A stretch of 64,000 nt of DNA from a virus. Its lineage: Duplodnaviria > Caudoviricetes. Under the pieces are notes generated by a model. The model did no database searches, was not told the DNA's origin, and saw nothing but the letters and a program-made list of their open reading frames with translations. How positions within the stretch are numbered: the stretch's first letter is position 1; every line of letters begins with the position of its first letter. A program made the translations under genes and the position numbers. Below are positions 1 through 64,000 of the stretch, in pieces. The stretch is taken from positions 1 through 64,000 of the IMG/VR virus record IMGVR_UViG_2757320919_000001, one strand, 5' to 3'.

Positions 1-64
1 AATATATAATATTAAAACTGAAAAATAGATTTTTGTAATTTGTATTGAAGTAGTTTAGCTGTAT

Positions 65-785
65 TTAAGCTGAAATATATCCATTTTTAGTCCAAGTACC
101 CACAACTTGAGACTTACCAGTTATGCTTCCTGAAAATGTTGTATTAAAATTATCTATTATTCCAGAAGTTTCAACACTTTGGCTTAACGCTCCTGAATTT
201 TGAGTAAATTTACAAGTATGAAATAATAATCTGCTTCCTACAGATAATATTCCTTTTGAAAAGTATCCACTGCTACCTGCACTTAATTCACAAGTTGAAT
301 TAAATACATAAGCTTCTGAATTAATAGATAAAGCAAATGCGTTACCCAAACAATTTAATATCCCTTTCATATCGTCAAAACAACAGAATGAATTTCTTTG
401 TAATAAAACTGCTGTATTGATACTTTTATTATTACAATTTATTTTTAATTTACTAATACCTCCTAAGATTGAATTATACATGGAAAATCCAATATCATAG
501 GAAGCATTATTTAATGTAATAGAATAACCATTAAAATCTATATTTAAAAATGGGGAATGTATATTCACAATATTAATAAATTCATTTATAACTAAGTCAC
601 TAATTAATTTTATAGTTATACTTTTATTACTATAATTTATATACTTATTGGCTTCATTGATAGCAGTTTGCAAGTCTTCGAACTTGCCCCCCCCCTGTTC
701 CAACTGTCCATTCTAAATTAGAAGTTAAAAGTTTTGTAGAGTTATCAATAATATCTTTTATACTGGAACTACCATATTCTAGCAT
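65..785 (-). CDS. Phase-variable receptor-binding protein (third RBP of the cluster), phase-OFF in this sequence
   Basis: ATG at 785 behind AAAGGA reads MLEYGSSSIKDIIDNSTKLLTSNLEWTVGT into a G9 tract and then stops. G8 or G11 joins it to ORF 65..703 (239 aa with G8). It shares the KLLT.NLEWTVGT motif with 1755..3092. Confidence 0.85.
687..695 (-). repeat. Poly-G (G9) hypermutable tract
   Basis: C9 on the + strand, located at the frameshift point of the RBP gene. Confidence 0.95.
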
Positions 786-798
786 TATAAATCCTTTA

Positions 799-839
799 TT
801 AATTTTGATGGTATTTATAATAAATACCATCAAAATTAA
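799..839. promoter_or_regulatory. Perfect 19-bp inverted repeat containing a minus-strand late promoter TATAAATA (819-812)
   Basis: TTAATTTTGATGGTATTTA-TAA-TAAATACCATCAAAATTAA lies between two RBP genes. Confidence 0.75.
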
Positions 840-1737
840 GCATGAATTATTCCATTGGCTGTAACAGTATTGGTAGCAAATGGTAATTCATATCTACTCC
901 ATGTACAATTAGTTACATTTCTACCTGTTATATTTGTATGAGCACCATTATAACATAATAATAAATTTGCTGCTTTTGAACCTGTAAAATTAGGATATTG
1001 TAGATTCATATAAGAATTGTTATTATTTAATATATTAGCAGCAGATTTATTATTTGTAATTGATGAATTAGTTAATGTCATTTTAGAACCATATCCACAA
1101 TAATATAACCATCCATTACAGTTTTCACTACCATTATTATCTAATTTTAAATCAAATCCCGTTAATTCACCTTGATCATTACAATATAATAATGATTGCT
1201 CTTGTGTTCCATCTAAATTGTTACCATTGTTGGTAAAGCTATATTTGGATATAGCAATTTTAGAAGCTAATGATAAAACTGCATTTTTATAACAATTTTT
1301 AATACCATATTTGTATGCATTAGATGTTGAAGGAACCATAGTAACAGAACTTTCTCTAAAATACCATCCTTTTGCTTTAGTTCCTACAGCATTAATCATA
1401 ATTTTAATATTAGGTGCTTTGCAACCATAAAACATAAAGATATACTTTTCGGCATCAAAATTATTAAGCAATATTTCATCATCTTCTGATAATATATTTA
1501 TATGATTTGCTAATGCATTTCTTAAGATAATTTGTTCGTTTAATTTATATCCTGATTTTAATATAATATTTATGTTGCAATTATTTTTAACTGAAATATA
1601 TTCGAGTGCTTTTGCTAAAGCATCTGATAATTTGGAGAACCCCCCCCCCTTCCTACTGTATAAGTTTTGCTCTCTGTTAATATTTTAACACTACCATCAA
1701 TTATTTCTTTTATATTTGAATTTCCATAATTTATCAT
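836..1737 (-). CDS. Phase-variable receptor-binding protein (second RBP), phase-OFF in this sequence
   Basis: ATG at 1737 reads MINYGNSNIKEIIDGSVKILTESKTYTVGR into a G10 tract and then stops. G11 or G8 restores FSKLSDALAKALEY... through to ORF 836..1471 (300 aa with G11). Confidence 0.85.
1640..1649 (-). repeat. Poly-G (G10) hypermutable tract
   Basis: C10 on the + strand at the frameshift point. Confidence 0.95.
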
Positions 1738-1754
1738 ATTTTTATAATTCCTTT

Positions 1755-3092
1755 CTAATATAAGCATATATAACCACTAGGTGAAAAAAAATTTGCAGTA
1801 ATATTAGTTTTATTAAAACCAGATACAACTATATTACTATTACATGAAATACGCCCACCCAAACCAACACATAAAGCATATGAATTACTGTTTGAAATAT
1901 TTTTAAATATAGGGGTATTAAATCCTAATTCAGATGCAATATGCGAAACACCACAATTAGCAGCTACATTATTATATGTTCCATCAAATGTAACATTTCC
2001 AGCATATATTTTACTTGAATCAGCACTCCATAGTATATTTCCACTGCAAGTTTTAAATGTATTATTTTCCCACACATTTAATATACTACCATTGTCTGCT
2101 ACTACACCCGATTCAGTACAATTTTCAAATGTACTGTTTTGTACTAATCCTATACATCCAACACTACCAACACCCCATTGTGCATTATATACACCAGAAT
2201 TATAAAGCTTAAAATTAGTTTGTAAGAATCCAAATGCCATCGAAAATATAGTAGGTACTGAACTAAATCTAAGTTTAAACGATATTGTTGGAGATATTCC
2301 AAATGTAAATGAAACTGCAATAGGAGTTGTTGCGTATTGATTTATAAAAGCGGGATTAGGTGTCATAGTTCCATCAAAATCAACATAATCATCTTCTGAT
2401 GTTAAAACAACATGTCCTAAATTTGCATTATTGATATGAAGACTTTCAGTTAATTTATACGATGACTTCATTGTTATAGTAATTTTATAATTTGTCACAG
2501 ATATATATTTTGAAGCTTCTTGTAATGCATCTACTAAATTTGAAAATGTTCCATTTGTACCAACAGTCCATTCAAGATTCTCTGTTAATAGTTTAGGTAA
2601 ACTACTTAAACTTAATTGACTGCTTTTTGTTTTTGAATAAATTATCTTTTTTATAGGAATTGTATCATTATCAGTATATATTACTACATTATTATTTTTA
2701 ATAATGTAGTCAAAAGGTACTGCATCTATTGATGAGTTTGCAGTATTTTCTATATATAATCCCAGAACTTGAATTATTGTATCAGGTTCAATTGCTATTT
2801 TGAACATTTTTTTACCTTTACTGATATTATCAGTTGTGGTAAATTCTGGATCATTTATTACTTTGATACTACTATCAACTACACCTAAATTGCCATTACT
2901 TGATAATGATACAATACTATTATTAAGAATTGCTTCATTTACAGTTGATGTAGCTGTCAATCCACCTTCTTGTTTTTTTAAATATAATTTATTTTCACTT
3001 TTTAGCAATATTATTTTATTGACTGGAACCTTATCTATGCCAGTTTGTGAATCATCTACAAATGACCATACATTATCTATACCATATGCCAT
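1755..3092 (-). CDS. Constitutive receptor-binding protein (RBP1-like), beta-helix-like C-terminus
   Basis: 445 aa. Contains KLLTENLEWTVGTNGTFSNLVDALQEA, homologous to the two downstream RBPs but without a G tract. Confidence 0.75.
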   Translation of the reverse strand: MAYGIDNVWSFVDDSQTGIDKVPVNKIILLKSENKLYLKKQEGGLTATSTVNEAILNNSIVSLSSNGNLGVVDSSIKVINDPEFTTTDNISKGKKMFKIAIEPDTIIQVLGLYIENTANSSIDAVPFDYIIKNNNVVIYTDNDTIPIKKIIYSKTKSSQLSLSSLPKLLTENLEWTVGTNGTFSNLVDALQEASKYISVTNYKITITMKSSYKLTESLHINNANLGHVVLTSEDDYVDFDGTMTPNPAFINQYATTPIAVSFTFGISPTISFKLRFSSVPTIFSMAFGFLQTNFKLYNSGVYNAQWGVGSVGCIGLVQNSTFENCTESGVVADNGSILNVWENNTFKTCSGNILWSADSSKIYAGNVTFDGTYNNVAANCGVSHIASELGFNTPIFKNISNSNSYALCVGLGGRISCNSNIVVSGFNKTNITANFFSPSGYICLY

Positions 3093-3115
3093 TTAACTGA
3101 TCTCCCTTTTTAACA

Positions 3116-4762
3116 TTATTTATATTCTATTTCAGAAAACTTACCATCATTAATAATATTAACAGTAGATGTAAAATAATCTAATTGATTTTTAATTTCA
3201 CTATTATGACTTATAACATACATGCTCATTAAGTCAGTATTCCTTGTTAATATTTTTAATAATTCATTTTTACCTACACTATCTAAAGAACTATCTAAAA
3301 CTTCATCAAGTATAAGTAAATTACATTTTACATCAAACTTATTTCTACAAATATCTAAAAAAGCTAACATTATAGAAAATGTTAGTCTTAAAGCTTCACC
3401 ATTACTCATAGATTTATATTCAAATGGTTTATTATCTTTAGTAATTGTTTCTTTCAAGTTTGAATCTAACAAAAATGTAAAATTAAACTCATCAAACATA
3501 TTTATATATTTGTTTATAGTTTTGTTTATAAATGGTAAGTGCATATTTAAAAATGCACCTTTTAAATTGTTATTATTCAATAGGATTTCAAGTTGATTTA
3601 AATTAGAAATATATGTATTGATCTCATTATACTCATTTGAAACTTCTTGTAATTCCTTTTCATTTAAAATAATATCATCATTAGATGGTTTTTCTATGTG
3701 TTCTACTTTGCTTTTTTCTAATAAGTCTTCATATATTTTTTTATTTTCTATTGATGGTTTTAATTCTAACATTTTTATATATATATCATCTTTATTTTTA
3801 ATATATACTTCATTTTCATTTTGTAATACTTCTAATTGTTTTAATAAATCATCATGATTAGAGACATCAATGTTGCTTGGAATAATTTGTTTTAACTTCT
3901 CACAACCTTTACACATTTTATATTTTTCCATTAATTGTAAAGCTGATTTTTGCTCATTGATAGTTTTTAACAAATCATTTATTCTATTAGAAGGGTCCTG
4001 TGTTAATATACTGTCATATTGTGTTTTTAACTCTTTTAATTTTTCAATTTTTTTAGATTCTTCTTTAATTTTATTTTCAATCTCATTAATATTATTATTT
4101 TTATTTTCTATATAGTCATTATAAGCTTTTAAATCATATTCGTATTTTATTTTTGCTTTTGATATAACATCTTGCAAAGTGTTTATTTTAAATAATGTAT
4201 TTGTTTGTATAGTAGTTTTTTCTTTTTTTAAAAGTTTTATTTTTTCAGTAAGTTCTAAAAATGTAGCAGTATCAGAAAGTATAGCAAATACATCTTCTTT
4301 TTCTTTTTTAGATAACCTTACAAATGATTGACTTAACAAATCTCCACCTAAATATATAAGGTTTCTAAAAGCTTGTTCTGTAAATTTTAATATATTATTT
4401 TCTAAAAATTCTTGATACGCTGAATTTGTGCTTAATAATGGTATTAATTCATTATTTTTGTATATTTCAAAAATGCTAGGATTAGTCCCTCTTTTAATTG
4501 TGAACTCATCTCCATTAATATTCATTTCAACTTCAACATACATTCCTTTTTTATTGATATTATTAACAAGTGATCCTATTGTTTTACCATTATATGTTTT
4601 ACCAAAAAGACAATAATGTAATGCTAAAAATAAGCTTGATTTTCCAGCACCATTCTTACCTGTTACCAAATGAATACCATTAGTAAATTCAAATTTTGTT
4701 TTTTTGTTTCCATATTTCATAAAATTTTGTAGTGTTATAGATTTAAAATTAATGTTATTCAA
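3116..4762 (-). CDS. 46: gp46 recombination endonuclease subunit (Rad50/SbcC-like ATPase)
   Basis: Walker A GKNGAGKS, coiled coil with CxxC hook (CKGC), signature MSNGE, Walker B LILDE. Confidence 0.93.
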   Translation of the reverse strand: MNNINFKSITLQNFMKYGNKKTKFEFTNGIHLVTGKNGAGKSSLFLALHYCLFGKTYNGKTIGSLVNNINKKGMYVEVEMNINGDEFTIKRGTNPSIFEIYKNNELIPLLSTNSAYQEFLENNILKFTEQAFRNLIYLGGDLLSQSFVRLSKKEKEDVFAILSDTATFLELTEKIKLLKKEKTTIQTNTLFKINTLQDVISKAKIKYEYDLKAYNDYIENKNNNINEIENKIKEESKKIEKLKELKTQYDSILTQDPSNRINDLLKTINEQKSALQLMEKYKMCKGCEKLKQIIPSNIDVSNHDDLLKQLEVLQNENEVYIKNKDDIYIKMLELKPSIENKKIYEDLLEKSKVEHIEKPSNDDIILNEKELQEVSNEYNEINTYISNLNQLEILLNNNNLKGAFLNMHLPFINKTINKYINMFDEFNFTFLLDSNLKETITKDNKPFEYKSMSNGEALRLTFSIMLAFLDICRNKFDVKCNLLILDEVLDSSLDSVGKNELLKILTRNTDLMSMYVISHNSEIKNQLDYFTSTVNIINDGKFSEIEYK

Positions 4763-4783
4763 ATTCTCTCCTTCTCTCCTTAA

Positions 4784-4810
4784 AAAATGAGTGGTTTAAT
4801 CACTCATTTT
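4784..4810. terminator. Hairpin terminator
   Basis: AAAATGAGTG-GTTTAAT-CACTCATTTT just downstream of 4815..5138. Confidence 0.7.
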
Positions 4811-4814
4811 ATTT

Positions 4815-5138
4815 TTACATATCTCTAAATACATAATAATCATCATCTTCATAGACTAAGACACCATCATCTACAGCTCTTTGTTTTGCATCATCTAAAT
4901 CTGAATCGTCATCTTCAATATCAAAATAACCTTTGTCTTCTAATATATCTTTTAATTCATTTTCACCTTCTGCAACTGAAAAATCAGACATAATAGCAAT
5001 TGGATCAAATTCAATTTGCTCACCAATATCATTTTCTAGTTGTTCTATATAGTCGAAAAGAATATCTGAAGCACCATAACTTAGTCCTTGTTTTTGCATT
5101 CTTTCTTGGAACATATTTTTACTAACATTAATAACCAT
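4815..5138 (-). CDS. Small highly acidic protein (candidate DNA mimic)
   Basis: 107 aa with 31 Asp/Glu. Has an AAGGAG RBS plus its own promoter and terminator. Confidence 0.75.
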   Translation of the reverse strand: MVINVSKNMFQERMQKQGLSYGASDILFDYIEQLENDIGEQIEFDPIAIMSDFSVAEGENELKDILEDKGYFDIEDDDSDLDDAKQRAVDDGVLVYEDDDYYVFRDM

Positions 5139-5160
5139 TGTTTCTCCTTTAATTTATAAA

Positions 5161-5192
5161 ATTATACCATAGTTTTCTTAATTTAAGCTTAA
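5161..5192 (-). promoter_or_regulatory. Early/host-sigma-type promoter TTAAG-N6-TTAAG-N10-TATAAT
   Basis: TTAAGCTTAAATTAAGAAAACTATGGTATAAT. The motif recurs more than 15 times in the window. Confidence 0.75.
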
Positions 5193-6184
5193 TTATTTAT
5201 AACATCATTCAATACTGACTCTAAATGCTTGTGTTCTTTCAAAATATATTCTTTTATAAAATCTAATGACTCGGCAACAGAGTTATTTAAACTAACAGAT
5301 TTATATAACTTTTCTTCTTCATATTTGTAGAATACCTTGCTTATTCTTGCCCTAGCACCAAAATATTCTAATATTTTATCCTCTTTTTCATTTTTTTCTT
5401 CAAGTATTATTTTCCCTACTTTACAAAAATCAGGAAAGTTGCCAGTAAATAACTCAGGTTCATCTTTATACTGCAAGATTATTTTATCTTTTAAAACAGT
5501 AACAGTAAAATGTCGCCTATCCCAAGTATTTTCTACAAACTCTTCTTCTAAGTTTTCATTTAACAAAATTATACCAGGTACAGAATTAATTTCATTAAAA
5601 GTCATTTGATAAGGTGTTCCTATATAAACATTATTTTGGTTAAAATGATAATGTCCCATATAAACTTTTTTATATTTTGAATTATCAATGTTTAATCCTT
5701 CTTCAGCAATACTTGTATGATTATATTTAAATCCTTTTAATTCAGCATGACCTAGTAATATATCACATTCTTTTAGTAACTCTTCATCACCACATAACCA
5801 TGGAGATATTCCTATTTTGTATTTACCAAAAATATGATATGATGGTTCTTTAATATATTTTATTCCAAGTAAATCAGCAAATAACTCACTTGAAACAATA
5901 TCTCTATTACCTCTGTTATACATATCATGATTTCCAGCAAATGTATAAAAATTAAACCCTTCAAATATATTTCTAAATCTAGTTGATAAGGTATGTAATA
6001 ATTTTAAATCAATTAGCTTTCTATTATCAAACATATCACCTAATTGATATATTGTACTACAATTTTTTTCTTTTAAGATATCTCTATATTTTTCTAGAGA
6101 ATTTAGTTGTACTTCAAGAATATCATGATCAAAATTTTTACACCCAAAATGTAAATCCCCTATTAAAGCTATTAATTTTCCCAT
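5189..6184 (-). CDS. 47: gp47 recombination endonuclease subunit (Mre11/SbcD-like)
   Basis: Metallophosphoesterase motifs GDLHFG, LGDMFD, GNHD, GHYH. Confidence 0.93.
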   Translation of the reverse strand: MGKLIALIGDLHFGCKNFDHDILEVQLNSLEKYRDILKEKNCSTIYQLGDMFDNRKLIDLKLLHTLSTRFRNIFEGFNFYTFAGNHDMYNRGNRDIVSSELFADLLGIKYIKEPSYHIFGKYKIGISPWLCGDEELLKECDILLGHAELKGFKYNHTSIAEEGLNIDNSKYKKVYMGHYHFNQNNVYIGTPYQMTFNEINSVPGIILLNENLEEEFVENTWDRRHFTVTVLKDKIILQYKDEPELFTGNFPDFCKVGKIILEEKNEKEDKILEYFGARARISKVFYKYEEEKLYKSVSLNNSVAESLDFIKEYILKEHKHLESVLNDVINN

Positions 6185-7041
6185 ATATCTAACTCACTTT
6201 CTACTGTCTTTTTCTCTTTTTTAGGAAAACTAGGAATATATGTGTTCCTAAACTTCATAATATCTAATGTTTTAAAGTTTTTCCCAGTAATTTTGTTATA
6301 CTCATCAGTTTTTAATAAATAATCATGATGGTATATCATTCTTACTGTTTTATTGTTATCAATATTTTTCAAAATATCCCATAGTGTATTAGATTGAATA
6401 ATATCTTCATTTACAATAAAATACCTTTTTGAAATATCAAGATTTAAATCAGTTTCAACTTTTTTATTAATATCTTCTACAATATACAATTTATCATCTA
6501 TAACAACGATAGGATATATTTCTACATCATATTCTATATTTTCATCATCAGTTTTATAACAGCATGTATATTCTTTCTGTTCCAATCGTAATTCTAATTC
6601 TGTGTAATCAGTATAATAGTTTTTTAATAGTTCCTGCTCAGCTTTTCTTTCATTTATTACTTGTAATATACTATTAACTATTATTTGAGTACAATATGCA
6701 AAAGCTTTAACTGGTTCTTTGGATATTTTTGAAACCTTATTAGCATCAAAATTAGGAATTACATACAACATTAACTTTTCAGTAGCATTTGAATAAAAAT
6801 CATCTTTATATGTATATCCGCTAAATTTTGGCATTGTTAATATTCGTTTTATTAGAAGCAAACACATTTCACCAAATTTTGTTTTTTTATAATGTTCAGA
6901 TATCCCTTCTTCTCTTAATTTCTCTATTTGTTGAATATCATCATCTGTTTTATCTTCTATTTTTAGTAATTCTTTTAGTTTTTCAACCTTTTGTAATTTT
7001 ATAATCTCATCTCTTAAATCTTCTTCCTTCAAATAATCCAT
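6172..7041 (-). CDS. 55: gp55 late-transcription sigma factor with C-terminal extension
   Basis: PKFSGYTYKDD...NFD...AFAYCTQI motifs of T4-like gp55; adjacent to gp47/46. Confidence 0.85.
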   Translation of the reverse strand: MDYLKEEDLRDEIIKLQKVEKLKELLKIEDKTDDDIQQIEKLREEGISEHYKKTKFGEMCLLLIKRILTMPKFSGYTYKDDFYSNATEKLMLYVIPNFDANKVSKISKEPVKAFAYCTQIIVNSILQVINERKAEQELLKNYYTDYTELELRLEQKEYTCCYKTDDENIEYDVEIYPIVVIDDKLYIVEDINKKVETDLNLDISKRYFIVNEDIIQSNTLWDILKNIDNNKTVRMIYHHDYLLKTDEYNKITGKNFKTLDIMKFRNTYIPSFPKKEKKTVESELDIWEN

Positions 7042-7059
7042 ATAATTCCTTTTTATTTT

Positions 7060-7092
7060 ATTATAACATATAATAACTTAAAGTCATCTTAA
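7060..7092 (-). promoter_or_regulatory. Early-type promoter for the gp55-47 operon
   Basis: TTAAG-ATGACT-TTAAG-N11-TATAAT. Confidence 0.7.
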
Positions 7093-7096
7093 TAAA

Positions 7097-7104
7097 TATA
7101 AATA
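7097..7104 (+). promoter_or_regulatory. T4-type late promoter TATAAATA
   Basis: Exact consensus about 30 nt upstream of the capsid vertex gene. Confidence 0.7.
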
Positions 7105-7132
7105 ACATAATATACTTAAATAAAGGAAAGAT

Positions 7133-8095
7133 ATGAGTAAGGTTATAAATGAATCAACCACAACAGTTGATATTGCTGGTGTTGAATTAAAACTTGCAAA
7201 ATTAATATATCGTATATACACTGAATCTTTGTTAAATAGAATAGGAGCAAGAATAAATGTAGCAGTTCCTAATGGTAGTATTTTTGCTTTTAAGGGAAAA
7301 TATTTAACAGATTATACTGGAACTAATAAAAGCAGCACCCCTTATGCTACTATTTTACCTGATTTTGCTGGAAATAGAGATAATAATCAGGAAACTGATG
7401 TAAAAGCTGAAATGAATTATAAAATTGTAAAAAGAACAATAAACTGTCAAACTAAAAAAATAAGATCAAAATGGTCAATAGAAGCTATTACCGATTTAGT
7501 TGCTCTTACTGGTAAAACAACTGTTGAAGATATATTAGAAAGAGAACTTTTAACAGAAATTATCCAAGAAATTGACTTTTCAGCTTTAAAAATGATGACA
7601 ACTAAAGCAACAAAAACACAATTAACATTAAAAGCACCTAATGATCCATTAGTTGGTATAGAATTATTTAATGCAGCTCAGAAAAAAATATTGGAAATGG
7701 CTGCTTCAACCAAAAGAGCTATAACTATGTGTATTACAGCACCATATGAAACTTGCGCTAAATTGATGTCACATCCTAATTTTAAGGCAAATGAAGATTT
7801 CACAAACTCATATTTCATGGGATCCATAGGTGCAACAGAAATATATTGTGATTATTATAATACTTTAAATAAAGAATATATGCTAATTTCTTATAAGCAT
7901 AGAAATAAAGAAGTCGAAATAGCTGATGGTTCTACTTGCTTTGCATTTTATAGTTATAATATAACAAAAGCTTTTGACGCTACAAGTGGTGCTGAATCAT
8001 ATTTTCATTTTTTAAGGTATGATGTAGTTCAACATCCACTAGATAATACTAATGATGGACAATCTATTTTCTTACATTGTATTGAAATACAATAG
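7133..8095 (+). CDS. 24: gp24-like capsid vertex protein (gp23 paralogue)
   Basis: N-terminus MSKVINESTTT resembles T4 gp24; gp23/24 core motif SKWSIEAITDL...ELLTEIIQEID. Confidence 0.7.
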   Translation: MSKVINESTTTVDIAGVELKLAKLIYRIYTESLLNRIGARINVAVPNGSIFAFKGKYLTDYTGTNKSSTPYATILPDFAGNRDNNQETDVKAEMNYKIVKRTINCQTKKIRSKWSIEAITDLVALTGKTTVEDILERELLTEIIQEIDFSALKMMTTKATKTQLTLKAPNDPLVGIELFNAAQKKILEMAASTKRAITMCITAPYETCAKLMSHPNFKANEDFTNSYFMGSIGATEIYCDYYNTLNKEYMLISYKHRNKEVEIADGSTCFAFYSYNITKAFDATSGAESYFHFLRYDVVQHPLDNTNDGQSIFLHCIEIQ

Positions 8096-8102
8096 GTAAA
8101 AT

Positions 8103-8750
8103 ATGGCTTGGAACTTAAATAATAGACAAAATGAGTATCAATTATTTGGTACTCTATCAGCAGAAATAATAGATATGTATGGGTTTCAATTAACATATAT
8201 AAAAACAACAAGATTAGGACACGATAAAGTTCTAGATGATATAATAAATTATGGGACCGAAGCAACATATCAGATATTTGCATTACCAGAAAATGCAGAA
8301 ATGTTTGATGAAAGAGGGGATATATTAAATAAATTTGGTATATTTACAATGGATTCTATGAATCTTTTTGTTAGTGCTAATACAATGAAAAGGATATTTC
8401 AAGATGAGTCTAAAATACCATCTGCTGTTGGTGATTTATTATTGCTTCCAAGTGGGAAATATATTGAAATAACAAGTATTGAACATCAAGTACCTGGTGC
8501 TAATAACCAATTTACTTATTCAAACTCAAAAAATGTTTATATGCTAAGATGTAAATCATTTAATTATAATCATGATAATATACCAACTTTAGAAGAAGTT
8601 AATAATGAAGAAGTTAATGAATCTTTAGATGAAATTTTTAATTTAGTTGGAAGTGCAGAAAACTCAAAAGATAAAATAAAAGAAGAGCAAGATAAAGAAA
8701 GTCCTTTAGTTAAAGGAACTGATAGTGTGTTTGGTTATTTAGATAGTTAA
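8103..8750 (+). CDS. 14: gp14 neck protein
   Basis: EIIDMYG...LNKFGIF...GDLL motifs; lies near gp15. Confidence 0.8.
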   Translation: MAWNLNNRQNEYQLFGTLSAEIIDMYGFQLTYIKTTRLGHDKVLDDIINYGTEATYQIFALPENAEMFDERGDILNKFGIFTMDSMNLFVSANTMKRIFQDESKIPSAVGDLLLLPSGKYIEITSIEHQVPGANNQFTYSNSKNVYMLRCKSFNYNHDNIPTLEEVNNEEVNESLDEIFNLVGSAENSKDKIKEEQDKESPLVKGTDSVFGYLDS

Positions 8751-10513
8751 TCTTTTACCCAAACACCTTGACCACAATCCCATACTCTATTATATCCATT
8801 TAATAACATGTTTTCATACTCAGTTAAGTTTGGATCAAATCTTTCTAGTTTGTCTTTTAGTTTATGCTTCATAAATTGTTGTCTTGAATATTTGTTATTA
8901 CCTTTAATGTAAAAATATCCAGGTGCTGAATAATGACTAAAAGAAAACCCTAATTGTTTGTATATTGATCCATCAGAGTAAAGTCTATCCGAGTAACTTA
9001 TTAATGACCCAGGGTTATTTTTATGAAAATGTTTTAATAATCTAGAGGCACCACCTACAATATTCAATCCCATCTTAGTGCATAATCTGATTAATTCCCA
9101 ATCATAACTATTAGTGAATCTTGGTTTACCAAAGCTCATTAGGCACATCAACTCATCTTTGTAATACAACCCATAGCAGATAGAACTACCAGTAAATCCT
9201 TGGAGATGATTACTTTCTAAAAACTCTTTCTCTTCTGCTTTAGATACTTGTTTTAGGATACATTTTCTAGCCATTATTTTGTCTGATTTTCCTAGTTTAT
9301 TGTTTATAATTGACTTCCATATTTCTTTTTTCTCTATCCAAGATGATTCAAAAATATGTAAAAGCTGAATACCTTTTTCTTTACACTTTTCTGTTTTATT
9401 TAAATGGTAGTTTTTGTCTTTACCCATTTGCTCAGAATGCCAATAGTCTCCATTACATTCTATCGCTAAATTATACCCTGGTAAATAGAAGTCTAGTTCT
9501 TTATCACCTAGAATTGAATAATCATTTTCTATATAGTTATCTAGTAAATCAGATACTTCTTTTTCAAATGAGCTAGTAGAAGGGTTGCATGTAGGACATA
9601 AAATATTTCCTCTTTTGAAATGTCCGAAACTTCTTTGAAAAATATGGCCTTCTGGGCATTCAACGGTTAAATATTTTGCTAAGTTTTCTGATGTAATTTT
9701 ATAACCTAATTCATTTATAATTAATACTTTTTCATCATCTTTGCATTTTGGACAATATGTTACATTTTTACCAAAAAAGTTGCTAAATGATCTTTGAAAA
9801 ATATGTCCTTTTGTACATTTAACTTCTAAACTATGTCCTAAAGACTCAGACTGAATTGTAAATCCCAACTTACTTAAATACATTTCTTTTTTATTTTTAT
9901 CACATTCAGGACATATAACTGTACCTTTCTCAAAGGTATAATATGTCCTTTTAAAAATATGTCCTTTTGGGCATTTAACCATTAAATTATAGGTTAAATC
10001 ATCAGAAACAGCTTTATAACCACATTTCTTCAGAAAATCTAGTTTATTCTGTTTATTACAATCTGGGCATATAACATGACCATTAGCAAATTTACTAAAT
10101 TGTCGCTTAAAAGTGTGCCCATTTGGACATTCTACTAAATTATCAGATTTATATTTAAATCCTAAATTATGAAGATGGTTTATCTTATTTTTAAGTTCAC
10201 ATTTTGGGCATGAATGTGTTCCTTTTTTAAAAACACTAAGTGCTCTTTTAAAAACATGTCCATGTTTACATTCCACTTCAAAACAATCATTTTTATCTTT
10301 TGATATTATTTTATATCCCAAATTATGTAAAAACTGCATTTTTGCTTCGTCTTTACATTTTGGACATGTAGTACAACCTTTTTCAAAAACACTAAATGCT
10401 CTTTTAAAAGTATGTCCTTTAAAACATTTAACCTCTAAATTAACTGATAGATTTTTAGATATAACTTCATATCCTAAATTATTCAAATATGTTATTTTAT
10501 CGTTATTATCCAT
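8747..10513 (-). CDS. Hef-like endonuclease copy 1: 6 zinc-finger repeats + Vsr/DUF559-like nuclease + Mom-like GNAT domain
   Basis: Six C-x3-H-x15/16-C-x2-C repeats; ELDFYLP..NLAIECNGDYWH; WELIRL...SYSD...GSIY..LGF. Confidence 0.8.
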   Translation of the reverse strand: MDNNDKITYLNNLGYEVISKNLSVNLEVKCFKGHTFKRAFSVFEKGCTTCPKCKDEAKMQFLHNLGYKIISKDKNDCFEVECKHGHVFKRALSVFKKGTHSCPKCELKNKINHLHNLGFKYKSDNLVECPNGHTFKRQFSKFANGHVICPDCNKQNKLDFLKKCGYKAVSDDLTYNLMVKCPKGHIFKRTYYTFEKGTVICPECDKNKKEMYLSKLGFTIQSESLGHSLEVKCTKGHIFQRSFSNFFGKNVTYCPKCKDDEKVLIINELGYKITSENLAKYLTVECPEGHIFQRSFGHFKRGNILCPTCNPSTSSFEKEVSDLLDNYIENDYSILGDKELDFYLPGYNLAIECNGDYWHSEQMGKDKNYHLNKTEKCKEKGIQLLHIFESSWIEKKEIWKSIINNKLGKSDKIMARKCILKQVSKAEEKEFLESNHLQGFTGSSICYGLYYKDELMCLMSFGKPRFTNSYDWELIRLCTKMGLNIVGGASRLLKHFHKNNPGSLISYSDRLYSDGSIYKQLGFSFSHYSAPGYFYIKGNNKYSRQQFMKHKLKDKLERFDPNLTEYENMLLNGYNRVWDCGQGVWVKD

Positions 10514-10541
10514 ATAATTATATCCTAAATATTTTAATACT

Positions 10542-10574
10542 ATTATAACATAAACTATATTAAATCAACCTTAA
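10542..10574 (-). promoter_or_regulatory. Early-type promoter for endonuclease copy 1
   Basis: TTAAG-GTTGAT-TTAAT-N11-TATAAT. Confidence 0.6.
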
Positions 10575-10576
10575 CT

Positions 10577-10584
10577 TATAAATA
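10577..10584 (+). promoter_or_regulatory. Late promoter TATAAATA
   Basis: Exact consensus upstream of gp15. Confidence 0.65.
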
Positions 10585-10621
10585 AATGGATAACATAATA
10601 ACTTATGAAGGGTGAAATTAA

Positions 10622-11653
10622 ATGGAGTTTTTCTTTTTCGAAACAACTAAGAAGTACTGTAAAGGGTTACTCGATATATTCAATAGTATACAAGTTAAAA
10701 AGAAAATAGATGAAAAAACAGATAAGTATGTCACAGTACCTATTAGTTTTGGAAGTAAAGATGCTGCTTCTGTTTTTAGTGATACAGAATTAGATCAATT
10801 ATTAAATGGTAATTTTAACATATTACCTAGAATGTCTTTAGCTTTAATGAGTATGGAAAGAGATGATCAAAGAGCTACAAGTAGATTTCAAATACCTATA
10901 AAAGATATTGACGGAAAAAATATAACTTTTCAACATAACTGTGTTCCTTATTCTTTTGATTTTGTATTAAGTATAGCTACAAGATCTTTAACTGACTTAA
11001 CTTCTATATTAGAGCAAATTTTACCTTTCTTTAACCCAAACATCAATTTAAGGGTTAGAGAGTTAGAATGGTTAACAGAACCTACAACTATACAAGTTGA
11101 ATTAATTAGTGTAGATTATGAATTACCTGATGAAAATGATGGAGCTGATATAAGAATTTGTAGTGCTAATGTTACAATGAGGCTTCACGGGAATATATAT
11201 CCCCCTATTAAAAATGGTGCTGTTATTCAACAGGTTAAACTATACTTATCACCAGTGGTAGATTTCTCTGAAGATAGTAAAGAAATAGTGCATAAGTTTA
11301 ATGTTAATGAAAATACACATATGATGGATATAGATTCATTTGTTAGAATAGATTATGGTGAAGAATGGAATAAAGTAAAACCAGTTATAGATGGTGTAAA
11401 GGGTGAAGTTAAAAACTTACCTATTCAAGAAAATATAAAATATAGGATATTATACACAGATGATACTGATGATAATATTAAGTTTATTATAAATGTATTA
11501 GAAGATAATGGTGTTAATCCTATTATATCAAAACAATTAAATTATTTTACTGTGTTTGCTAAAAATAAAGGTACCTTAAAGTTAAGTATTCAAGCAGTAA
11601 ATTCATTTGATTTACAAAGTAATATTTATGAAATGGAGTTAGAATTCTCATGA
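10622..11653 (+). CDS. 15: gp15 tail sheath terminator/completion protein
   Basis: VPISFGSK...ILPRMSL...VPYSFDF...ILEQILPFFNP motifs. Confidence 0.88.
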   Translation: MEFFFFETTKKYCKGLLDIFNSIQVKKKIDEKTDKYVTVPISFGSKDAASVFSDTELDQLLNGNFNILPRMSLALMSMERDDQRATSRFQIPIKDIDGKNITFQHNCVPYSFDFVLSIATRSLTDLTSILEQILPFFNPNINLRVRELEWLTEPTTIQVELISVDYELPDENDGADIRICSANVTMRLHGNIYPPIKNGAVIQQVKLYLSPVVDFSEDSKEIVHKFNVNENTHMMDIDSFVRIDYGEEWNKVKPVIDGVKGEVKNLPIQENIKYRILYTDDTDDNIKFIINVLEDNGVNPIISKQLNYFTVFAKNKGTLKLSIQAVNSFDLQSNIYEMELEFS

Positions 11654-12105
11654 AAGAAAAAGCAGAAGCATTAGGAAAAAAATTAGATAAAATAAATGAT
11701 ATTTTTAATATAACAGAAAAAACAATAGTTGAAGTTGAAAAATCAGATTTAGTAAAATCTAATCCAGAAGAAAATCTAAAGTTCACATATTTAAAAGAAG
11801 ATTTTAACTTAATGAGAGAATCTTTAGTTAATACTATTAAAAGAGGACAAGATATATTAGAAGTTATTTCGAATAATATATTAGCTGATCCTTTATCTTC
11901 TAATCAAGCTGTTATGGCTTATTCAACATTAGTTGATACTATAAACAATAGTACAAAATTACTTACTGATATCTACAAAAATATAGTTGATATTCAAATT
12001 AAGATAGCTCCAAAAGAAGCTGAAAAAGGTAGTGGTAAGCAAGAAATAATGACTATTGCTCAAATTACAAAAATGATTAGCAAAAATCAACAAAGCCAAA
12101 GTTAG
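11650..12105 (+). CDS. 16: gp16-like terminase small subunit
   Basis: Helical 151 aa with DFNLMRESL...AYSTLVDTINNSTKLL; directly follows gp15 as in T4. Confidence 0.65.
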   Translation: MKEKAEALGKKLDKINDIFNITEKTIVEVEKSDLVKSNPEENLKFTYLKEDFNLMRESLVNTIKRGQDILEVISNNILADPLSSNQAVMAYSTLVDTINNSTKLLTDIYKNIVDIQIKIAPKEAEKGSGKQEIMTIAQITKMISKNQQSQS

Positions 12106-12113
12106 GCTTTGTT
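12089..12113. terminator. Hairpin between convergent genes
   Basis: AACAAAGCC-N7-GGCTTTGTT. Confidence 0.65.
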
Positions 12114-12146
12114 TAATTCTATTAAAAATAATTTGTATTAATATCC

Positions 12147-12338
12147 TCAGACATTTTTATTACTTTTAATTATATTTTCAATTCTTTCTACAATATAACA
12201 ACCAGTAATTACAATAACAGTTATAACATTACTTAAACTAATTTCACCATCTATTATTACTAGCAGAAGTATTAGATATAACAACAAAATACAAGCACAA
12301 AAATTATTTATAAACCAATTTAATACTTTTTTAAACAT
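12147..12338 (-). CDS. Small membrane protein
   Basis: Two hydrophobic segments; AAGGAG RBS. Confidence 0.6.
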   Translation of the reverse strand: MFKKVLNWFINNFCACILLLYLILLLVIIDGEISLSNVITVIVITGCYIVERIENIIKSNKNV

Positions 12339-12361
12339 TTTATCTCCTTTTTAATTATTTA

Positions 12362-12661
12362 TCAAGATTCCAATTGATATTCTCTAAAATCACAAAGCTC
12401 TCCTACTTTATCTTCTATTTCTTTTTTGTGGTTTGGACATAATTCTATAATATCACATAATAATTTTATTGAAAAGAAAAATAATTCAGTTTCTTTATCA
12501 ATTTTTTCAATAGGTATATTGTAGTTTAAACTTATAAACTCTTTTACAACACTATATTTTGATTTTTCCATTTTGTAATTTTCCTGTACTAATGCAGATT
12601 TAGTATTAATGCAGTGATATTTCTTATTAATCTTACACATTTTAAAATTACTTAATTTCAT
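12362..12661 (-). CDS. Hypothetical protein
   Basis: 99-aa ORF with AAGGA RBS. Confidence 0.6.
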   Translation of the reverse strand: MKLSNFKMCKINKKYHCINTKSALVQENYKMEKSKYSVVKEFISLNYNIPIEKIDKETELFFFSIKLLCDIIELCPNHKKEIEDKVGELCDFREYQLES

Positions 12662-12914
12662 TGTTTTTCCTTTTTAAAATATTTTTATCTATATCTTCTT
12701 TTATACTGTTTTCATCATCTTTTATATTTAATCCATGTTCATTTAATTCTTGTTTAAGTTTTTCATAATTATAAAATTCTTTTTTACTTGTGTAGCAATT
12801 AAAATATTCTAGCATTTTATTTCCTCTATTAAATTATCTTCATTATTCATACTGTAACATACTAGTCTTAAATTAAGCTTATTGTGTGTTATATGATAAT
12901 TAATATCTTTTATC

Positions 12915-13298
12915 CTAACATATAAAGTCTTCAAGTGCATTTTCAAGTAGATTTTTATAATTATTTCTATCAGCAAAATAATATTTACCATCTTTAAACA
13001 AATAAATGTATTTTATATCACAATAATGGTCATCAAATACTATATTCTTAAATGCTTCCAAATTCATTTTTACATCATGATTATAATTATGTTCATATTC
13101 AAAGAAATTGCATAAATCAATGCGGTTTGATAAAAAACGAATATCTTTACCTATATCTAATAATTCACACAATTTATTATAATTATAATTTTGTAAAAGT
13201 ATTCTACCAGCTAATTCTATATTACCATCATACATACAAAACGAGTATTTCACATTATTATTGTTTTCTAATATACCTATAAAACATCTATTTGTCAT
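12915..13298 (-). CDS. Conserved phage hypothetical protein
   Basis: MTNRCFIG...FCMYDG...G..L.QNY pattern typical of small early phage proteins; GAGGA RBS. Confidence 0.65.
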   Translation of the reverse strand: MTNRCFIGILENNNNVKYSFCMYDGNIELAGRILLQNYNYNKLCELLDIGKDIRFLSNRIDLCNFFEYEHNYNHDVKMNLEAFKNIVFDDHYCDIKYIYLFKDGKYYFADRNNYKNLLENALEDFIC

Positions 13299-13310
13299 TT
13301 TAATCCTCTG

Positions 13311-13343
13311 TGTAGTTAATAAAACTTAGTTTTATTAACTACA
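13311..13343. repeat. Perfect 16-bp inverted repeat
   Basis: TGTAGTTAATAAAACT-T-AGTTTTATTAACTACA, abutting the RBS of 12915..13298. Confidence 0.8.
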
Positions 13344-13390
13344 AAATATCATCATAAATTGAGTAATCATATTTCCACAGATAATTTATT

Positions 13391-13828
13391 TTAGTTTCCT
13401 TCTTTATTAAATACAGCTAATGAAACATTATCTGGGCAACCTTTTTGTAGTTTTTCCTTTAAAAAAGTTATAATTGAGTACAAATTAATAATATTTTCAA
13501 AATAATCATCATTATATGAATATCTTCCATTTGTACCATAATACACAACCTTATATCCAATGCTATAGACATCTCCGATATAATTAAGAAGATAACACCA
13601 AGAAATTGTTCCATAAGTTTTGTTTTCATCAAGAGTTTCTATTTCTCTACAATCTTTTAATATTTCCTCAACTTTTTTAATATTCTCTTTAGTTGTTATT
13701 TCAGGAAATTTTAGTTTAATACATTCTAACATTAAATCATATATTTGTAGTTTTTGTTTATCATCGCTTTTTTGTAGTTCCAAAAAGAGCAATAAGCAAT
13801 CATTATAAACACTTTTGTAATTTTCCAT
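13391..13828 (-). CDS. Hypothetical protein
   Basis: 145 aa with RBS and an upstream promoter-like motif at 13869-13900. Confidence 0.65.
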   Translation of the reverse strand: MENYKSVYNDCLLLFLELQKSDDKQKLQIYDLMLECIKLKFPEITTKENIKKVEEILKDCREIETLDENKTYGTISWCYLLNYIGDVYSIGYKVVYYGTNGRYSYNDDYFENIINLYSIITFLKEKLQKGCPDNVSLAVFNKEGN

Positions 13829-13982
13829 TTTTATCCTTTTTGGTTAAATAATTTTCTTTACTTTTATAATTGTAACACATTAGTCTTAAAATAATTTTAA
13901 ATCACAACTATTATCACGATATTGAGTTACTATGTCAATATATCTAAAAGTTTATTTTTACTTTTTAAATTCTTTTATTAAT

Positions 13983-14540
13983 TTACTTCTCCCAACCTTC
14001 AAACATACAACTTTCATAATCAGCTTTATACCATTTTGCTTTAGCCTCATCTGAAGTATCTTTGATAAACTTCTTTAACTTCTCATCATAATACCCTGTT
14101 CTACTTTCAATTTCTTTAATTTTTTCTAGCATACATTTATAGAAATCAAAATCAAAATCTAAGTCTGAAACTTGTTTCTCTATATTAGAAAGTATATAAC
14201 TTACAATTTCATAATAATCAATTTTACTCATTCCATAATTTACCTCATTATTTAATGCTAAAGAATTTTTATCAATTAAATAACTATTTAGACATATTGA
14301 TAAACTCATTCTTGAATTACCATAAAAATCATATTCAATATCAAAAGCATTAAAACAAAATACCGCTATATCACAAAGTGCGTCAACTCTTTCTAAATCA
14401 TCTTTTGCTCTAAAATACTCACTTACTTTTTTAAAAACATTACCTAAAAATTCTGCTTGCTGATTTTCATAGGTTAAATGTCTTTCTTCACGCCATTGTG
14501 TCAATCTTTCTTTAATTTTATTAAATTGTGTTTTTGTCAT
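13983..14540 (-). CDS. MazG-like all-alpha NTP pyrophosphohydrolase
   Basis: SEYF...ERVDALCDIAVF motif. Some expected acidic residues appear replaced (FKKVSE). Confidence 0.5.
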   Translation of the reverse strand: MTKTQFNKIKERLTQWREERHLTYENQQAEFLGNVFKKVSEYFRAKDDLERVDALCDIAVFCFNAFDIEYDFYGNSRMSLSICLNSYLIDKNSLALNNEVNYGMSKIDYYEIVSYILSNIEKQVSDLDFDFDFYKCMLEKIKEIESRTGYYDEKLKKFIKDTSDEAKAKWYKADYESCMFEGWEK

Positions 14541-14881
14541 TTTGTTCCCCTTAATTTTAAGTATGTAAATCTACATAGTATGTCATTTAGAAACTGTTCA
14601 GATTTCAAATCCAGAACCCTCTTATCACTTTCCACAAATACAAGGATATAATTCATTAAGTAATTTTCAAGTTCTTCTTTTACATTTTCAACATCAATAT
14701 CACTACAGTCTTCTTTCACAGCTAACATAATTAGTGTGGTTGATGTATTGTTAACAAGGTTTCCTGTCCATTCATAGAAACAACATTCCACATAACCCTC
14801 TGAATAATATGCACTGATTATCACTTTAGAAAATAAATTCAGATGTATTAAAACATTCTCACTAGTCCTGATTAACTTCAT
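14537..14881 (-). CDS. Hypothetical protein
   Basis: 114 aa, overlaps the next gene by ATGA coupling. Confidence 0.6.
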   Translation of the reverse strand: MKLIRTSENVLIHLNLFSKVIISAYYSEGYVECCFYEWTGNLVNNTSTTLIMLAVKEDCSDIDVENVKEELENYLMNYILVFVESDKRVLDLKSEQFLNDILCRFTYLKLRGTK

Positions 14882-14972
14882 ACCACTTCCTCACATTCAA
14901 TATATCTTAATAGGTTCTCATTTTCATGTATATTGCCAATAATATACATTTCTTCTATTGTATTGTTTTATC
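14878..14972 (-). pseudogene. YopX-family C-terminal remnant
   Basis: Reads NNTIEEMYIIGNIHENENLL, matching the end of 17775..18155 (EMWLSGNIHENMNLL), but has no N-terminal part. Confidence 0.6.
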
Positions 14973-15291
14973 ATTTTAATTCCCTACTATATTTAACTAA
15001 TTCTATATCACTTTCTAATTCATTTTCGACATATTCTGATATAGAATTAACACATAAATTGCCACTCCATCTAATGTTTGTTTTATCATCTTTATTAAAT
15101 TTAAATCTAACGAAAATATTGCAATCCTTATTAACTTCTAAGTGAAACTTTAAATTATCTATACTTGCGCACTTATCGCAATTTTCATCATCATTCCAAT
15201 CACAAGTTTTTATAAAATTTTCGACTATAAACTCAGCATCCTTTCTAGTGACAACTTCTACATAATCATTTTCAAATACTGTTGATACCAT
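14971..15291 (-). CDS. Hypothetical protein
   Basis: 106 aa with GAAAGG RBS. Confidence 0.6.
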   Translation of the reverse strand: MVSTVFENDYVEVVTRKDAEFIVENFIKTCDWNDDENCDKCASIDNLKFHLEVNKDCNIFVRFKFNKDDKTNIRWSGNLCVNSISEYVENELESDIELVKYSRELK

Positions 15292-15333
15292 TACCTTTTC
15301 CTTTCAATTTACATAAGTTATATTATTATAAAC

Positions 15334-15537
15334 TTAGTTATTATCCATCCATTCTACTATTCTTAAAGCATCCTTATAATTTTCAGCAAATAATGCTCCG
15401 CCTTTATCACCGAAAACATAATACTTGTTGAATTTAAATTTATATGATATATAATAATTATCTTTTGCGGTGCTTTTTATTTTTATAGGATAGAACATAC
15501 ACATTAATTCTATAGTCCATTGTTTAATTTTATTCAT
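15334..15537 (-). CDS. Hypothetical protein
   Basis: 67 aa with RBS. Confidence 0.55.
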   Translation of the reverse strand: MNKIKQWTIELMCMFYPIKIKSTAKDNYYISYKFKFNKYYVFGDKGGALFAENYKDALRIVEWMDNN

Positions 15538-15539
15538 TA

Positions 15540-15773
15540 TTACCTTCCTTTATTGCAATTTTTATAAAATAATAATTCTTCACTAGGACCTATATATTTT
15601 ACATATAATTTGTAAAATTCATCATTTAGTATTATTTCTGGTGACTTTTTAACAACATTTGAAATATCTCTTGTTATTTCGATTTTCATTTTATGGTTAT
15701 CATATTTTAAATAACAGTAAATTATTCCTGACAGAATAATTAATCCTATAAATATAATTACATTCCCATTCAT
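15540..15773 (-). CDS. Small membrane-anchored protein
   Basis: N-terminal hydrophobic helix; GGGAG RBS. Confidence 0.6.
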   Translation of the reverse strand: MNGNVIIFIGLIILSGIIYCYLKYDNHKMKIEITRDISNVVKKSPEIILNDEFYKLYVKYIGPSEELLFYKNCNKGR

Positions 15774-15909
15774 TTACAACTCCCTTCAAGCATTTTATCA
15801 TTTATTTGGTGAATCATTAATATCTTCATTATAACTCCCCCAATTATTTCTTTTGGGGTAAGTCTTATGCTAATATATTTCCACTAATTTTTAATATTTT
15901 TCTACTTCA

Positions 15910-16386
15910 TCACTGTGATAGAGCGATTTTTTCAACTATTTTATATAATCTTTTATATTCGTCTATAATAGATTCTATATTGGTTTCTAGATTTTTATTA
16001 CTAATGTGAGAAACAGAAGCATAATCGGCTTTTAGCTCTCTCATAGCTTGCTTAATATCATCCATATAATCACGGATGTTTTCTTGGTATATTTTCAATT
16101 TTGGTGATTTGAGTTCATCCCTATACCAAGGCATATCGTTTTTATAGATAACTAGATATTGATTTATATTCCATAATTCGTTCAGCAAGTCACTATAAAT
16201 GTTATAATATTGTTTGGAATCATATCCACCCCTTGCAAGCTTGTGTAGAATTTTCAAAGCTTTCTTCCCACGCGATTCTATATTATTATAATCTTCTTTA
16301 AAATCCAGACCTGTTTTGCTGTTGGTTACATAAACCTCACTGAGCATATCATTAACAACTTCATTAATAAATTTTACAAATGGCAT
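15910..16386 (-). CDS. Helical protein with capsid-targeting-like N-terminus
   Basis: Begins MPFVKFINE, similar to three other ORFs in the window. Confidence 0.65.
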   Translation of the reverse strand: MPFVKFINEVVNDMLSEVYVTNSKTGLDFKEDYNNIESRGKKALKILHKLARGGYDSKQYYNIYSDLLNELWNINQYLVIYKNDMPWYRDELKSPKLKIYQENIRDYMDDIKQAMRELKADYASVSHISNKNLETNIESIIDEYKRLYKIVEKIALSQ

Positions 16387-16451
16387 TTGTTATCCTTTTT
16401 AATCGTTTAATTTTTATACCATAATTATATCAGATTAGCCTTAAAATAAAC

Positions 16452-16605
16452 TTATCTTACTCTAAATTCTACATTGAAAATAGGATATAATGTAAGTTCT
16501 TTACCACAATTCATACATTCATAACAATTGTAAGTCATTTAAAATATCTTGATCTATTTCAATATTTTGCTTACAACAAGGACATTTTACAATGTTATTT
16601 ACCAT
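16452..16605 (-). pseudogene. Frameshifted small zinc-ribbon gene
   Basis: MVNNIVKCPCCKQ... in one frame continues as YECMNCGKELTL... in another. Confidence 0.5.
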
Positions 16606-16608
16606 AAC

Positions 16609-17025
16609 TTACTCCTTCAACAAATCTTCGTTTTCATAAATGTTACCAACTACTTCAAAAGTATTTAAATACTCACATTTATCAATGTCAAATTCGCCAC
16701 ATAAAGTTTCATGAAAATCATATACATATTTCCATTTACCTTTAAGTGCAACAAATTTATTTTCACTATCACGCCAATCTATTATTACTAATTCTTCATA
16801 ATTTGGTGCTTTAACTTTTACAATATCACCTTCATAAACTTTTTTTCCATTAATATCTTTATAATTTGTGCATAAATTAATAATAGTATTTTCATCAAAT
16901 TCTGATAATCTTGTTTTTGCTTCATCACCATAAATGAATTTTGTTTGATGACATTTACATAATTTATCACTACATCCAACAAATTTTTCATCATATATTC
17001 TAAAAATAAAGTTTTTAAGTTTCAT
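16609..17025 (-). CDS. YopX-family protein
   Basis: FRIYD...KDINGKKVYEGDIV...EVVGNIYEN. Confidence 0.8.
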   Translation of the reverse strand: MKLKNFIFRIYDEKFVGCSDKLCKCHQTKFIYGDEAKTRLSEFDENTIINLCTNYKDINGKKVYEGDIVKVKAPNYEELVIIDWRDSENKFVALKGKWKYVYDFHETLCGEFDIDKCEYLNTFEVVGNIYENEDLLKE

Positions 17026-17360
17026 GTTGTTTCCTTATTATCAACTATCCAATCTATCCACTCTTTCATAATAGAATCAACATATCCATCACTTGTACTA
17101 CAACTCCAAGTGTGGTTAGTATCTATTCCAAAATATATTTCATTATCTTTTTGACCTTCAAACTCTTTATCACCTAATTTTCTATTCTGTATCCAAGTTA
17201 TAGCACCATCATTAGATAATGTATGGTTATCATACCAATAAAGTCCCAGATCTTTAAATAAATTTTCATCTATTAGCAAATATCCACATCTCCATGATTT
17301 ATTAGGTAAAACAACATATCTAAAACCTTTGTATTCTCTGAAATCAACTTTTACTTTCAT
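17022..17360 (-). CDS. Hypothetical protein
   Basis: 112 aa with WRCGY...GAITW...FGIDTNH motifs seen in small phage proteins. Confidence 0.65.
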   Translation of the reverse strand: MKVKVDFREYKGFRYVVLPNKSWRCGYLLIDENLFKDLGLYWYDNHTLSNDGAITWIQNRKLGDKEFEGQKDNEIYFGIDTNHTWSCSTSDGYVDSIMKEWIDWIVDNKETT

Positions 17361-17778
17361 TTGTTTCCTCCAATAAATCTTTAATCACATTAATATTTCC
17401 AACAATTTCCATATATTTGCTTGATGGTATGGATTTGAAAAAACTTATATCTGCATTTTTCTTATATTTGTAAAGTTGCCCTTTAATATTTTTTCGATAT
17501 ATTGCTATTTCAAGAATATTATAAACAATATCATTTCTTGTAATAAGATAAAATTCTTCAAATTCTTTATTTTCTAAAATATCACCTTCATAAATCTTTT
17601 TGCCATTTTTGTCATAAAATCCTGTAAATAATTCTATTTCATAATCTATAGTAGGTTTTTCATAGGTTAATTGATTAAATACGCTAGTTATAAAACCCAA
17701 CGACTCTATTATACTTCCTGCTTCATATGTTTTAGAATTATTATTCCAAACCCTAAAATCAAAATCTTTTAATTTCAT
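17344..17778 (-). CDS. YopX-family protein
   Basis: FRVWN...FTGFYDKNGKKIYEGDIL...EIVGNI. Confidence 0.85.
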   Translation of the reverse strand: MKLKDFDFRVWNNNSKTYEAGSIIESLGFITSVFNQLTYEKPTIDYEIELFTGFYDKNGKKIYEGDILENKEFEEFYLITRNDIVYNILEIAIYRKNIKGQLYKYKKNADISFFKSIPSSKYMEIVGNINVIKDLLEETNESKS

Positions 17779-18155
17779 TCTTCATCCTTTAACAAATTCA
17801 TATTTTCGTGGATATTACCAGAAAGCCACATTTCTTTTATTTTCTTATTTTTATCATCCATAAAATGTTCAAAATACCACCCACAACATCCATCAGATAA
17901 CCTTGAATAAAGTCCGTCTTTTATATCAAAACAAACAATTTCATAAATCAATTCTTCATGTGCTTCATCCTCCATATATTCTTCAACCCATGTTAAGTGT
18001 TCTAAAATATCTCCAGCATATATTTTATTTCCATTTTCATCAATATATCCAGTAAAAAGTTCTACATCACCATCAATAGGATTTTCATTGTAGTAAAATT
18101 TTTTGTTTTTATCGTCCCATACTCTATAATTAAGTTTCATTTTCTTTCCTTTCAA
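17775..18155 (-). CDS. YopX-family protein
   Basis: YRVWD...FTGYIDENGNKIYAGDIL...GNIHEN. Probable start at the second Met. Confidence 0.8.
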   Translation of the reverse strand: MKGKKMKLNYRVWDDKNKKFYYNENPIDGDVELFTGYIDENGNKIYAGDILEHLTWVEEYMEDEAHEELIYEIVCFDIKDGLYSRLSDGCCGWYFEHFMDDKNKKIKEMWLSGNIHENMNLLKDEE

Positions 18156-18170
18156 ATTTTAATTTTTACA

Positions 18171-18202
18171 ATTATAACAAAATATACTTAAACTAAACTT
18201 AA
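18171..18202 (-). promoter_or_regulatory. Early-type promoter
   Basis: TTAAG-TTTAGT-TTAAG-N10-TATAAT, overlapping the upstream stop codon. Confidence 0.7.
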
Positions 18203-18924
18203 ATTATAGAACTAAATAAAAATTGAAACAAACTTTCACTAAATTCATCATTATTAATATCACTTACAAATCTATCTGATATATCTTCACCTAAAATAGA
18301 TAAGAATCTATAATTTCCTTGATCATTCAAATGAAAGTCAGTAATATTTTTTAATACATCTTCATCTTTATTTGTTTTAAAGTCTATTGTAATATCAATA
18401 GTTCCGTAATTTTTTAAAAATGATGTTTTAATATTAAAATAAAATTTTCCATTAATACTAAATTCAGACTTAAAATCATTTTTAGTTTTCATTCTAGTTC
18501 TTAGCGTTTCAAAGTTTTTAATACAAAAATCTTTTACTTGTCTATTTTCTCTTATTTGTTGTAAGGTGCAATCTAACATACTTTGTGTAATCATTTTTCT
18601 TTCATCTTCATTTATTATGTAATACGGTACTTTATCTTCTCTAAAAAAGAATTGAATAAACTTAGTTATTTCATTGTTTTCTCCCATGAAATAATATTTT
18701 TTATCTGTGTTATTTTTATAACATAACTCAAAAACATTTTCTAATAAATCATGTTCATAAAATAAAAATAAAACATCATCAATATATACTGATTCGTGAT
18801 TTTTCTTTGGAAGTACTATTGATTTTCTTTCAAATAAATCACCAACATCTAAACAATCCATGTCTTTTAATTCAAATTCTTTTTTAATTGATTCGGTAAA
18901 GTTTATAATTAAAATATTTTTCAT
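18199..18924 (-). CDS. Hypothetical protein
   Basis: 241-aa ORF. Confidence 0.65.
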   Translation of the reverse strand: MKNILIINFTESIKKEFELKDMDCLDVGDLFERKSIVLPKKNHESVYIDDVLFLFYEHDLLENVFELCYKNNTDKKYYFMGENNEITKFIQFFFREDKVPYYIINEDERKMITQSMLDCTLQQIRENRQVKDFCIKNFETLRTRMKTKNDFKSEFSINGKFYFNIKTSFLKNYGTIDITIDFKTNKDEDVLKNITDFHLNDQGNYRFLSILGEDISDRFVSDINNDEFSESLFQFLFSSII

Positions 18925-18934
18925 TTATAAACCT

Positions 18935-19219
18935 TTAAGAGTTTATGCTCTTTACTAATTCTTCCCACTCTTCTTGACTTTTAAAATCTTCTTTTAATTT
19001 ACAAACAATTTTGTAAGATTCATCTAATGGTAAATTATATAAAATATTTTGTATCTTTTCAAGTGGATCAAACATAGACATATCATCAATATTTATCATA
19101 TTAACTTCTCTTAAAAAATTTACTTTTTCATCACATGATAATTCAGAATATAGCTCTATTAAATCATATTCATCAAAATTCTCTATATCACTTGGATATA
19201 TTTTAACATTTACATTCAT
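18935..19219 (-). CDS. Small acidic hypothetical protein
   Basis: 94 aa with AAGGAG RBS. Confidence 0.6.
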   Translation of the reverse strand: MNVNVKIYPSDIENFDEYDLIELYSELSCDEKVNFLREVNMINIDDMSMFDPLEKIQNILYNLPLDESYKIVCKLKEDFKSQEEWEELVKSINS

Positions 19220-19252
19220 TTGTTACTCCTTTATTATAATATATTTTAAATC

Positions 19253-20107
19253 TTAATATTCAGTAATAAATTTATCATCAGGTTCCTGATAAGGACTTTC
19301 ATATTCAATAAACATACGACGATGAATAGGTTCATTAAATACTTTTAAAGCATCTTCATAATCACTTATTGAAATTAAATCTTTTTCACCATAAAAATAA
19401 ACATTGTCTGGTGAAATTAAGCAATTTCTAAAGTCTTTTAATAAATGCCAATGTTTTCCATCTATTAAACAAAACTTTTGGATGTTTTGATATTTATCAT
19501 TATATAACTCAACTGAAATTTTATAAAGTGCCATATATGATAATTTCATTAATAAATCATCCAAAAACATTATACAATTAGTTTTATTATCAAAATGCTT
19601 GAAAATATGCGTTAGAAAATCAAGTTTATCTTTGTACTCATAAGAATTAAACTCTATTGTATTTTTTTCAAATTGCTTAACTTTTTCAAGTGCTTTTTTC
19701 TCAGAAGGTTTTAATTTTGTATTTTCATTTATAGTTTTAGCACAATCAGAGTTTTCATCCTTTAGATACAAATCTAAGTAAACTAAATCAGTTGTTTGGA
19801 TAATTTCAGACTCCGTAATTTTCAAAATGTAATCAATTAAAAAATCATCTTGTCTATAAGTGAGTGTAATAACACCATAATCTTTTGTTATTTCATTGCA
19901 AAGACTTTTGTCTCTTTTAATTGCTTTTAAAATATATTTTGGTAAATCACAATCAACAAAAAATAATGATTTTAAAGGGTTACATTTACACTTTACTTTT
20001 CTAAAAGTTTTCTTAAAATAATCGGGGCTATAAACTGTATCAAAATTAATTTCAACCCTATCTTGCCTACAAAATTTAAAGTTTTCAAATACAACTTCAA
20101 GTAACAT
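19253..20107 (-). CDS. Degenerate AAA_21/ABC-ATPase-like protein lacking Walker A
   Basis: MLLEVVFENFK start, IMFLDDL (Walker-B-like), PDNVYF.EKD...ISDY C-terminus. Confidence 0.45.
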   Translation of the reverse strand: MLLEVVFENFKFCRQDRVEINFDTVYSPDYFKKTFRKVKCKCNPLKSLFFVDCDLPKYILKAIKRDKSLCNEITKDYGVITLTYRQDDFLIDYILKITESEIIQTTDLVYLDLYLKDENSDCAKTINENTKLKPSEKKALEKVKQFEKNTIEFNSYEYKDKLDFLTHIFKHFDNKTNCIMFLDDLLMKLSYMALYKISVELYNDKYQNIQKFCLIDGKHWHLLKDFRNCLISPDNVYFYGEKDLISISDYEDALKVFNEPIHRRMFIEYESPYQEPDDKFITEY

Positions 20108-20145
20108 TTCTTACTCCTTTCAAAATTTTCATAATTATAATAAAC

Positions 20146-20688
20146 TTAAATATCTTTATTATAATGTTTATTTGAATTATTATGCGGTAGATCAACAAAC
20201 AAATTACTTTCTATACAATTACAAATATAACCACTACTAAAGCTACTCGTATTTCCATCAAAGCTAACTTTTTTATTTGGTATTATGAAATTTATAGGTT
20301 TTTGTAAGTTTGCTAATCTTAATGTTTCACTAAAATCTTGATAATTTATGCTCATTAAGTTCATTAATAATATAAAATCAATATTCTCTTGAGTTAAAAG
20401 TCTTATGATTTCATTTTTCTTACTAAAAGGTGGGTTGCTTATTAAAATATCAAAATCATAATCAAGCCACCATTTGCTAAAAAAGTCTTTACCTTGATTA
20501 ATATGTCCATAAATTACATCAAAACCATAGTGTTTGAAAACTTTAACATAATTAGAACTCTCATCATCAAAAGGACAAAGTATTTTAATAATATTCTTTT
20601 CATACAAACAAGGTATTAAAAATTCAATTAACATTTTTGGTGTGTAATACTCATCTTTCAAATCAAAAGTATTATTGTAACTCTTCAT
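20146..20688 (-). CDS. Adenine-specific methyltransferase-like protein
   Basis: DEYYTP...LCPFD...DFF...ISNPPFS (NPPF catalytic motif). Confidence 0.75.
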   Translation of the reverse strand: MKSYNNTFDLKDEYYTPKMLIEFLIPCLYEKNIIKILCPFDDESSNYVKVFKHYGFDVIYGHINQGKDFFSKWWLDYDFDILISNPPFSKKNEIIRLLTQENIDFILLMNLMSINYQDFSETLRLANLQKPINFIIPNKKVSFDGNTSSFSSGYICNCIESNLFVDLPHNNSNKHYNKDI

Positions 20689-20708
20689 ATTTTAAGCTCC
20701 TATCATTT

Positions 20709-21335
20709 TTATTTTTTAATACCATACCTATTTAATTCTTCAATAACTTCTTTTTCAAATAATAACGCATTTTCTATATTGCTATCTATAACTAAATCAA
20801 TATTAATGCAATAGTTTTCATAATCAATTTTACCGTCTAATAGTAATTTTACATAATTATGAGTATTTTGAAACCATTTAAATCTTGAATTATTTGATAA
20901 ATCAAAATTATCATTTATAGACTTAATTATATTACCCATACACTCTAATATAGATGGTAAATATTTTAATAAAGTTTTTTCATCTATAATATCATCTATT
21001 ATTTTCAGTAACCAATCTGAATGAAGATCATAAAAAATAAATTCGTCTAAATTTTTTCCATTTTTAATAGCTTTATTTAATTCATTTCTAAAATGTCCCA
21101 AAATAAATGTAATTTCATAAAGTAAATCATGTCTAACTCTATCAATATATCTAATTTTATTCAAAATAGCTATATCTTTCATCGTTGGATCTAATTTTTT
21201 AAATTCTTCTAATATATGATCATAAATTGGTTTTTCAATAAATTCAGAGTATCCTGAAACATCCCATACTTGATATCCAAATCTCATGTTTTTAAAATCT
21301 AATTTGCGTTTAATAATAAATTTTGACTCTATCAT
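20709..21335 (-). CDS. Hypothetical protein
   Basis: 208-aa ORF. Confidence 0.65.
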   Translation of the reverse strand: MIESKFIIKRKLDFKNMRFGYQVWDVSGYSEFIEKPIYDHILEEFKKLDPTMKDIAILNKIRYIDRVRHDLLYEITFILGHFRNELNKAIKNGKNLDEFIFYDLHSDWLLKIIDDIIDEKTLLKYLPSILECMGNIIKSINDNFDLSNNSRFKWFQNTHNYVKLLLDGKIDYENYCINIDLVIDSNIENALLFEKEVIEELNRYGIKK

Positions 21336-21470
21336 ATTCCTAACCTTTCAGACATCTCTTTAATTTTCTCTTTTGAAGCCTTTTTAAAATTTTTATCCTT
21401 TATCTTTTAATTCTTTATAAATTTCTTTAACTCTTCATCTTCAATTGTAGGTACTAGAATGCTTAATAAC

Positions 21471-21857
21471 TCATCTTTCTCCATTTTCCTTTCCTGTATC
21501 CATATCAAGTTCAAAACTGAATAATGTTGATTTAAATGACCCAAGTTCTTTTAAAAATTCCTTTTCAGCTTTTTTATCAGGAATATTATCTCCAAACGAT
21601 TGACAATGAATTATCTTATATTCTAAACAGTCTATTAAATCATTTATAATACTCATATAGTCTTTAATTGTAAAATCATCAGTATGAGCTAATGAGTTTA
21701 AACCTTGTATTGCATTCATTTTAATGCTTAATTTGCTATGTTCTTCTCTAAGCTCTGATATTTTTTTATCTACAATTGATCTAATTCCAAGATTTGTGGG
21801 ACGACTACCACATTCTAATAAAGCATCAATTTCTTCTTGACTTAAAATCATTGCCAT
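21471..21857 (-). CDS. Protein with FliM-type CheY-binding N-terminal peptide
   Basis: MAMILSQEEIDALL followed by a predicted helical region; AAGGAG RBS. Confidence 0.75.
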   Translation of the reverse strand: MAMILSQEEIDALLECGSRPTNLGIRSIVDKKISELREEHSKLSIKMNAIQGLNSLAHTDDFTIKDYMSIINDLIDCLEYKIIHCQSFGDNIPDKKAEKEFLKELGSFKSTLFSFELDMDTGKENGER

Positions 21858-21939
21858 AATTATACTCCTTTATAAAATATTTAATTATTATCCTCTAAAT
21901 TTTTTGCTCCGATATCACATTCATCTAAAAGTTATCAAA

Positions 21940-22329
21940 TTATTCATCTGTCATCATATTTGAGTGAAACAACATAACTTCTTTAGAATTGATGTATTTA
22001 ATGAGTTGTATATTATTATTTTTATTATAATATTCACATTCTTTTGATTTTAAAATATCTAGCAATTCTTTTTCAACTTCTGATATTTTTTTAATTTTAC
22101 CTATAACTCCATATTTACTGAGGTATTCATCAAGTTTTGAAGGAGATGCAATACTTAAATTATAAGAAAACATTCTTATAGTTCCACATTTAGGACATTC
22201 CGCAATAATCCACCTTAAGCCATTTTCTTCCAACTTTAAATACAAAACATTATCTTTAAATGATTTTTTAAACTCTCCAAAACTATAACTTTCACAGTTA
22301 CAAAAATACTTTTTATAAAAATTAAACAT
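21940..22329 (-). CDS. Hypothetical Zn-binding protein
   Basis: CNC and CPKC motifs; GAGGAG RBS. Confidence 0.6.
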   Translation of the reverse strand: MFNFYKKYFCNCESYSFGEFKKSFKDNVLYLKLEENGLRWIIAECPKCGTIRMFSYNLSIASPSKLDEYLSKYGVIGKIKKISEVEKELLDILKSKECEYYNKNNNIQLIKYINSKEVMLFHSNMMTDE

Positions 22330-22340
22330 AATAACTCCTC

Positions 22341-22556
22341 TTAATTTTCTCTTATCTCTCGTCCTATACTATAAACACCTATAAATAGTATTACAATAAG
22401 TAATGATAGTATAATATGAGGAAAGTATGTAACTAATATAGATAGTAATATTATAACTAATATAGATAGTAATATTATACCACCGATTACAAGTACTCCA
22501 GTACAAAAGTTTTTAATATGTTCTAACATCTTAATCCCTTGTTTTATATTTTTCAT
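22341..22556 (-). CDS. Small two-TM membrane protein
   Basis: Long hydrophobic stretches. Confidence 0.6.
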   Translation of the reverse strand: MKNIKQGIKMLEHIKNFCTGVLVIGGIILLSILVIILLSILVTYFPHIILSLLIVILFIGVYSIGREIREN

Positions 22557-22960
22557 CTATAATATAATTTACTGTTAAGTTCTTCTGACTTTTTGAGAAT
22601 TTGTTTTACTAATTCATTATCACCATAGTCTTTAATGTGTAGTAATAAATAATCTTTTAGTAACATATACTCTGTGTCTTTATGTTCTTTCTGAGTATCA
22701 GTATGTGCATAACGGAATATATGGCTACCTAGTCTGTTAATTAACATTTCAATATCCACATTTTTATCATTTATTTCTAAGTATTTTATACTATTTTCCA
22801 TACAGCTTATGAAGTTGGTAATTCTTTTAAATTCATCATCTGAAAGATTACACATATATTTAACATTGTAGAACTCATCATCATAATAACATATGCAATT
22901 GTTTAAAAATGCTAGTTGCTTAGTTTCAAATTTAAAAGATATCACAGTTGCGTTATTCAT
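22553..22960 (-). CDS. Hypothetical protein
   Basis: 135 aa with GAAAGGA RBS and a promoter at 22986-23018. Confidence 0.65.
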   Translation of the reverse strand: MNNATVISFKFETKQLAFLNNCICYYDDEFYNVKYMCNLSDDEFKRITNFISCMENSIKYLEINDKNVDIEMLINRLGSHIFRYAHTDTQKEHKDTEYMLLKDYLLLHIKDYGDNELVKQILKKSEELNSKLYYR

Positions 22961-23010
22961 ATTATTCCTTTCAAATATTTATGGTATTATACCATAAACA
23001 ATCTTAAAGA

Positions 23011-23454
23011 TTACTTAAATAATTCATTTTCAGTTAATACCATAAATTCCATATTATTTATTCTACAGAACTCTCTTGCAGCTTCCCATTTTGCTTGGTT
23101 TTTTGAAACTGTTAATGCTTGTTCTACTACTCTTTTTTTATTTTTTTCTGTGATTATTTTTGGTTTTTTAAATATAGCGTCTTTTTGTGGTTTAATTTCA
23201 ATAAGATATTTTTTTATGTTATTGTCTTTATCTTTTACTTCAATATAAAAATCAGGAAAATATCTATGTTTTTTACCTAGAAACTCATAAGGTATAATTA
23301 TTGACTCACTAGCCCATTTAAGAACACCAGCATTATTATCGCACCATAACATAAATTTATATTCCCATGAACTACGATAGATGATGTTTGTTACATCATC
23401 TATATATTTTTCTGGGTTAATAGGTTTATAAAAACCTTGTTTGAATTCTGGCAT
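23011..23454 (-). CDS. 4: gp4 head completion nuclease
   Basis: YRSSWE...KWASE.IIIPY...HRYFPDF...IEIKP...NQAKWEAA. Confidence 0.92.
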   Translation of the reverse strand: MPEFKQGFYKPINPEKYIDDVTNIIYRSSWEYKFMLWCDNNAGVLKWASESIIIPYEFLGKKHRYFPDFYIEVKDKDNNIKKYLIEIKPQKDAIFKKPKIITEKNKKRVVEQALTVSKNQAKWEAAREFCRINNMEFMVLTENELFK

Positions 23455-23912
23455 TAGTATTTAGGTTGTATTATTATATAAGCGTTTTGAATATAATCAG
23501 ATGGATCATCAGGGTCTATATACACTCCACTATCTATTAAAATATTATATTTTGAAATATCATCATATTTTTTAAGATCTTCTTCTATAATTTCAACTAT
23601 TTTATTATTTATTTCATCAGAGATTCTCATAGCATCTTCAATACCTGTAACTATATATCTTAATTCAATAATATTACAATGCATTTTTAATAACAACTCT
23701 TCATTATCGCCATCAAACTCTGAATTCACAGAATCATATGTTATTTTTATTTTAAAATCATCAGTTTCTACTATACTTTCTTTACCATCTATATGTTTAT
23801 AAAATCCATTTACATCAAGCCCATAGTCAGCTAAAGATGATTCATTGATTTTTTTGGCTAGATCCTTTTGAGGTTCCACTTCCTCATTTAAAAAAATGCT
23901 GTAAATATTCAT
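23454..23912 (-). CDS. Acidic protein with capsid-targeting-like N-terminus
   Basis: Begins MNIYSIFLNEE; TATAAATA at 23949-23942. Confidence 0.65.
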   Translation of the reverse strand: MNIYSIFLNEEVEPQKDLAKKINESSLADYGLDVNGFYKHIDGKESIVETDDFKIKITYDSVNSEFDGDNEELLLKMHCNIIELRYIVTGIEDAMRISDEINNKIVEIIEEDLKKYDDISKYNILIDSGVYIDPDDPSDYIQNAYIIIQPKY

Positions 23913-24076
23913 TAATTCTCCTTTAATTTTGTATTTTGTGTTATTTATAAAACGATGTTATTTTATCATAAATATCTTTTTTAACTTCTATATAACTATT
24001 AAATGTTAATTCTAAAGTCCAATCTAAAAATATTAGATATATAACTCTCACCACATCAAGTAAATCATTAAGTTTT

Positions 24077-24373
24077 TCATTTTACATTCTTTGTATTACA
24101 TGTTTGTGTAATTACACCAAAATTTAGAAAGCTACATATTGCTTGTCCAAATGATTTTTTACAAATCTTCTTGTTAGAAACAATAATTTCTATTTCATAA
24201 GGTTCTTGTGATGTTTCATCAATATTAAAAGTTGATTTAAAACTTTTAATATTTTTATTGTTTACAATATCAACAAGCTTTTCTACTTGCTTATTTATAT
24301 CATAACTTTGCATGTATTCCTCCATTTTAATATAGTGATGAATATATGGCCTAAATACTCTATAGTGATACAT
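24077..24373 (-). CDS. Hypothetical protein
   Basis: ORF; the start is probably internal (MQSY..., after GGAGG). Confidence 0.5.
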   Translation of the reverse strand: MYHYRVFRPYIHHYIKMEEYMQSYDINKQVEKLVDIVNNKNIKSFKSTFNIDETSQEPYEIEIIVSNKKICKKSFGQAICSFLNFGVITQTCNTKNVK

Positions 24374-24374
24374 T

Positions 24375-25496
24375 TTACATCCTTTTAAACTTAATAATAT
24401 TTTTAGTTATTAAAGAATCATTATTTTCTTCAATTATTTCTAGTAATTCCCTTACTTTTGTTTCTGTATTATATCTTTTTAATAAAAGATTTTTAACATA
24501 GTCATTTATATCACCTATTTTTATTTTGTTTTTATGTAAAGCCATTAAAGTATTGAACTCAATAGTTTTAACATTAGCATCTTTCAAAAGAAACACATAT
24601 TCTTTTGTGTTTTCTTTATTTAAAGAATAATAATGTTCTATTGTGTTTAAAATAACATTAAGCTTTTTAACAATTAAATCCACAACATCTATGACAAAAT
24701 CATATTTTTCTTTAATAGGTTTTATTAATGGTATAACATCATCTAATTTTTCTGTTAAAGCTAATTCAAATATGTTTTTATAACTTAACACTTCTGCTAA
24801 AGTTTTGTGTAATTCAATATATTTGTCTGTTTTTAATTTATAAACTTTTCCAGTAGTCTTGTTTTGTAAAATTACACCTTCAAAATTATCAATGGTATTA
24901 ATATACTCTCTTAATTCTTTTAAAGTTTTAAAATTACTATATTTAGAAGGTTCTTTATCAAATATGACTAAACCTTTATCTGTATTCATAGCAATTTTAA
25001 TTAAATCTGTTTTTTCATAATCAACCACTACTCTATTTAAAGGCGACACTAATTCCATAAAAACTTGATTTTCATGTAAATAATTTTCTAAATCTTTATT
25101 TTCTTTTAAAAACTTTGTTGCTAATAATACTTGATCATTATCAACAGACATTTTAGTTCTTAAATATAATTTACCATCTAATAAAAATGGTATAATTAAA
25201 CTACCATCATACTTGTCTGTTATAATATAATCATCTAAAAGCTCATCATCACTTAAAACCCAATCTTCATTTTCATTTACATTAAAGAATTTTTGTAAAG
25301 GATAAGAAATTTCTTTATTATCTATAACCATTAGACCTCTCATGAAGAATGAGTCATCTTCTTTAAACCTTTCATAATCATTAATAATATAAGTATAAAA
25401 ATCTAACTTATGTCCATTAAAATAAGTAGTAGTTTTTCTATAATTATCTTTATTAGCAACAAGATATTCAGCCTTGTCTATAAGTTGTTTAGTCAT
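24375..25496 (-). CDS. rnlA: RNA ligase 1 (RnlA-like)
   Basis: KFFNVNE, motif I KYDGSL, ELVSP.N..VV.Y, EGVIL, YKLKT. Confidence 0.9.
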   Translation of the reverse strand: MTKQLIDKAEYLVANKDNYRKTTTYFNGHKLDFYTYIINDYERFKEDDSFFMRGLMVIDNKEISYPLQKFFNVNENEDWVLSDDELLDDYIITDKYDGSLIIPFLLDGKLYLRTKMSVDNDQVLLATKFLKENKDLENYLHENQVFMELVSPLNRVVVDYEKTDLIKIAMNTDKGLVIFDKEPSKYSNFKTLKELREYINTIDNFEGVILQNKTTGKVYKLKTDKYIELHKTLAEVLSYKNIFELALTEKLDDVIPLIKPIKEKYDFVIDVVDLIVKKLNVILNTIEHYYSLNKENTKEYVFLLKDANVKTIEFNTLMALHKNKIKIGDINDYVKNLLLKRYNTETKVRELLEIIEENNDSLITKNIIKFKRM

Positions 25497-25667
25497 TCTT
25501 GTATAACCCCTTTACATCTTCTAAAACTTGAATAATTGCTTCAGATTTTTTCATACCATCATCAACAACTAAAATATCAACATTAGCGTTAAATATTTCA
25601 CAAAAATATTTTCCATTATCTTTACCTTCTAAAGATTCTTTTTTATCCATTTTCTTTCCTTTTAAAA

Positions 25668-25713
25668 CTTAATTTAAGGATATTATATCAAAATATCCTT
25701 AAATTAAGCTTAA
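25668..25713 (-). promoter_or_regulatory. Early promoter embedded in a perfect 17-bp inverted repeat
   Basis: CTTAATTTAAGGATATT-ATATCAA-AATATCCTTAAATTAAG; TGATATAAT spans the loop. Confidence 0.75.
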
Positions 25714-25985
25714 AGGTCAAATTTGGAAACTTTATCTAATAATTCTTCTTGTATTTTTTAAAGCCCATAGCTTGTTATTAGCTAAATCATGAAAATATTT
25801 AATTGTATCATATTTTTCTGGAGTTTCTAATATTATTTCAAATTTATCAAAGAATCGTTTTTGGTTCTTACATAAAAATTAACACCATCTGTATAAAATA
25901 TCATTACTTCATCAGTTGTTTTATTTAATACGGGTTTAAAATATGTATATTCCTTGCCACTTTCTTTATGGATAACTTTTTCCAT
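25710..25985 (-). pseudogene. Frameshifted DUF1653-like gene
   Basis: MEKVIHKESGKEY...EVMIFY...FYVRTK continues as FFDKFE in another frame; a second shift occurs near the end. Confidence 0.45.
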
Positions 25986-25991
25986 TTGCAA

Positions 25992-26234
25992 CTACTCCTC
26001 TGCTGGGCAACTACAAGCTTGTGGTTTCATACCTTCTTCAAATACTTGAGTCACTGAGTAACTATAATCTGTTTCTCCAGGAAAATTTCTTACAAATAAT
26101 TTTTTATCGATACAAATAAATACAATGGAATTATCAAATACTAAAACGCCCCTTTTTAATGGTTTTGTAAAAGAGCAAACCTCTATACTAAAAGCCATAC
26201 TAGCTAATATCAATAAACTAATTATAAGTTTCAT
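25992..26234 (-). CDS. Small secreted Cys-containing protein
   Basis: Signal-peptide-like MKLIISLLILASMAFS; 4 Cys. Confidence 0.65.
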   Translation of the reverse strand: MKLIISLLILASMAFSIEVCSFTKPLKRGVLVFDNSIVFICIDKKLFVRNFPGETDYSYSVTQVFEEGMKPQACSCPAEE

Positions 26235-26525
26235 TTAAACTCCTTTAACATATTGTTTGCTTTTTGAATACCCTCATTTACAATAGATTCAACATATTCT
26301 CTTTCTTTTCTTATTTCTTCTAATCTCTCATCAGTATATTCTTTTTCCTTTTCTTTTAAAACTTTTTCAAAGATTTCTTGTATTTTTTCAGGTGTCATTT
26401 CACAAACCTCCTATAATTTAGAGTAAGCATTATTACGCATAGTTTTTTGTTAAAGCTAAAAAGATAAATCTTACAATAAAACAGATAATACTAAACAAAA
26501 AGTTACAAAAATATTTTTATAATAT

Positions 26526-26556
26526 TAAGGGAATTATACCATTAATCCCCTTAAAT
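26526..26556. repeat. 31-bp direct repeat (copy 1); hairpin/promoter cassette
   Basis: TAAGGGAATTATACCATTAATCCCCTTAAAT, 30/31 identical to 27997-28027. Confidence 0.85.
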
Positions 26557-26561
26557 GTACC

Positions 26562-26762
26562 TTAACACAAATTATCTTCAACTTTATCCCTGTTAAAATT
26601 TCTATAAATAATTAACTGATAAACAAAAAATATAAAAAATATAAATATTGATATAAACTCTACTATCATATTTTCATATTCTCTATTATCAATGTCATTA
26701 AATATAACACAAGTAATAGAAGAAAATATTACATAACTGCAAAGCAAATTAAATTGTATCAT
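26562..26762 (-). CDS. Small membrane protein
   Basis: Two hydrophobic segments; GAAGGA RBS. Confidence 0.5.
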   Translation of the reverse strand: MIQFNLLCSYVIFSSITCVIFNDIDNREYENMIVEFISIFIFFIFFVYQLIIYRNFNRDKVEDNLC

Positions 26763-26794
26763 TATGTTCCTTCATATCATTTGGTACATAATAT

Positions 26795-27835
26795 TTATAT
26801 TGACCATTTAAAAGCAATTTCATCAAACTCTTCTAATGTAGGTAAACACATAGATTTTATGAAATTATCCACAATATTTTTTGATATCTCTTTACCTGTT
26901 TCTAGTGATCTTTTTTCAATTCTTTCTAGTATTGTGTTATAGGGGCATAACATAACTATTGCAACTTTGTTGTAATTTTTAATCAAACTTGATGAATTTA
27001 ACAAAGACTTTCTTGACTTCATTGAAGTATTTGTTTTATCAATTACAATATCTTTACCTTGTTGTAGTAGTCTATTTAACTTAAACTTAAAGATGTTATC
27101 TATCTCTTTTTGGTCATCTTGAGATAATTTACTCCATATTTCTGAGTATGTATTTAAATTAAATTTTGTTTTACCATAACTCATCAATACATCATCTCTT
27201 GAAACTACATTTTCATATTGATTACATAAAGTTGATTTTCCAACTCCAGGAACTCCTATTAACATTGTTATAGTAGGTTTTGAATTATCAATACTTTTTG
27301 TTTCATAATATTCTAATGATTTTATTTGTTTATATATGTCAGTTGATTTTGGTGTATGAGTTGCTCTGCCTAATGAATCACATATTGAAAACTTGTATAA
27401 TAATTGCAAATCATCATAAGTGAATTTTCGTTTTAATTTATCTATATCATATTTATAGATATCATGATAAGCAACTATTTTTATTATTTTTATTATCTCC
27501 TCTTCACTTAAATTAAACTTAGATAAAACATCACAAGTATAATATACTCCAACATTTTCATGATTAAGAAATCTTACTTTTACTGTTCCATCATCTTTTG
27601 TTACTACTTCTCTTGTAAATACCTTACCTAAATCATGTAAGGCTGCACCAAACATTAAAACTTTATAATCTTTATCATTTTTAAATAAATCTTCAACCTT
27701 ATTTAATACCATTATTGTGTGATCTAATACAGTTTTTTCCAAATGATATGGGTTATCAACAGTTTCAGTTCCATTTAAACATTTATGTAATATTTCTGAA
27801 TACATATGATTTATTAATTCTTTTTTGTTTATCAT
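26795..27835 (-). CDS. HD-domain phosphoesterase / P-loop polynucleotide kinase fusion (HD-Pnk-like)
   Basis: HLE..V.DHT, LHDLGK, HE, YHD; then GVPGVGKST, SRDD, VIDKTN. Confidence 0.8.
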   Translation of the reverse strand: MINKKELINHMYSEILHKCLNGTETVDNPYHLEKTVLDHTIMVLNKVEDLFKNDKDYKVLMFGAALHDLGKVFTREVVTKDDGTVKVRFLNHENVGVYYTCDVLSKFNLSEEEIIKIIKIVAYHDIYKYDIDKLKRKFTYDDLQLLYKFSICDSLGRATHTPKSTDIYKQIKSLEYYETKSIDNSKPTITMLIGVPGVGKSTLCNQYENVVSRDDVLMSYGKTKFNLNTYSEIWSKLSQDDQKEIDNIFKFKLNRLLQQGKDIVIDKTNTSMKSRKSLLNSSSLIKNYNKVAIVMLCPYNTILERIEKRSLETGKEISKNIVDNFIKSMCLPTLEEFDEIAFKWSI

Positions 27836-27996
27836 TATACTGTTCCTTTCAAAAACTTATAAGATGATTATATTAATCATTTTATATTATTTTATCCAAA
27901 GAGAATACTTATAGTTTTCTTTGGATAAGATATTATTTGTTTTAAACCATTAACTTCATCTTTAACCCCTTTTTTAATTAGTATTTTAACTATTTA

Positions 27997-28027
27997 TAAG
28001 GGAATTATGCCATTAATCCCCTTAAAT
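27997..28027. repeat. 31-bp direct repeat (copy 2)
   Basis: TAAGGGAATTATGCCATTAATCCCCTTAAAT, about 10 nt past the nrdA stop. Confidence 0.85.
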
Positions 28028-28036
28028 ATGACTTAA

Positions 28037-29425
28037 TCACATATAATGTACTATTTTTTCATCTTTTTTATAAGGTGCTGATGTTGGTAAAACTATCTCA
28101 CAACATAAATTACTTTGTGTAACAGTTCTATTTAGCATACCTTGTTTATTTACATTATCTGTAAAGAAAATGTAAATATTTCCTGTTTCAACTCTATACT
28201 TTAAAATTTCATCAAATAACTCTCTAGCATTTATTGATTTTTTCCTAATGTTTGATTTCTGTTCATATTCTAAATAATATTTTTCAAAATCATCACCAAA
28301 ACTATCTAGCAATTTTTGAGTATCTTTTGGATCAAATAATGTATAATTTTCATTATTATACCATCTTTTTACAAACACATCATCTATTTTAATAGCATAC
28401 TGCAAGTTTCTTGCTCTAGTAGATTCAGTTCCACCATTATCTTTTAACATTATCAAGTTTTGAACATCCATATGCCATGTTGGGTAATAAACACAGCAAC
28501 TACCTTTTCTGGTAGAACCTTGATTCCATGCAGATATTGTAGAATCTAATAATTTTATAAATGGAATAGGTCCTGATGAAACACCAACACCATCTATAAT
28601 AGAACCAGTAGCTCTTAAAGCTGAAATATCACAAGCAGTACCACCTTTATTTTTGCTATATATTGCAAGATTATCATTTGTAGCTAATATTGAATGTGAA
28701 TCATCACCCATTTTAGCTAATACACAAGATGATAACTGGCCTTTATTAATACCAGAGTTCAGCATTATAGGTGTAGCGTATGTAAATTTATGAGTTGAGA
28801 TTAAATCATATATTCTTTTAATTTTTTCAACTCTGTTATTTTCATTTATACAAATAAACATAGCAACTCTCATATAAGTTATTTGAGGTGTTTCCAATTT
28901 TATTGTTTTTGTTCTATTTAAACAGTACTTTGTATAAAACATACTAATAGCTTTGTAGTTTTGAAACAAATAATCTCTATTATTATCAATATATTTATTT
29001 AATTCTTGTATTTCATTTTCTGAAAAACTATTAACAAAGTCACTAGAATATATCCCTGATGAAAGGCCAAGTCTTAAAACATTGCCAAGAGATATTTCAT
29101 CTCCCATGTTTTTTCGATATTTAATGATATATAATTTAGCTGCAAACTTTTCATACATTGGATATAACATACTTATTTCATTCACAGTAGTAGATAATAT
29201 TTCATCATAAAGATCTTGTATTCTAATATTATCTCTTAGTTTTATTTTTGATTTTGATAAAATGTTTATTGCATATGATTCTTTATTATCACACACTTTT
29301 AATAAAAACTTATACATTTTATCTGGACTGTATTTTTCAACAGTCCCATTTCTTTTAATAACATTTATATTAATGTCATTTAATTCTGTTAATGTTTTAA
29401 CTGGCAACATTTCCAATCTCTCCAT
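28037..29425 (-). CDS. nrdA: Ribonucleotide reductase class Ia alpha subunit, N-terminal piece only
   Basis: ATP cone (VIKRNG), ETPQ, ATP..LN.G, LSSC, QSNLCCEI, then a stop 18 residues later. Confidence 0.9.
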   Translation of the reverse strand: MERLEMLPVKTLTELNDININVIKRNGTVEKYSPDKMYKFLLKVCDNKESYAINILSKSKIKLRDNIRIQDLYDEILSTTVNEISMLYPMYEKFAAKLYIIKYRKNMGDEISLGNVLRLGLSSGIYSSDFVNSFSENEIQELNKYIDNNRDYLFQNYKAISMFYTKYCLNRTKTIKLETPQITYMRVAMFICINENNRVEKIKRIYDLISTHKFTYATPIMLNSGINKGQLSSCVLAKMGDDSHSILATNDNLAIYSKNKGGTACDISALRATGSIIDGVGVSSGPIPFIKLLDSTISAWNQGSTRKGSCCVYYPTWHMDVQNLIMLKDNGGTESTRARNLQYAIKIDDVFVKRWYNNENYTLFDPKDTQKLLDSFGDDFEKYYLEYEQKSNIRKKSINARELFDEILKYRVETGNIYIFFTDNVNKQGMLNRTVTQSNLCCEIVLPTSAPYKKDEKIVHYM

Positions 29426-30533
29426 TCAATATTTTTTCTAACTCATTTTTTAGTGTTTCACCATTATATATTTCTAGTTTTGTATCTTTTTTCATAACAC
29501 CTTTTGAATAAGTGATACTATCAACTTCTTGAAGCATTTGATTTTCACTGCTTATATTTTTTATTTCTTGAAATTCTTTGACTAAGTCTGTTTTTGGTGC
29601 ATTCCATATAGGTTGAAAGCCACATTTTTTTAGTCTATCATCAACAAAAAACTTTAGAAAACCATCAATATTTTCAATAGTCAATCCTGGAATAGGACCC
29701 ATAGATAGTAAATATTTAGCCCATTCTAATTCATCTTGGTAAACTTTTTTTGCTATTTTTCTAGCTTTCCGTGACAAACTATCATCAAAAAGGTGTGAAA
29801 ATCCCTGATGCTGCTCACTTCTAAGAGTTTTAAGTATAAAACTAAAAATTACAAGGTGAATATCTTCATCATTATTTATTAATTTTATAATTTTAGTTAA
29901 ATTTGGTATTTTGTTACCACCAGCTGAATATTTATTAATCATATAAGTTGTTAAAAAACTTACATAAAATTTAACACCTTCTAAAAACTGAATTCTTAAA
30001 CAAGCTTCTAATATTTTTAATTTATTTTCATCGTTCTCTTCTAAACTACCTTCTAGTGATTCATAAGTGTCTATTTCATCATTAATTCTAGTTTTTATTT
30101 CAGGATATTCACAATATTCATCAAAAACATCAGTAGGATTTGGAAATACGCTTTTTATGATATGTGAATAAGATCTTGAATGAATATACTCAAAATAAGC
30201 TTGTGTTTTTAAACAACCTTCTAATCCTGATGATGTTACTAGTGGTATTAATATATTGTCCAAACCTCTATTTTGGCCAGAATCCATTAATGTTTGAAAA
30301 GTTAAATTTGCTTTTATTTGTCTTTGATTATGCTCAGGCAATTCTATAAATGACTTTGGTTCATGAATCATACTAATTTCTTCTGGAAACCATAATTGTG
30401 CTTGTTGTTTTCTATCTAAACTTTCTAATTGATTGTGTGAATACCAGTCATATCTTTGAAAACCTGAGTATTCTCCAAAGAAAAATTTTTCTTTGGATCT
30501 ATCTGTCACTAAATTGGTTTTACTTAATAACAT
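29397..30533 (-). CDS. nrdB: Ribonucleotide reductase beta subunit
   Basis: WFPEEI, QTLMDS, EYIHSRSY, LEGVKFYVSF, DEDIH, QEVDSITY. Confidence 0.95.
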   Translation of the reverse strand: MLLSKTNLVTDRSKEKFFFGEYSGFQRYDWYSHNQLESLDRKQQAQLWFPEEISMIHEPKSFIELPEHNQRQIKANLTFQTLMDSGQNRGLDNILIPLVTSSGLEGCLKTQAYFEYIHSRSYSHIIKSVFPNPTDVFDEYCEYPEIKTRINDEIDTYESLEGSLEENDENKLKILEACLRIQFLEGVKFYVSFLTTYMINKYSAGGNKIPNLTKIIKLINNDEDIHLVIFSFILKTLRSEQHQGFSHLFDDSLSRKARKIAKKVYQDELEWAKYLLSMGPIPGLTIENIDGFLKFFVDDRLKKCGFQPIWNAPKTDLVKEFQEIKNISSENQMLQEVDSITYSKGVMKKDTKLEIYNGETLKNELEKILNGEIGNVAS

Positions 30534-30545
30534 ATTGTAATATCC

Positions 30546-30905
30546 TTACTCATTAACATCAAAAAACTGTTCAACATATATTAAGTTATACATGCTATAT
30601 AACTCAATACAATTTGAAATGAAGTCATACATAATATATGTAATTGAAAGACTTACAACTATATTATATAATTTAGTTGTATATTTATTTGTAACAAGTA
30701 ATAACATACAACAAATTATTATAAATGACCATATGAGCATATCTGTATATGTCTCAAACAACATTGTAACATATTCTTTTGGATTTTCAAAATGTACTCC
30801 AACTCTGTCAAACACTTCAAAAGCAACAGGCAAACTAATAAAATTGATAATAATTGAAAGTACACAATAACATATAATTGCATAAATTCCTAACTGTTTA
30901 TTCAT
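30546..30905 (-). CDS. Membrane protein
   Basis: Three hydrophobic segments. Confidence 0.6.
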   Translation of the reverse strand: MNKQLGIYAIICYCVLSIIINFISLPVAFEVFDRVGVHFENPKEYVTMLFETYTDMLIWSFIIICCMLLLVTNKYTTKLYNIVVSLSITYIMYDFISNCIELYSMYNLIYVEQFFDVNE

Positions 30906-30938
30906 TTTCTTTCTCCTTATAGTAAATTATTTTATAAT

Positions 30939-31268
30939 TTATTTTTTGTCATCTAAAATAGAAATCATATTCTTTGAACCTTTTGAAATTCCATCCCAAA
31001 AAATAATAGCCATATCTGTTTCTTTATTTAAACTATCTGCCATCAATTTATTTCTTATAGGTCCTGCTGATTTTCCATATAGATTCCAGTTTGGTTTATA
31101 TTTTTCTATCTTAAGAGAGTTATCAATACCATATTGATAACCTAACATATCAGCACCACGGGCCATACCACATACAATTGTTGATGGTTGTATGTTTAAT
31201 TCAAGTATTTTATTTTTCAATAGATTATAATCATTAAAATCCCTACTACCAGCTACCAATAATTTCAT
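30939..31268 (-). CDS. SLOG-family (YspA/DUF2493-like) protein
   Basis: VAGSRDF, GMARGAD, AGPIRN, FWDG.SKGS. Confidence 0.8.
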   Translation of the reverse strand: MKLLVAGSRDFNDYNLLKNKILELNIQPSTIVCGMARGADMLGYQYGIDNSLKIEKYKPNWNLYGKSAGPIRNKLMADSLNKETDMAIIFWDGISKGSKNMISILDDKK

Positions 31269-31471
31269 TTGCTACTCTTTACCATTGTACCAACATAACT
31301 GCCATCACTTATTTTGCAAATACATCCACCTTCATCTACAAAGAAAAAGTCACCACTATATTTCATTCCATTTTGCCCTTCAATTATAAACTGCCTATCT
31401 GTAGTTATAAATTTCTGTAGAGTTTTAAAATTCACAAACTTACATATTAATTCTTTAATTTTCACAAACAT
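31265..31471 (-). CDS. Hypothetical protein
   Basis: 68 aa with RBS. Confidence 0.55.
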   Translation of the reverse strand: MFVKIKELICKFVNFKTLQKFITTDRQFIIEGQNGMKYSGDFFFVDEGGCICKISDGSYVGTMVKSSK

Positions 31472-31505
31472 TTCTTCATCCTTTTTATTTATATTATATA
31501 ATATT

Positions 31506-32981
31506 TTAACTTAGATTACCCTTAACCCATACTCCTTGCCCACAATCCCACACTCTATTATACCCATTTACTTTCATATTCTCTGATTCAGTTAAGTTTG
31601 GATCAAATTTTCCTAGTTTGTCTTTAAGTTTGTGTTTCATAAATTGTTGTCTAGAGTATTTAGTCCCATTTTTAAAATAATAGTAACCTGGCTTAGAATA
31701 ATGGCTAAATGTAAATCCTAGTTTCAAATATATTTTACCATCAGAATATAATCTGTCAGAATAACTTATTAATGAACCTTCATTTTCTTTTTCGAAATAT
31801 TTTAATAATTTAGATGCACCACCTACAACATTCACACCCATTTTTGTGCATAATCTAATCAATTCCCAGTCGCATTTATCTGTAAATCTAGGCTTACCAA
31901 AACTCATAAGACAAACTAACTCATTATTAAAGTATAGCCCATAACAAATAGAACTACCAGTAAATCCTTGGATATGATTATTGTCTAAAAACTCTTTTTC
32001 TTCTACTTTAGGTACTTCTTTTAAAATGCATTTTCTAGCCATTATCTTGTCTGATTTTCCTAATTTGTTGTTTATAATACTAGTCCATATTTCTTTCTTA
32101 TTGTACCATGAATGTTCAAAAATGTGTAGAAGATGAATACCTTTACTCTCACATTTTAGTGTTTTATCTAAATGATAGTCTTTACCTTTTCCATTACTTT
32201 CAGAATGCCAGTAGTCTCCATTACACTCTATTGCTAAGTTATACTTTGGTAAATAAAAATCAAGTTCTTTATCACCTAATACTGAGTAGTCATTTTCTAT
32301 ATAGTTATCTAGTAAATTAGATACTTCTTTTTCAAATGAGCTAGTAGAAGGGTTGCATGTAGGACATATTATTTTACCTTGTTTAAAGTTACCATAAGTT
32401 CTATTAAAAATATGTCCTTGTATACATCTTACTTTTAATTCATCAGCTAAATTATTTGAAATTATTTCATATCCTAGATTGTTTATATAATTTACTTTAT
32501 TAGTATCTTTACATTTTGGACAAGTTGTAAAACCATCTTTGAACTTCCCAAATGCTCTTTTAAAAACATGTCCATTTGAGCATCTTACTTCTAATCCCTT
32601 AGATAGATTTTCTGAAACAACCTCATATCCCAAATTATTTAAATAATCTAATTTATTTCGAATATCACATTTAGGACAATTAATTTTGCCATTTTTAAAA
32701 TCACCAAATGCTCTTTTAAAAATATGACCTTTTGGGCATTCTACATGTAAACTATCTGCTAAGTTTTCTGAAACCGCTTTATAACCTAAATTATTTAAAT
32801 AGTTTAATTTTCCTAGTCTATCACATTCAGGACAATTTACAGAACCTCTTTTAAAATCATCAAACATCCTTCCAAAAATATGGCCATGTTTACATTCAAC
32901 TTTTAAACTTTTGGATAAGTTTTCAGAAATAGCTTTATATCCTAAATTGTTTAAAAATATTATTTTTTCGTGGTTAGTCAT
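31506..32981 (-). CDS. Hef-like endonuclease copy 2: 4 zinc-finger repeats + nuclease + Mom-like GNAT
   Basis: Same architecture as 8747..10513; immediately downstream of uvsX. Confidence 0.8.
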   Translation of the reverse strand: MTNHEKIIFLNNLGYKAISENLSKSLKVECKHGHIFGRMFDDFKRGSVNCPECDRLGKLNYLNNLGYKAVSENLADSLHVECPKGHIFKRAFGDFKNGKINCPKCDIRNKLDYLNNLGYEVVSENLSKGLEVRCSNGHVFKRAFGKFKDGFTTCPKCKDTNKVNYINNLGYEIISNNLADELKVRCIQGHIFNRTYGNFKQGKIICPTCNPSTSSFEKEVSNLLDNYIENDYSVLGDKELDFYLPKYNLAIECNGDYWHSESNGKGKDYHLDKTLKCESKGIHLLHIFEHSWYNKKEIWTSIINNKLGKSDKIMARKCILKEVPKVEEKEFLDNNHIQGFTGSSICYGLYFNNELVCLMSFGKPRFTDKCDWELIRLCTKMGVNVVGGASKLLKYFEKENEGSLISYSDRLYSDGKIYLKLGFTFSHYSKPGYYYFKNGTKYSRQQFMKHKLKDKLGKFDPNLTESENMKVNGYNRVWDCGQGVWVKGNLS

Positions 32982-32990
32982 GTGTGTTCC

Positions 32991-33015
32991 ATATTTAGGG
33001 GGATACCCTAAATAT
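32991..33015. terminator. Hairpin between uvsX and endonuclease copy 2
   Basis: ATATTTAGGG-GGATA-CCCTAAATAT. Confidence 0.6.
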
Positions 33016-34054
33016 TATTTTCGGTAGTTTCGTTATTATTAGGCGTAACATTCAGTAAAGAATATTTATATTCTAGAGCATCTACAAAATCTTTATTGGA
33101 AAGTAGCTCACTAAAGAACTCATCAAGCTGCTCTTGTGATGCACTTTTTAAATACAACTTTTTCTCTGTAAATGGATTAAAATGACTATCACCTTGTTTT
33201 TGTAGGAATCCAAGTTCTAGCCCTAGATCAGCCAAACCTGACCATTTATTTATACCGTTATCAAAAGTAACTAAAATAGGTATTTTTGATTTTTCTTTGA
33301 TGAATCTTGATTTTTCAACATTTATTGTAAATTGCCAACCTTGTAAATTCTTTTTACTATCTTTTTCTTGTGCTTTTCCAATAATAAAAATAGTATCAGC
33401 ACTATAAATCACTCCAGTACCACCGGATACCACTTGACCACCCCACAAAGATCCAATATCATCATAAGTATGATTTACAACAACCATAGGGATCTGTTTC
33501 ATAGACAAATAAGGTGTTACAATTCTAAACAAACTCTTGATATGTTTACTTCTTTGCATATCTACAACTGATTTTTCATTTATTGCATTTTCTATTTCTG
33601 CCTTACTTGCTAAGTTTCCTAAGCTATCGAGAATTATTATAACTCTGTCACCATCTTCGATATTTTCTAATTGATTTGCAATATCAAATTTTAATTCCTC
33701 AACATTCATAACTGGTGTATGGATAACTCTTGTTGTATCAATACCAAAGTTTTCCATATAGTTTGGAGTGATACCAAATTCAGAATCATAAAAAATACAT
33801 ACAGCATCAGGATATTTTTGCAAATATGAAGCCATCATTACAAGTGCATAATTACTTTTAAAATGTTTGCTAGGACCTGCAATTACTGTTAGTCCTGGTG
33901 TTAGCCCACCATTAATCTTACCACTTAACGCAAGATTTAACATTGGTACTGGTGTTTCAACAAATTCAGTTTTACCAAAATATTTACTATTTTCAAGTTT
34001 ATTAGTTCTATCTTTTAGAGTGCTATTTTTTAATAATTTATTAATTAATGACAT
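33008..34054 (-). CDS. uvsX: UvsX RecA-like recombinase
   Basis: LNLALSG, AGPSKHFKS, FYDSEFG, DSLGNLAS, SGGTG..YSAD. Confidence 0.95.
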   Translation of the reverse strand: MSLINKLLKNSTLKDRTNKLENSKYFGKTEFVETPVPMLNLALSGKINGGLTPGLTVIAGPSKHFKSNYALVMMASYLQKYPDAVCIFYDSEFGITPNYMENFGIDTTRVIHTPVMNVEELKFDIANQLENIEDGDRVIIILDSLGNLASKAEIENAINEKSVVDMQRSKHIKSLFRIVTPYLSMKQIPMVVVNHTYDDIGSLWGGQVVSGGTGVIYSADTIFIIGKAQEKDSKKNLQGWQFTINVEKSRFIKEKSKIPILVTFDNGINKWSGLADLGLELGFLQKQGDSHFNPFTEKKLYLKSASQEQLDEFFSELLSNKDFVDALEYKYSLLNVTPNNNETTENNI

Positions 34055-34055
34055 T

Positions 34056-34292
34056 TTAATCCTTTCTAAATTTCTTAATATCTATAACAACATGATGCTG
34101 GCTTACATTTTCTTCATTTATCGCCTCCATAATAAAATTATATACTTCTTTTGATGTTTTATGTTTAATTGTAAACTTGTACTCTTGCAGCCCACATTTA
34201 ATAAATACAATATTAGATGAATCGTCTTTAATTACACTAAATGAGTCTATTTTGCTGACAAAATATATGTTATCATCATTAATAATAACCAT
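34056..34292 (-). CDS. Hypothetical protein
   Basis: 78 aa with GAAAGGA RBS. Confidence 0.6.
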   Translation of the reverse strand: MVIINDDNIYFVSKIDSFSVIKDDSSNIVFIKCGLQEYKFTIKHKTSKEVYNFIMEAINEENVSQHHVVIDIKKFRKD

Positions 34293-34313
34293 TTTATTCC
34301 TTTCGTATAATAA

Positions 34314-34356
34314 ATTTAAGAATATTATATTACAAATATTCTTAAATATTACTTAA
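34314..34356 (-). promoter_or_regulatory. Early promoter within a perfect 13-bp inverted repeat
   Basis: ATTTAAGAATATT-ATATTACA-AATATTCTTAAAT plus an upstream TTAAG. Confidence 0.7.
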
Positions 34357-34648
34357 CTTGTGAATTAAACTTCTCTATTGAGTTATAAAGATTATTATAG
34401 TTAAATTCAAGATGTTTATATTGATTGTGTATAAGTATAAAATCATTTGGAGATATTAACAGATATTCTTTACCATTAATTTTCTGTTTCATGATTTTAA
34501 CACCTATTTTATGAGGAATGTATTTTTCATCAAGAGGATATTTTAAATACTCTTTTTCAGTAATTGTTATTGTTTTGGTTGCTGTTGAACAGCCAACAAA
34601 CATAAATGCACTAAAAATTAACAATAATATACTGTGTTTCATTCTCAT
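34349..34648 (-). CDS. Putative o-spanin (lipoprotein)
   Basis: Lipobox FVGC after a signal peptide; overlaps the 3' end of a TM/coiled-coil gene. Confidence 0.65.
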   Translation of the reverse strand: MRMKHSILLLIFSAFMFVGCSTATKTITITEKEYLKYPLDEKYIPHKIGVKIMKQKINGKEYLLISPNDFILIHNQYKHLEFNYNNLYNSIEKFNSQVK

Positions 34649-34955
34649 CCTTTCCCATAAATTTTAATTTTTGTATTTTAGTCTCAATATTTTTTATATT
34701 ATTAAGAACTTCCTTATATTTTACTTCTTTTTCTCTAAAAACCTCAATAGTAAGATTATTATAGTTTTTAAGCGCTTCTAATTCCTTTTTAGAATTTTTT
34801 ATATTTTGTGTTAATTGTTTTTCATTTTCAATCAATATAGCATTTGATTTTTCTAATGAAATATATCTATAAGCAGTAAAAGCTAACAAAGATCCTAACA
34901 AAATATAAATTATGTTTGACTTTATAAATGAAAATAAAAAATTAAACATTTGCAT
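34611..34955 (-). CDS. Putative i-spanin
   Basis: N-terminal TM helix followed by coiled coil. Confidence 0.65.
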   Translation of the reverse strand: MQMFNFLFSFIKSNIIYILLGSLLAFTAYRYISLEKSNAILIENEKQLTQNIKNSKKELEALKNYNNLTIEVFREKEVKYKEVLNNIKNIETKIQKLKFMGKDENETQYIIVNF

Positions 34956-34962
34956 CCTTTAA

Positions 34963-34996
34963 ATGTTTGATACTCGAAAAAACGAGTATTAAACAT
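34963..34996. terminator. Hairpin terminator
   Basis: ATGTTTGATACTCG-A6-CGAGTATTAAACAT. Confidence 0.65.
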
Positions 34997-34998
34997 GT

Positions 34999-35619
34999 TT
35001 ATTTTTTAGGTTTTACATATAAATCAGAGTCTTCTAAATCAAATTCAGCACCAAAGTTATCAATAACAATTTCCCATTCACCTTCATAATTTTTTATTTT
35101 CATAGCTGAGTTATCATCATAACCAACTCTTACTTTTGAACCAATATCACCTTCATAATATTCCCAATCATATAGCTCATCTTTGATGATATTATCTATA
35201 TTATCAACTTTTGATGCTATAACGCTTGCTAATTTTTGTAGTGATTTTTCATCAAAATTAATTATAATAGGAGGGTATTTTTCTCCATCAAAACTTATGT
35301 TTGCTACTTTTTCGTATATTTCATTTAAAATATCTTCTTTTATACCAGTAACTCTCACTGTTATACAAGGTTTTATTAAGTTTATTCTTATTCGAGCAGT
35401 TCGTTCTTTAACAAAGAATGATATCAGAATTTGTATATCAGAGTCATTAACTATAGAACTTAATTTATAACTGTCTAATATAGTTTTACCATAACTAACA
35501 TTTACCTTTAAATTAGCTTTAGCTATTGGAAGTATTAAACTAGTAATATTATTGCTAATGTTTTTATCGTTGTTTTTTAAATCATTTATAGATTCAACTA
35601 AAAATTTTGAGTATATCAT
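34999..35619 (-). CDS. Protein with capsid-targeting-like N-terminus (paralogue pair)
   Basis: Begins MIYSKFLVES; TATAAATA at 35645-35638; similar to 35641..36246. Confidence 0.7.
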   Translation of the reverse strand: MIYSKFLVESINDLKNNDKNISNNITSLILPIAKANLKVNVSYGKTILDSYKLSSIVNDSDIQILISFFVKERTARIRINLIKPCITVRVTGIKEDILNEIYEKVANISFDGEKYPPIIINFDEKSLQKLASVIASKVDNIDNIIKDELYDWEYYEGDIGSKVRVGYDDNSAMKIKNYEGEWEIVIDNFGAEFDLEDSDLYVKPKK

Positions 35620-35640
35620 ACTTATATCCTTTTCAATTAT

Positions 35641-36246
35641 TTATATTTTTTGAATAATTAGTGATGAATTTAAATAATTATACTTTGTACCAACTTGATA
35701 ATTTACTTTAATAACCTTATCGTTTTTCAAAGTAAATATCATACTTTCTTCATAATTATTAAATAATTCTATAACATTTTTGCCTATATTACCTTCTACT
35801 ATTTTAAATTGTTTTGATTTAAGTTCATTTTGTATAATATCAGTAAAATTATTTATATAATATTCTTTTTCGAGTAATCTTGCAACATTATATTCTGTTA
35901 TCATATCCAATTTAAGTGATAATACAGGTTCATCTTTACTCTTGCAATTTTTAAGTTTATCTTCTATTGATTTTAAAGCATCTTTTTTTAAATCTGTTAC
36001 ATTAACAACTATGGATGGCTCAATTTTCTTATAATTTCCAATATTATAATGCTCAAATACTCCAAATATTTCAATGTCTAAACATATATCTTTCAACTTG
36101 CCTTCTTCAATAGATCTATCATTTAAAAACATCACATATTCTATATTATCTTGTATTACAGGTAATATTAGTTTGCGTAATTTTATATCATTTTTTGCAA
36201 ATACCCATAAGTTTTCAGATGATTCATTTAAAAATTTTGAATACAT
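35641..36246 (-). CDS. Protein with capsid-targeting-like N-terminus (paralogue pair)
   Basis: Begins MYSKFLNES; shares LILP, P.I.V.VT..K.D.L and EG.IG motifs with its neighbour. Confidence 0.7.
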   Translation of the reverse strand: MYSKFLNESSENLWVFAKNDIKLRKLILPVIQDNIEYVMFLNDRSIEEGKLKDICLDIEIFGVFEHYNIGNYKKIEPSIVVNVTDLKKDALKSIEDKLKNCKSKDEPVLSLKLDMITEYNVARLLEKEYYINNFTDIIQNELKSKQFKIVEGNIGKNVIELFNNYEESMIFTLKNDKVIKVNYQVGTKYNYLNSSLIIQKI

Positions 36247-36262
36247 TATATTTAGATCCTTT

Positions 36263-37225
36263 TCAACTATTTTTATATTTTATATCATATTTTATAAGAG
36301 CAGCTACTAAAGCGCTTAGACATAATTCTCTATCTCTACTTGTCCTATCATGATCGCTATAATGTTCTATAAGCATTACAGCTTGTGGAATACTTTCTAA
36401 TTCAAAAATGTTATCTATATTTTTAAACAAATACTGGTAAAAACCACTATAACTTACTGTTTGTGCTATAATTTTTCTAGCTTCAGTAAAATTTTTTTTC
36501 TTTAAAGCTTCAATTAAATTAGAATAATTATTAATAGTTTCAAACACTTTTTCATCTATTACTAATTTATTATCAATTGTATTGTGTTGCATAACTATTA
36601 ACATTTCTCTTATACATGGGTAAAAACATTGAATAAGTTTCTGTAAATCTTTCTTATCATATTCTACTTTTTCATTTTGTAGTATAAATTCTAACCTATC
36701 AAGTATTTTAACACCTAGTTCGGTTTTATTATCATTAAACTCTTTATCAAAGTCTATACATGTAACACGAGTTAAAATAGGTTCTATTAGTCTATCAGTA
36801 TAATTTGCTGTTAATATAAATCTACAATTTTGGGTATATTCATCTAATATATCACGGATTGAGCGTTGTAATTCATTTGTCATTCCATCACATTCTGATA
36901 GAGATATAATTTTTAATGAACCATCTATTGAAACACTGCTTGCAAATGATGTAATTTTATTTCTAGCAAGATCCACTCCACTTTCTTTTGATGAGTTGAT
37001 AAATAAATGTGTTGCACCTAGCTCATTACATATTGCTTTATTTAATGATGTTTTTCCTGTTCCTGGTGTATTACTAAAGAAACCCAAATTTGGAATTTCA
37101 CCAGAATTGATCCATTCTTTTATTTTTGCATAAAGTTTATCAGGCAATATCATATCATCTATTTTATATGGTCTATATTTTTCTGCCCATACATATTCTT
37201 TTTCGTTTATACTTTTCAAAATCAA
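36263..37225 (-). CDS. 44: gp44 clamp loader large subunit
   Basis: WAEKYRP, PGTGKTS, CRFILTAN. Confidence 0.92.
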   Translation of the reverse strand: MILKSINEKEYVWAEKYRPYKIDDMILPDKLYAKIKEWINSGEIPNLGFFSNTPGTGKTSLNKAICNELGATHLFINSSKESGVDLARNKITSFASSVSIDGSLKIISLSECDGMTNELQRSIRDILDEYTQNCRFILTANYTDRLIEPILTRVTCIDFDKEFNDNKTELGVKILDRLEFILQNEKVEYDKKDLQKLIQCFYPCIREMLIVMQHNTIDNKLVIDEKVFETINNYSNLIEALKKKNFTEARKIIAQTVSYSGFYQYLFKNIDNIFELESIPQAVMLIEHYSDHDRTSRDRELCLSALVAALIKYDIKYKNS

Positions 37226-37276
37226 TCCTTTCTTTTTTAGTTATTATATAATAGTTTTACTTAAAATTACCTTAAT

Positions 37277-37834
37277 CTATAATACTTCGCCTTCAATTTG
37301 TTTAAATACAGTTTTTATGTAATCTTTTGATTCATCTGTAAACTTTAAAAACTTAAAAACATTCAAAATACTTTCACATATAATAGTATTGTTTATACCA
37401 TTAAAATCTTTAATATTATATAACATTAGATACCAATACACAGTAACGAAAGATATTTGTTTTTTATTATATTCACGCATTACTTCTTTAAACATCGGTT
37501 TTTTGTATTTCTCTTCTAATGATGTTATGTCTTTTTTTATTATATTTTTATAGAATTTTATTGTGTTTTTAAATTTCTCATATTCTGTTTTATTGTAATT
37601 TCTTAAATAATCACATAAACCATAAATACTAGATGGACTGTATTTAAACATTATATATACACACAATAAAATGAAGTCACCTCTATCAGAAAAGTTTAAC
37701 GGATAAAAACCTATTTTTTTATTCATTATATCTTTGCTATGAGATACACATAATAATTTTTCTTTTAAGTTTTTTTGAAATGTAAGAAACACTCCATTAG
37801 AAATATTGTAAATATCATAATAGTGCAATTTCAT
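37277..37834 (-). CDS. 59: gp59-like helicase loader
   Basis: KQISFVT resembles T4 gp59 ISFET; adjacent to a gp33-like gene as in T4. Confidence 0.55.
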   Translation of the reverse strand: MKLHYYDIYNISNGVFLTFQKNLKEKLLCVSHSKDIMNKKIGFYPLNFSDRGDFILLCVYIMFKYSPSSIYGLCDYLRNYNKTEYEKFKNTIKFYKNIIKKDITSLEEKYKKPMFKEVMREYNKKQISFVTVYWYLMLYNIKDFNGINNTIICESILNVFKFLKFTDESKDYIKTVFKQIEGEVL

Positions 37835-37844
37835 GCAGTATTCC

Positions 37845-38102
37845 TTACTCCCATATATCTATGTCGCTTTGGTTTGGATCATATCTTGTAAATTTGAATT
37901 TTTTTAAGTCTTTCTCAACAATATCCCTGAATATTGCATAGTCAGACAATTCTGATGCTATTAATTCAGGCTCCATATTAATATGATTTCCAAATTCAAT
38001 TATAACATCTAAAATACAATCATCCATCATATCTTTTTGTTTTCTAAACTCAAAGAGCTTATTAAAAAGCTCTGTTTTACTTTCCACTACTTCCCCATCC
38101 AC
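37845..38102 (-). CDS. 33: gp33-like late transcription coactivator
   Basis: Small acidic helical protein (ILDVIIEF...EPELIA); synteny with gp59. Confidence 0.5.
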   Translation of the reverse strand: MDGEVVESKTELFNKLFEFRKQKDMMDDCILDVIIEFGNHINMEPELIASELSDYAIFRDIVEKDLKKFKFTRYDPNQSDIDIWE

Positions 38103-38523
38103 CGTTATTACCTCTAACTAAATTTTTTGTAATGTTATCAAAATCATCTTTTGATATGTTTTCTATTTTACTTTCATTACATTTTAATAACTCAAACTGA
38201 CAATACTTATCACCTTTTTTTATAGTGTATGGTTCCTTACCAAAATTATACACTTTTACTTTTAAATTTCCACTCCAAGAAGCATCTAATATACCAGGAT
38301 AAACAAATAAATCTTTTATAAACCCTAGACTACTTCTAGTGTTAAATCTTATATAATATCCATCTGGAATTATTAATCTAACACCATTTTCAACATACTC
38401 AAACCCACCAGGTTGAATTGTTTTATCTTCTATTGAAAACATATCATAACAAGCAGAGCCCATTACTGATATTTCTGGTAATTTTGCATTACTATCTTCT
38501 AACCATGTTTTTAATACACACAT
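38077..38523 (-). CDS. dut: Trimeric dUTPase
   Basis: ACYD, RSSLG, GILDASWSG, GDK..Q, RG..GWGSSG. Confidence 0.88.
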   Translation of the reverse strand: MCVLKTWLEDSNAKLPEISVMGSACYDMFSIEDKTIQPGGFEYVENGVRLIIPDGYYIRFNTRSSLGFIKDLFVYPGILDASWSGNLKVKVYNFGKEPYTIKKGDKYCQFELLKCNESKIENISKDDFDNITKNLVRGNNGGWGSSGK

Positions 38524-38918
38524 ATTTTTATCCTATTGATTAAAAGTAGTGATTCATCATTAAAATCATATATTTCTACAAAATTATCAATTAGGTCAAG
38601 TAATACATTAATACTTATTTTAAAAGATATTTCAAGTAATGATTGTGGGTTTTTGTTTATTATATTTTCTAAATTATCCTTCATAAGTACTGACAAAACA
38701 GTCCCATAACATGGTAGTTTTGTATCATCATCTAATTTAACAGATATACAGTTCAATTTTATTTTTTTATTTTCTATACTTTTACTTTCTCTAACATTTT
38801 CTTTTAATAATTCATAAGTATGAGAAAAGTTTTCACTAATCAACAATATTGGGTTTAATTTCACCAACTCTTCAACCATATTTAAAATTTCTATATTTTT
38901 CATTTTTACCTCTTTCAA
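38511..38918 (-). CDS. Hypothetical protein
   Basis: 135-aa ORF in the operon. Confidence 0.55.
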   Translation of the reverse strand: MKEVKMKNIEILNMVEELVKLNPILLISENFSHTYELLKENVRESKSIENKKIKLNCISVKLDDDTKLPCYGTVLSVLMKDNLENIINKNPQSLLEISFKISINVLLDLIDNFVEIYDFNDESLLLINRIKICVY

Positions 38919-40183
38919 TTTAATAATGCATGAATGCCTGTTACAGCAGCTGGAATAATACCTCTTGTAATAGCTGAATCACCTACAAAAAAGACATTTT
39001 TGCCAAAATCCTGTACTGTAAAATTATTATTATAACTAACTCTAGGGCCTATTATTTTTATTTCTGGAAAATATCCTTTCCATTCCTTTATATCTAGTAT
39101 ATCACAAAGTTCCTTAACAAATTCTGAAAGTGAATCACCTAAGTTATCAAAATAATTTAAAAACTCTAAAGATGAGTTCTGATTTAATTCATAAATTTTA
39201 CCATTAGTAATAGTTTCTATTTGTGATAAATAATCTTCTACATTTACATTTTTAAAAGAACCTAAAATAGCCCAGTTGGATTTTCCAGTCCATTTGTTTT
39301 TTACATGTAATCCATAAGCGTGTCCATTTGCTTGTTCTCTAATAGGAATAGAATACCCTTTTACTTTTTCTGTTACAACTTCTGCTGTTCCATGATTAAC
39401 ACAAAATGTTCTTAACTCTTTAAGATGATTTTTGTTAATATTTTTAGAGAACTTAAAATCGTATTGAATATTGTTTGCTAGCTCTTGAATTGTATTATTA
39501 TATTCACACTCAAATCTAAATCCTATATGAATTTGGTCAGCAACAGATTTAATATTGTTTAATTCAAAGGTTTCTTTAATATCTTTCATACCACTTCTAC
39601 CAAGACCTATAAAAAGTTTATCATAAGTTATATATGATTCAACACCATTTGTATCTCTTACTGTTATGCATTTATCAAGTTTTGAAGGAATATATGTAGA
39701 GTTACAATAAATTGTAACACCTTTATCTTCAAGCCATTTTATCATGTTTTTACACATTTCAAGCCCCAAAGTTGAACCTACATGATAACACTCAGATTGT
39801 TTTAAAGCTATATCACCATAACCACTTACAAACTTTGATCCTGTTTCAACTGGTTGTGTTATGTGTATAGAAGCATTTTCTGGTAAAAACATTTTAAATA
39901 ATTTATTTTTAAAAAAATCATAGTATTCTAAAACTTGTTGCTTATTAATATACTCAAATATAGGTTGATCATCATGTAGTGAAAATACATTCTTATTATC
40001 ACTAAATGCACCACCACCTAGGAGACCATTTACAATATCTATTGTCGGTATCCTATCATTAATGTGTTTCCCTTTCTCAATAATAATTACTTCATCATGT
40101 TTCATATTAATAATATTATTCATAATACCATAACAAATAGTGTATATATTTGCTACACCACCACCTATAAATACATATTTCAT
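38915..40183 (-). CDS. FAD-dependent oxidoreductase
   Basis: Rossmann IGGG.A, GLLGGGAFSD.K, GLGRSG, RTFC, FFVGD...RGI..AAVTG. Confidence 0.82.
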   Translation of the reverse strand: MKYVFIGGGVANIYTICYGIMNNIINMKHDEVIIIEKGKHINDRIPTIDIVNGLLGGGAFSDNKNVFSLHDDQPIFEYINKQQVLEYYDFFKNKLFKMFLPENASIHITQPVETGSKFVSGYGDIALKQSECYHVGSTLGLEMCKNMIKWLEDKGVTIYCNSTYIPSKLDKCITVRDTNGVESYITYDKLFIGLGRSGMKDIKETFELNNIKSVADQIHIGFRFECEYNNTIQELANNIQYDFKFSKNINKNHLKELRTFCVNHGTAEVVTEKVKGYSIPIREQANGHAYGLHVKNKWTGKSNWAILGSFKNVNVEDYLSQIETITNGKIYELNQNSSLEFLNYFDNLGDSLSEFVKELCDILDIKEWKGYFPEIKIIGPRVSYNNNFTVQDFGKNVFFVGDSAITRGIIPAAVTGIHALLN

Positions 40184-40235
40184 ATAACCTTCCTTAATTG
40201 TAGTTATTATACAATAATTTATATTAGGAAAACCT

Positions 40236-40640
40236 TTAACTAAAGGTTCTCTTAGTTAAATCATAATTACCATGTAATAAATAATCAAAATAGAAAAATA
40301 TTTTCTTTAACTCTGATTTATTATCATCTTTACTGCCAAGTCTTGAAACATATTTTACTATGTTACCTTCACAAAAATTCAAATTATTTTTATATATAAA
40401 ATCAATGGGTTCTATTGCTAGTTTGGTATAATGCTCAGGTATTACCTCTTCTTTATCGCTATGTTTACATGATGATGCTTTATAATACTCTTGTTTAATA
40501 GCTTTAAATACATCCATATACTCGGGATCTTGTATAGCAACAACATTTTTATTGTTTATGTAGCTAAGTTGTGTTATTAAGTATATCTGAAATTCATTAA
40601 AATTATTACTATTACAATACTGTTCAAAACTATAACTCAT
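40236..40640 (-). CDS. DUF3310 (T7 gp1.7-like nucleotide kinase family) protein
   Basis: PEHY...IEPIDFI...NFCEGNIVKYVSR.G.K. Confidence 0.75.
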   Translation of the reverse strand: MSYSFEQYCNSNNFNEFQIYLITQLSYINNKNVVAIQDPEYMDVFKAIKQEYYKASSCKHSDKEEVIPEHYTKLAIEPIDFIYKNNLNFCEGNIVKYVSRLGSKDDNKSELKKIFFYFDYLLHGNYDLTKRTFS

Positions 40641-40643
40641 TTT

Positions 40644-40820
40644 TTATCCTAATATTAATTTACTATTATTTGATTGCTTATTAATAGCATCTTTTATAAT
40701 AGTTTCCAATTCTGTTAGATTTTCTACTATTTTCTGAGTATCAATATCAGATAACACCAACTCTCCAACATAAGACTGTAATATTTTATTAATATCATTA
40801 ATTTTATTTTTTATAGTCAT
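40644..40820 (-). CDS. Small hypothetical protein
   Basis: MTIKNK start after AAGGAG; promoter at 40845-40877. Confidence 0.55.
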   Translation of the reverse strand: MTIKNKINDINKILQSYVGELVLSDIDTQKIVENLTELETIIKDAINKQSNNSKLILG

Positions 40821-40873
40821 CACTACTCCTTTATTATATTTGAAATTATACAACATTTAACCTTAAGGTTATC

Positions 40874-41455
40874 TTAGTTGTATATTATTTTAATATTTTT
40901 TATATACATGTTATAACTATACTGGGCTAAATCTAACCCACTTTTATTCAAGTATTTGTCATACCCCTTTCCCTTGTAATAATGTAATATTTCTAAGTCA
41001 TCATTAGTTTTATATCTTTTCTTAATATCATTTATTACAATAGCAGTAGCTTCTATTTGATTTTTTAACGAGTTTATATGTTTTATATTATGTTTGGCTA
41101 ATACCATTTTCCACATTTTGTAATTTATTCCACTTATTCCCTTAACATTATTATGTTTATGTTTTACTTTATATTTGAAGTATGATTCTGATTGTATTAA
41201 CGACATTATAAAAACTGGATTTAGATTATATTTTAAAGATACTTCAAATATGTAGTTTGTTATTTCAGTAGCGTTTTTGTTATTATATTTTGAAATGTGG
41301 TTTATCATATTTTGTTTTAAATATGATAACCTTTCTTGAATAATACCTTCAAGATTATATTTAGCATGAAAAATAACTGATTGTGATGTTGTTGTAAATA
41401 CAATGCATACAAAAATAAAAATATATGTTAGCTTTTTCATTACAGCTTTTTTCAA
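40874..41455 (-). CDS. Lytic transglycosylase (SLT family) with N-terminal signal/anchor; probable endolysin
   Basis: KYNLNP..IMSLIQSES.F, GISGI, NQIEA, HYY.G. Confidence 0.7.
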   Translation of the reverse strand: MKKAVMKKLTYIFIFVCIVFTTTSQSVIFHAKYNLEGIIQERLSYLKQNMINHISKYNNKNATEITNYIFEVSLKYNLNPVFIMSLIQSESYFKYKVKHKHNNVKGISGINYKMWKMVLAKHNIKHINSLKNQIEATAIVINDIKKRYKTNDDLEILHYYKGKGYDKYLNKSGLDLAQYSYNMYIKNIKIIYN

Positions 41456-41459
41456 TATT

Positions 41460-42095
41460 TTAATAATATTGTTTTAGTAGTTTTTCACACCCCTTAAACT
41501 TTAGCTTTCTTTGTTTTGGATTCCTACAATAAATAGTGATTTTCAATCTTTTTTCCAATGCTTTTTTGTATTTTTTTATAGCTCTTTCTGGTATCTCATC
41601 TAATGATATACTATCCCACATGTTATCACACATTTTTGCTTCTACTGAAATATATAAACTTGTGATATATCTTCTAAAGTCACCAATTTTTAAACACAAA
41701 CTATTTGCTAGTGCATAAAATAATGGTCCTTTTCTTGGAGTCCATTTTGCAGCTAACTGGTTTTTTAATCTCAACTCTTTTGAATAAAATGCCAATATTT
41801 TTTCTTTGTTAGAATTACTTGCAACTTTGTACATCTCATTTAAATCTTTAAAACAGCCATATTTTACAACAGATGTTAAAAACATGTCATTAATATTATT
41901 TGTTTTTTCAGCGATATATTTTAGAAGTAAAATTGAATTTTTTATATTTCCTCCATTTACATCTCTGGCCCATAATAAAATCTGCATTGCTTGTTTTTTA
42001 TCTTCCTGTTTGGCATATTTGAATAATTTTATAAGATAATTAATATCTTTTGAGTAAAATAACGCTTTTGCAAAATTTTTACAATTAAATTTCAT
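41460..42095 (-). CDS. DUF2828/TROVE (Ro60-related) N-terminal domain protein lacking the vWA domain
   Basis: WARDVNGG, KYG.FKDL, LAAKW.PR, VEAKMC...W..I....IP..A.KKY. Start ATG at 42095 after AAAAGGA. Confidence 0.65.
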   Translation of the reverse strand: MKFNCKNFAKALFYSKDINYLIKLFKYAKQEDKKQAMQILLWARDVNGGNIKNSILLLKYIAEKTNNINDMFLTSVVKYGCFKDLNEMYKVASNSNKEKILAFYSKELRLKNQLAAKWTPRKGPLFYALANSLCLKIGDFRRYITSLYISVEAKMCDNMWDSISLDEIPERAIKKYKKALEKRLKITIYCRNPKQRKLKFKGCEKLLKQYY

Positions 42096-42115
42096 ATCGT
42101 TCCTTTTATGTTTAG

Positions 42116-42302
42116 AGAACACCAGGTTAAGAGTATCTGAAGATTGAAAGGAGGGACCTTATTTTAGGTCTGCGTATTAACCTTATGTGTTCTATTTTAT
42201 TACTCAGGCTATGGTCTCTTTAGAAGTAAAGAGAAAATTAACATAATAAGCTTACCATAACCTTGATATACTCATTTTATTAATGAATATATCAAGATTA
42301 TG
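42116..42302 (-). ncRNA. Putative structured RNA (multi-hairpin; contains anti-SD CCUCCUUUC)
   Basis: Stems AGAACAC/GTGTTCT, AGGTTAA/TTAACCT, GACCT/AGGTC and TCTCTTTA/TAAAGAGA, plus a 21-bp stem whose two mismatches are G-U on the minus strand. Confidence 0.55.
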
Positions 42303-42308
42303 ATGCAA

Positions 42309-43625
42309 TCATAATCTTTCAAATAATTTATTTATATCATCCAACCAAATATCTTTAACGTGTTTTTGTGATAACTCATTAAAACTTTGTTGCAAACCAT
42401 TCAACTGTTCATTCAAACTATTTATGCTCTCTTCACTTAATGAATATAAAGGCATATTCATAAGTGTATCAATATTATCAACTATGCCTATATTATTTAT
42501 TTGTTTAATAATATCTTCTTTTTTCTTTCTTTCAAATATAACCTTTTTATCCAAAACTGCTTGAATGAATTTTATTTTGTTACTAATCAATTCAATTTGG
42601 TCTGAATATTTAGATAATTTATATTGTTTTCTCTTTTGTATATACTCTAATTTAACATCTATATATTCTTTTAAAATCTCAATCTCATCTTTATAGGTTT
42701 TAATGAAATTGTTTCTATCAGCACAAGTAAAGTTTTCAGTGTCAGTTGTTTCTATTCCTAATAATTTATGAATATTTTGATTATTCCAAAAATCTCCACT
42801 TACATTTATTACATATTCAAAATTGTCACCTAGTGAGTAGTCTTTATAATCTTTTATTATTTTTTTCTCTTTTAGTGAGTTAAAATGTATTAACATACTC
42901 TCATTAGTAGCATAAGGTGTTGTTTCTGTTATTTTTAAATTATAAGTGTCTATTTTTTCATAAACACCTTTAAATTTCCATTGTTTTTTACCATGTTCTG
43001 TATTAAGTAATTCAACAGTACCCTTATAACCTTTAAAATATGGGACCAGTGGTTTTGGTTGTTTGTTATCTAAAATATCTTTAATAGCTTGTTTAACATC
43101 TTCAGCACTTCTTTGCATTATATTTTGGGCAAAACCCACACCCATACCGTTATTGTTAATTAATAATATTAATGGTAAAGTAGGTAATAGGAACCTTGGT
43201 TCTATTTTTTGCCCCTCAAAATACTGATGATCTAAAATCTCTTCATCGTCTTTATTGAATAAAAGATCATAATAATCTGATTTTTTTATAGAAGAATATC
43301 TTGGTTGAGCTGATGTTGGTGAAGTCCTACATCCTATAGCTGATAATGGTTTAAATAATGGTAATGTAACAGGACCACAATCAAAATCTCTTGCAAAATT
43401 TGTAATTATATCAGGTAAAATATCTTCATTATGCAAATATTGTGATTTAGATGCTATTTCTGACTTTAATGTTGAAACTTTTTTATAATTAGCCAAGTCT
43501 TTACTAAAATAAACTATTTTACGACCTGAATTTTTGAACCCATCAATTAAACTTGCTATGCTTCTAATGTTATCATATGAAGCATATTGACATAAATTAT
43601 CATTAAATAATGTATTAATATTCAT
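42309..43625 (-). CDS. 52: gp52 topoisomerase II medium subunit
   Basis: RSIASLIDGFK...RK, AQPRY (catalytic Tyr), IEP..LLP.LPLIL.N...GMGVGFA. Confidence 0.93.
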   Translation of the reverse strand: MNINTLFNDNLCQYASYDNIRSIASLIDGFKNSGRKIVYFSKDLANYKKVSTLKSEIASKSQYLHNEDILPDIITNFARDFDCGPVTLPLFKPLSAIGCRTSPTSAQPRYSSIKKSDYYDLLFNKDDEEILDHQYFEGQKIEPRFLLPTLPLILLINNNGMGVGFAQNIMQRSAEDVKQAIKDILDNKQPKPLVPYFKGYKGTVELLNTEHGKKQWKFKGVYEKIDTYNLKITETTPYATNESMLIHFNSLKEKKIIKDYKDYSLGDNFEYVINVSGDFWNNQNIHKLLGIETTDTENFTCADRNNFIKTYKDEIEILKEYIDVKLEYIQKRKQYKLSKYSDQIELISNKIKFIQAVLDKKVIFERKKKEDIIKQINNIGIVDNIDTLMNMPLYSLSEESINSLNEQLNGLQQSFNELSQKHVKDIWLDDINKLFERL

Positions 43626-43659
43626 TTCTATCCTTTCATTTTACATATTATATAACATT

Positions 43660-45285
43660 TTAACTTAAAATTTCCTTAACCCAAACACCTTGACCGCAGT
43701 CCCATATTCTATAGTATCCATTTTCCACCATGTTCTCATATTCTGTCTTATTTGAATCAAATATTTCTAATTTATCTTTTAACAAATGTTTCATAAATTG
43801 CTGTCTGCTATAACGAGTATTATTTTTAAAATAAAAATAACCTGGTTTAGAAAAATGGCTAAATGTGAATCCAAGCTTCAAATATATGCTTCCATCAGAA
43901 TAAAGTCTATCAGAATAACTAATAAGACTTCCTTTATTGTGTTTATGAAAATGTTTTAATAACCTAGAAGCACCACCTATAACATTTATATTTTTCTTAG
44001 TACACAATCTAATTAACTCCCAGTCATACTTATCTGTGAACCTTGGTTTGCCAAAACTCATAAGACAAACTAGTTCATTATTAAAGTATAATCCATAACA
44101 AATTGAGCTACCAGTGAAGCCTTGGAGATGATTTGTGTTTAAGAATTCTTTCTCTTCTATTTTAGGTACTTCTCTTAAAACACATTTCCTTGCAAATATT
44201 CTTTCTGATTTTCCTAGTTTGTTATTGATGATGCTAATCCAGATATCTTTCTTTTCATTCCATGATGATTCGAATATATGAATAAGCTGAATATTTTTCT
44301 CAGCACATTTTTCTGTTTTAGTTAGATGATATTTCTTATCTTTATTCATTGATTCACTATGCCAAAAATCACCATTACATTCTATTGCTAAGTTATGTTC
44401 TGGCAAGTAAATATCTAGTTCTTTTCCATTTAATATTTCCCAGTTATTAGTTCCACCTGTTAATTCCCTAACTTCTTGCTCGAATGTGCTAGAGTTTGGA
44501 TAGCAAAACGGGCATAAATGATGACCTTTTGAAAAATTACCAAATGTCCTTTTAAATACATGACCTTGCTGGCATTTTACTTCTAAATTATCCGCTAAGT
44601 TATCAGACATAATTATAAACCCTAGACTGTTTAAATAAGTATTTTTATTTTCTGCTTCACATATAGGGCAGAATTGCTGTCCATTTTTAAAGCTGTTAAA
44701 TGTTCTTTTAAATATATGTCCTTTTCGGCATTTTATTTCTAAGTCATTAGTTATATTATTAGATAGTATTTCAAAACCCAAATTGTTAATAAAATTATGT
44801 TTATTATTTATTTCACATATAGGGCAACTAATGTGGCCATTTTTAAAACTCTTATATGGACGCTTGAAAATATGATCTTTCTCACATTTTACTTCTAAGC
44901 TAGTTCCTAAATTGTTAGACATAATCTTAAAACCTAATTCTTTTAAGAAATTATGCTTTTCTTTTTTCTCACATTCAGGACAACTTAAAATACCATTTTT
45001 AAAACTACCAAATGTTCTTTTGAAAATGTGTCCTTTTTGACATTTTACTTCTAGCTTTTTTCCTAAGTTTTCAGATATAGGTTCAAAGCCTAAACTATTT
45101 AAAAAAGTTATTTTTTGTTCTATTTCACATGTAGGGCATACTGTATATCCTTTTTGAAAATCATAAAATTCTCGCTTAAATACATGCTCTTTGGAACATT
45201 TTACTATTAAATTAGTAGTTAGATTCTCAGATATTACTTGAAAGCCTAGAGTATTTAAATACTCTATTTTTTCTTGATTTGTCAT
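43660..45285 (-). CDS. Hef-like endonuclease copy 3: 5 zinc-finger repeats + nuclease + Mom-like GNAT
   Basis: Same architecture; sits between the topo II subunit genes. MTNQEK start by analogy to copy 2. Confidence 0.8.
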   Translation of the reverse strand: MTNQEKIEYLNTLGFQVISENLTTNLIVKCSKEHVFKREFYDFQKGYTVCPTCEIEQKITFLNSLGFEPISENLGKKLEVKCQKGHIFKRTFGSFKNGILSCPECEKKEKHNFLKELGFKIMSNNLGTSLEVKCEKDHIFKRPYKSFKNGHISCPICEINNKHNFINNLGFEILSNNITNDLEIKCRKGHIFKRTFNSFKNGQQFCPICEAENKNTYLNSLGFIIMSDNLADNLEVKCQQGHVFKRTFGNFSKGHHLCPFCYPNSSTFEQEVRELTGGTNNWEILNGKELDIYLPEHNLAIECNGDFWHSESMNKDKKYHLTKTEKCAEKNIQLIHIFESSWNEKKDIWISIINNKLGKSERIFARKCVLREVPKIEEKEFLNTNHLQGFTGSSICYGLYFNNELVCLMSFGKPRFTDKYDWELIRLCTKKNINVIGGASRLLKHFHKHNKGSLISYSDRLYSDGSIYLKLGFTFSHFSKPGYFYFKNNTRYSRQQFMKHLLKDKLEIFDSNKTEYENMVENGYYRIWDCGQGVWVKEILS

Positions 45286-45295
45286 ACTGAAGAAC

Positions 45296-47145
45296 CTATA
45301 AGTTTTCAATATTAAATGATTTTGTACTTAATATTTGCTTTCTAAAATCAATACCATTATCTGACATCCACTGCTCTAGAACTTTTTCATCATTATCTTT
45401 CCACTCAATTTTTTCTAAGCAGTTATCTATACCATCTTTTGCAAATACTATTCTATAATTAGCTGCAGACCAACTTCCTAACCCTTTCATGTATATAACT
45501 TCAGCATTTTTAGGTAAATTATCTTGGTCTTTTTGATATTCACCTAATGTATAGTACCATTTAATTAATTTATCATTTTGCAATACTGAAATAATAGGTG
45601 TTTTTAATCTATACACTCTACCTTCTGTTAGTAAGTTTGGCTGTAATTTATAAACTAGTGCTGTAATTAAACATGCAATATGGTTTCCATCCAAATCAGC
45701 ATCGGTAGCTATTACCATGTTTTCATATTTTGTTTCAGGTAACCCTAAGCCCATAGCTTCTACAATATCCATAACTCTTTGATTTTTTAATAATTGTGCT
45801 GTAGAACATTTTAAAGCATTTTGTAATTTACCTGTTAAAGGTAAGAAACTACTACAATCTCTACCAACTGCTTGTATTAAAGAAGAAAGTGCGCTATCTC
45901 CTTCTGCTATATACATGAATTTAGGATCTTTAGTATGTTTAGTAAATTTAGGATTAAATCTTTCTTTAGCTTCTTTTCTTTCAAAGGTATTTTGTTTTCT
46001 ATTTTCTAATTCTTGTTGAACTTTATATAATTCAATTATTGGGTCTTTAATGTGTGTATTTTTGAATAATAGTTCAGCAAAATCAGTATATTTTAGTGTA
46101 GGTATTCCTAATTCGGTTATAGTATTCTTAATTTCTTCTTTTGTTTGGCCTCCACCAAATCTTAGATTCTTTTTATTTTTAAGAATTAGAATGACACCTA
46201 TCCTGCTTTTTACAGCTGTGTTTGTAATTTTGGAGTATCCCTTTCTTAAACGATTACCAAAAGCATTTACAATATTATTTGAAATATAATCTAATGCTAC
46301 CCCACCTTTATTTAAATCAAGTGAATTTACAATATGCACAAACTTATACTCATCAGTAGGAAATATAGCAAGTTCTAAGTTTTCATCACTTTGCAATATT
46401 GAGAAACTATCAGAGTAATATTTTATAAATTCTTTAAACTCTTTTACTTTAATTAGTTTTCCCTGAAATGTAAATTCTATACCAGGATTTGAATAAGCTA
46501 TGTTTATAAGTAACGCATGTATATGATTTATTAAGTCATCATTAATCTCTTTTAATTCTAGCCTTTCAAAATCTGGTTTAAACTTAATTGTAACACCATG
46601 TGTTGATGAGGCAGGCGCTTTATCTTCTTTATGCTCTATTATAGACATATTGTTTAAACATTTTACAATACCTCTATCCCCTTCAAGAGTAATTGTTGTT
46701 AATTGATACTCAGAACTAAATAATGGTATTAATTTAGAACCTATGCCATGCGCACCTATTGTAATTCTATCTTTTTTTCTTTTTCTAAAAATGTATAATT
46801 ACTTGATGTTCTAAACTTGGTAGTTGCCATAACATAAGTATCTATTGGTAATCCTCTACCATTATCTGATATTGTTATTATACCACTATCTTTATCAATC
46901 TTCAATGATATTTTATTAGCGTATTTTCCACCAGTTCTGGTAAATTCATCGATTGAATTTTGAATAGCTTCATCTATTTGTTTTGTTAATGTTTGATTAT
47001 ACACTATTTCTTTATTAATAATTTTGTTATTTTCTAAGACTTTAACTGTATTATTGAATGATGTTAATGCACCAGTTATAAGATGAGGTAAGTTTAGATA
47101 GTACTCAACTTCATTTTCAGCATGTACAATCTTATTTTCTATCAT
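45296..47145 (-). CDS. 39: gp39+60 topoisomerase II large subunit, interrupted by a -1 frameshift at 46771-46778
   Basis: The N-piece has DEAIQNSIDE and DNGRGLP. The -1 frame supplies DRITIGAHGIGSKL and runs into the TOPRIM motifs AEGDSA and TDADLDG. About 616 aa when joined. Confidence 0.88.
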
Positions 47146-47247
47146 TATTTTCCTTTCAACTTTATTAATAATATCATATCAAACATTAACTTAAATTTTG
47201 CTTAATCTACACATAAGAGGGTTTAATAAATAGTCCTCTTATATTCA

Positions 47248-48450
47248 CTAAATTAACCCTATCTTTTTATTGTTTATATTTTTCATATGTGATATGTCAT
47301 TTTCTTTTAGATAATTTTTAAAATTATTTTTACAAGCAATGTTATATTTTTCTCCTTCTATAATATTACTTAAATTACACTGAAGAATATTATCACTTAT
47401 CAATTTGTTGAATGATTTTTTAGGTAAACCATTGTTTTCCCATATTTTTAAGGCTTCTTTTTTAGTCAATGTTCTTAGGTTTAATATATCAAATGTTCTA
47501 CCTGCTCTTAATAATGCTGGATCAATCTCATTAATGTTTCTATTTGTTGTAATTATAAACTTTGTTTTGCATGTAATATCATTATTTATACCTTCAGTAA
47601 ATGATAAAAAGTGTGACATAAATTGATTTCGTTGTGCATCTATACCATTTTGAATGTCAGATCTAGGCAATAGATAATCTAAATCATCAAATAATACTAA
47701 ATTATACCTATTTGCTAACAACTCATTCCAGAACGCATCACCAGCTAATAAACTCTCATTTTTTACAACTGCAACATTTATACAATTACCATCATCATCT
47801 GACTTATCAAATACTTTTTCTTCTAATTCAAGATGTTTATATTTCTTATAATCCAAATTTAACAAAAAGTTTAAATAACATTCTGCAAGTTTTGTTTTCC
47901 CTGTTCCAGGTTGGCCATATAATATTAAAATATTGCTATTTGCAAATAGAAACTGTATAAACATTTCATTTAAATCTAAAAAAGGGTAATAATCATAATC
48001 AATATTTTTATAATTATCTTTAGTTTTAGATGAATCTACATATACTAATTCCCCTTTTTCTTCATAGAAACTCTTTATTTTGATTAATAACTCATCAGTA
48101 CCAGTAACATATTTCTTTAAAATATTGTTATAAAATCCTTTTAAAAAATCAATACTGTTTGAATACATATCTAACTTAACAAGTTTACCTATTCTATAAG
48201 TTATTTCAATATATATGTTAGATAACCTAAAAACAAATATATTTGTATCACCTTCAATACCATCCCATTCATAATAAGAAGTTTTTAAAAATGTTTTTAT
48301 TTCATCTAATAATTCATCTAATTTATCAACTGGAATTTTTATATTTTCTAACTGTTCATTATAATTATCACATATAAACTTGCTTTTCAAAGCAAATCCA
48401 GGTTTTGGTGTTCCAAATGCGTTATCTGAAATTACATGTTTAATACTCAT
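47248..48450 (-). CDS. AAA+ ATPase
   Basis: GQPGTGKT, VLFDDLD, ITTN, IDPALLRAGR. Confidence 0.85.
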   Translation of the reverse strand: MSIKHVISDNAFGTPKPGFALKSKFICDNYNEQLENIKIPVDKLDELLDEIKTFLKTSYYEWDGIEGDTNIFVFRLSNIYIEITYRIGKLVKLDMYSNSIDFLKGFYNNILKKYVTGTDELLIKIKSFYEEKGELVYVDSSKTKDNYKNIDYDYYPFLDLNEMFIQFLFANSNILILYGQPGTGKTKLAECYLNFLLNLDYKKYKHLELEEKVFDKSDDDGNCINVAVVKNESLLAGDAFWNELLANRYNLVLFDDLDYLLPRSDIQNGIDAQRNQFMSHFLSFTEGINNDITCKTKFIITTNRNINEIDPALLRAGRTFDILNLRTLTKKEALKIWENNGLPKKSFNKLISDNILQCNLSNIIEGEKYNIACKNNFKNYLKENDISHMKNINNKKIGLI

Positions 48451-48500
48451 ACAATTCTCCTTTTTTAGAGAATTGTATTACTTAATTCCTTAAAAATATC

Positions 48501-48764
48501 TTAGTTATTATAATGTTTTAAGCTTTCAACTAATACTTCATGAAACACATTTAAATCTTCATATGTAATTAATATATTAATTTCTTTTATAAAGTCTTCC
48601 AAACTTGTAATTGGTTCAACATCAAACTCAAAGTTATGACTATGATGTTCAATATTATATTCTTGTACTATTTGCAATGTTTCAGTTATAGCTTCTATTT
48701 CATGTCCTTTTGCAAATTGTGATAAGCCATTTATAGTTATATCTTTTATTAACTGTTTATCCAT
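48501..48764 (-). CDS. Hypothetical protein
   Basis: 87 aa with GAAGGA RBS. Confidence 0.6.
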   Translation of the reverse strand: MDKQLIKDITINGLSQFAKGHEIEAITETLQIVQEYNIEHHSHNFEFDVEPITSLEDFIKEINILITYEDLNVFHEVLVESLKHYNN

Positions 48765-48820
48765 TGTATATATCCTTCTTTCTAATAAATATTTTAAAAT
48801 ATTTATTAGAAAGGTTTATA

Positions 48821-49222
48821 ATGACTTTTGTTGAAAAAAACATGATTAAAGAACTCAAGAAAACCATATCAGCAAAAAAACCATTAGTTTTATGTTTTAT
48901 GTCAAAATTACTACAAAAAGAGGTACAAAAACTTTTAAAAGGTAATAAATTAATAACTGTTATAAAAATTATATTATATGCTTTTGATAAAATACCTGTT
49001 GAAGTAAAAAGAGGGGTTTTAGGATATGTTGAAAATGAAAAAAATATTCCATTTCAGTATAAATATGATAATACAACAAAAACACTAACATTTTCATTAA
49101 ATAAAAAATCATATAATTTTAATTTATGCACTGCTAATGAATATATTAAAGTCTTAGCAAATGAAACTAATTGGATGATTTTAAAGAAGAATTTAAATAA
49201 TGCATTAAAAAATATAAAGTAG
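48821..49222 (+). CDS. Basic hypothetical protein
   Basis: MTFVEK start after GAAAGG. Confidence 0.6.
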   Translation: MTFVEKNMIKELKKTISAKKPLVLCFMSKLLQKEVQKLLKGNKLITVIKIILYAFDKIPVEVKRGVLGYVENEKNIPFQYKYDNTTKTLTFSLNKKSYNFNLCTANEYIKVLANETNWMILKKNLNNALKNIK

Positions 49223-49237
49223 GATATATCCTACTTT
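49216..49237. terminator. Bidirectional terminator (22-bp palindrome)
   Basis: AAAGTAGGATATATCCTACTTT between convergent genes. Confidence 0.7.
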
Positions 49238-49239
49238 TA

Positions 49240-49758
49240 TTAATATTCTACTGTAACAACATCATTTTTATACACTGACATTCCATTTATAAATGTTATT
49301 TTTGTTAAAGTACCATCATGTGTATAATTTGTTGTTGGAATAAGGTTTCCATTAACATATACTTTTGAAGGTTTTAATGAAAGAGAATTATCGGAAACTT
49401 CTGTAACTGGAGTATTATAATCACTTGAACTAACAGTTATATTAACAGAAGATGATATAGAACCTCCACTTATTTTTTTCCATTTTGATGGACTTGTATC
49501 TGGTTGATTCCCTCTATTTCCATCTGATAAAGAAACATATATATAATTGTTATATTTTACTATTTGATTTTGTGTATATGTTGTGCCTGTATCCCAATTT
49601 GATGGATCAGTAATACCAATAATTGAATTCACTTGAGACATAACAGTATCAAGTTCCTTTTTTAATTGTAAACTAGGTTTCCCTAGGACATCTTGATCTG
49701 CAATTTCACCATTTTTAGGGCATAACTTTTCAAATTCTGTATAGTTTGTAATAGCCAT
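49240..49758 (-). CDS. Virion protein with CBM5/12-like carbohydrate-binding module
   Basis: WDTGTTY...IVKYN..IY......N.G.QP..SPSKWKK; late promoter at 49789-49782. Confidence 0.65.
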   Translation of the reverse strand: MAITNYTEFEKLCPKNGEIADQDVLGKPSLQLKKELDTVMSQVNSIIGITDPSNWDTGTTYTQNQIVKYNNYIYVSLSDGNRGNQPDTSPSKWKKISGGSISSSVNITVSSSDYNTPVTEVSDNSLSLKPSKVYVNGNLIPTTNYTHDGTLTKITFINGMSVYKNDVVTVEY

Positions 49759-49790
49759 TTATAAAATCTCCATTTTATTTTTATTTATAT

Positions 49791-50432
49791 TCAATAGCTT
49801 ATTTGTGGTGGAAAAGGGTCAAACAAAAATGTTACATCAAATGTTGCCAAACCATTACTATTTTGATCAAGTGATAATCCACCATGACTTCTTATCATAG
49901 CACATTGTGTATCTATAATAACATGTCCACCATTTTTAAATTCATTATTTTGTACAGATTGATTTATGTAATTCCTAGATTCTCTTAATGTTCTTTTCCT
50001 TATCTTAATGATCCACATCTGATCATCTGGATATTGATCTTTTAAATGACCAGTAAGTTTTTTAAAAGCTGAATATAAAAAACCACCATCACTATCTCTA
50101 AAAGTTATAGTTAATTGTTGTAATTCGTGTCGTCCTTGAGTATAAACCCAACTAGAACCTATCCATTCATTTATTTCAGCAAATGAAATAGGATCTATTG
50201 AAACTCTTTGTATTAATATATCCATATTTGGTAAGTCAAGAATATTGATTCTACCAGCACCAGGAACTTCATTTTTTAAAGCAAAAGTATCAATGCTATA
50301 TAAACTTTCTAAATCAAAATTAGTACCATATGCTTTTTGTATTTTTTGTGCTAATTCAGTTATAGCTGATTGTGTTTTATTGCCACCAAAAAAATCTGAT
50401 ATTGCACCAACAGCTGTATTTAATATACCCAT
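49791..50432 (-). CDS. Tail tube-like / gp54-like protein
   Basis: LTITFRD...ATFDVTF tube fold motifs; start ATG at 50432. Confidence 0.55.
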   Translation of the reverse strand: MGILNTAVGAISDFFGGNKTQSAITELAQKIQKAYGTNFDLESLYSIDTFALKNEVPGAGRINILDLPNMDILIQRVSIDPISFAEINEWIGSSWVYTQGRHELQQLTITFRDSDGGFLYSAFKKLTGHLKDQYPDDQMWIIKIRKRTLRESRNYINQSVQNNEFKNGGHVIIDTQCAMIRSHGGLSLDQNSNGLATFDVTFLFDPFPPQISY

Positions 50433-50437
50433 AAAAC

Positions 50438-50472
50438 CCTCTCTATAAATATTACTAATATTTATAGAGAGG
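50438..50472. promoter_or_regulatory. Palindromic bidirectional late promoter and RBS
   Basis: CCTCTCTATAAATATTA-C-TAATATTTATAGAGAGG has TATAAATA and AGAGAGG on both strands. Confidence 0.85.
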
Positions 50473-50477
50473 AAGTC

Positions 50478-51131
50478 ATGGAACTGGAAATTTGGAAAGG
50501 AAAACATTCTATTTTATTAAATAAATTATATAATGATAATAATTATATTTATGACAGCGATATTATTGATGTTTTAGTATATAAATGCCTAAACCAACCT
50601 AAATATATTACAAATGATGAGGCTAGATTCCTATTTTTTAAAAAATATTTCGCTGAAGTATGTAGTGAAATAGATTCTAGTTTTAAATGCCCATACTGTA
50701 ATGAAATGAATGATATAAAATTTACTAATGATGATATCTCTATAACCGAATACTCGTTAGAACCTATTGAAATAAATGTAGATAATGTTATTGTTACAAT
50801 TTATTTTAAAAAAGAATTATCACAAGATGACTCTTTAAGTCTTATTACAGAAACAAAAAACATGATAGACCACGAGAAAAGGTTGCTAGAATTATATTAT
50901 ATGATTGACTATATTTCTATAAATGGTGAAGAGTTAAGAGGTAATCATATTATATTTGAAAAATATACTAATGAACTCCCATTATCATGTTTTAATAAAA
51001 TATTTGATTATTTTATTAACTCTATACCAAAACATAGCATTATTAAAAATTGCTCTTGTAAAAATTGTAATAGTGAAATAAATGTTGAATTAAAAGAATT
51101 ACCTGAATCTGTTAGAAGGAATTTATTTTGA
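50478..51131 (+). CDS. Baseplate hub assembly protein (gp26/gp51-like)
   Basis: CPYC and CKNC motifs; baseplate context. Confidence 0.55.
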   Translation: MELEIWKGKHSILLNKLYNDNNYIYDSDIIDVLVYKCLNQPKYITNDEARFLFFKKYFAEVCSEIDSSFKCPYCNEMNDIKFTNDDISITEYSLEPIEINVDNVIVTIYFKKELSQDDSLSLITETKNMIDHEKRLLELYYMIDYISINGEELRGNHIIFEKYTNELPLSCFNKIFDYFINSIPKHSIIKNCSCKNCNSEINVELKELPESVRRNLF

Positions 51132-51790
51132 CAAAAGATATTATCATTAATAATAGGCATTACTGTTTAAATGTATGGAAGATAAAAGATGAAATAGGTA
51201 TATTACATCAATTTATTGATTGGATTGAACTACCATTAGAAGATCAAATAAATAAGATAGCTAATATATTGATACCACAAACAAAAGATTTGGATTATAT
51301 TTCAAGATTATATATTATGATAATATTATCGTCTTATGCTAATGGTGATTATAGTGATATATTATTAACTTGTCCACATTGTGGCAATCCTATTGATACA
51401 AGAATAAACATAAGAGAGAATTTAGAATTTATACCTCCAAAAACTGTTGAAGTTGAAATTAACAATAAAAAACATACTATTTCAAAACAAAATATTGAGC
51501 TATGTAATGAGTTACCATTAAAAGATTATAACTCTATTTTAAATCAATTAAATGATGATGGTGATTTAAAATTATGTGCTAAAGTAAAATGTATTATGTG
51601 TAATAATGATGTTTTAGCTGTAAGAGAATTAAAAGATTTATTTGAAAACTATGTTATAATGCTTGATTTAGAATGGTATTATTCTACACTTAAATATTTT
51701 ATATCACAATTAGGTTTTAGTAAAACAGATTTTGATAGTTTATATCCTTTTGAAATTGAATTATTGACAAACGAGAATAAAGATGAGTGA
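51128..51790 (+). CDS. Baseplate hub assembly protein (gp26/gp51-like)
   Basis: WKIKDE, CPHC, CIMC; C-terminal LYPFE motif. Confidence 0.55.
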   Translation: MTKDIIINNRHYCLNVWKIKDEIGILHQFIDWIELPLEDQINKIANILIPQTKDLDYISRLYIMIILSSYANGDYSDILLTCPHCGNPIDTRINIRENLEFIPPKTVEVEINNKKHTISKQNIELCNELPLKDYNSILNQLNDDGDLKLCAKVKCIMCNNDVLAVRELKDLFENYVIMLDLEWYYSTLKYFISQLGFSKTDFDSLYPFEIELLTNENKDE

Positions 51791-54446
51791 TATTATTAAA
51801 ATAGATGGCCAAATGGTTTCATTAGATGTAGATTCTTTAAAAGATGCTTCTATTGAAACTATTATTAAAATATTAAATTATACTGAAGATACATTTAAAC
51901 CTTTACTAGATTATATGTCTAACAATGGAATCCCTTATTATATGATTTTATATGGAAGATTTAATAATGAGTCTTTATATAAACAAATGGGAATAAACAT
52001 CCTAAAAACATTAGGTGCTGTTGCAATGTTATTCCCACCTGTAAGGTTAGTAGGATCAGGTTCTAGAGTTATTACTGTTGTACCAAAATTAGTATTTAGT
52101 AAAGGTGGATTGGTAAATGTTACATTAATATCTGCTGGTGCAGCTTTAAAAACAGAAGAAAATAATGAGCTATATACACTTGAAACTATGCTTAAAAATG
52201 CAATTGTGTTTATATTTGAAGATATTATAGTTAGTACTTTTAAAATGGCTAAAGATGGTATAATGAAATTAAGTTTAGGTATAGCTGAAAAAATAAAAAA
52301 AGATGGAAGTGTTTTAGTTAATGGATTACCTATATACTTATATACAGATCTTGATAACATGGATCCAACTTTATTATCAAAAAATTCAGAAACTTACGAT
52401 AAATTAAGACCTGATTTATTAATTATTTTTGAATACATCACAACTCAAGCTAAAACTAATAAATTTGTTGATAATTATTATTTTGAATCTTTAAGTTTAA
52501 TGAAGGAAAAAGATCCAAAACTATATTCAATGGTAAAAAATTCAATATTTGGAAAACAACATGTAAGACAAGGATTTATAAGGCTTGTACACAACGCAAT
52601 GTATTATTTTTCAAATTCTTATGAAGTAACATATGATGATTTTAATGATAATATAGATGATGTCCTACCATCTAATATATTAAATGATTTTAAAAAAATG
52701 ATTTTGGACAATTCTTTAGAACCATTAAAAGACAAAAAAGGGAAACAAAAAACATCACTATTTGGTGATAAATTATATAAAGTAGTATATGATAAAAGTG
52801 CTTCACAAAGTTATAATATTGGAGATGTACAAGATCTTAATAGGTTGACAAAAGCACAATTTTTTAATGTGAATAAAAAACTTCAAAATCAGACAGTTTT
52901 AAGTCAATTTGATATAGAACCACAGAAAACAGAAAAAAATACTGCAAATGTTTCAACACCATCTACTATAGTAGGAAGAGTAAATTCTGTACTACAAAAA
53001 CATGTAGGTAGGGCAAAATTAACATCAGAAGGAGTTGCTCATGTTAAAAAATATGGTATTACTACAACAAAGTCAAGCCTTACTTTAGAAGGTTTTGATC
53101 CATCTAAATATTATTTTTCATATAGTGGTAATGAACCATTTAATACTGGTATAGGAAAATTAGATTCAAACCTTTTATACAATTTAAATCTAATGGCTTA
53201 TGACTATTTTAATACATATAAAAAACAATTTACTGTAACTTCTGGTTATAGGAGTATAGAATTACAGCAAAAACTATATAATAATTTTATAAATGGTAAG
53301 GGTAGTCCTGCAAACAGACCTGGATATTCATTACATGAATATGGTATGGCAGTAGATATTAATAGTGCAGATGCAATAAAATTAGATTCTAGTGGAATGC
53401 TTTCAAAATATGATTTTTGGAGACCTATACCAAATAAGGAACCTTGGCATGTTCAACCAAAAAATATTACTGATAAAAACGGTGATGGTATGCTTGAAGC
53501 TGATATTATTGAAACTAAAAAGAAACAAGCAAATACATTACAAAAAACAAAACCTATAAATACTACTTCAATCAATACAAATGTAAAAAAACAATTATCT
53601 ACAAATACAGTAGTTTCTACTTCTGGTAAATATTATTCTATAAATATAGGTAGATCTATGTATGTTTCTAATATAAAACAAGAAAAACCTATAAAAGCAA
53701 ATACAAGAGATGTTAAACCAACCACAAATAAAGCTATAATAGATACAAAAACTATTGAATCAACTGCAAATAAAGAAGTTATAACAGATATAAAAACAAA
53801 ACCTATTAATCATTCTAATATATCAAGAAAGTATGCTCCAGAGGATACAATTGAAATTAATAAAGAAGTTATAACAGATATAAAAACAAAACCTATTAAT
53901 CATTCTAATATATCAAGAAAGTATGCTCCAGAGGATACAATTGAAATTAATAAAGAAGTAAAGAGATTGGGTGATGAGTTTGCACAAAAAAATAATAAAG
54001 GTGCATCTATTCCTGGAGATATAGGATATAAAGATGCTGGTAATGGCGTATCTATTCCTGGTGATATAGAATACGAGGAGAAAAAAATAGCAACTTCTTA
54101 TGATGTTAAAACTCAAAAAGCAAAAAATATAACTTATAAAAAAGGAAAAGATGATAATACCTATTATACATCAGATGGTAATTTTATTACCAAGAAAACA
54201 AGAATATATGATGATGGAACTAAGGAAGATTACTATTTAACAAATACCGGTCTTGAATTAACAGAAAATATGTTACAAAATGATACAGACGAACAATTTA
54301 CTGAAATGTCAGGATTATCAAAGGATCAATTTCAAAAAGGTATTAATTTAATAAATAATAAACAATCTTCTACTAATGGAGACGGTGATAAATCTTCTGT
54401 TGATGCTGTCAAATCAGTTGAAATTACAAAGAAATTAGGATTATAA
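51783..54446 (+). CDS. Large tail/tape-measure-like protein with M15 (VanY-like) peptidase domain
   Basis: VTSGYRS...Q..LY...PGYSLHEYGMAVD...EPWHV. Confidence 0.7.
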   Translation: MSDIIKIDGQMVSLDVDSLKDASIETIIKILNYTEDTFKPLLDYMSNNGIPYYMILYGRFNNESLYKQMGINILKTLGAVAMLFPPVRLVGSGSRVITVVPKLVFSKGGLVNVTLISAGAALKTEENNELYTLETMLKNAIVFIFEDIIVSTFKMAKDGIMKLSLGIAEKIKKDGSVLVNGLPIYLYTDLDNMDPTLLSKNSETYDKLRPDLLIIFEYITTQAKTNKFVDNYYFESLSLMKEKDPKLYSMVKNSIFGKQHVRQGFIRLVHNAMYYFSNSYEVTYDDFNDNIDDVLPSNILNDFKKMILDNSLEPLKDKKGKQKTSLFGDKLYKVVYDKSASQSYNIGDVQDLNRLTKAQFFNVNKKLQNQTVLSQFDIEPQKTEKNTANVSTPSTIVGRVNSVLQKHVGRAKLTSEGVAHVKKYGITTTKSSLTLEGFDPSKYYFSYSGNEPFNTGIGKLDSNLLYNLNLMAYDYFNTYKKQFTVTSGYRSIELQQKLYNNFINGKGSPANRPGYSLHEYGMAVDINSADAIKLDSSGMLSKYDFWRPIPNKEPWHVQPKNITDKNGDGMLEADIIETKKKQANTLQKTKPINTTSINTNVKKQLSTNTVVSTSGKYYSINIGRSMYVSNIKQEKPIKANTRDVKPTTNKAIIDTKTIESTANKEVITDIKTKPINHSNISRKYAPEDTIEINKEVITDIKTKPINHSNISRKYAPEDTIEINKEVKRLGDEFAQKNNKGASIPGDIGYKDAGNGVSIPGDIEYEEKKIATSYDVKTQKAKNITYKKGKDDNTYYTSDGNFITKKTRIYDDGTKEDYYLTNTGLELTENMLQNDTDEQFTEMSGLSKDQFQKGINLINNKQSSTNGDGDKSSVDAVKSVEITKKLGL
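53769..53959 (+). repeat. Perfect in-frame 90-bp tandem duplication
   Basis: NKEVITDIKTKPINHSNISRKYAPEDTIEI twice, bounded by AATAAAGAAGT at 53769, 53859 and 53949. Confidence 0.95.
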
Positions 54447-54447
54447 T

Positions 54448-55404
54448 ATGGCTGAAGTAATTAATATACCTGGATTAGATAATGAAAAATATTTAGTTAA
54501 AATAACAGCTTACGATATTGATAATTTAGGTATAGGGAAGGAAGTTATGGATTCCTGGGATGATTTGATAAAAAAAGTTGATGAAAGCGGATCAACTGAT
54601 ATTAACTTAGAAGGAGAGTACTCATCTATAGATCAGTTATCCGAAACTTCAAGTAATATATTAAAACGCACAGTTGAGCTAATGATTGATAGAGATTCTG
54701 CTGTTATATCAACAGATGCTGCTGGGACATTCTATTTCCCTCTACCAAACTCATTATCAGACCAATATGTACAATCATATGAAGTTCAGTCTATGAATTT
54801 GTTAGGTAGTGCTATTTCAAAAGCAAGTAGTTATACAGGTCAAACTTCTATAAAAAATATATCTGAACAAGCATTAAAAAGAAGTGGTATTCAACTAGAT
54901 CCTAATATCTTATCAATATATAGGTCATCAAATCCTAGGAATATAGATATGTCTTGGAACATAATACCAAAATCAAGAAAACAATATGACGCTTATGTTG
55001 CTCAAATAAGTAAATTAAAAAACTGGACAAAAGCTAAAAGGAACCCTATTACTTTAGGTAGTGTAGGAAATATAATACCTATGAACTTTTTGATTATGAA
55101 ATACATTTTTTGTATAGAAATTATTTCATTACAAAATGATAAAACACCTTTAGTTTCAAACCTATTAAGTGCTTCAAGAGATATTACAGAAGGCTTCTTT
55201 ATATCTTTAATAAATACTAATATAGGGTCAAGGCAATTAATGCTGAGACATGATGGTAACCCGACTGAATTTTCTCTGAGTATTCAATTTATTGAAAGGA
55301 AACCTTTATGGAGAGATGATTGGGAAAAGAAAATAAATAGCCTATATAACGATCAAGGTAAATCAGAAACTTCTTTAAAAGAAGATGATATTTATAAAGA
55401 ATAG
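54448..55404 (+). CDS. 48: gp48-like baseplate tail tube cap
   Basis: FPLPNSLSDQY...DPN....Y....PR...SW.IIPKS...LSIQF.E. Confidence 0.65.
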   Translation: MAEVINIPGLDNEKYLVKITAYDIDNLGIGKEVMDSWDDLIKKVDESGSTDINLEGEYSSIDQLSETSSNILKRTVELMIDRDSAVISTDAAGTFYFPLPNSLSDQYVQSYEVQSMNLLGSAISKASSYTGQTSIKNISEQALKRSGIQLDPNILSIYRSSNPRNIDMSWNIIPKSRKQYDAYVAQISKLKNWTKAKRNPITLGSVGNIIPMNFLIMKYIFCIEIISLQNDKTPLVSNLLSASRDITEGFFISLINTNIGSRQLMLRHDGNPTEFSLSIQFIERKPLWRDDWEKKINSLYNDQGKSETSLKEDDIYKE

Positions 55405-55419
55405 AAAGGATGCAATTTT

Positions 55420-55773
55420 ATGAATGATACACAAACTATCCAAATATTTGATTTAATAGGTGACTCACAAGCTAGAGATTATATTGCTATAAAAGCTTAT
55501 AAAATAGGAAGTGATGTATCGGGTATAAAAGATAGTATTAATGACATTTTAGATGATGATCCATCAAAAGCATTTGATAATCTTTTAAACATGGCAGAGA
55601 ATAATATTTCAAATATTATAAACCCATCTAACTGGGAGGCAGGACCCAGATTAAAACCTGGTGTGCCATGTAAATATATTTGGATATTACCTATACCATC
55701 ATCTTTAGCAGAAGCATTTAGCCATGAATTTAATCAAGATGAAATAGATCCAATAGGTGATATGATAGGATAA
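55420..55773 (+). CDS. Second gp48-like paralogue, N-terminal piece
   Basis: IAIKAY...LPIPSSLAEAFSHEF parallels the N-half of 54448..55404. Confidence 0.55.
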   Translation: MNDTQTIQIFDLIGDSQARDYIAIKAYKIGSDVSGIKDSINDILDDDPSKAFDNLLNMAENNISNIINPSNWEAGPRLKPGVPCKYIWILPIPSSLAEAFSHEFNQDEIDPIGDMIG

Positions 55774-55780
55774 TAAAATT

Positions 55781-56542
55781 ATGGCATCTATAAGATCATT
55801 TGCGAATTTTTTTAAAAAGGGCCCTAAAAAAGTACATAATACAGAAGTACCACCACATACAATAAAACCTAACAAACCAAAACCTAATAAAATGTCTACA
55901 GTTAAAGGTAAAATTAAAAAAGGTGGTGCTATAGTTGGAATGGCAACTGGTGCAGCATTACCTTTTGGGTATAATCTACTAAAACGGAATAATATCAGGA
56001 CTGACCCTCATATTATCAATACATACAATGGAACACCAAATAGGGTATTTAATTTTGAAACTATTCTTTTACCTAATAATGCAAAACATGCAGAGGATAT
56101 TGTTAAGGCGTTATTACAGTTAAAATCAATAATGACTGGGACTCAATTGGGTACAGATAAAACTGGATTATTAATATCACAAGATTATGTTTTTACAATA
56201 GAATTTGGATCTAAAGATCCAACTAAAGGTGAACAGCTTAAAAAAGTATTAAATGAACTTTTACAGCTAAATCATGAAGAAAACGGAGAAACTGAATTAA
56301 ACCTTAAAATGTGTAATATCAATTACATGGGTCAGGCATCTGCTTTATATGGAAACGGATTACCAAGAGATTTATCTATTGCGTTACAATTTGAAGAAAA
56401 ACGACCTTTAAGAATGACATCAGATATTGTTGAAACAACTGATACATCAAATCCAAATGGGAATGAAAAAATATCAGAACCTAATATAGGACTAACAGAA
56501 GAGGAACTAAATTATAAATATTCACAAGATGAAAATAGTTAA
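55781..56542 (+). CDS. Second gp48-like paralogue, C-terminal piece
   Basis: DPH...YNG.PNRVFNF...LLP.N...NGLP..LSIALQFEE. Confidence 0.6.
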   Translation: MASIRSFANFFKKGPKKVHNTEVPPHTIKPNKPKPNKMSTVKGKIKKGGAIVGMATGAALPFGYNLLKRNNIRTDPHIINTYNGTPNRVFNFETILLPNNAKHAEDIVKALLQLKSIMTGTQLGTDKTGLLISQDYVFTIEFGSKDPTKGEQLKKVLNELLQLNHEENGETELNLKMCNINYMGQASALYGNGLPRDLSIALQFEEKRPLRMTSDIVETTDTSNPNGNEKISEPNIGLTEEELNYKYSQDENS

Positions 56543-56561
56543 TTTATAATAAGGGCAAGTT

Positions 56562-57023
56562 ATGAAAAATTCTGTTTTGAATAATAAAATAATGGTTGAT
56601 TTCAATGGATTTTCATTATCTCCTACATATTCAGTAAATATACCAAAATTAAGAGAATTTATGAAAAATAACTTATCAATGTTTTATGTTAAAGAAATGA
56701 ATGATAATGTTAGATTTGAAGTATTAGCATTAAGAGAATATAATGATTCATCTTTATGGGATATTTTAATGATTTTAAACTTTGGTGAAAATGGTATTCT
56801 TAATTTTGCTAAAGGCGATACTTGGGTAAGTGATAATGCTGAAAATCAATATAAAGAACAACAAGAATATTTTTCACCTAATTTTAAACCTGAAGATCTA
56901 TATAATCAAATACTATCAAAAATACAAAAAAAGAATGAATCAAGAAGGAAAGTTATTTTTATAAAAAGGCAGTTTATACCTCAGTTTAAAGAATCTATAA
57001 AGGATATGTTAAATGTTTTCTGA
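56562..57023 (+). CDS. 53: gp53-like baseplate wedge protein
   Basis: RFEVLA...Y.D..LWDILMILN motif. Confidence 0.7.
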   Translation: MKNSVLNNKIMVDFNGFSLSPTYSVNIPKLREFMKNNLSMFYVKEMNDNVRFEVLALREYNDSSLWDILMILNFGENGILNFAKGDTWVSDNAENQYKEQQEYFSPNFKPEDLYNQILSKIQKKNESRRKVIFIKRQFIPQFKESIKDMLNVF

Positions 57024-58149
57024 TTTTAAAATTATGCCTGAAGCATATTATGCAATATTTTTATATTCAAACAATAAAAAATCTGAATTACCACTAGACC
57101 CAGCTAATATATCAGATTTTACAATAATCTGGGATTATAATGATTTATGCGTTGAAGGTTATGTTATTTTTAATGATACCCAAAAAATAACAGAACTTTT
57201 ACCACCACATAACGGAATATGTTTTAAAGTTTCATTAAAAGATCACTTTAATATTAAATTTGAAAGAGTATTTAAGGTAACAAAAATAGACAGAGATTTT
57301 GAAGGTCAATCTGTTGCCACTATAAAGTTTGAGTTAGTTGATGAATATTATAATATGTTTGCTAATACTTTTATTTCAAAAGGGTACAATAATGTAAAGT
57401 CAACAGATGTTATTAAAGATATTTTTAGTACAAAATCTGATTTAATTTCAACACCATTAAATATTATTATAAAAGATACACCTAAAAATACCTATGAGAA
57501 TTATGTAATACAAGGTAATAAAAATCTATTATATCTTCTAAATAATATGCAAAAATTTGATGACTTACTTATTATTAATACTAGAAAAGGTATTGTTGTT
57601 ATACCTACTGATAATATAGGTAAGTTATCACCTGATCTATCAAAAGTAGTAAAGTTTTCACCAACTCAAACACAAGAATACTCACCTTATTCTGTTAAAG
57701 ACTTTACATTAATACAAGGTGATATGTTAACTCAAAATGCAATTTTACCACCGTCTATAACTTATCAAGTTGATTCAAAGAAAATTACTAAAGAAGAACA
57801 TAATACAAAAATATCACATGGTAAAAGTGGTTTAAAAACAAGTTTAACAATAAATGACAAAGATGGCATTCAAGGTATAAAAATATTCCCATACTTACAT
57901 AATATAGTTGATTCAATATATAATACTGAAATATTAGAAAGTTCTGCTATAAATATAAATGTGGCTGGTATGTTCAACCATAATTTAATGTGTAAAGTAA
58001 GTTTTGATGCAAATTCATCTATTGAAACATTAAAATCAAAAATGCCTTATGTTACTGGTGAATATTTTATAACTAAAATAGTTGATCATATATCATCTGG
58101 TAATGTTTTTACACAAACAATAACATTAGGAAGAATAGGTTCTGTATGA
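57013..58149 (+). CDS. gp27-like baseplate hub protein
   Basis: Lies between gp53 and gp5; C-terminal GEYFITKIVDHI...TQTITL.R. Confidence 0.55.
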   Translation: MFSDFKIMPEAYYAIFLYSNNKKSELPLDPANISDFTIIWDYNDLCVEGYVIFNDTQKITELLPPHNGICFKVSLKDHFNIKFERVFKVTKIDRDFEGQSVATIKFELVDEYYNMFANTFISKGYNNVKSTDVIKDIFSTKSDLISTPLNIIIKDTPKNTYENYVIQGNKNLLYLLNNMQKFDDLLIINTRKGIVVIPTDNIGKLSPDLSKVVKFSPTQTQEYSPYSVKDFTLIQGDMLTQNAILPPSITYQVDSKKITKEEHNTKISHGKSGLKTSLTINDKDGIQGIKIFPYLHNIVDSIYNTEILESSAININVAGMFNHNLMCKVSFDANSSIETLKSKMPYVTGEYFITKIVDHISSGNVFTQTITLGRIGSV

Positions 58150-58928
58150 GAGTAAATGAAAAGAATTTTAAAATATTAACACAAACTCTACCTTTTTATA
58201 AAGGTGTAATTGAAGATGATAAAGATCCTTTAGAATCTCAAAGATATAGGGTAAGAATTATTGGTATAGATGATGAAACTATACCTACTGAAACTTTACC
58301 TTGGGCTACTTCATTGGATTTTTCTTTGTTTTCTGGCATGGGCTTTACAAGTTTTATAAAAAAAGGTGCTTATGTATTAGTTCATTTATTTCAAAATGAT
58401 AGAAATCAACCTATTATAATAGGTGTTTTAAAAGGTGTTAATAATCAAAATGAAGAATTACAATCATTTAAAGATCCTACAGGTCAATATCCTTTAAATG
58501 ATTATAAAAATCAACCTGATACAAACAATAAATCAAAAGGTGAAAAATACTTAAAGAATCAAGTATTTGAAACAGAATCAGGGCATTATATGGAATTTGA
58601 TGATTCAAATGGAGATGAAAGAATACATATATTTCATAGAACTGGTACAGAAGTTCTAATTGATAAAGAAGGTACAGTAACAATAAATGTTGTAAAAGAT
58701 AGAAACTTAAATGTTAAAGAGAACCAAACTTCTGTTATAGATAAGAATGATACAACACATATAAAAGAAAATAAAAACTTAACTGTTGATAAAGATAATA
58801 CAACAAATATTAAAGGAAACAACACCATAAATATTGATAAAGACTGTAATATTACAATTAAAGGCGAATGTAATATTACAGTTACTGGAAATGCTAATAT
58901 TAAAGCATCAAATATTAATTTAAATTAA
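58146..58928 (+). CDS. 5: gp5-like baseplate spike (OB fold + beta-helix, no lysozyme domain)
   Basis: GVIEDD.DP...RYRVRI.G, LPWA, ETESGH..EFDD..G.ERI...H..G, VKD/IKGN repeats. Confidence 0.85.
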   Translation: MRVNEKNFKILTQTLPFYKGVIEDDKDPLESQRYRVRIIGIDDETIPTETLPWATSLDFSLFSGMGFTSFIKKGAYVLVHLFQNDRNQPIIIGVLKGVNNQNEELQSFKDPTGQYPLNDYKNQPDTNNKSKGEKYLKNQVFETESGHYMEFDDSNGDERIHIFHRTGTEVLIDKEGTVTINVVKDRNLNVKENQTSVIDKNDTTHIKENKNLTVDKDNTTNIKGNNTINIDKDCNITIKGECNITVTGNANIKASNINLN

Positions 58929-59256
58929 ATAATTTTTTAAAAAAACATTTAATTTTACAATGTTTGTGATTATGTGTTAGTTTCTCAACACTAATATTAA
59001 TTTCATTTTTCTTGTCATCTATTTTTTTAATAATATCATCAACATTATCATCAACAGATATTTTTACATCTGGATTTAAATGAATTTCTTTAGCTGAATT
59101 AACAATGTAGTCTTTTGCTAAAAAAATAACATTGTTATCAGATTCTATTATTATATTCTTTTTAAACTTAATGTAAATGTTTTTTTCATCTTCTTTTACA
59201 ATAATATTATCGTTTAAAACTTTTGAAAGCGGTTTATTATTATCCTCTAAAAACAT
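58915..59256 (-). CDS. Hypothetical protein
   Basis: 113 aa, overlapping the PAAR gene. Confidence 0.55.
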   Translation of the reverse strand: MFLEDNNKPLSKVLNDNIIVKEDEKNIYIKFKKNIIIESDNNVIFLAKDYIVNSAKEIHLNPDVKISVDDNVDDIIKKIDDKKNEINISVEKLTHNHKHCKIKCFFKKLFNLN

Positions 59257-59527
59257 TATTACTCCCTTGAGCGATTATACCTCCACAATTAACAGCATCT
59301 CCTATACCACAAGTAGCTTTTGAATTTGTAAAAACACTTGTGCTACCACTTGAACTATTTCTACCATGCGGTGGTGTATCAGGGCATGCGTGTGATTGTA
59401 TTTTATCACCTAGTCTATGAACAGCTATTGAATTTGCAAAAACATTAGAACTTGCTTCTATTGTAGGTGAAGGTGGATAACAACTATGTCCTAATGCTAT
59501 ATCTCCTAATCTAGTTACTGGTGGCAT
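59240..59527 (-). CDS. 5.4: gp5.4 PAAR spike-tip protein
   Basis: MPPVTRLGD...GH...VHRLGD...H...GD..CG..IAQGS.NVF.G. Confidence 0.9.
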   Translation of the reverse strand: MPPVTRLGDIALGHSCYPPSPTIEASSNVFANSIAVHRLGDKIQSHACPDTPPHGRNSSSGSTSVFTNSKATCGIGDAVNCGGIIAQGSNNVFRG

Positions 59528-61134
59528 AATATCCCTTTCCTATTCTTTATCCAAACACCTTGCCCACAATCCCATACTTTATAATACCCGTTTATACTCA
59601 TATTCTCTGATTCAGTCAAGTTTGGATCAAATTTCTCTAGTTTATCTTTAAGTTTATGTTTCATAAATTGTTGTCTAGAGTGTTTAGTCCCATTCTTATA
59701 GTAGAAATAACCTGGCTTAGAAAAATGACTAAATTCGAACCCTAATTGTTTGTAAATTGATCCATCAGAGTAAAGTCTATCTGAGTAACTTATTAATGAA
59801 CCTTCATTTTCTTTTTCGAAATGTTTCAATAATTTAGAAGCACCACCTATAACATTTGTGTTCTTCTTAGTACATAATCTAATTAACTCCCAGTCATACC
59901 TACCTGTAAATCTAGGTTTTCCGAATGACATTAAGCAAACTAATTCATCTTGGTAATAAAGTCCATAACACACAGTTGATCCAGTAAATCCTTGGAGATG
60001 ATTTGTGTCTAAAAACTCTTTCTCTTCTGTCTTAGGTACTTCTTTTAAAATGCATTTTCTAGCCATTATCTTTTTTGATTTTCCTAGCTTATTATTAATA
60101 ATACTAGTCCAAATATTTTTCTTGCTGTACCATGAATGTTCAAAAATATGGAGTAATTGTATTCCTTTTTCTAAGCATTTATTTGTTTTATCCAAATGAT
60201 AATTTTTATCTTTACCCATTTGCTCAGAATGCCAGTAGTCTCCATTACATTCTATAGCTAATTTATGGTTTGGGACATAAAAATCTAATTCTTTATCACC
60301 CAAAACTGAATAATCATTGCTTATATAATTACCTAATAATTCAGACATTTCTTTTTCAAATGAGCTAATAGAAGGGCTACATATTGGACAATATACACAT
60401 CCTTTTCTAAAGCTCTTTACTTCTCTGCTAAAAGTATGTCCATTTTTACATTCAAATAAGTTTTTTCCAATTACTTTATAACCTAATTCTTTTATAAATG
60501 ATGTTCTTTTATCTTCAACACATTCACTACATAATGGGAATTTTTTAAAATTGTTGAATATTCTCTTGGATATGTGACCATTTTTGCACATGAGTTCTAA
60601 TTCTTCTGAGTCATATTGATTTATTATGGTATAACCAAAACTAGTTATAATTTTTATCTTATCTTCTTCATTACATTTTGGGCAATTGATATATCCTTTT
60701 TTTAAATCATTATATTCTCTTTTAAAAATATGCCCGTTTTTGCATTTTATGAATAAGTCATGTGCTAAGTTTTCTGATGCTGGCTCATAACCACAACTTC
60801 TAATAAATTCAATTTTTTCTTCTTTTATACATTCATTACATGTAGTAGTTCCCTTTTTAAAGTTACCAAAATACTTTTTTATAATGTGTCCGTTTTTACA
60901 TTTAAGTAATAACTTTCCTTTTTTATCCATAGTAACAACTTCATAACCTAATCCTTTTATAAACTCTAGTTTTTGCTTTTCTTCACACTTAGGACATTTT
61001 ATATATCCTTTTTTGAAATCACCAAATTCTCTTTTAAAAATATGATTATCTTTACATTTTACATACAAGTTTCTAACTAAGTCTTCAGATACAACTTCAT
61101 AACCTAAATTATTTAAAAACTTTATTTTATCCAT
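59515..61134 (-). CDS. Hef-like endonuclease copy 4: 5 zinc-finger repeats + nuclease + Mom-like GNAT
   Basis: Same architecture; its 3' end overlaps the PAAR start. Confidence 0.8.
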   Translation of the reverse strand: MDKIKFLNNLGYEVVSEDLVRNLYVKCKDNHIFKREFGDFKKGYIKCPKCEEKQKLEFIKGLGYEVVTMDKKGKLLLKCKNGHIIKKYFGNFKKGTTTCNECIKEEKIEFIRSCGYEPASENLAHDLFIKCKNGHIFKREYNDLKKGYINCPKCNEEDKIKIITSFGYTIINQYDSEELELMCKNGHISKRIFNNFKKFPLCSECVEDKRTSFIKELGYKVIGKNLFECKNGHTFSREVKSFRKGCVYCPICSPSISSFEKEMSELLGNYISNDYSVLGDKELDFYVPNHKLAIECNGDYWHSEQMGKDKNYHLDKTNKCLEKGIQLLHIFEHSWYSKKNIWTSIINNKLGKSKKIMARKCILKEVPKTEEKEFLDTNHLQGFTGSTVCYGLYYQDELVCLMSFGKPRFTGRYDWELIRLCTKKNTNVIGGASKLLKHFEKENEGSLISYSDRLYSDGSIYKQLGFEFSHFSKPGYFYYKNGTKHSRQQFMKHKLKDKLEKFDPNLTESENMSINGYYKVWDCGQGVWIKNRKGILCHQ

Positions 61135-61145
61135 TTGTTACCTGT

Positions 61146-61592
61146 TTAAAATAAACTTAAACCAAATGCTAAAAAATAGCCTTTAAAAATATATGATAAA
61201 GCACTTATACCTAATAATAAAACTATTAAAATTATACTACAGCAAATAAGCATAAATATACTAAGACCATACCTGTATTTTTTACTAGGATATAGATTAT
61301 AACAATTTACATCATACTTATTAAATACTCTGCGTATAATTTTTGATGTGTTTTCCATAAAGAAGTATGAATCATCATTTTCTGAAAGTAATGTTTTATA
61401 GAAACCAAATTTTTTTCTAGCATATATTTTATAGTATCTTTTCTGATTAAAAAATGTTCTACCTAATTTTATTTTAATAATATCATAATCATTTATGTTT
61501 TCTATTGTATCTTTAAGTTTATCTTTCAGATCATCATTAAGTTTAATTGTAATACTTTTTTTTCTTAAAAAAGTGTTGTAATTTTTTTCCAT
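61146..61592 (-). CDS. Protein with C-terminal membrane anchor
   Basis: 148 aa; promoter at 61624-61655. Confidence 0.6.
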   Translation of the reverse strand: MEKNYNTFLRKKSITIKLNDDLKDKLKDTIENINDYDIIKIKLGRTFFNQKRYYKIYARKKFGFYKTLLSENDDSYFFMENTSKIIRRVFNKYDVNCYNLYPSKKYRYGLSIFMLICCSIILIVLLLGISALSYIFKGYFLAFGLSLF

Positions 61593-61651
61593 AATTTTAT
61601 CCTTTCAATATCAATTTATCAGCATTATATCATAATTTACTTAAAATAAAC

Positions 61652-62224
61652 TTAAACCAAATTTATTTTAAAATTATTTTTATTAGGATGATTTTTCATA
61701 AACTCAACAGCATCAGTATATACTTTATCTCCGATTTTTAAAGGAAATTTTGCTTCATCTATATAATTTTTGCAAAATAAAGTGCTTATTATATCATTGT
61801 CTTGTAATATGGTAATAGTAACATCGCTTACTTCTGTTACTGTATTACTTAATCTAGAACCTCCTGAATTTGCTTGTACTGTATAAGTAAGTTTAACTTG
61901 AAAATTGAATGTAAAAGTTTGCCCATTTTTTAATATACCCAAATGTCTCCAATTACTACCATCTATTTTCATCAATTGATATTCATATATAGCATTTTTT
62001 GCTGAAGGTTGTTTACTAAGAAGTTCTATATTACCAGTTATTAAACCTGTTTGCTCATTTATGGTTAAATGTAAAGGAATATCACCTAATAATTCCCATT
62101 TTATATAACTTTCAAAATTATTAGGTGGTGTAAATTTTACTTGGTGTTTATAAGTAGATAGTTCAAAAGGTGGATTGTATCCACCTTGTGCTTCATTTCT
62201 TAACTCACCACTTTCAAGCCCCAT
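61652..62224 (-). CDS. Virion protein with putative Ig-like domain
   Basis: W.L.G.IP..LTIN..TGLITG pattern. Confidence 0.55.
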   Translation of the reverse strand: MGLESGELRNEAQGGYNPPFELSTYKHQVKFTPPNNFESYIKWELLGDIPLHLTINEQTGLITGNIELLSKQPSAKNAIYEYQLMKIDGSNWRHLGILKNGQTFTFNFQVKLTYTVQANSGGSRLSNTVTEVSDVTITILQDNDIISTLFCKNYIDEAKFPLKIGDKVYTDAVEFMKNHPNKNNFKINLV

Positions 62225-62240
62225 TAAATACCTTATATAA

Positions 62241-62768
62241 TTAAGCTATCTTTTCCCAATGTGAGTATGTAAAATCAACTGTAAATTCTTGTATAGAATT
62301 TGTTTTATCTGCTGCCACTTCTATTTCACCGACTTTTGATGGCCATACATTAAAAAACTCATAAGTTGCAACAGGCTCACCATTACAATTAACTTGATGA
62401 ACCTTAGCTGTAACCATTAAACTATATGGATCACAAGTATGATAATTGTTTTTGTACACATCAATTTTATCAATCCATGTTAAAAATTTCGCTCTAATAT
62501 TATGATCAGGTGTTTGATAAAATACTGGGCTCCAAGCTGCATCAAATGTTGAATCACCTGGTAATTTTAATTTCCTACCTTGGACAAATGCTTCAACTTC
62601 TCCAAGAGTTCTTTCTGGGAAACTAGCAGTTTTACATAATATAATATCCTCTTCTGTAAATGCTACTTCTGGAGCACCTAACGGAGTACCTATTTCTATA
62701 AAATATTTATCACTTTTTGCTCCACCTTTAAGAGCATTTGCTAATTTATCAACTGTATATAAAGGCAT
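62241..62768 (-). CDS. 19: gp19 tail tube protein
   Basis: CKTASFP....G......QGR.LKLPGD.TF..W, F.NVWPS.VG.I, IQEFTVDFTY. Start MPLY after GGAG; late promoter at 62800-62793. Confidence 0.85.
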   Translation of the reverse strand: MPLYTVDKLANALKGGAKSDKYFIEIGTPLGAPEVAFTEEDIILCKTASFPERTLGEVEAFVQGRKLKLPGDSTFDAAWSPVFYQTPDHNIRAKFLTWIDKIDVYKNNYHTCDPYSLMVTAKVHQVNCNGEPVATYEFFNVWPSKVGEIEVAADKTNSIQEFTVDFTYSHWEKIA

Positions 62769-62795
62769 TTTAATTATCTCCATTTTTAGTAGTAT

Positions 62796-63374
62796 TTATA
62801 CTCTTTCCCAATATGTATAGGCAAATGTGACTTCTGTTGATGATATTTCTTTTCCAGAAGCACTTAATTCAACTTCAGCTATATCAATAGGGAAAGTATA
62901 ACATAGTTTAAATTTAGTTTCAGTTTTACCATCAGATGATAATTGTGAAACTATTATATCACTCATATAACCAGCACCTACACTATTAAAACCAACATAG
63001 TTACCTAAGAATATTGATTGTGTAATTGTACTATCAAAACTATCAATTCTATAAATCCAATCACTAAATAATTGATGAATATCCATATCAGGTGTATTAT
63101 AAAATGTTATTTTATGTGTATTATTAAATTGTGCTGCACCTCTTATAACAAATGGTTGCCCACGATGATACACTTTTACAGTACTCATAGACTTACCTGG
63201 AATAGATGTTCTATTAGCCATTATACTTAAATATTCACCTGATATATTTACTGTTTTAAAAAACGGTAGAGACCTCAATAGGGTAGGTATTTTTATGTCA
63301 ATTTTATATTTTGAATTGATGGCACCCCCTTGTTTAAGGGAGCTTCTTAGTCTATCAATATTATATAAAGACAT
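62796..63374 (-). CDS. gp19-like tail tube paralogue
   Basis: TSIPG, ITFYN, FPIDIAEVELS, EVTFAY.YW. Confidence 0.7.
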   Translation of the reverse strand: MSLYNIDRLRSSLKQGGAINSKYKIDIKIPTLLRSLPFFKTVNISGEYLSIMANRTSIPGKSMSTVKVYHRGQPFVIRGAAQFNNTHKITFYNTPDMDIHQLFSDWIYRIDSFDSTITQSIFLGNYVGFNSVGAGYMSDIIVSQLSSDGKTETKFKLCYTFPIDIAEVELSASGKEISSTEVTFAYTYWERV

Positions 63375-63375
63375 A

Positions 63376-63936
63376 TTAGAATATTAATGTCCAAGTAATT
63401 CTTAATATAGATGAAACATCTTTACTTCTAACAGCAAAGGTTCTCATACAAAATAAATCATTACCTGCATATAAACCTGCTTCTGTATAACCAACAGCAC
63501 CTGATGTTCCATTACCAGCTGTTGTTGAAAGCTCTATTCTATATGTAATTGTATTATTACTATTAGTAACTTCAACTGTTGATCCAGCACCTACATCATC
63601 TTCTGTAACAACAGCTTGTCCATCAGATTGTGGTGGTGTAAAATTAACATGATAACAAAACTCACCTTCTTCTTCAGCAAATAATTGAGTTCTAGCAGCT
63701 GTAAAGCCTTCATTAGCTGTTTTTGGCATCATAAGATTATTACCAATATGTCCTCTAGTTCCTAAAACAAGTTTATTTACTGGAGTTGTACTTCTACCAG
63801 CCATGTGTGAAGCTAGAACAGGTCTTGATCCATTTACAACTAAGTTATGTTTTTCAAAGGTATCTATAACATTTCTATCTTTATCTAATAATTCAATTTT
63901 AAAATATCCTTTTGGTGGATTAATTGATTCTACCAT
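63376..63936 (-). CDS. Baseplate/tail structural protein
   Basis: NLVVN.....LA...LGT...GNG....YTEAGLY...LF..R.F...KD.....ITW; late promoter at 63965-63958. Confidence 0.6.
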   Translation of the reverse strand: MVESINPPKGYFKIELLDKDRNVIDTFEKHNLVVNGSRPVLASHMAGRSTTPVNKLVLGTRGHIGNNLMMPKTANEGFTAARTQLFAEEEGEFCYHVNFTPPQSDGQAVVTEDDVGAGSTVEVTNSNNTITYRIELSTTAGNGTSGAVGYTEAGLYAGNDLFCMRTFAVRSKDVSSILRITWTLIF

Positions 63937-64000
63937 TATTTTTCCTTATTTTTAAAATATTTATATCAAAAGCGTCATCTAATATAACACCATTATCAAT

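Follow-up and report, generated by a model that had tools for sequence, protein, structure and literature searches.

Tandem arrays of CapR/DUF4379/DUF723-like domains, each of about 60 aa, have been described in front of an EDxHD/Vsr nuclease and, in the excerpts of the study available to us, are read as DNA-binding specificity modules (PMC12350094, NAR 2025). Excerpts of Taylor et al., 2011 (PMC3239194, NAR) place Hef-type enzymes in the Vsr-like EDxHD family and describe the specificity of I-Bth0305I as greatest around the cleavage site and little farther out, while excerpts of Iyer et al., 2021 (PMC7824862, Viruses) report Mom domains fused to nucleases of the restriction endonuclease (REase) fold in jumbo phages. 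On the evidence of these excerpts, the architecture examined here is already published; the decipherable per-module code, which the first-pass annotation had presented as apparently undescribed, was not found in the literature searched, where several sources were available in part.

The window, the whole 64,000-nt stretch of DNA analyzed, belongs to a 134,927-bp Campylobacter Fletchervirus genome whose Hef-like family comprises 12 paralogues with 59 zinc modules: hef1 to hef4 in the window and eight more paralogues outside it. We consider it probable that the four window ORFs encode homing endonucleases from the Hef-like branch of the EDxHD/Vsr-like family, as free-standing genes in which the array is the presumed targeting part. 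Relatives do carry the annotation 'Hef-like homing endonuclease', as the first-pass annotation had stated. In the proposed mechanism, the basic array would bind an extended DNA site and so set the locus recognized by each copy, the nuclease would cut gene-lacking alleles in co-infecting phages, and recombinational repair would then copy the gene into the cut allele. No cleavage, binding or homing data for the Campylobacter-phage copies were found in the literature searched.

Domain layout of the four window genes

All four ORFs and their domains lie on the minus strand, with 6, 4, 5 and 5 tandem modules as first annotated, and all 20 hexapeptides quoted from these modules are found exactly as written. 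The proposed order of an array followed by a Vsr-type PD-(D/E)xK nuclease also holds; overlooked were the approximately 180 C-terminal residues, which form a GNAT (Mom-like) domain.

The neighbors of hef1 (8747-10513; 588 aa, 6 modules) are a head-closure/neck gene (8103-8750) and a tail sheath stabilizer gene (10622-11653), and its orthologues occur in 31 phage records at 88-96% nucleotide identity. Its array (9587-10513) consists, in listed order, of modules at 10355-10513, 10199-10354, 10058-10198, 9902-10057, 9743-9901 and 9587-9742, followed by the EDxHD/Vsr-like nuclease domain (9290-9586), which begins at the PSTSSFE segment, and the C-terminal Mom-like GNAT domain (8750-9289). The protein used for folding was that of hef2 (31506-32981; 491 aa, 4 modules), a gene adjoining a UvsX-like recombinase gene (33008-34054). 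Here the array (32355-32981) has modules at 32823-32981, 32667-32822, 32511-32666 and 32355-32510, the nuclease domain (32058-32354) covers about residues 210-308, and the Mom-like GNAT domain (31509-32057) corresponds to model residues 316-491.

The genes for two DNA topoisomerase II subunits (42309-43625 and 45296-46648) flank hef3 (43660-45309; 5 modules), which encodes 549 aa if read from the TTG at 45309; the ATG at 45285, giving 541 aa and matching the orthologues, is the likelier start. Its five-module array spans 44503-45285, its nuclease domain 44206-44502 and its Mom-like GNAT domain 43663-44205. Finally, hef4 (59515-61134; 539 aa, 5 modules), with a PAAR-like gene (59240-59527) on one side and a functionally unassigned ORF (61146-61592) on the other, has its five-module array at 60379-61134, its nuclease domain at 60082-60378 and its Mom-like GNAT domain at 59518-60081. 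The neighbors of the window copies thus include conserved core genes (neck, sheath stabilizer, UvsX and topoisomerase II).

The joining of a Vsr-type PD-(D/E)xK nuclease to an N-terminal repeat array is supported. The motif ELD.Y(L/V)P...AIECNGD.WH is present in all four copies, and a nuclease profile built from 63 family members matched I-Bth0305I (3r3p) only, with an E-value of 1.1e-8. E217, D241 and H259 (hef2 numbering) are conserved in the family alignment, and the fifth EDxHD residue, an Asp in I-Bth0305I, stands opposite an invariant His270. The domain scores under the Pfam thresholds of MTES_1575 and Vsr. The segments that had been taken for linkers are borne out in sequence (PSTSSFE in hef1 and hef2, PNSSTFE in hef3, PSISSFE in hef4), but '...SSFE' is already part of the nuclease, its Glu falling opposite the first of the conserved acidic residues in I-Bth0305I.

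The GNAT domain of the hef2 AF2 model has a pLDDT of 93.5; its top Foldseek match is phage Mu Mom (8bv8, E-value 1.3e-5), and VIA aligns it to GNATs at Z 11-12.8. Matches to the PHROG 'Mom-like' family range from 6.6e-11, the best value among the window copies (hef4), to 2.5e-6. Pfam Mom is below threshold in the window copies (15.5 versus 27.1 bits), and a profile of 11 of the family's own GNAT domains found no Mom among PDB sequences. An hhalign comparison with Mom, collinear over 157 columns with an E-value of 0.077 and a probability below 1%, puts the invariant H336 and R376 (hef2) opposite Mom His58 and Arg111, with Ser390, Asp409 and Tyr418 falling 1-4 residues from Mom Ser124, Asp149 and Tyr159 (roles of the Mom residues from excerpts of PMC13219725). 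Mean column identity of the GNAT part across paralogues is 80%, and one paralogue outside the window (95777-96916) is without the domain and is kept in 7 of 7 genomes. The domain could serve in dimerization or DNA handling, or in Mom-type DNA modification.

The zinc module and its variable columns

Split at the second zinc knuckle, the modules are 47-53 aa each, typically about 52 aa, and Tandem Repeats Finder detected the corresponding 156-nt period (52 codons) in two of the four copies, hef2 (32548-32955, 74% matches) and hef3 (44542-45138, 71% matches). Each module runs through a helix, strand, loop, strand, C-x3-H knuckle, strand, short helix and C-P-x-C. Arrays have 3-7 modules in this genome's family and up to 9 in related phages, and they are strongly basic, with a net charge of +8 to +22 per array. 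To call the scaffold fixed was an overstatement: the only invariant residues among the 59 modules are three Cys, a single His reaches 90% conservation or more, and six modules have a Cys at alignment column 39 that would make the first knuckle C-x2-C rather than C-x3-H.

Profile comparison assigns the modules to the CapR/DUF4379 group. Searching with a profile of all 59 modules retrieved 3094 cluster representatives, 782 of them at E ≤ 1e-10; the 150 that were listed each have 2-13 stretches that match. Of 105 such relatives scanned against Pfam, 82 match DUF4379 and 71 CapR. The modules of this genome fall just under the Pfam DUF4379 threshold (23.1 versus 24.5 bits). Because a single-module model had no significant neighbor among solved structures (best Foldseek E-value 0.22; best VIA Z 3.3), the role of the module has no DNA-binding precedent from that source. 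Identity with C2H2 fingers or TALE repeats is ruled out, as fold and ligand order differ.

The three positions after the Arg, singled out as hypervariable, are indeed highly diverse, though not uniquely so. Per-column entropy, which had been suggested as a check, is 3.37, 3.26 and 3.09 bits at these positions over the 59 modules, but columns 7, 8, 25, 56 and 58 reach 3.16-3.56 bits. Over 88 module types the three columns have 3.42, 3.35 and 3.04 bits (ranks 4, 5 and 10 of 52), while 15 columns have at least 2.9 bits, so that twelve others are equally variable and the three make up one of four variable patches. Among orthologues, they vary in 20 of 192 group-column cells, whereas the remaining columns of high entropy vary in 125 of 768 (Fisher p = 0.04, with cells that are not independent); counted per column, variation occurs inside 7, 8 and 5 of 64 orthologous groups. 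The loop patch (columns 25, 29-31 and 33) is likewise diverse between types and stable within them (31 of 320 cells). N, D, S, T and G predominate at the three positions, where the 88 types show 77 distinct residue triplets and therefore no small RVD-like alphabet. In the wider family, the preceding Arg is not conserved (R 70, V 69, M 49 and T 48 of 350 modules).

Evolution of arrays and cassettes across phages

Typing 384 modules from seven genomes, with a bimodal identity distribution, gave the 88 module types, 86 of which each occur at a single position in a single array type. The array type fixes module content and order in every sampled phage that carries it, and its position is the same locus wherever checked, save one inversion. 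Among the 88 types in these seven genomes, no module type was seen again at a different position or in a different order. Block chimeras account for just 2 of the 17 array types: alleles of 5 and 9 modules at the hef5 locus have modules 1-4 in common, and the first module of a copy in phage F336 is also found in hef4.

The arrays evolve slowly under purifying selection. Substitution rates from 41 equal-length orthologous pairs, following up the proposed dN/dS comparison, are dN 0.021 and dS 0.126 (dN/dS 0.16). In the nuclease dS is 0.41 and in the GNAT domain 0.57, so that the cassette has 3-4.5 times the dS of the array. Of 77 cassette windows, each 120 nt long, 28 find their closest counterpart in another genome in a copy that is not the orthologue; the nuclease-GNAT cassette is mosaic among paralogues, and gene conversion is perhaps not the sole cause of its high dS.

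Presence/absence polymorphism is seen at hef6, missing in three genomes (19-nt gap), hef10, missing in two (28-nt gap), and hef7, missing in one (5-nt gap), and four of the six other genomes have additional copies with novel arrays. The window genes hef1 to hef4 are found in all six other genomes examined, with no empty site among them, a fixation that may also reflect domestication.

Alternative explanations and known systems

We consider it unlikely that the three residues following the Arg let each module read its own short DNA subsite, so that module number and order would program the target. Between types, those columns rank with the most diverse, and they vary little within orthologous groups, as expected of specificity residues, but twelve other columns are equally diverse, the loop patch shows the same pattern, and the statistical support from non-independent cells is weak. 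Alternating with conserved aromatics on the short helix beside an Arg that is nearly invariant here, although not in the wider family, the three residues are probably solvent-exposed, and the dominant N, D, S, T and G could hydrogen-bond to bases; the number of triplets nevertheless counts against a small alphabet. The two block-chimeric arrays show that an array can be reassembled from blocks of modules, yet no module type recurs elsewhere. It is also doubtful that the genes are restriction-modification-like conflict elements whose Mom-like domain modifies the phage's own adenines at array-selected sites while the nuclease cuts unmodified host or competitor DNA, as excerpts of Iyer et al., 2021 propose for jumbo-phage REase-Mom fusions (PMC7824862). 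The same cassette occurs five times in PA5oct-like Pseudomonas phages, and Mom is the closest solved fold of the GNAT domain by Foldseek. The pairing of H336 and R376 with Mom residues, however, comes from an alignment of marginal E-value whose other equivalences are partly off-register, sequence searches with Pfam Mom and the family's own profile fell short, and the paralogue without a GNAT domain is conserved all the same. We know of no case of adenine modification in these phages; their known DNA modification replaces guanine.

Very unlikely, in our judgment, is that the arrays provide only non-specific affinity, spacing or protein contacts, with specificity held by the nuclease and module differences reflecting old neutral divergence. 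I-Bth0305I, most specific around its cleavage site (excerpts of PMC3239194), offers a precedent, the variable columns are spread across the whole module, and the search for a solved DNA-binding relative of the module found none. The arrays, however, are under purifying selection. They also stay constant in module content and order across phages while paralogues exchange the cassette, a pattern opposite to the one predicted if the cassette set the target. Because twelve paralogues with nearly identical cassettes occupy twelve different sites, something other than the cassette must distinguish the copies; homologues with the same cassette carry NUMOD1/3, I-HmuI-NUMOD-like, HTH, DUF723 or DUF7487 in place of the array. 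In the hef proteins, target specificity is most likely conferred by the array. What stands of the earlier interpretation is a modular nuclease with a putative targeting array; no small RVD-like alphabet is seen.

Like C2H2 zinc-finger and TALE arrays (ZFN/TALEN), the hef proteins join tandem small modules to a nuclease, and the idea of a few exposed specificity residues per module is common to both; the hef modules differ in being 52 aa, C-x3-H ... C-x2-C and helix-strand-strand-strand-helix, without a small residue alphabet or observed module reuse. Mom of phage Mu, a stand-alone protein, modifies adenine in a tRNA-dependent manner, and the hef GNAT domain has marginal sequence similarity to it, whereas the jumbo-phage fusions combine a Mom-type GNAT with a REase-fold nuclease, as the hef proteins do. 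I-Bth0305I, the EDxHD prototype, has a homologous catalytic domain whose conserved Glu, Asp and His align with those of hef and whose last motif Asp stands opposite the family's invariant His; according to excerpts describing it, this enzyme is intron-encoded, with NUMOD/HTH-like N-terminal regions and without a GNAT domain, unlike the hef copies. Hef of the T-even phage U5 and the Hef-like endonucleases of LIMEstone (F-Lim), Acinetobacter, Vibrio and jumbo phages are free-standing beside conserved phage genes, as hef is, but many Hef-like proteins have other N-terminal regions in place of zinc arrays; of 413 matching phage records, 399 share the nuclease-GNAT cassette at 30-51% identity across 80% or more of its length. 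In the wide module-profile set, 75 of 146 proteins have just 100-140 aa after the array. As far as the excerpts of PMC12350094 describe them, phage group II intron homing endonuclease genes resemble hef in placing a Vsr-like nuclease behind at least three tandem modules, each about 52-60 aa long and interpreted in both as auxiliary domains for DNA-binding specificity. Those genes are intron-encoded, whereas the hef genes are free-standing, number 10-12 per genome when intact and broken copies are counted together, and add a GNAT domain.

The hef genes and the cassettes they share

The virus record, IMGVR_UViG_2757320919_000001, totals 134,927 bp, of which the window is the first 64 kb. By nucleotide identity the genome groups with the Campylobacter phages CP8, CPX, CP81 and CP30A, and wherever records of related phages state a genus, it is Fletchervirus. 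On the minus strand of the window we found the four open reading frames that the first-pass annotation had described as modular nucleases, with the numbers of tandem zinc modules that it had counted: hef1 (8747-10513; 588 aa, six modules), hef2 (31506-32981; 491 aa, four modules), hef3 (43660-45309; 549 aa, five modules) and hef4 (59515-61134; 539 aa, five modules). Its 20 quoted six-residue strings are all correct, as are its four linker strings. For hef3, the ATG at 45285 is the more likely start, giving 541 aa and matching the orthologues. Modules were delimited by cutting the N-terminal regions after the second zinc knuckle (unit length 47-53 aa), and Tandem Repeats Finder detected a 156-nt DNA period in two of the four genes. 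The whole genome carries 12 hef genes with 59 modules, including two head-to-tail clusters outside the window, one of three genes (83106-88165) and one of two (98345-101653).

Each window protein had been taken for a two-part protein, an array of modules joined to a nuclease, but there is a third part, a GNAT-fold domain at the C-terminus; we refer to the nuclease and GNAT domain together as the cassette. One paralogue outside the window (95777-96916) has four modules and the nuclease followed by a short, unrelated C-terminus where the others have the GNAT domain, yet is conserved in all seven genomes compared. The genes are best explained as Hef-like homing endonucleases of the EDxHD/Vsr type, encoded free-standing, in which the array would be the locus-specific, probably DNA-binding, part.

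When a profile of 63 family members was searched against the PDB, the only match was I-Bth0305I (3r3p, E 1.1e-8), with nothing else at E<=1; matches to Pfam MTES_1575 and Vsr fell below threshold. Across the 63 sequences, Asp241 (hef2 numbering throughout) is invariant and Glu217 and His259 are each at least 90% conserved, and the position of the last motif Asp of I-Bth0305I is taken by His270, likewise invariant. Judged from sequence, the catalytic domain is a homolog of I-Bth0305I and Vsr. The S-S-F-E segment, previously called a linker, belongs to the nuclease, since the alignment to 3r3p begins there. The EDxHD family was defined from I-Bth0305I by Taylor et al. 2011, who also placed Hef-type phage endonucleases in the same Vsr-like family (PMC3239194).

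The GNAT-fold domain (residues ~316-491 of hef2) has a fold closest to that of Mom, the DNA modification protein of phage Mu. Mu Mom (8bv8) was the best Foldseek match (E 1.3e-5), and PHROG matches to 'Mom-like DNA modification protein' ranged from 6.6e-11 to 2.5e-6; VIA-align gave Z 11.0 to 8bv8 and 11-12.8 to many other GNATs, and Pfam Mom was below threshold. Mu Mom is described as modifying adenine of double-stranded DNA using glycyl-tRNA, with R111 and S124 essential and H58, Y59, D149, R151 and Y159 also contributing (PMC13219725). A local hhalign run of a 63-sequence C-terminal profile against Mu Mom was collinear over 157 columns and weak (E 0.077); in it, the invariant His336 and Arg376 lie opposite H58 and R111, while Ser390, Asp409 and Tyr418 fall one to four residues off S124, D149 and Y159 (an offset of one between Mu Mom numbering and the translated Mu gene was taken from the alignment). 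This local run was the only collinear one: a shallow profile of the genome's own GNAT domains gave E 0.29, and global mode returned a meaningless alignment. An enzymatic role for the domain is thus possible on these sequence comparisons. Iyer et al. 2021 describe jumbo-phage proteins in which a Mom domain is fused to a restriction-fold nuclease and read them as modification plus restriction (PMC7824862).

The cassette is a widespread 'Hef-like' unit, matching 413 phage records (399 of them over at least 80% of its length), among them LIMEstone F-LimVII and PA5oct-like jumbo phages, the latter with five copies. Other N-terminal regions found on cassette homologs are DUF7487, DUF723, NUMOD1, NUMOD3, an I-HmuI NUMOD-like region and HTH_23; such variety typically marks a DNA-targeting part that can be exchanged, which the N-terminal regions may therefore represent.

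Mobility of the genes and proposed exchange of the cassette

The window copies have core genes as neighbors, encoding head closure/neck, tail sheath stabilizer and UvsX-like recombinase proteins, the two topoisomerase II subunits and a PAAR-like protein. In T4-like phages, free-standing homing endonuclease genes are reported usually to lie in such surroundings (PMC2988022). The topoisomerase II large subunit (45296-47145) seems to be in pieces, with a 129-aa ORF carrying ATPase-like motifs (46756-47145), a 107-nt gap and a 450-aa ORF matching only profile positions 194-644 of 661, followed by hef3 and then the gene of the other subunit, an arrangement that recalls the split topoisomerase genes of T4. 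Elsewhere in the window, at 53769-53959, a 90-nt sequence is duplicated in tandem without mismatch (2.1 copies, 100% matches).

We compared this genome with six further phage genomes. Counterparts of hef1-hef4 are present in all six, with two of them broken in F336 and hef1 displaced in F356, and four of the six carry hef copies with arrays unseen in this phage. Three other copies come and go: hef6 is absent from three genomes, hef10 from two and hef7 from one, with the flanks of the empty sites 19, 28 and 5 nt apart, respectively; these empty sites occur in CP30A-, CP81-, Los1- and F356-like genomes. Such presence/absence patterns, in which single members of the two head-to-tail clusters drop out and leave 5-28-nt empty sites, would be an indirect sign of site-specific cleavage and homing. 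In F336, the counterparts of hef3, hef4 and hef10 (record positions 70995-72446, 86735-88359 and 123138-125059) are truncated or split into two ORFs, which could reflect either real decay or sequencing error. The closest GenBank record, PV052264.1 (96% identity), breaks its hef region (56098-63869) into numerous very short ORFs and places the phage in a family to which it is not related, suggesting a frameshift-rich sequence and a taxonomy error in the record; it was left out of the comparisons because the hef gene is broken up in this way.

Arrays and cassettes differ sharply in how they have diverged. In 41 equal-length orthologous pairs (hef7 pairs, being of unequal length, were excluded, and for the truncated hef9 the GNAT bin holds its short unrelated tail), the array had dN 0.021, dS 0.126 and dN/dS 0.16, and dS rose to 0.41 in the nuclease and 0.57 in the GNAT domain. 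The DNA flanking hef genes is mostly 90-99% identical between phages, so the divergence of the array is on the scale of the genomic backbone; the cassette is far more diverged than the array between nominal orthologs. Nucleotide identity of the cassette is 0.81-0.98 to the positional ortholog and 0.70-0.91 to the best non-ortholog, several copies are no closer to their ortholog than to the best non-ortholog, and the nearest cassette copy in another genome was a non-ortholog in 28 of 77 windows of 120 nt. We take this pattern to mean that paralogs exchange the conserved cassette ectopically, with arrays that would stay tied to their locus.

The arrays themselves appear stable. The dN/dS check suggested along with the original proposal came out purifying, and diversifying selection was rejected, with values of 0.02-0.35 in 41 of 41 pairs. 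Recent shuffling of modules was rejected as well, since module pairs from different positions never exceed about 70-75% identity. Among 17 array types in the seven genomes, module content and order are constant within each type, and two types are block chimeras; the hef5 locus has 5-module and 9-module alleles with modules 1-4 in common, and an extra copy in F336 shares its first module with hef4.

On a larger scale, the array next to the neck gene in F356 is that of hef7, and the hef1 array lies beside hef8, the two flanks being about 75 kb apart. This fits an apparent ~75-kb inversion relative to this phage whose two breakpoints fall within the cassettes of hef1 (8747-10513) and hef7 (whole-genome 84881-86326), which are oppositely oriented.

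The zinc module and its variable positions

The AlphaFold2 model of hef2 had a mean pLDDT of 93.5 and that of a single module 90.4, and the two agree on the layout of the module. In these models, a long helix opens at the C-P-x-C of the preceding module and extends through the L-N-N-L-G segment, followed by a short strand, a loop and a strand closing on the first Cys. According to the AlphaFold2 secondary structure, the C-x3-H knuckle lies between two strands, the second of which ends in F-K-R; a five-residue helix (x-F-x-x-F-K) then leads to the next C-P-x-C at the start of the following helix. Three Cys are invariant and one His is at least 90% conserved in the module alignment. As modeled, the module matches the CapR/DUF4379 layout, with four putative zinc ligands, one knuckle between strands and the second pair at a helix start. 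Matches of the window proteins to Pfam DUF4379 stayed below threshold (23.1 against 24.5 bits for hef2), they matched neither the CapR model nor the classical zf-C2H2 models of Pfam, and an NCBIfam scan yielded only sub-threshold zinc-ribbon matches. A C2H2 finger was rejected because C-x3-H and C-x2-C are set in a 52-aa unit, as opposed to the C-x2-4-C-x12-H-x3-5-H beta-beta-alpha unit of ~28 aa, and a TALE repeat because that is a helical repeat of 33-35 aa. Searches for a solved relative of the module by profile against PDB sequences, by Foldseek and by a wide VIA-align search with the single-module model gave at best E 0.55, E 0.22 and Z 3.3, respectively, so homology points to no particular DNA-binding face.

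The module class is common. Its profile matched 3094 representatives of 50%-identity clusters (782 at E<=1e-10), with 2-13 matched stretches in each of the best 150; 82 of 105 scanned matched Pfam DUF4379 ('probable treble clef zinc finger') and 71 of 105 the CapR homology domain. The array was followed by 100-140 aa in 75 of 146 proteins and by 250-320 aa, as here, in 15. A 2025 NAR study of phage group II introns describes homing endonucleases in which three to five ~60-aa CapR/DUF4379/DUF723-related domains precede an EDxHD/Vsr-like nuclease; it takes these domains to be DNA-binding modules that probably confer specificity, likens them to NUMODs and regards the group as a large unrecognized outgroup (PMC12350094). 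Campylobacter phage papers, as far as their available text goes, merely list Hef-like genes (PMC3322345, PMC8540345), and no proposal of a per-module recognition code was found in the openly available text of the papers searched.

The first-pass annotation singled out three positions following a conserved Arg (columns 47, 49 and 50 of the module alignment) as a possible code. In the 59 modules of this genome these columns reach 3.37, 3.26 and 3.09 bits, and columns 7, 8, 25, 56 and 58 reach 3.16-3.56 bits. The seven genomes together gave 384 modules, which we grouped into 88 types at >=75% identity; module identity is sharply bimodal, with orthologs mostly at >=90% and all others below about 70%. 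Over the 88 types the three columns rank 4th, 5th and 10th of 52 by entropy, which places them among the most diverse columns but does not make them unique, as 15 columns reach at least 2.9 bits. The Arg itself is not conserved in the wider family (350 modules). The three positions form 77 different triplets in the 88 types, drawn mostly from T/A/S/P, S/G/N/Y and N/D/S/T, and with this many triplets and variable columns a fixed small-alphabet code of the kind carried by the TALE di-residue was rejected.

The variable columns cluster in four patches, which vary to different degrees in group-column cells: the exposed face of the long helix (columns 7-10, 12, 13, 16 and 17; 99 of 512 cells), the loop (columns 25, 29-31 and 33; 31 of 320), the short helix with the three positions (20 of 192) and the stretch before the second knuckle (columns 57-59 and 62; 46 of 256). 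Only in the loop and the short helix does high diversity between types go with little variation within orthologous groups, as might suit residues that read DNA. Set against the other high-entropy columns, the three positions gave a Fisher p of 0.04, no more than a hint given that the cells are not independent. A code of the zinc-finger or TALE kind in three residues is compatible with these data and barely supported by them. Recognition through several contributing patches, non-additive recognition and mainly non-specific binding are possible rivals to the three-residue code, the last set against arrays that hold to their loci under purifying selection. We advance the module code purely as a hypothesis.

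As far as the evidence goes, the genes are ordinary Hef-like homing endonucleases of a kind already annotated in relatives, and their architecture has been published in two halves. What is new here is the combination of array, nuclease and Mom-like domain, its dozen copies per genome and the evolutionary split between array and cassette. The family illustrates how selfish nucleases may evolve with targeting arrays fixed in place and a catalytic cassette swapped among copies, the shared cassettes apparently also acting as substrates for large genome rearrangements. With 59 versions of one zinc module in the 12 arrays of one 135-kb genome, and thousands more arrays in public data, it is a natural data set for testing modular DNA reading by this module class, and would interest genome engineers if the reading is modular. 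One further reading, which we think improbable, is that type-specific residues of the short helix and preceding loop read successive subsites and that the array delivers both the nuclease and the Mom-type modifier, so that each element would mark and protect its own site and cut unmarked alleles. The arrays would in that case join C2H2 fingers and TALEs as a third DNA-recognition system of natural origin, modular at least in part.

Follow-up and report, generated by a model that had tools for sequence, protein, structure and literature searches.

Does a Campylobacter phage carry a free-standing copy of the peptide with which the flagellar switch protein FliM docks phosphorylated CheY (CheY-P), and what would such a copy do in the infected cell? 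The question is raised by a 128-aa open reading frame (ORF) within a 64,000-nt stretch of viral DNA (hereafter, the window), which covers positions 1 to 64,000 of the IMG/VR virus record IMGVR_UViG_2757320919_000001. The complete record is 134,927 bp long, and the phage is a Fletchervirus, one of the CP81-like phages of Campylobacter. Among named phages, its closest relatives are Fletchervirus phages that infect Campylobacter jejuni and C. coli. CC12667_12682_P3 shares 97.2% identity with the window over 3 kb, and CP81, CPX, CP30A, and the F3xx phages share 90-96%.

The ORF joins a short FliM-like peptide to a phage-specific helical domain. A preliminary description of this DNA had reported a 128-aa ORF with a strong ribosome-binding site, the product of which carries the motif LSQxEIDxLL at its extreme N-terminus, followed by a helical region. 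Both parts are borne out, the first by the sequence upstream of the start codon and the second by the translation and an AlphaFold2 model; we add the strand, which is minus. The features of the locus are as follows:

21471..21857, minus strand: the whole ORF, 128 aa plus stop, a member of family phrog_8774 (ORF list, profile match).
21865..21870, minus strand: ribosome-binding site AAGGAG, 7 nt 5' of the ATG (sequence).
21813..21857, minus strand: codons 1-15, MAMILSQEEIDALLE, a copy of the host FliM N-terminal (EIDAL) docking peptide, with a model helix at 7-15 (alignment, hhalign, model).
21795..21812, minus strand: codons 16-21 (CGSRPT), poorly conserved and without secondary structure in the model, between the peptide and the helical domain.
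21483..21794, minus strand: codons 22-125, three long helices specific to the phage family, without a recognizable fold or family (model, Pfam, fold searches).

The product of 21471..21857 begins MAMILSQEEIDALLECGSRP. Upstream of it, AAGGAG is unchanged across seven aligned phage sequences. Within the joint, P20 is invariant in an eight-sequence alignment but not in the 11-sequence set described below.

The ORF sits within a long series of small minus-strand genes, most of which have no known function. Nearby genes encode a DNA methyltransferase, a head-closure protein, an RNA ligase, and a polynucleotide-kinase-like protein. A promoter and terminator scan found no terminators, and promoter-like sites were not enriched (30, against 23.4 in shuffled sequences, sd 5.7). 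Four small genes on the minus strand at 16609-18155 are tandem paralogues, as judged by eye; the ORFs at 16609-17025 and 17344-17778 both match phrog_98, the function of which is unknown. Related phage records annotate a "YopX protein" inside the 3-kb segment 20500-23500, outside of which these paralogues lie. Closer to our ORF, a hydrophobic 71-aa ORF at 22341-22556 (minus strand) contains an internal direct duplication (…GGIILLSILVIILLSILV…) and matches phrog_16795 in two stretches.

The first 15 residues of the phage protein closely match the start of the host's own FliM. A Campylobacter 16S primer scan reached two host genomes, one of C. jejuni (G001) and one of C. coli (G002), and in both of them FliM starts with MAEILSQEEIDALLEVVDD. 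Aligning the phage protein with the host N-terminus, a comparison already suggested in the preliminary description, shows that 14 of the 15 residues of the C. jejuni FliM start (MAEILSQEEIDALLE) are identical to those of the phage; against both C. jejuni and C. coli FliM, the identical residues are 1-2 and 4-15. Comparison of the family profile with FliM using hhalign aligned columns 1-26 with columns 1-26 and nothing else (probability 92.6%, E 4.6e-7). BLASTP likewise aligned the N-termini alone, with a score of 29.6 bits, which is not significant by itself in a comparison of one proteome with another. The argument for mimicry is thus based on position, exactness, and conservation rather than on the BLAST score.

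The motif occurs once per genome in host and phage. A degenerate DNA pattern encoding LS[QK][DE]EID[A/D/E-class]LL has one match in each of the two host genomes, both at the start of fliM, and one in the 134,927-bp phage genome, at the 128-aa ORF; the reversed pattern, used as a control, has none. By a rough estimate, an exact 12-mer shared between the phage proteome (~45,000 aa) and the host proteome (~500,000 aa) would be expected ~3e-4 times, and one with both copies at residue 4 far less often. When the first 21 residues were searched against 177,635 PDB sequences, the sole match was 4iga_B, the N-terminal peptide of Thermotoga maritima FliM crystallized with CheY; its E value (0.88) is weak because the query is short. 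The view expressed in the preliminary description, that chance is an unlikely source of the match, is therefore strengthened by position, exactness, the single copy per host genome, and the conservation described below.

The phage carries the version of the peptide found in its own host lineage. MA[DE]ILSQEEIDALL is present in 25 of the 29 Campylobacteraceae FliM N-termini compared, and the phage match is specific to the host's own version, MA-x-ILSQEEIDALLE. The preliminary description had attributed the motif to FliM and, in some taxa, to FliY. In C. jejuni, the attribution holds for FliM but not for FliY: FliY (MINDFLKMF...) and FliN (MSDDIEFN...) lack the motif, so that FliM alone has it among the three. 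C. jejuni FliY differs in this from the FliY of Bacillus subtilis and T. maritima. The host CheY is typical, with 130 aa and a best PDB match to Helicobacter pylori CheY1 (3gwg, E 1.6e-64).

The N-terminus is the most conserved part of the phage family. We aligned 11 full-length homologues from five clades, leaving out P0001 (which starts at the second Met), the fragments P0005-P0008, P0016, and P0018, the fusion P0014, and the repetitive P0017. The preliminary description had staked its reading on the conservation of the motif among homologues, and conserved it is: M1, A2, I4, L5, S6, E9, I10, D11, L13, and L14 are invariant, and Q7 is altered in one member only (to M in P0015, where the motif reads ILSMDEIDDLL). 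Positions 8 (E, K, or D) and 12 (A, E, K, or D) are variable, and these are the x positions of LSQxEIDxLL. Identity between clades is 80.9% over residues 1-15 and 33.1% over the remainder, and no other 15-column window of the family alignment is as conserved as the N-terminus. In the helical domain, L, F, Y, T, and K positions are among the invariant ones, and the best of its 15-column windows reaches 57% identity between clades.

The codons of the motif differ synonymously between clades, so selection acts on the peptide, and the likeness does not reflect recent DNA transfer. For Ser, the codon families differ, with AGT in the phages and TCC in host fliM, and the Leu codons differ too. These codon differences, together with a likeness that stops after about residue 15, led us to reject the idea that fliM DNA was recently captured from the host.

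The family was found in Campylobacter phages only. Homologues of phrog_8774 occur in 40 records, all of them from these phages. Identity is 70-94% within Fletchervirus (52% for the low-quality record PH123), 46% for phage QDYZ, 45% for the 35-kb phage DA10, and 39-42% for Firehammervirus (CP220, CP21, IBB_35, and WX1). A search of 185,579 species genomes, one per species, gave 183 pattern matches, none of which was confirmed as a cellular homologue. Among 1.84 billion representative proteins, a profile search found ten at E<=1e-3. Nine are family members or fragments, and the tenth, P0017, is a repetitive 887-aa protein with a weak partial match (E 8.4e-05). The Firehammervirus phage CPt10 carries two paralogues, one Fletchervirus-like (63812-64184, 78% identical, with a broken frame) and one CP220-like (locus L015, 3001-3366; MAHILSQEEIDELL); the tblastn table indicates the same for CP20. 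In P0014 (230 aa), the helical domain lies behind an unrelated N-terminal domain of ~120 aa, without an EIDAL motif, and it is therefore an independent module.

The predicted structure separates the peptide from the rest of the protein. The AlphaFold2 model, built from eight family members, has a mean pLDDT of 71.8 and a pTM of 0.35. It contains a short helix at residues 7-15 and long helices at 22-58, 64-84, and 95-125, with residues 16-21 unstructured. The phrog_8774 profile covers the protein from end to end (residues 1-128 on positions 1-128 of 128, E 1.6e-70), and Pfam gave no match to it even at E<=10. For the helical domain, Foldseek against the PDB returned nothing at E<=0.001, the ESM Atlas gave no usable match, and the best hits of a wide fold search with VIA (Z 7.9) were generic helical hairpins, below the level that is meaningful for helical models. 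A PDB sequence search with the whole protein gave one weak coiled-coil-like match, to the arm of a seryl-tRNA synthetase (E 0.0016), which we take as a reflection of helical composition.

No part of the FliM body accompanies the peptide. FliM has a CheC-like middle domain (PF02154) and a SpoA domain (FliMN_C, PF01052). PF02154 has no match in the protein or in the whole phage genome, although the same search recovered FliM in four control genomes and in C. jejuni and C. coli. SpoA has no Pfam match in the protein, and the model is all-helical. The phage protein therefore cannot enter the C ring the way FliM does. Domain searches found no FliM, SpoA, or REC domain in the phage genome as a whole, so the partner of the peptide must be a host protein; a phage-encoded REC-domain partner was looked for, and none was found.

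The frame is not intact in every relative. It is split into two pieces in 16 of the 40 Campylobacter-phage records, and in the four split records that we aligned, every break falls at a homopolymer run. Two of these runs lie in the window as follows:

21761..21767, minus strand: A7 run (T7 on the plus strand); CPX and PC5 have one base fewer here, and their frame is broken by it (alignment).
21798..21800, minus strand: C3 run (G3 on the plus strand), C4 in F352, which breaks the frame after the motif (alignment).

PT14_12670_16 has a shortened A7 run too; the annotation of this record is fragmentary, and tblastn reads the gene there as a single piece. The break in CPt10 consists of one extra A at another A run. 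F352, CPX, and CPt10 differ by a single base at the break, and PC5 differs at further sites as well. A poly-G phase-variable tract was considered and is absent, the breaks being at A6/7, at C3/4, and at another A run. The breaks may be sequencing errors or real on/off variation. If they are real, only a peptide of ~33-45 residues containing the motif would be made, and the full-length protein would be dispensable. In CP81, CPX, and PT14_12670_16, the first ATG is replaced by ATA, so the protein would start MILSQ.

RNA-library contigs from four runs of one study cover the intact ORF with no differences or indels; such libraries may include DNA, and the contigs reveal neither strand, level, nor timing. 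In two of the runs (X1 record 5 and X4 record 30), contigs span from about 21414/21426 to 22508, a stretch made up of the 128-aa ORF, the upstream gene at 21940-22329, and part of 22341-22556. This hints, weakly, at a common transcript, with all runs coming from one study.

We consider it fairly probable that the 128-aa protein acts as a soluble FliM N-terminus decoy and captures CheY-P, and the phage thereby probably interferes with the swimming of the infected cell. The FliM N-terminus contains LSQXEIDALL, is intrinsically disordered, and binds CheY-P (PMC6700473; PMC6946799), which agrees with the identification of the motif in the preliminary description. The likeness of the phage protein to this segment (FliM_N) extends to the same sequence, the same extreme N-terminal position, and the same short helix in the prediction. 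We favor CheY-P because it is the best-documented partner, because the family retains the residues of the published consensus, and because the free position 12 is tolerated in a CheY complex. The T. maritima peptide on CheY (4iga) has Q where the phage has A12, and position 12 is thus tolerant for CheY binding. The Escherichia coli FliM N-terminal segment has likewise been solved on CheY (1F4V). Counting against the decoy reading are the split frames, the motif-less P0014, and the altered motif of P0015.

The proposed mechanism is one of competition. The product would be a small cytoplasmic protein with two modules, the FliM N-terminus copy and the three-helix domain, held together by a short unstructured joint. 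The EIDAL peptide is disordered alone and becomes helical on the alpha4-beta5-alpha5 face of phosphorylated CheY. Once made in the infected cell, the protein would compete for CheY-P with FliM subunits in the C ring. The occupancy of the motor by CheY-P would then fall, leading to fewer motor reversals and to swimming that is uncoupled from chemotaxis. The helical domain may multimerize the decoy, raising its avidity, or may add a second activity. The phage could benefit from altered behavior of infected cells, or from a change in how further phages adsorb by way of flagella; motile flagella are reported to be needed by several of its relatives.

CheY-P is not the only published partner of the motif. 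FlhG, which the preliminary description had left out, is a second one (10.1101/2022.04.21.489128), and the sequence by itself therefore cannot name the partner. We think it possible, if unlikely, that the peptide captures the MinD-like ATPase FlhG, either alone or alongside CheY. In other polar flagellates, the EIDAL motif of FliM or FliY is bound by FlhG. This ATPase restricts flagellar number in C. jejuni and keeps division away from the poles, and inhibition of host division is a common phage tactic. On this less likely reading, a soluble decoy would draw FlhG off the pole and alter the division or flagellation of the infected cell. In Shewanella putrefaciens, the EIDAL motif of FliM is reported to be necessary and sufficient for the interaction with FlhG, and FliM N-terminal mutations change flagellar number in both B. 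subtilis and S. putrefaciens (10.1101/2022.04.21.489128). The C ring of C. jejuni is needed for polar localization of FlhG, for control of flagellar number, and for placement of the division site (PMC6946799). In carrier-state C. jejuni with the related phage CP30A, the flagella are truncated and FlhF carries the change T368A (PMC6282759), which lies on the FlhF/FlhG axis.

Other observations speak against FlhG as the partner. Size-exclusion chromatography showed no direct interaction between FliM and FlhG in Vibrio alginolyticus (10.1101/2022.04.21.489128). A stable association between FlhG and the C ring was not detected in C. jejuni, according to the available text of that study (PMC6946799), and the available text of the carrier-state study names neither FliM nor any phage protein in the context of the flagella and FlhF (PMC6282759). 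Furthermore, position 12 is A in 29 of 29 Campylobacteraceae FliM, yet it is free in the phage family. This pattern fits a tolerant partner such as CheY in 4iga.

The two-module layout also allows an adaptor, a reading that we regard as quite unlikely. Here, the peptide would only dock the protein on CheY-P or on another host REC domain (CheV or the CheA receiver), and the helical domain would act on the target. Two known proteins have such a layout. FliY of B. subtilis and T. maritima combines an EIDAL peptide with a CheC-like phosphatase and a FliN domain, and CheZ combines a helical bundle with a CheY-docking peptide; in each, a CheY-P phosphatase is tethered through the docking peptide. 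The phage protein, in its model, has the same arrangement of docking peptide, short unstructured stretch, and separate folded module. Its helical domain is itself conserved and, as seen in P0014, a module of its own. Among the actions imaginable for it, each with little probability, are faster dephosphorylation, as with CheZ and FliY, and recruitment of the target to a phage or host factor. Against this, the protein has no Pfam match to CheC, CheX, or CheZ and, unlike FliY and CheZ, no conserved catalytic motif or fold match. The CheC/CheX/FliY-type active-site motif [DS]xxxExxN is absent in ten of the 11 family members and occurs in P0011 at non-conserved positions only; DxxxQ, the CheZ motif on a helical hairpin bundle, occurs in two of the 11, at different places. 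The fold matches are no better than generic helical hairpins.

That the peptide is an ordinary capped amphipathic helix belonging to the protein's own fold or to some other function, with a merely coincidental likeness to FliM, is very improbable: [FL][ST]Q[DE]EIDALL-like stretches do occur inside phage proteins that resemble (by eye) lysozymes, ParB-type proteins, and integrases (14 of 25 IMG/VR loci), and the BLAST score is below significance across whole proteomes, but the match is exact at 14 of 15 positions, N-terminal in both proteins, of the host's own version, and single-copy in each host genome searched, an unstructured stretch parts the peptide from the helical domain in the model, the peptide is far better conserved than the remainder of the protein, and translated strict LSQ[DE]EIDALL lies within five residues of the start codon in eight of ten IMG/VR loci. 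With [FL][ST]QEEIDALL stretches present in the interior of unrelated phage proteins, the 8-mer is not diagnostic by itself.

N-terminal FliM-like peptides are also found in other viral contigs. Four start-codon-anchored scans of IMG/VR gave 103 loci, among which 23 distinct cases have the strict N-terminal pattern M-x(0-6)-LSQxEIDxLL. Six of these belong to the Campylobacter-phage family, three are true FliM (L258, L293, and L316), and two are internal to longer frames. Another six are small ORFs of 114-168 aa without a Pfam match (L243, L261, L263, L284, L260, and L323). The other six comprise the 43-aa L319, the HTH-like L244 and L329, the large unknown L253 and L268, and L313, which is terminase-like by eye. 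The small ORFs, together with one look-alike, are as follows:

L243, 1001-1342, plus strand: small ORF, start MADILSQDEIDRLL.
L261, 613-1041, minus strand: small ORF, start MADILSQEEIDRLL.
L263, 538-1041, minus strand: small ORF, start MASILSQSEIDALL.
L284, 655-1044, minus strand: small ORF, start MSDGSLSQDEIDALL.
L260, 649-1044, minus strand: small ORF, start MSDGTLSQKEIDQLL.
L346, 1501-1842, plus strand: small ORF, start MADILSQDEINALL, EINAL variant.
L323 (= L334), 1001-1456, plus strand: 152-aa Cys-rich ORF, start MRDILSQDEIDALLNG, in contig G047.

The first six of these lines (L243, L261, L263, L284, L260, and L346) describe ORFs of 113-168 aa in IMG/VR viral contigs of 94-290 kb. Past the peptide, among L243, L261, L263, L284, L260, and L323, only L260 and L284 resemble each other, and remotely. 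A search of IMG/VR for relatives of L261 and L243 returned their own contigs and, in addition, only the N-terminal look-alike L346. The contig of L323 is classified as a provirus, and about 200 bp downstream of L323 it has an open frame of 294 aa that encodes a FliM middle domain. L323 may therefore be a host gene, and it may represent a split or unusual host FliM rather than a phage gene.

True FliM homologues are also present in these viral records. A short one is listed here:

L316, 1001-1675, plus strand: 225-aa FliM-like ORF, PF02154 E 8.5e-15, in a contig of 305,833 bp.

In contigs classed as viral, L258 (334 aa) and L293 (341 aa) are FliM-like ORFs of full length. All three are either host flanks or phage-borne genes.

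The recurrence of small ORFs with an N-terminal motif and no Pfam match in other IMG/VR contigs leads us to a tentative broader suggestion. Large phages of flagellated bacteria might repeatedly and convergently have copied the FliM peptide onto small unrelated proteins, as a tactic for seizing CheY-P or FlhG. In Campylobacter, such a protein could possibly be the unrecognized phage factor behind the links between infection and motility, namely infection that depends on motility and carrier-state cultures that move poorly. We hold this suggestion to be rather less than an even prospect.

A viral copy of this peptide would be new. In the literature searched (mostly outside subscription journals), we found no description of a phage-encoded FliM_N mimic or of a CheY-binding phage protein. 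The motif and its partners are already known; what is new is the free-standing viral copy. Viruses of eukaryotes are well known for mimicking short linear motifs, and we know of few cases described for phages. A partial parallel is PfsE of Pf phage, which inhibits type IV pili and thus prevents superinfection (PMC8764522). PfsE is likewise a small protein that a phage directs against the motility apparatus of its host, and it too may serve to control further infection. It differs in organelle and mechanism, since here a copied host docking peptide would be aimed at a signalling or regulatory protein.

Motility and chemotaxis decide the colonization of the gut by food-borne Campylobacter, and the phages of this genus are under development for biocontrol. 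If our reading is true, the 128-aa protein would be a naturally occurring, gene-encoded inhibitor of either FlhG or the final step in chemotaxis signalling. A direct test is feasible, given cultured phages, a tractable host, a peptide of 15 residues, and two well-studied candidate partners in CheY and FlhG. The protein could also help to explain the repeated links between infection and motility in Campylobacter phages. Phage F341 is flagellotropic (PMC10877375), NCTC 12673 is reported to be less efficient on non-motile strains (PMC8540345), and motility is impaired in carrier-state cultures (PMC6282759, PMC4534711).
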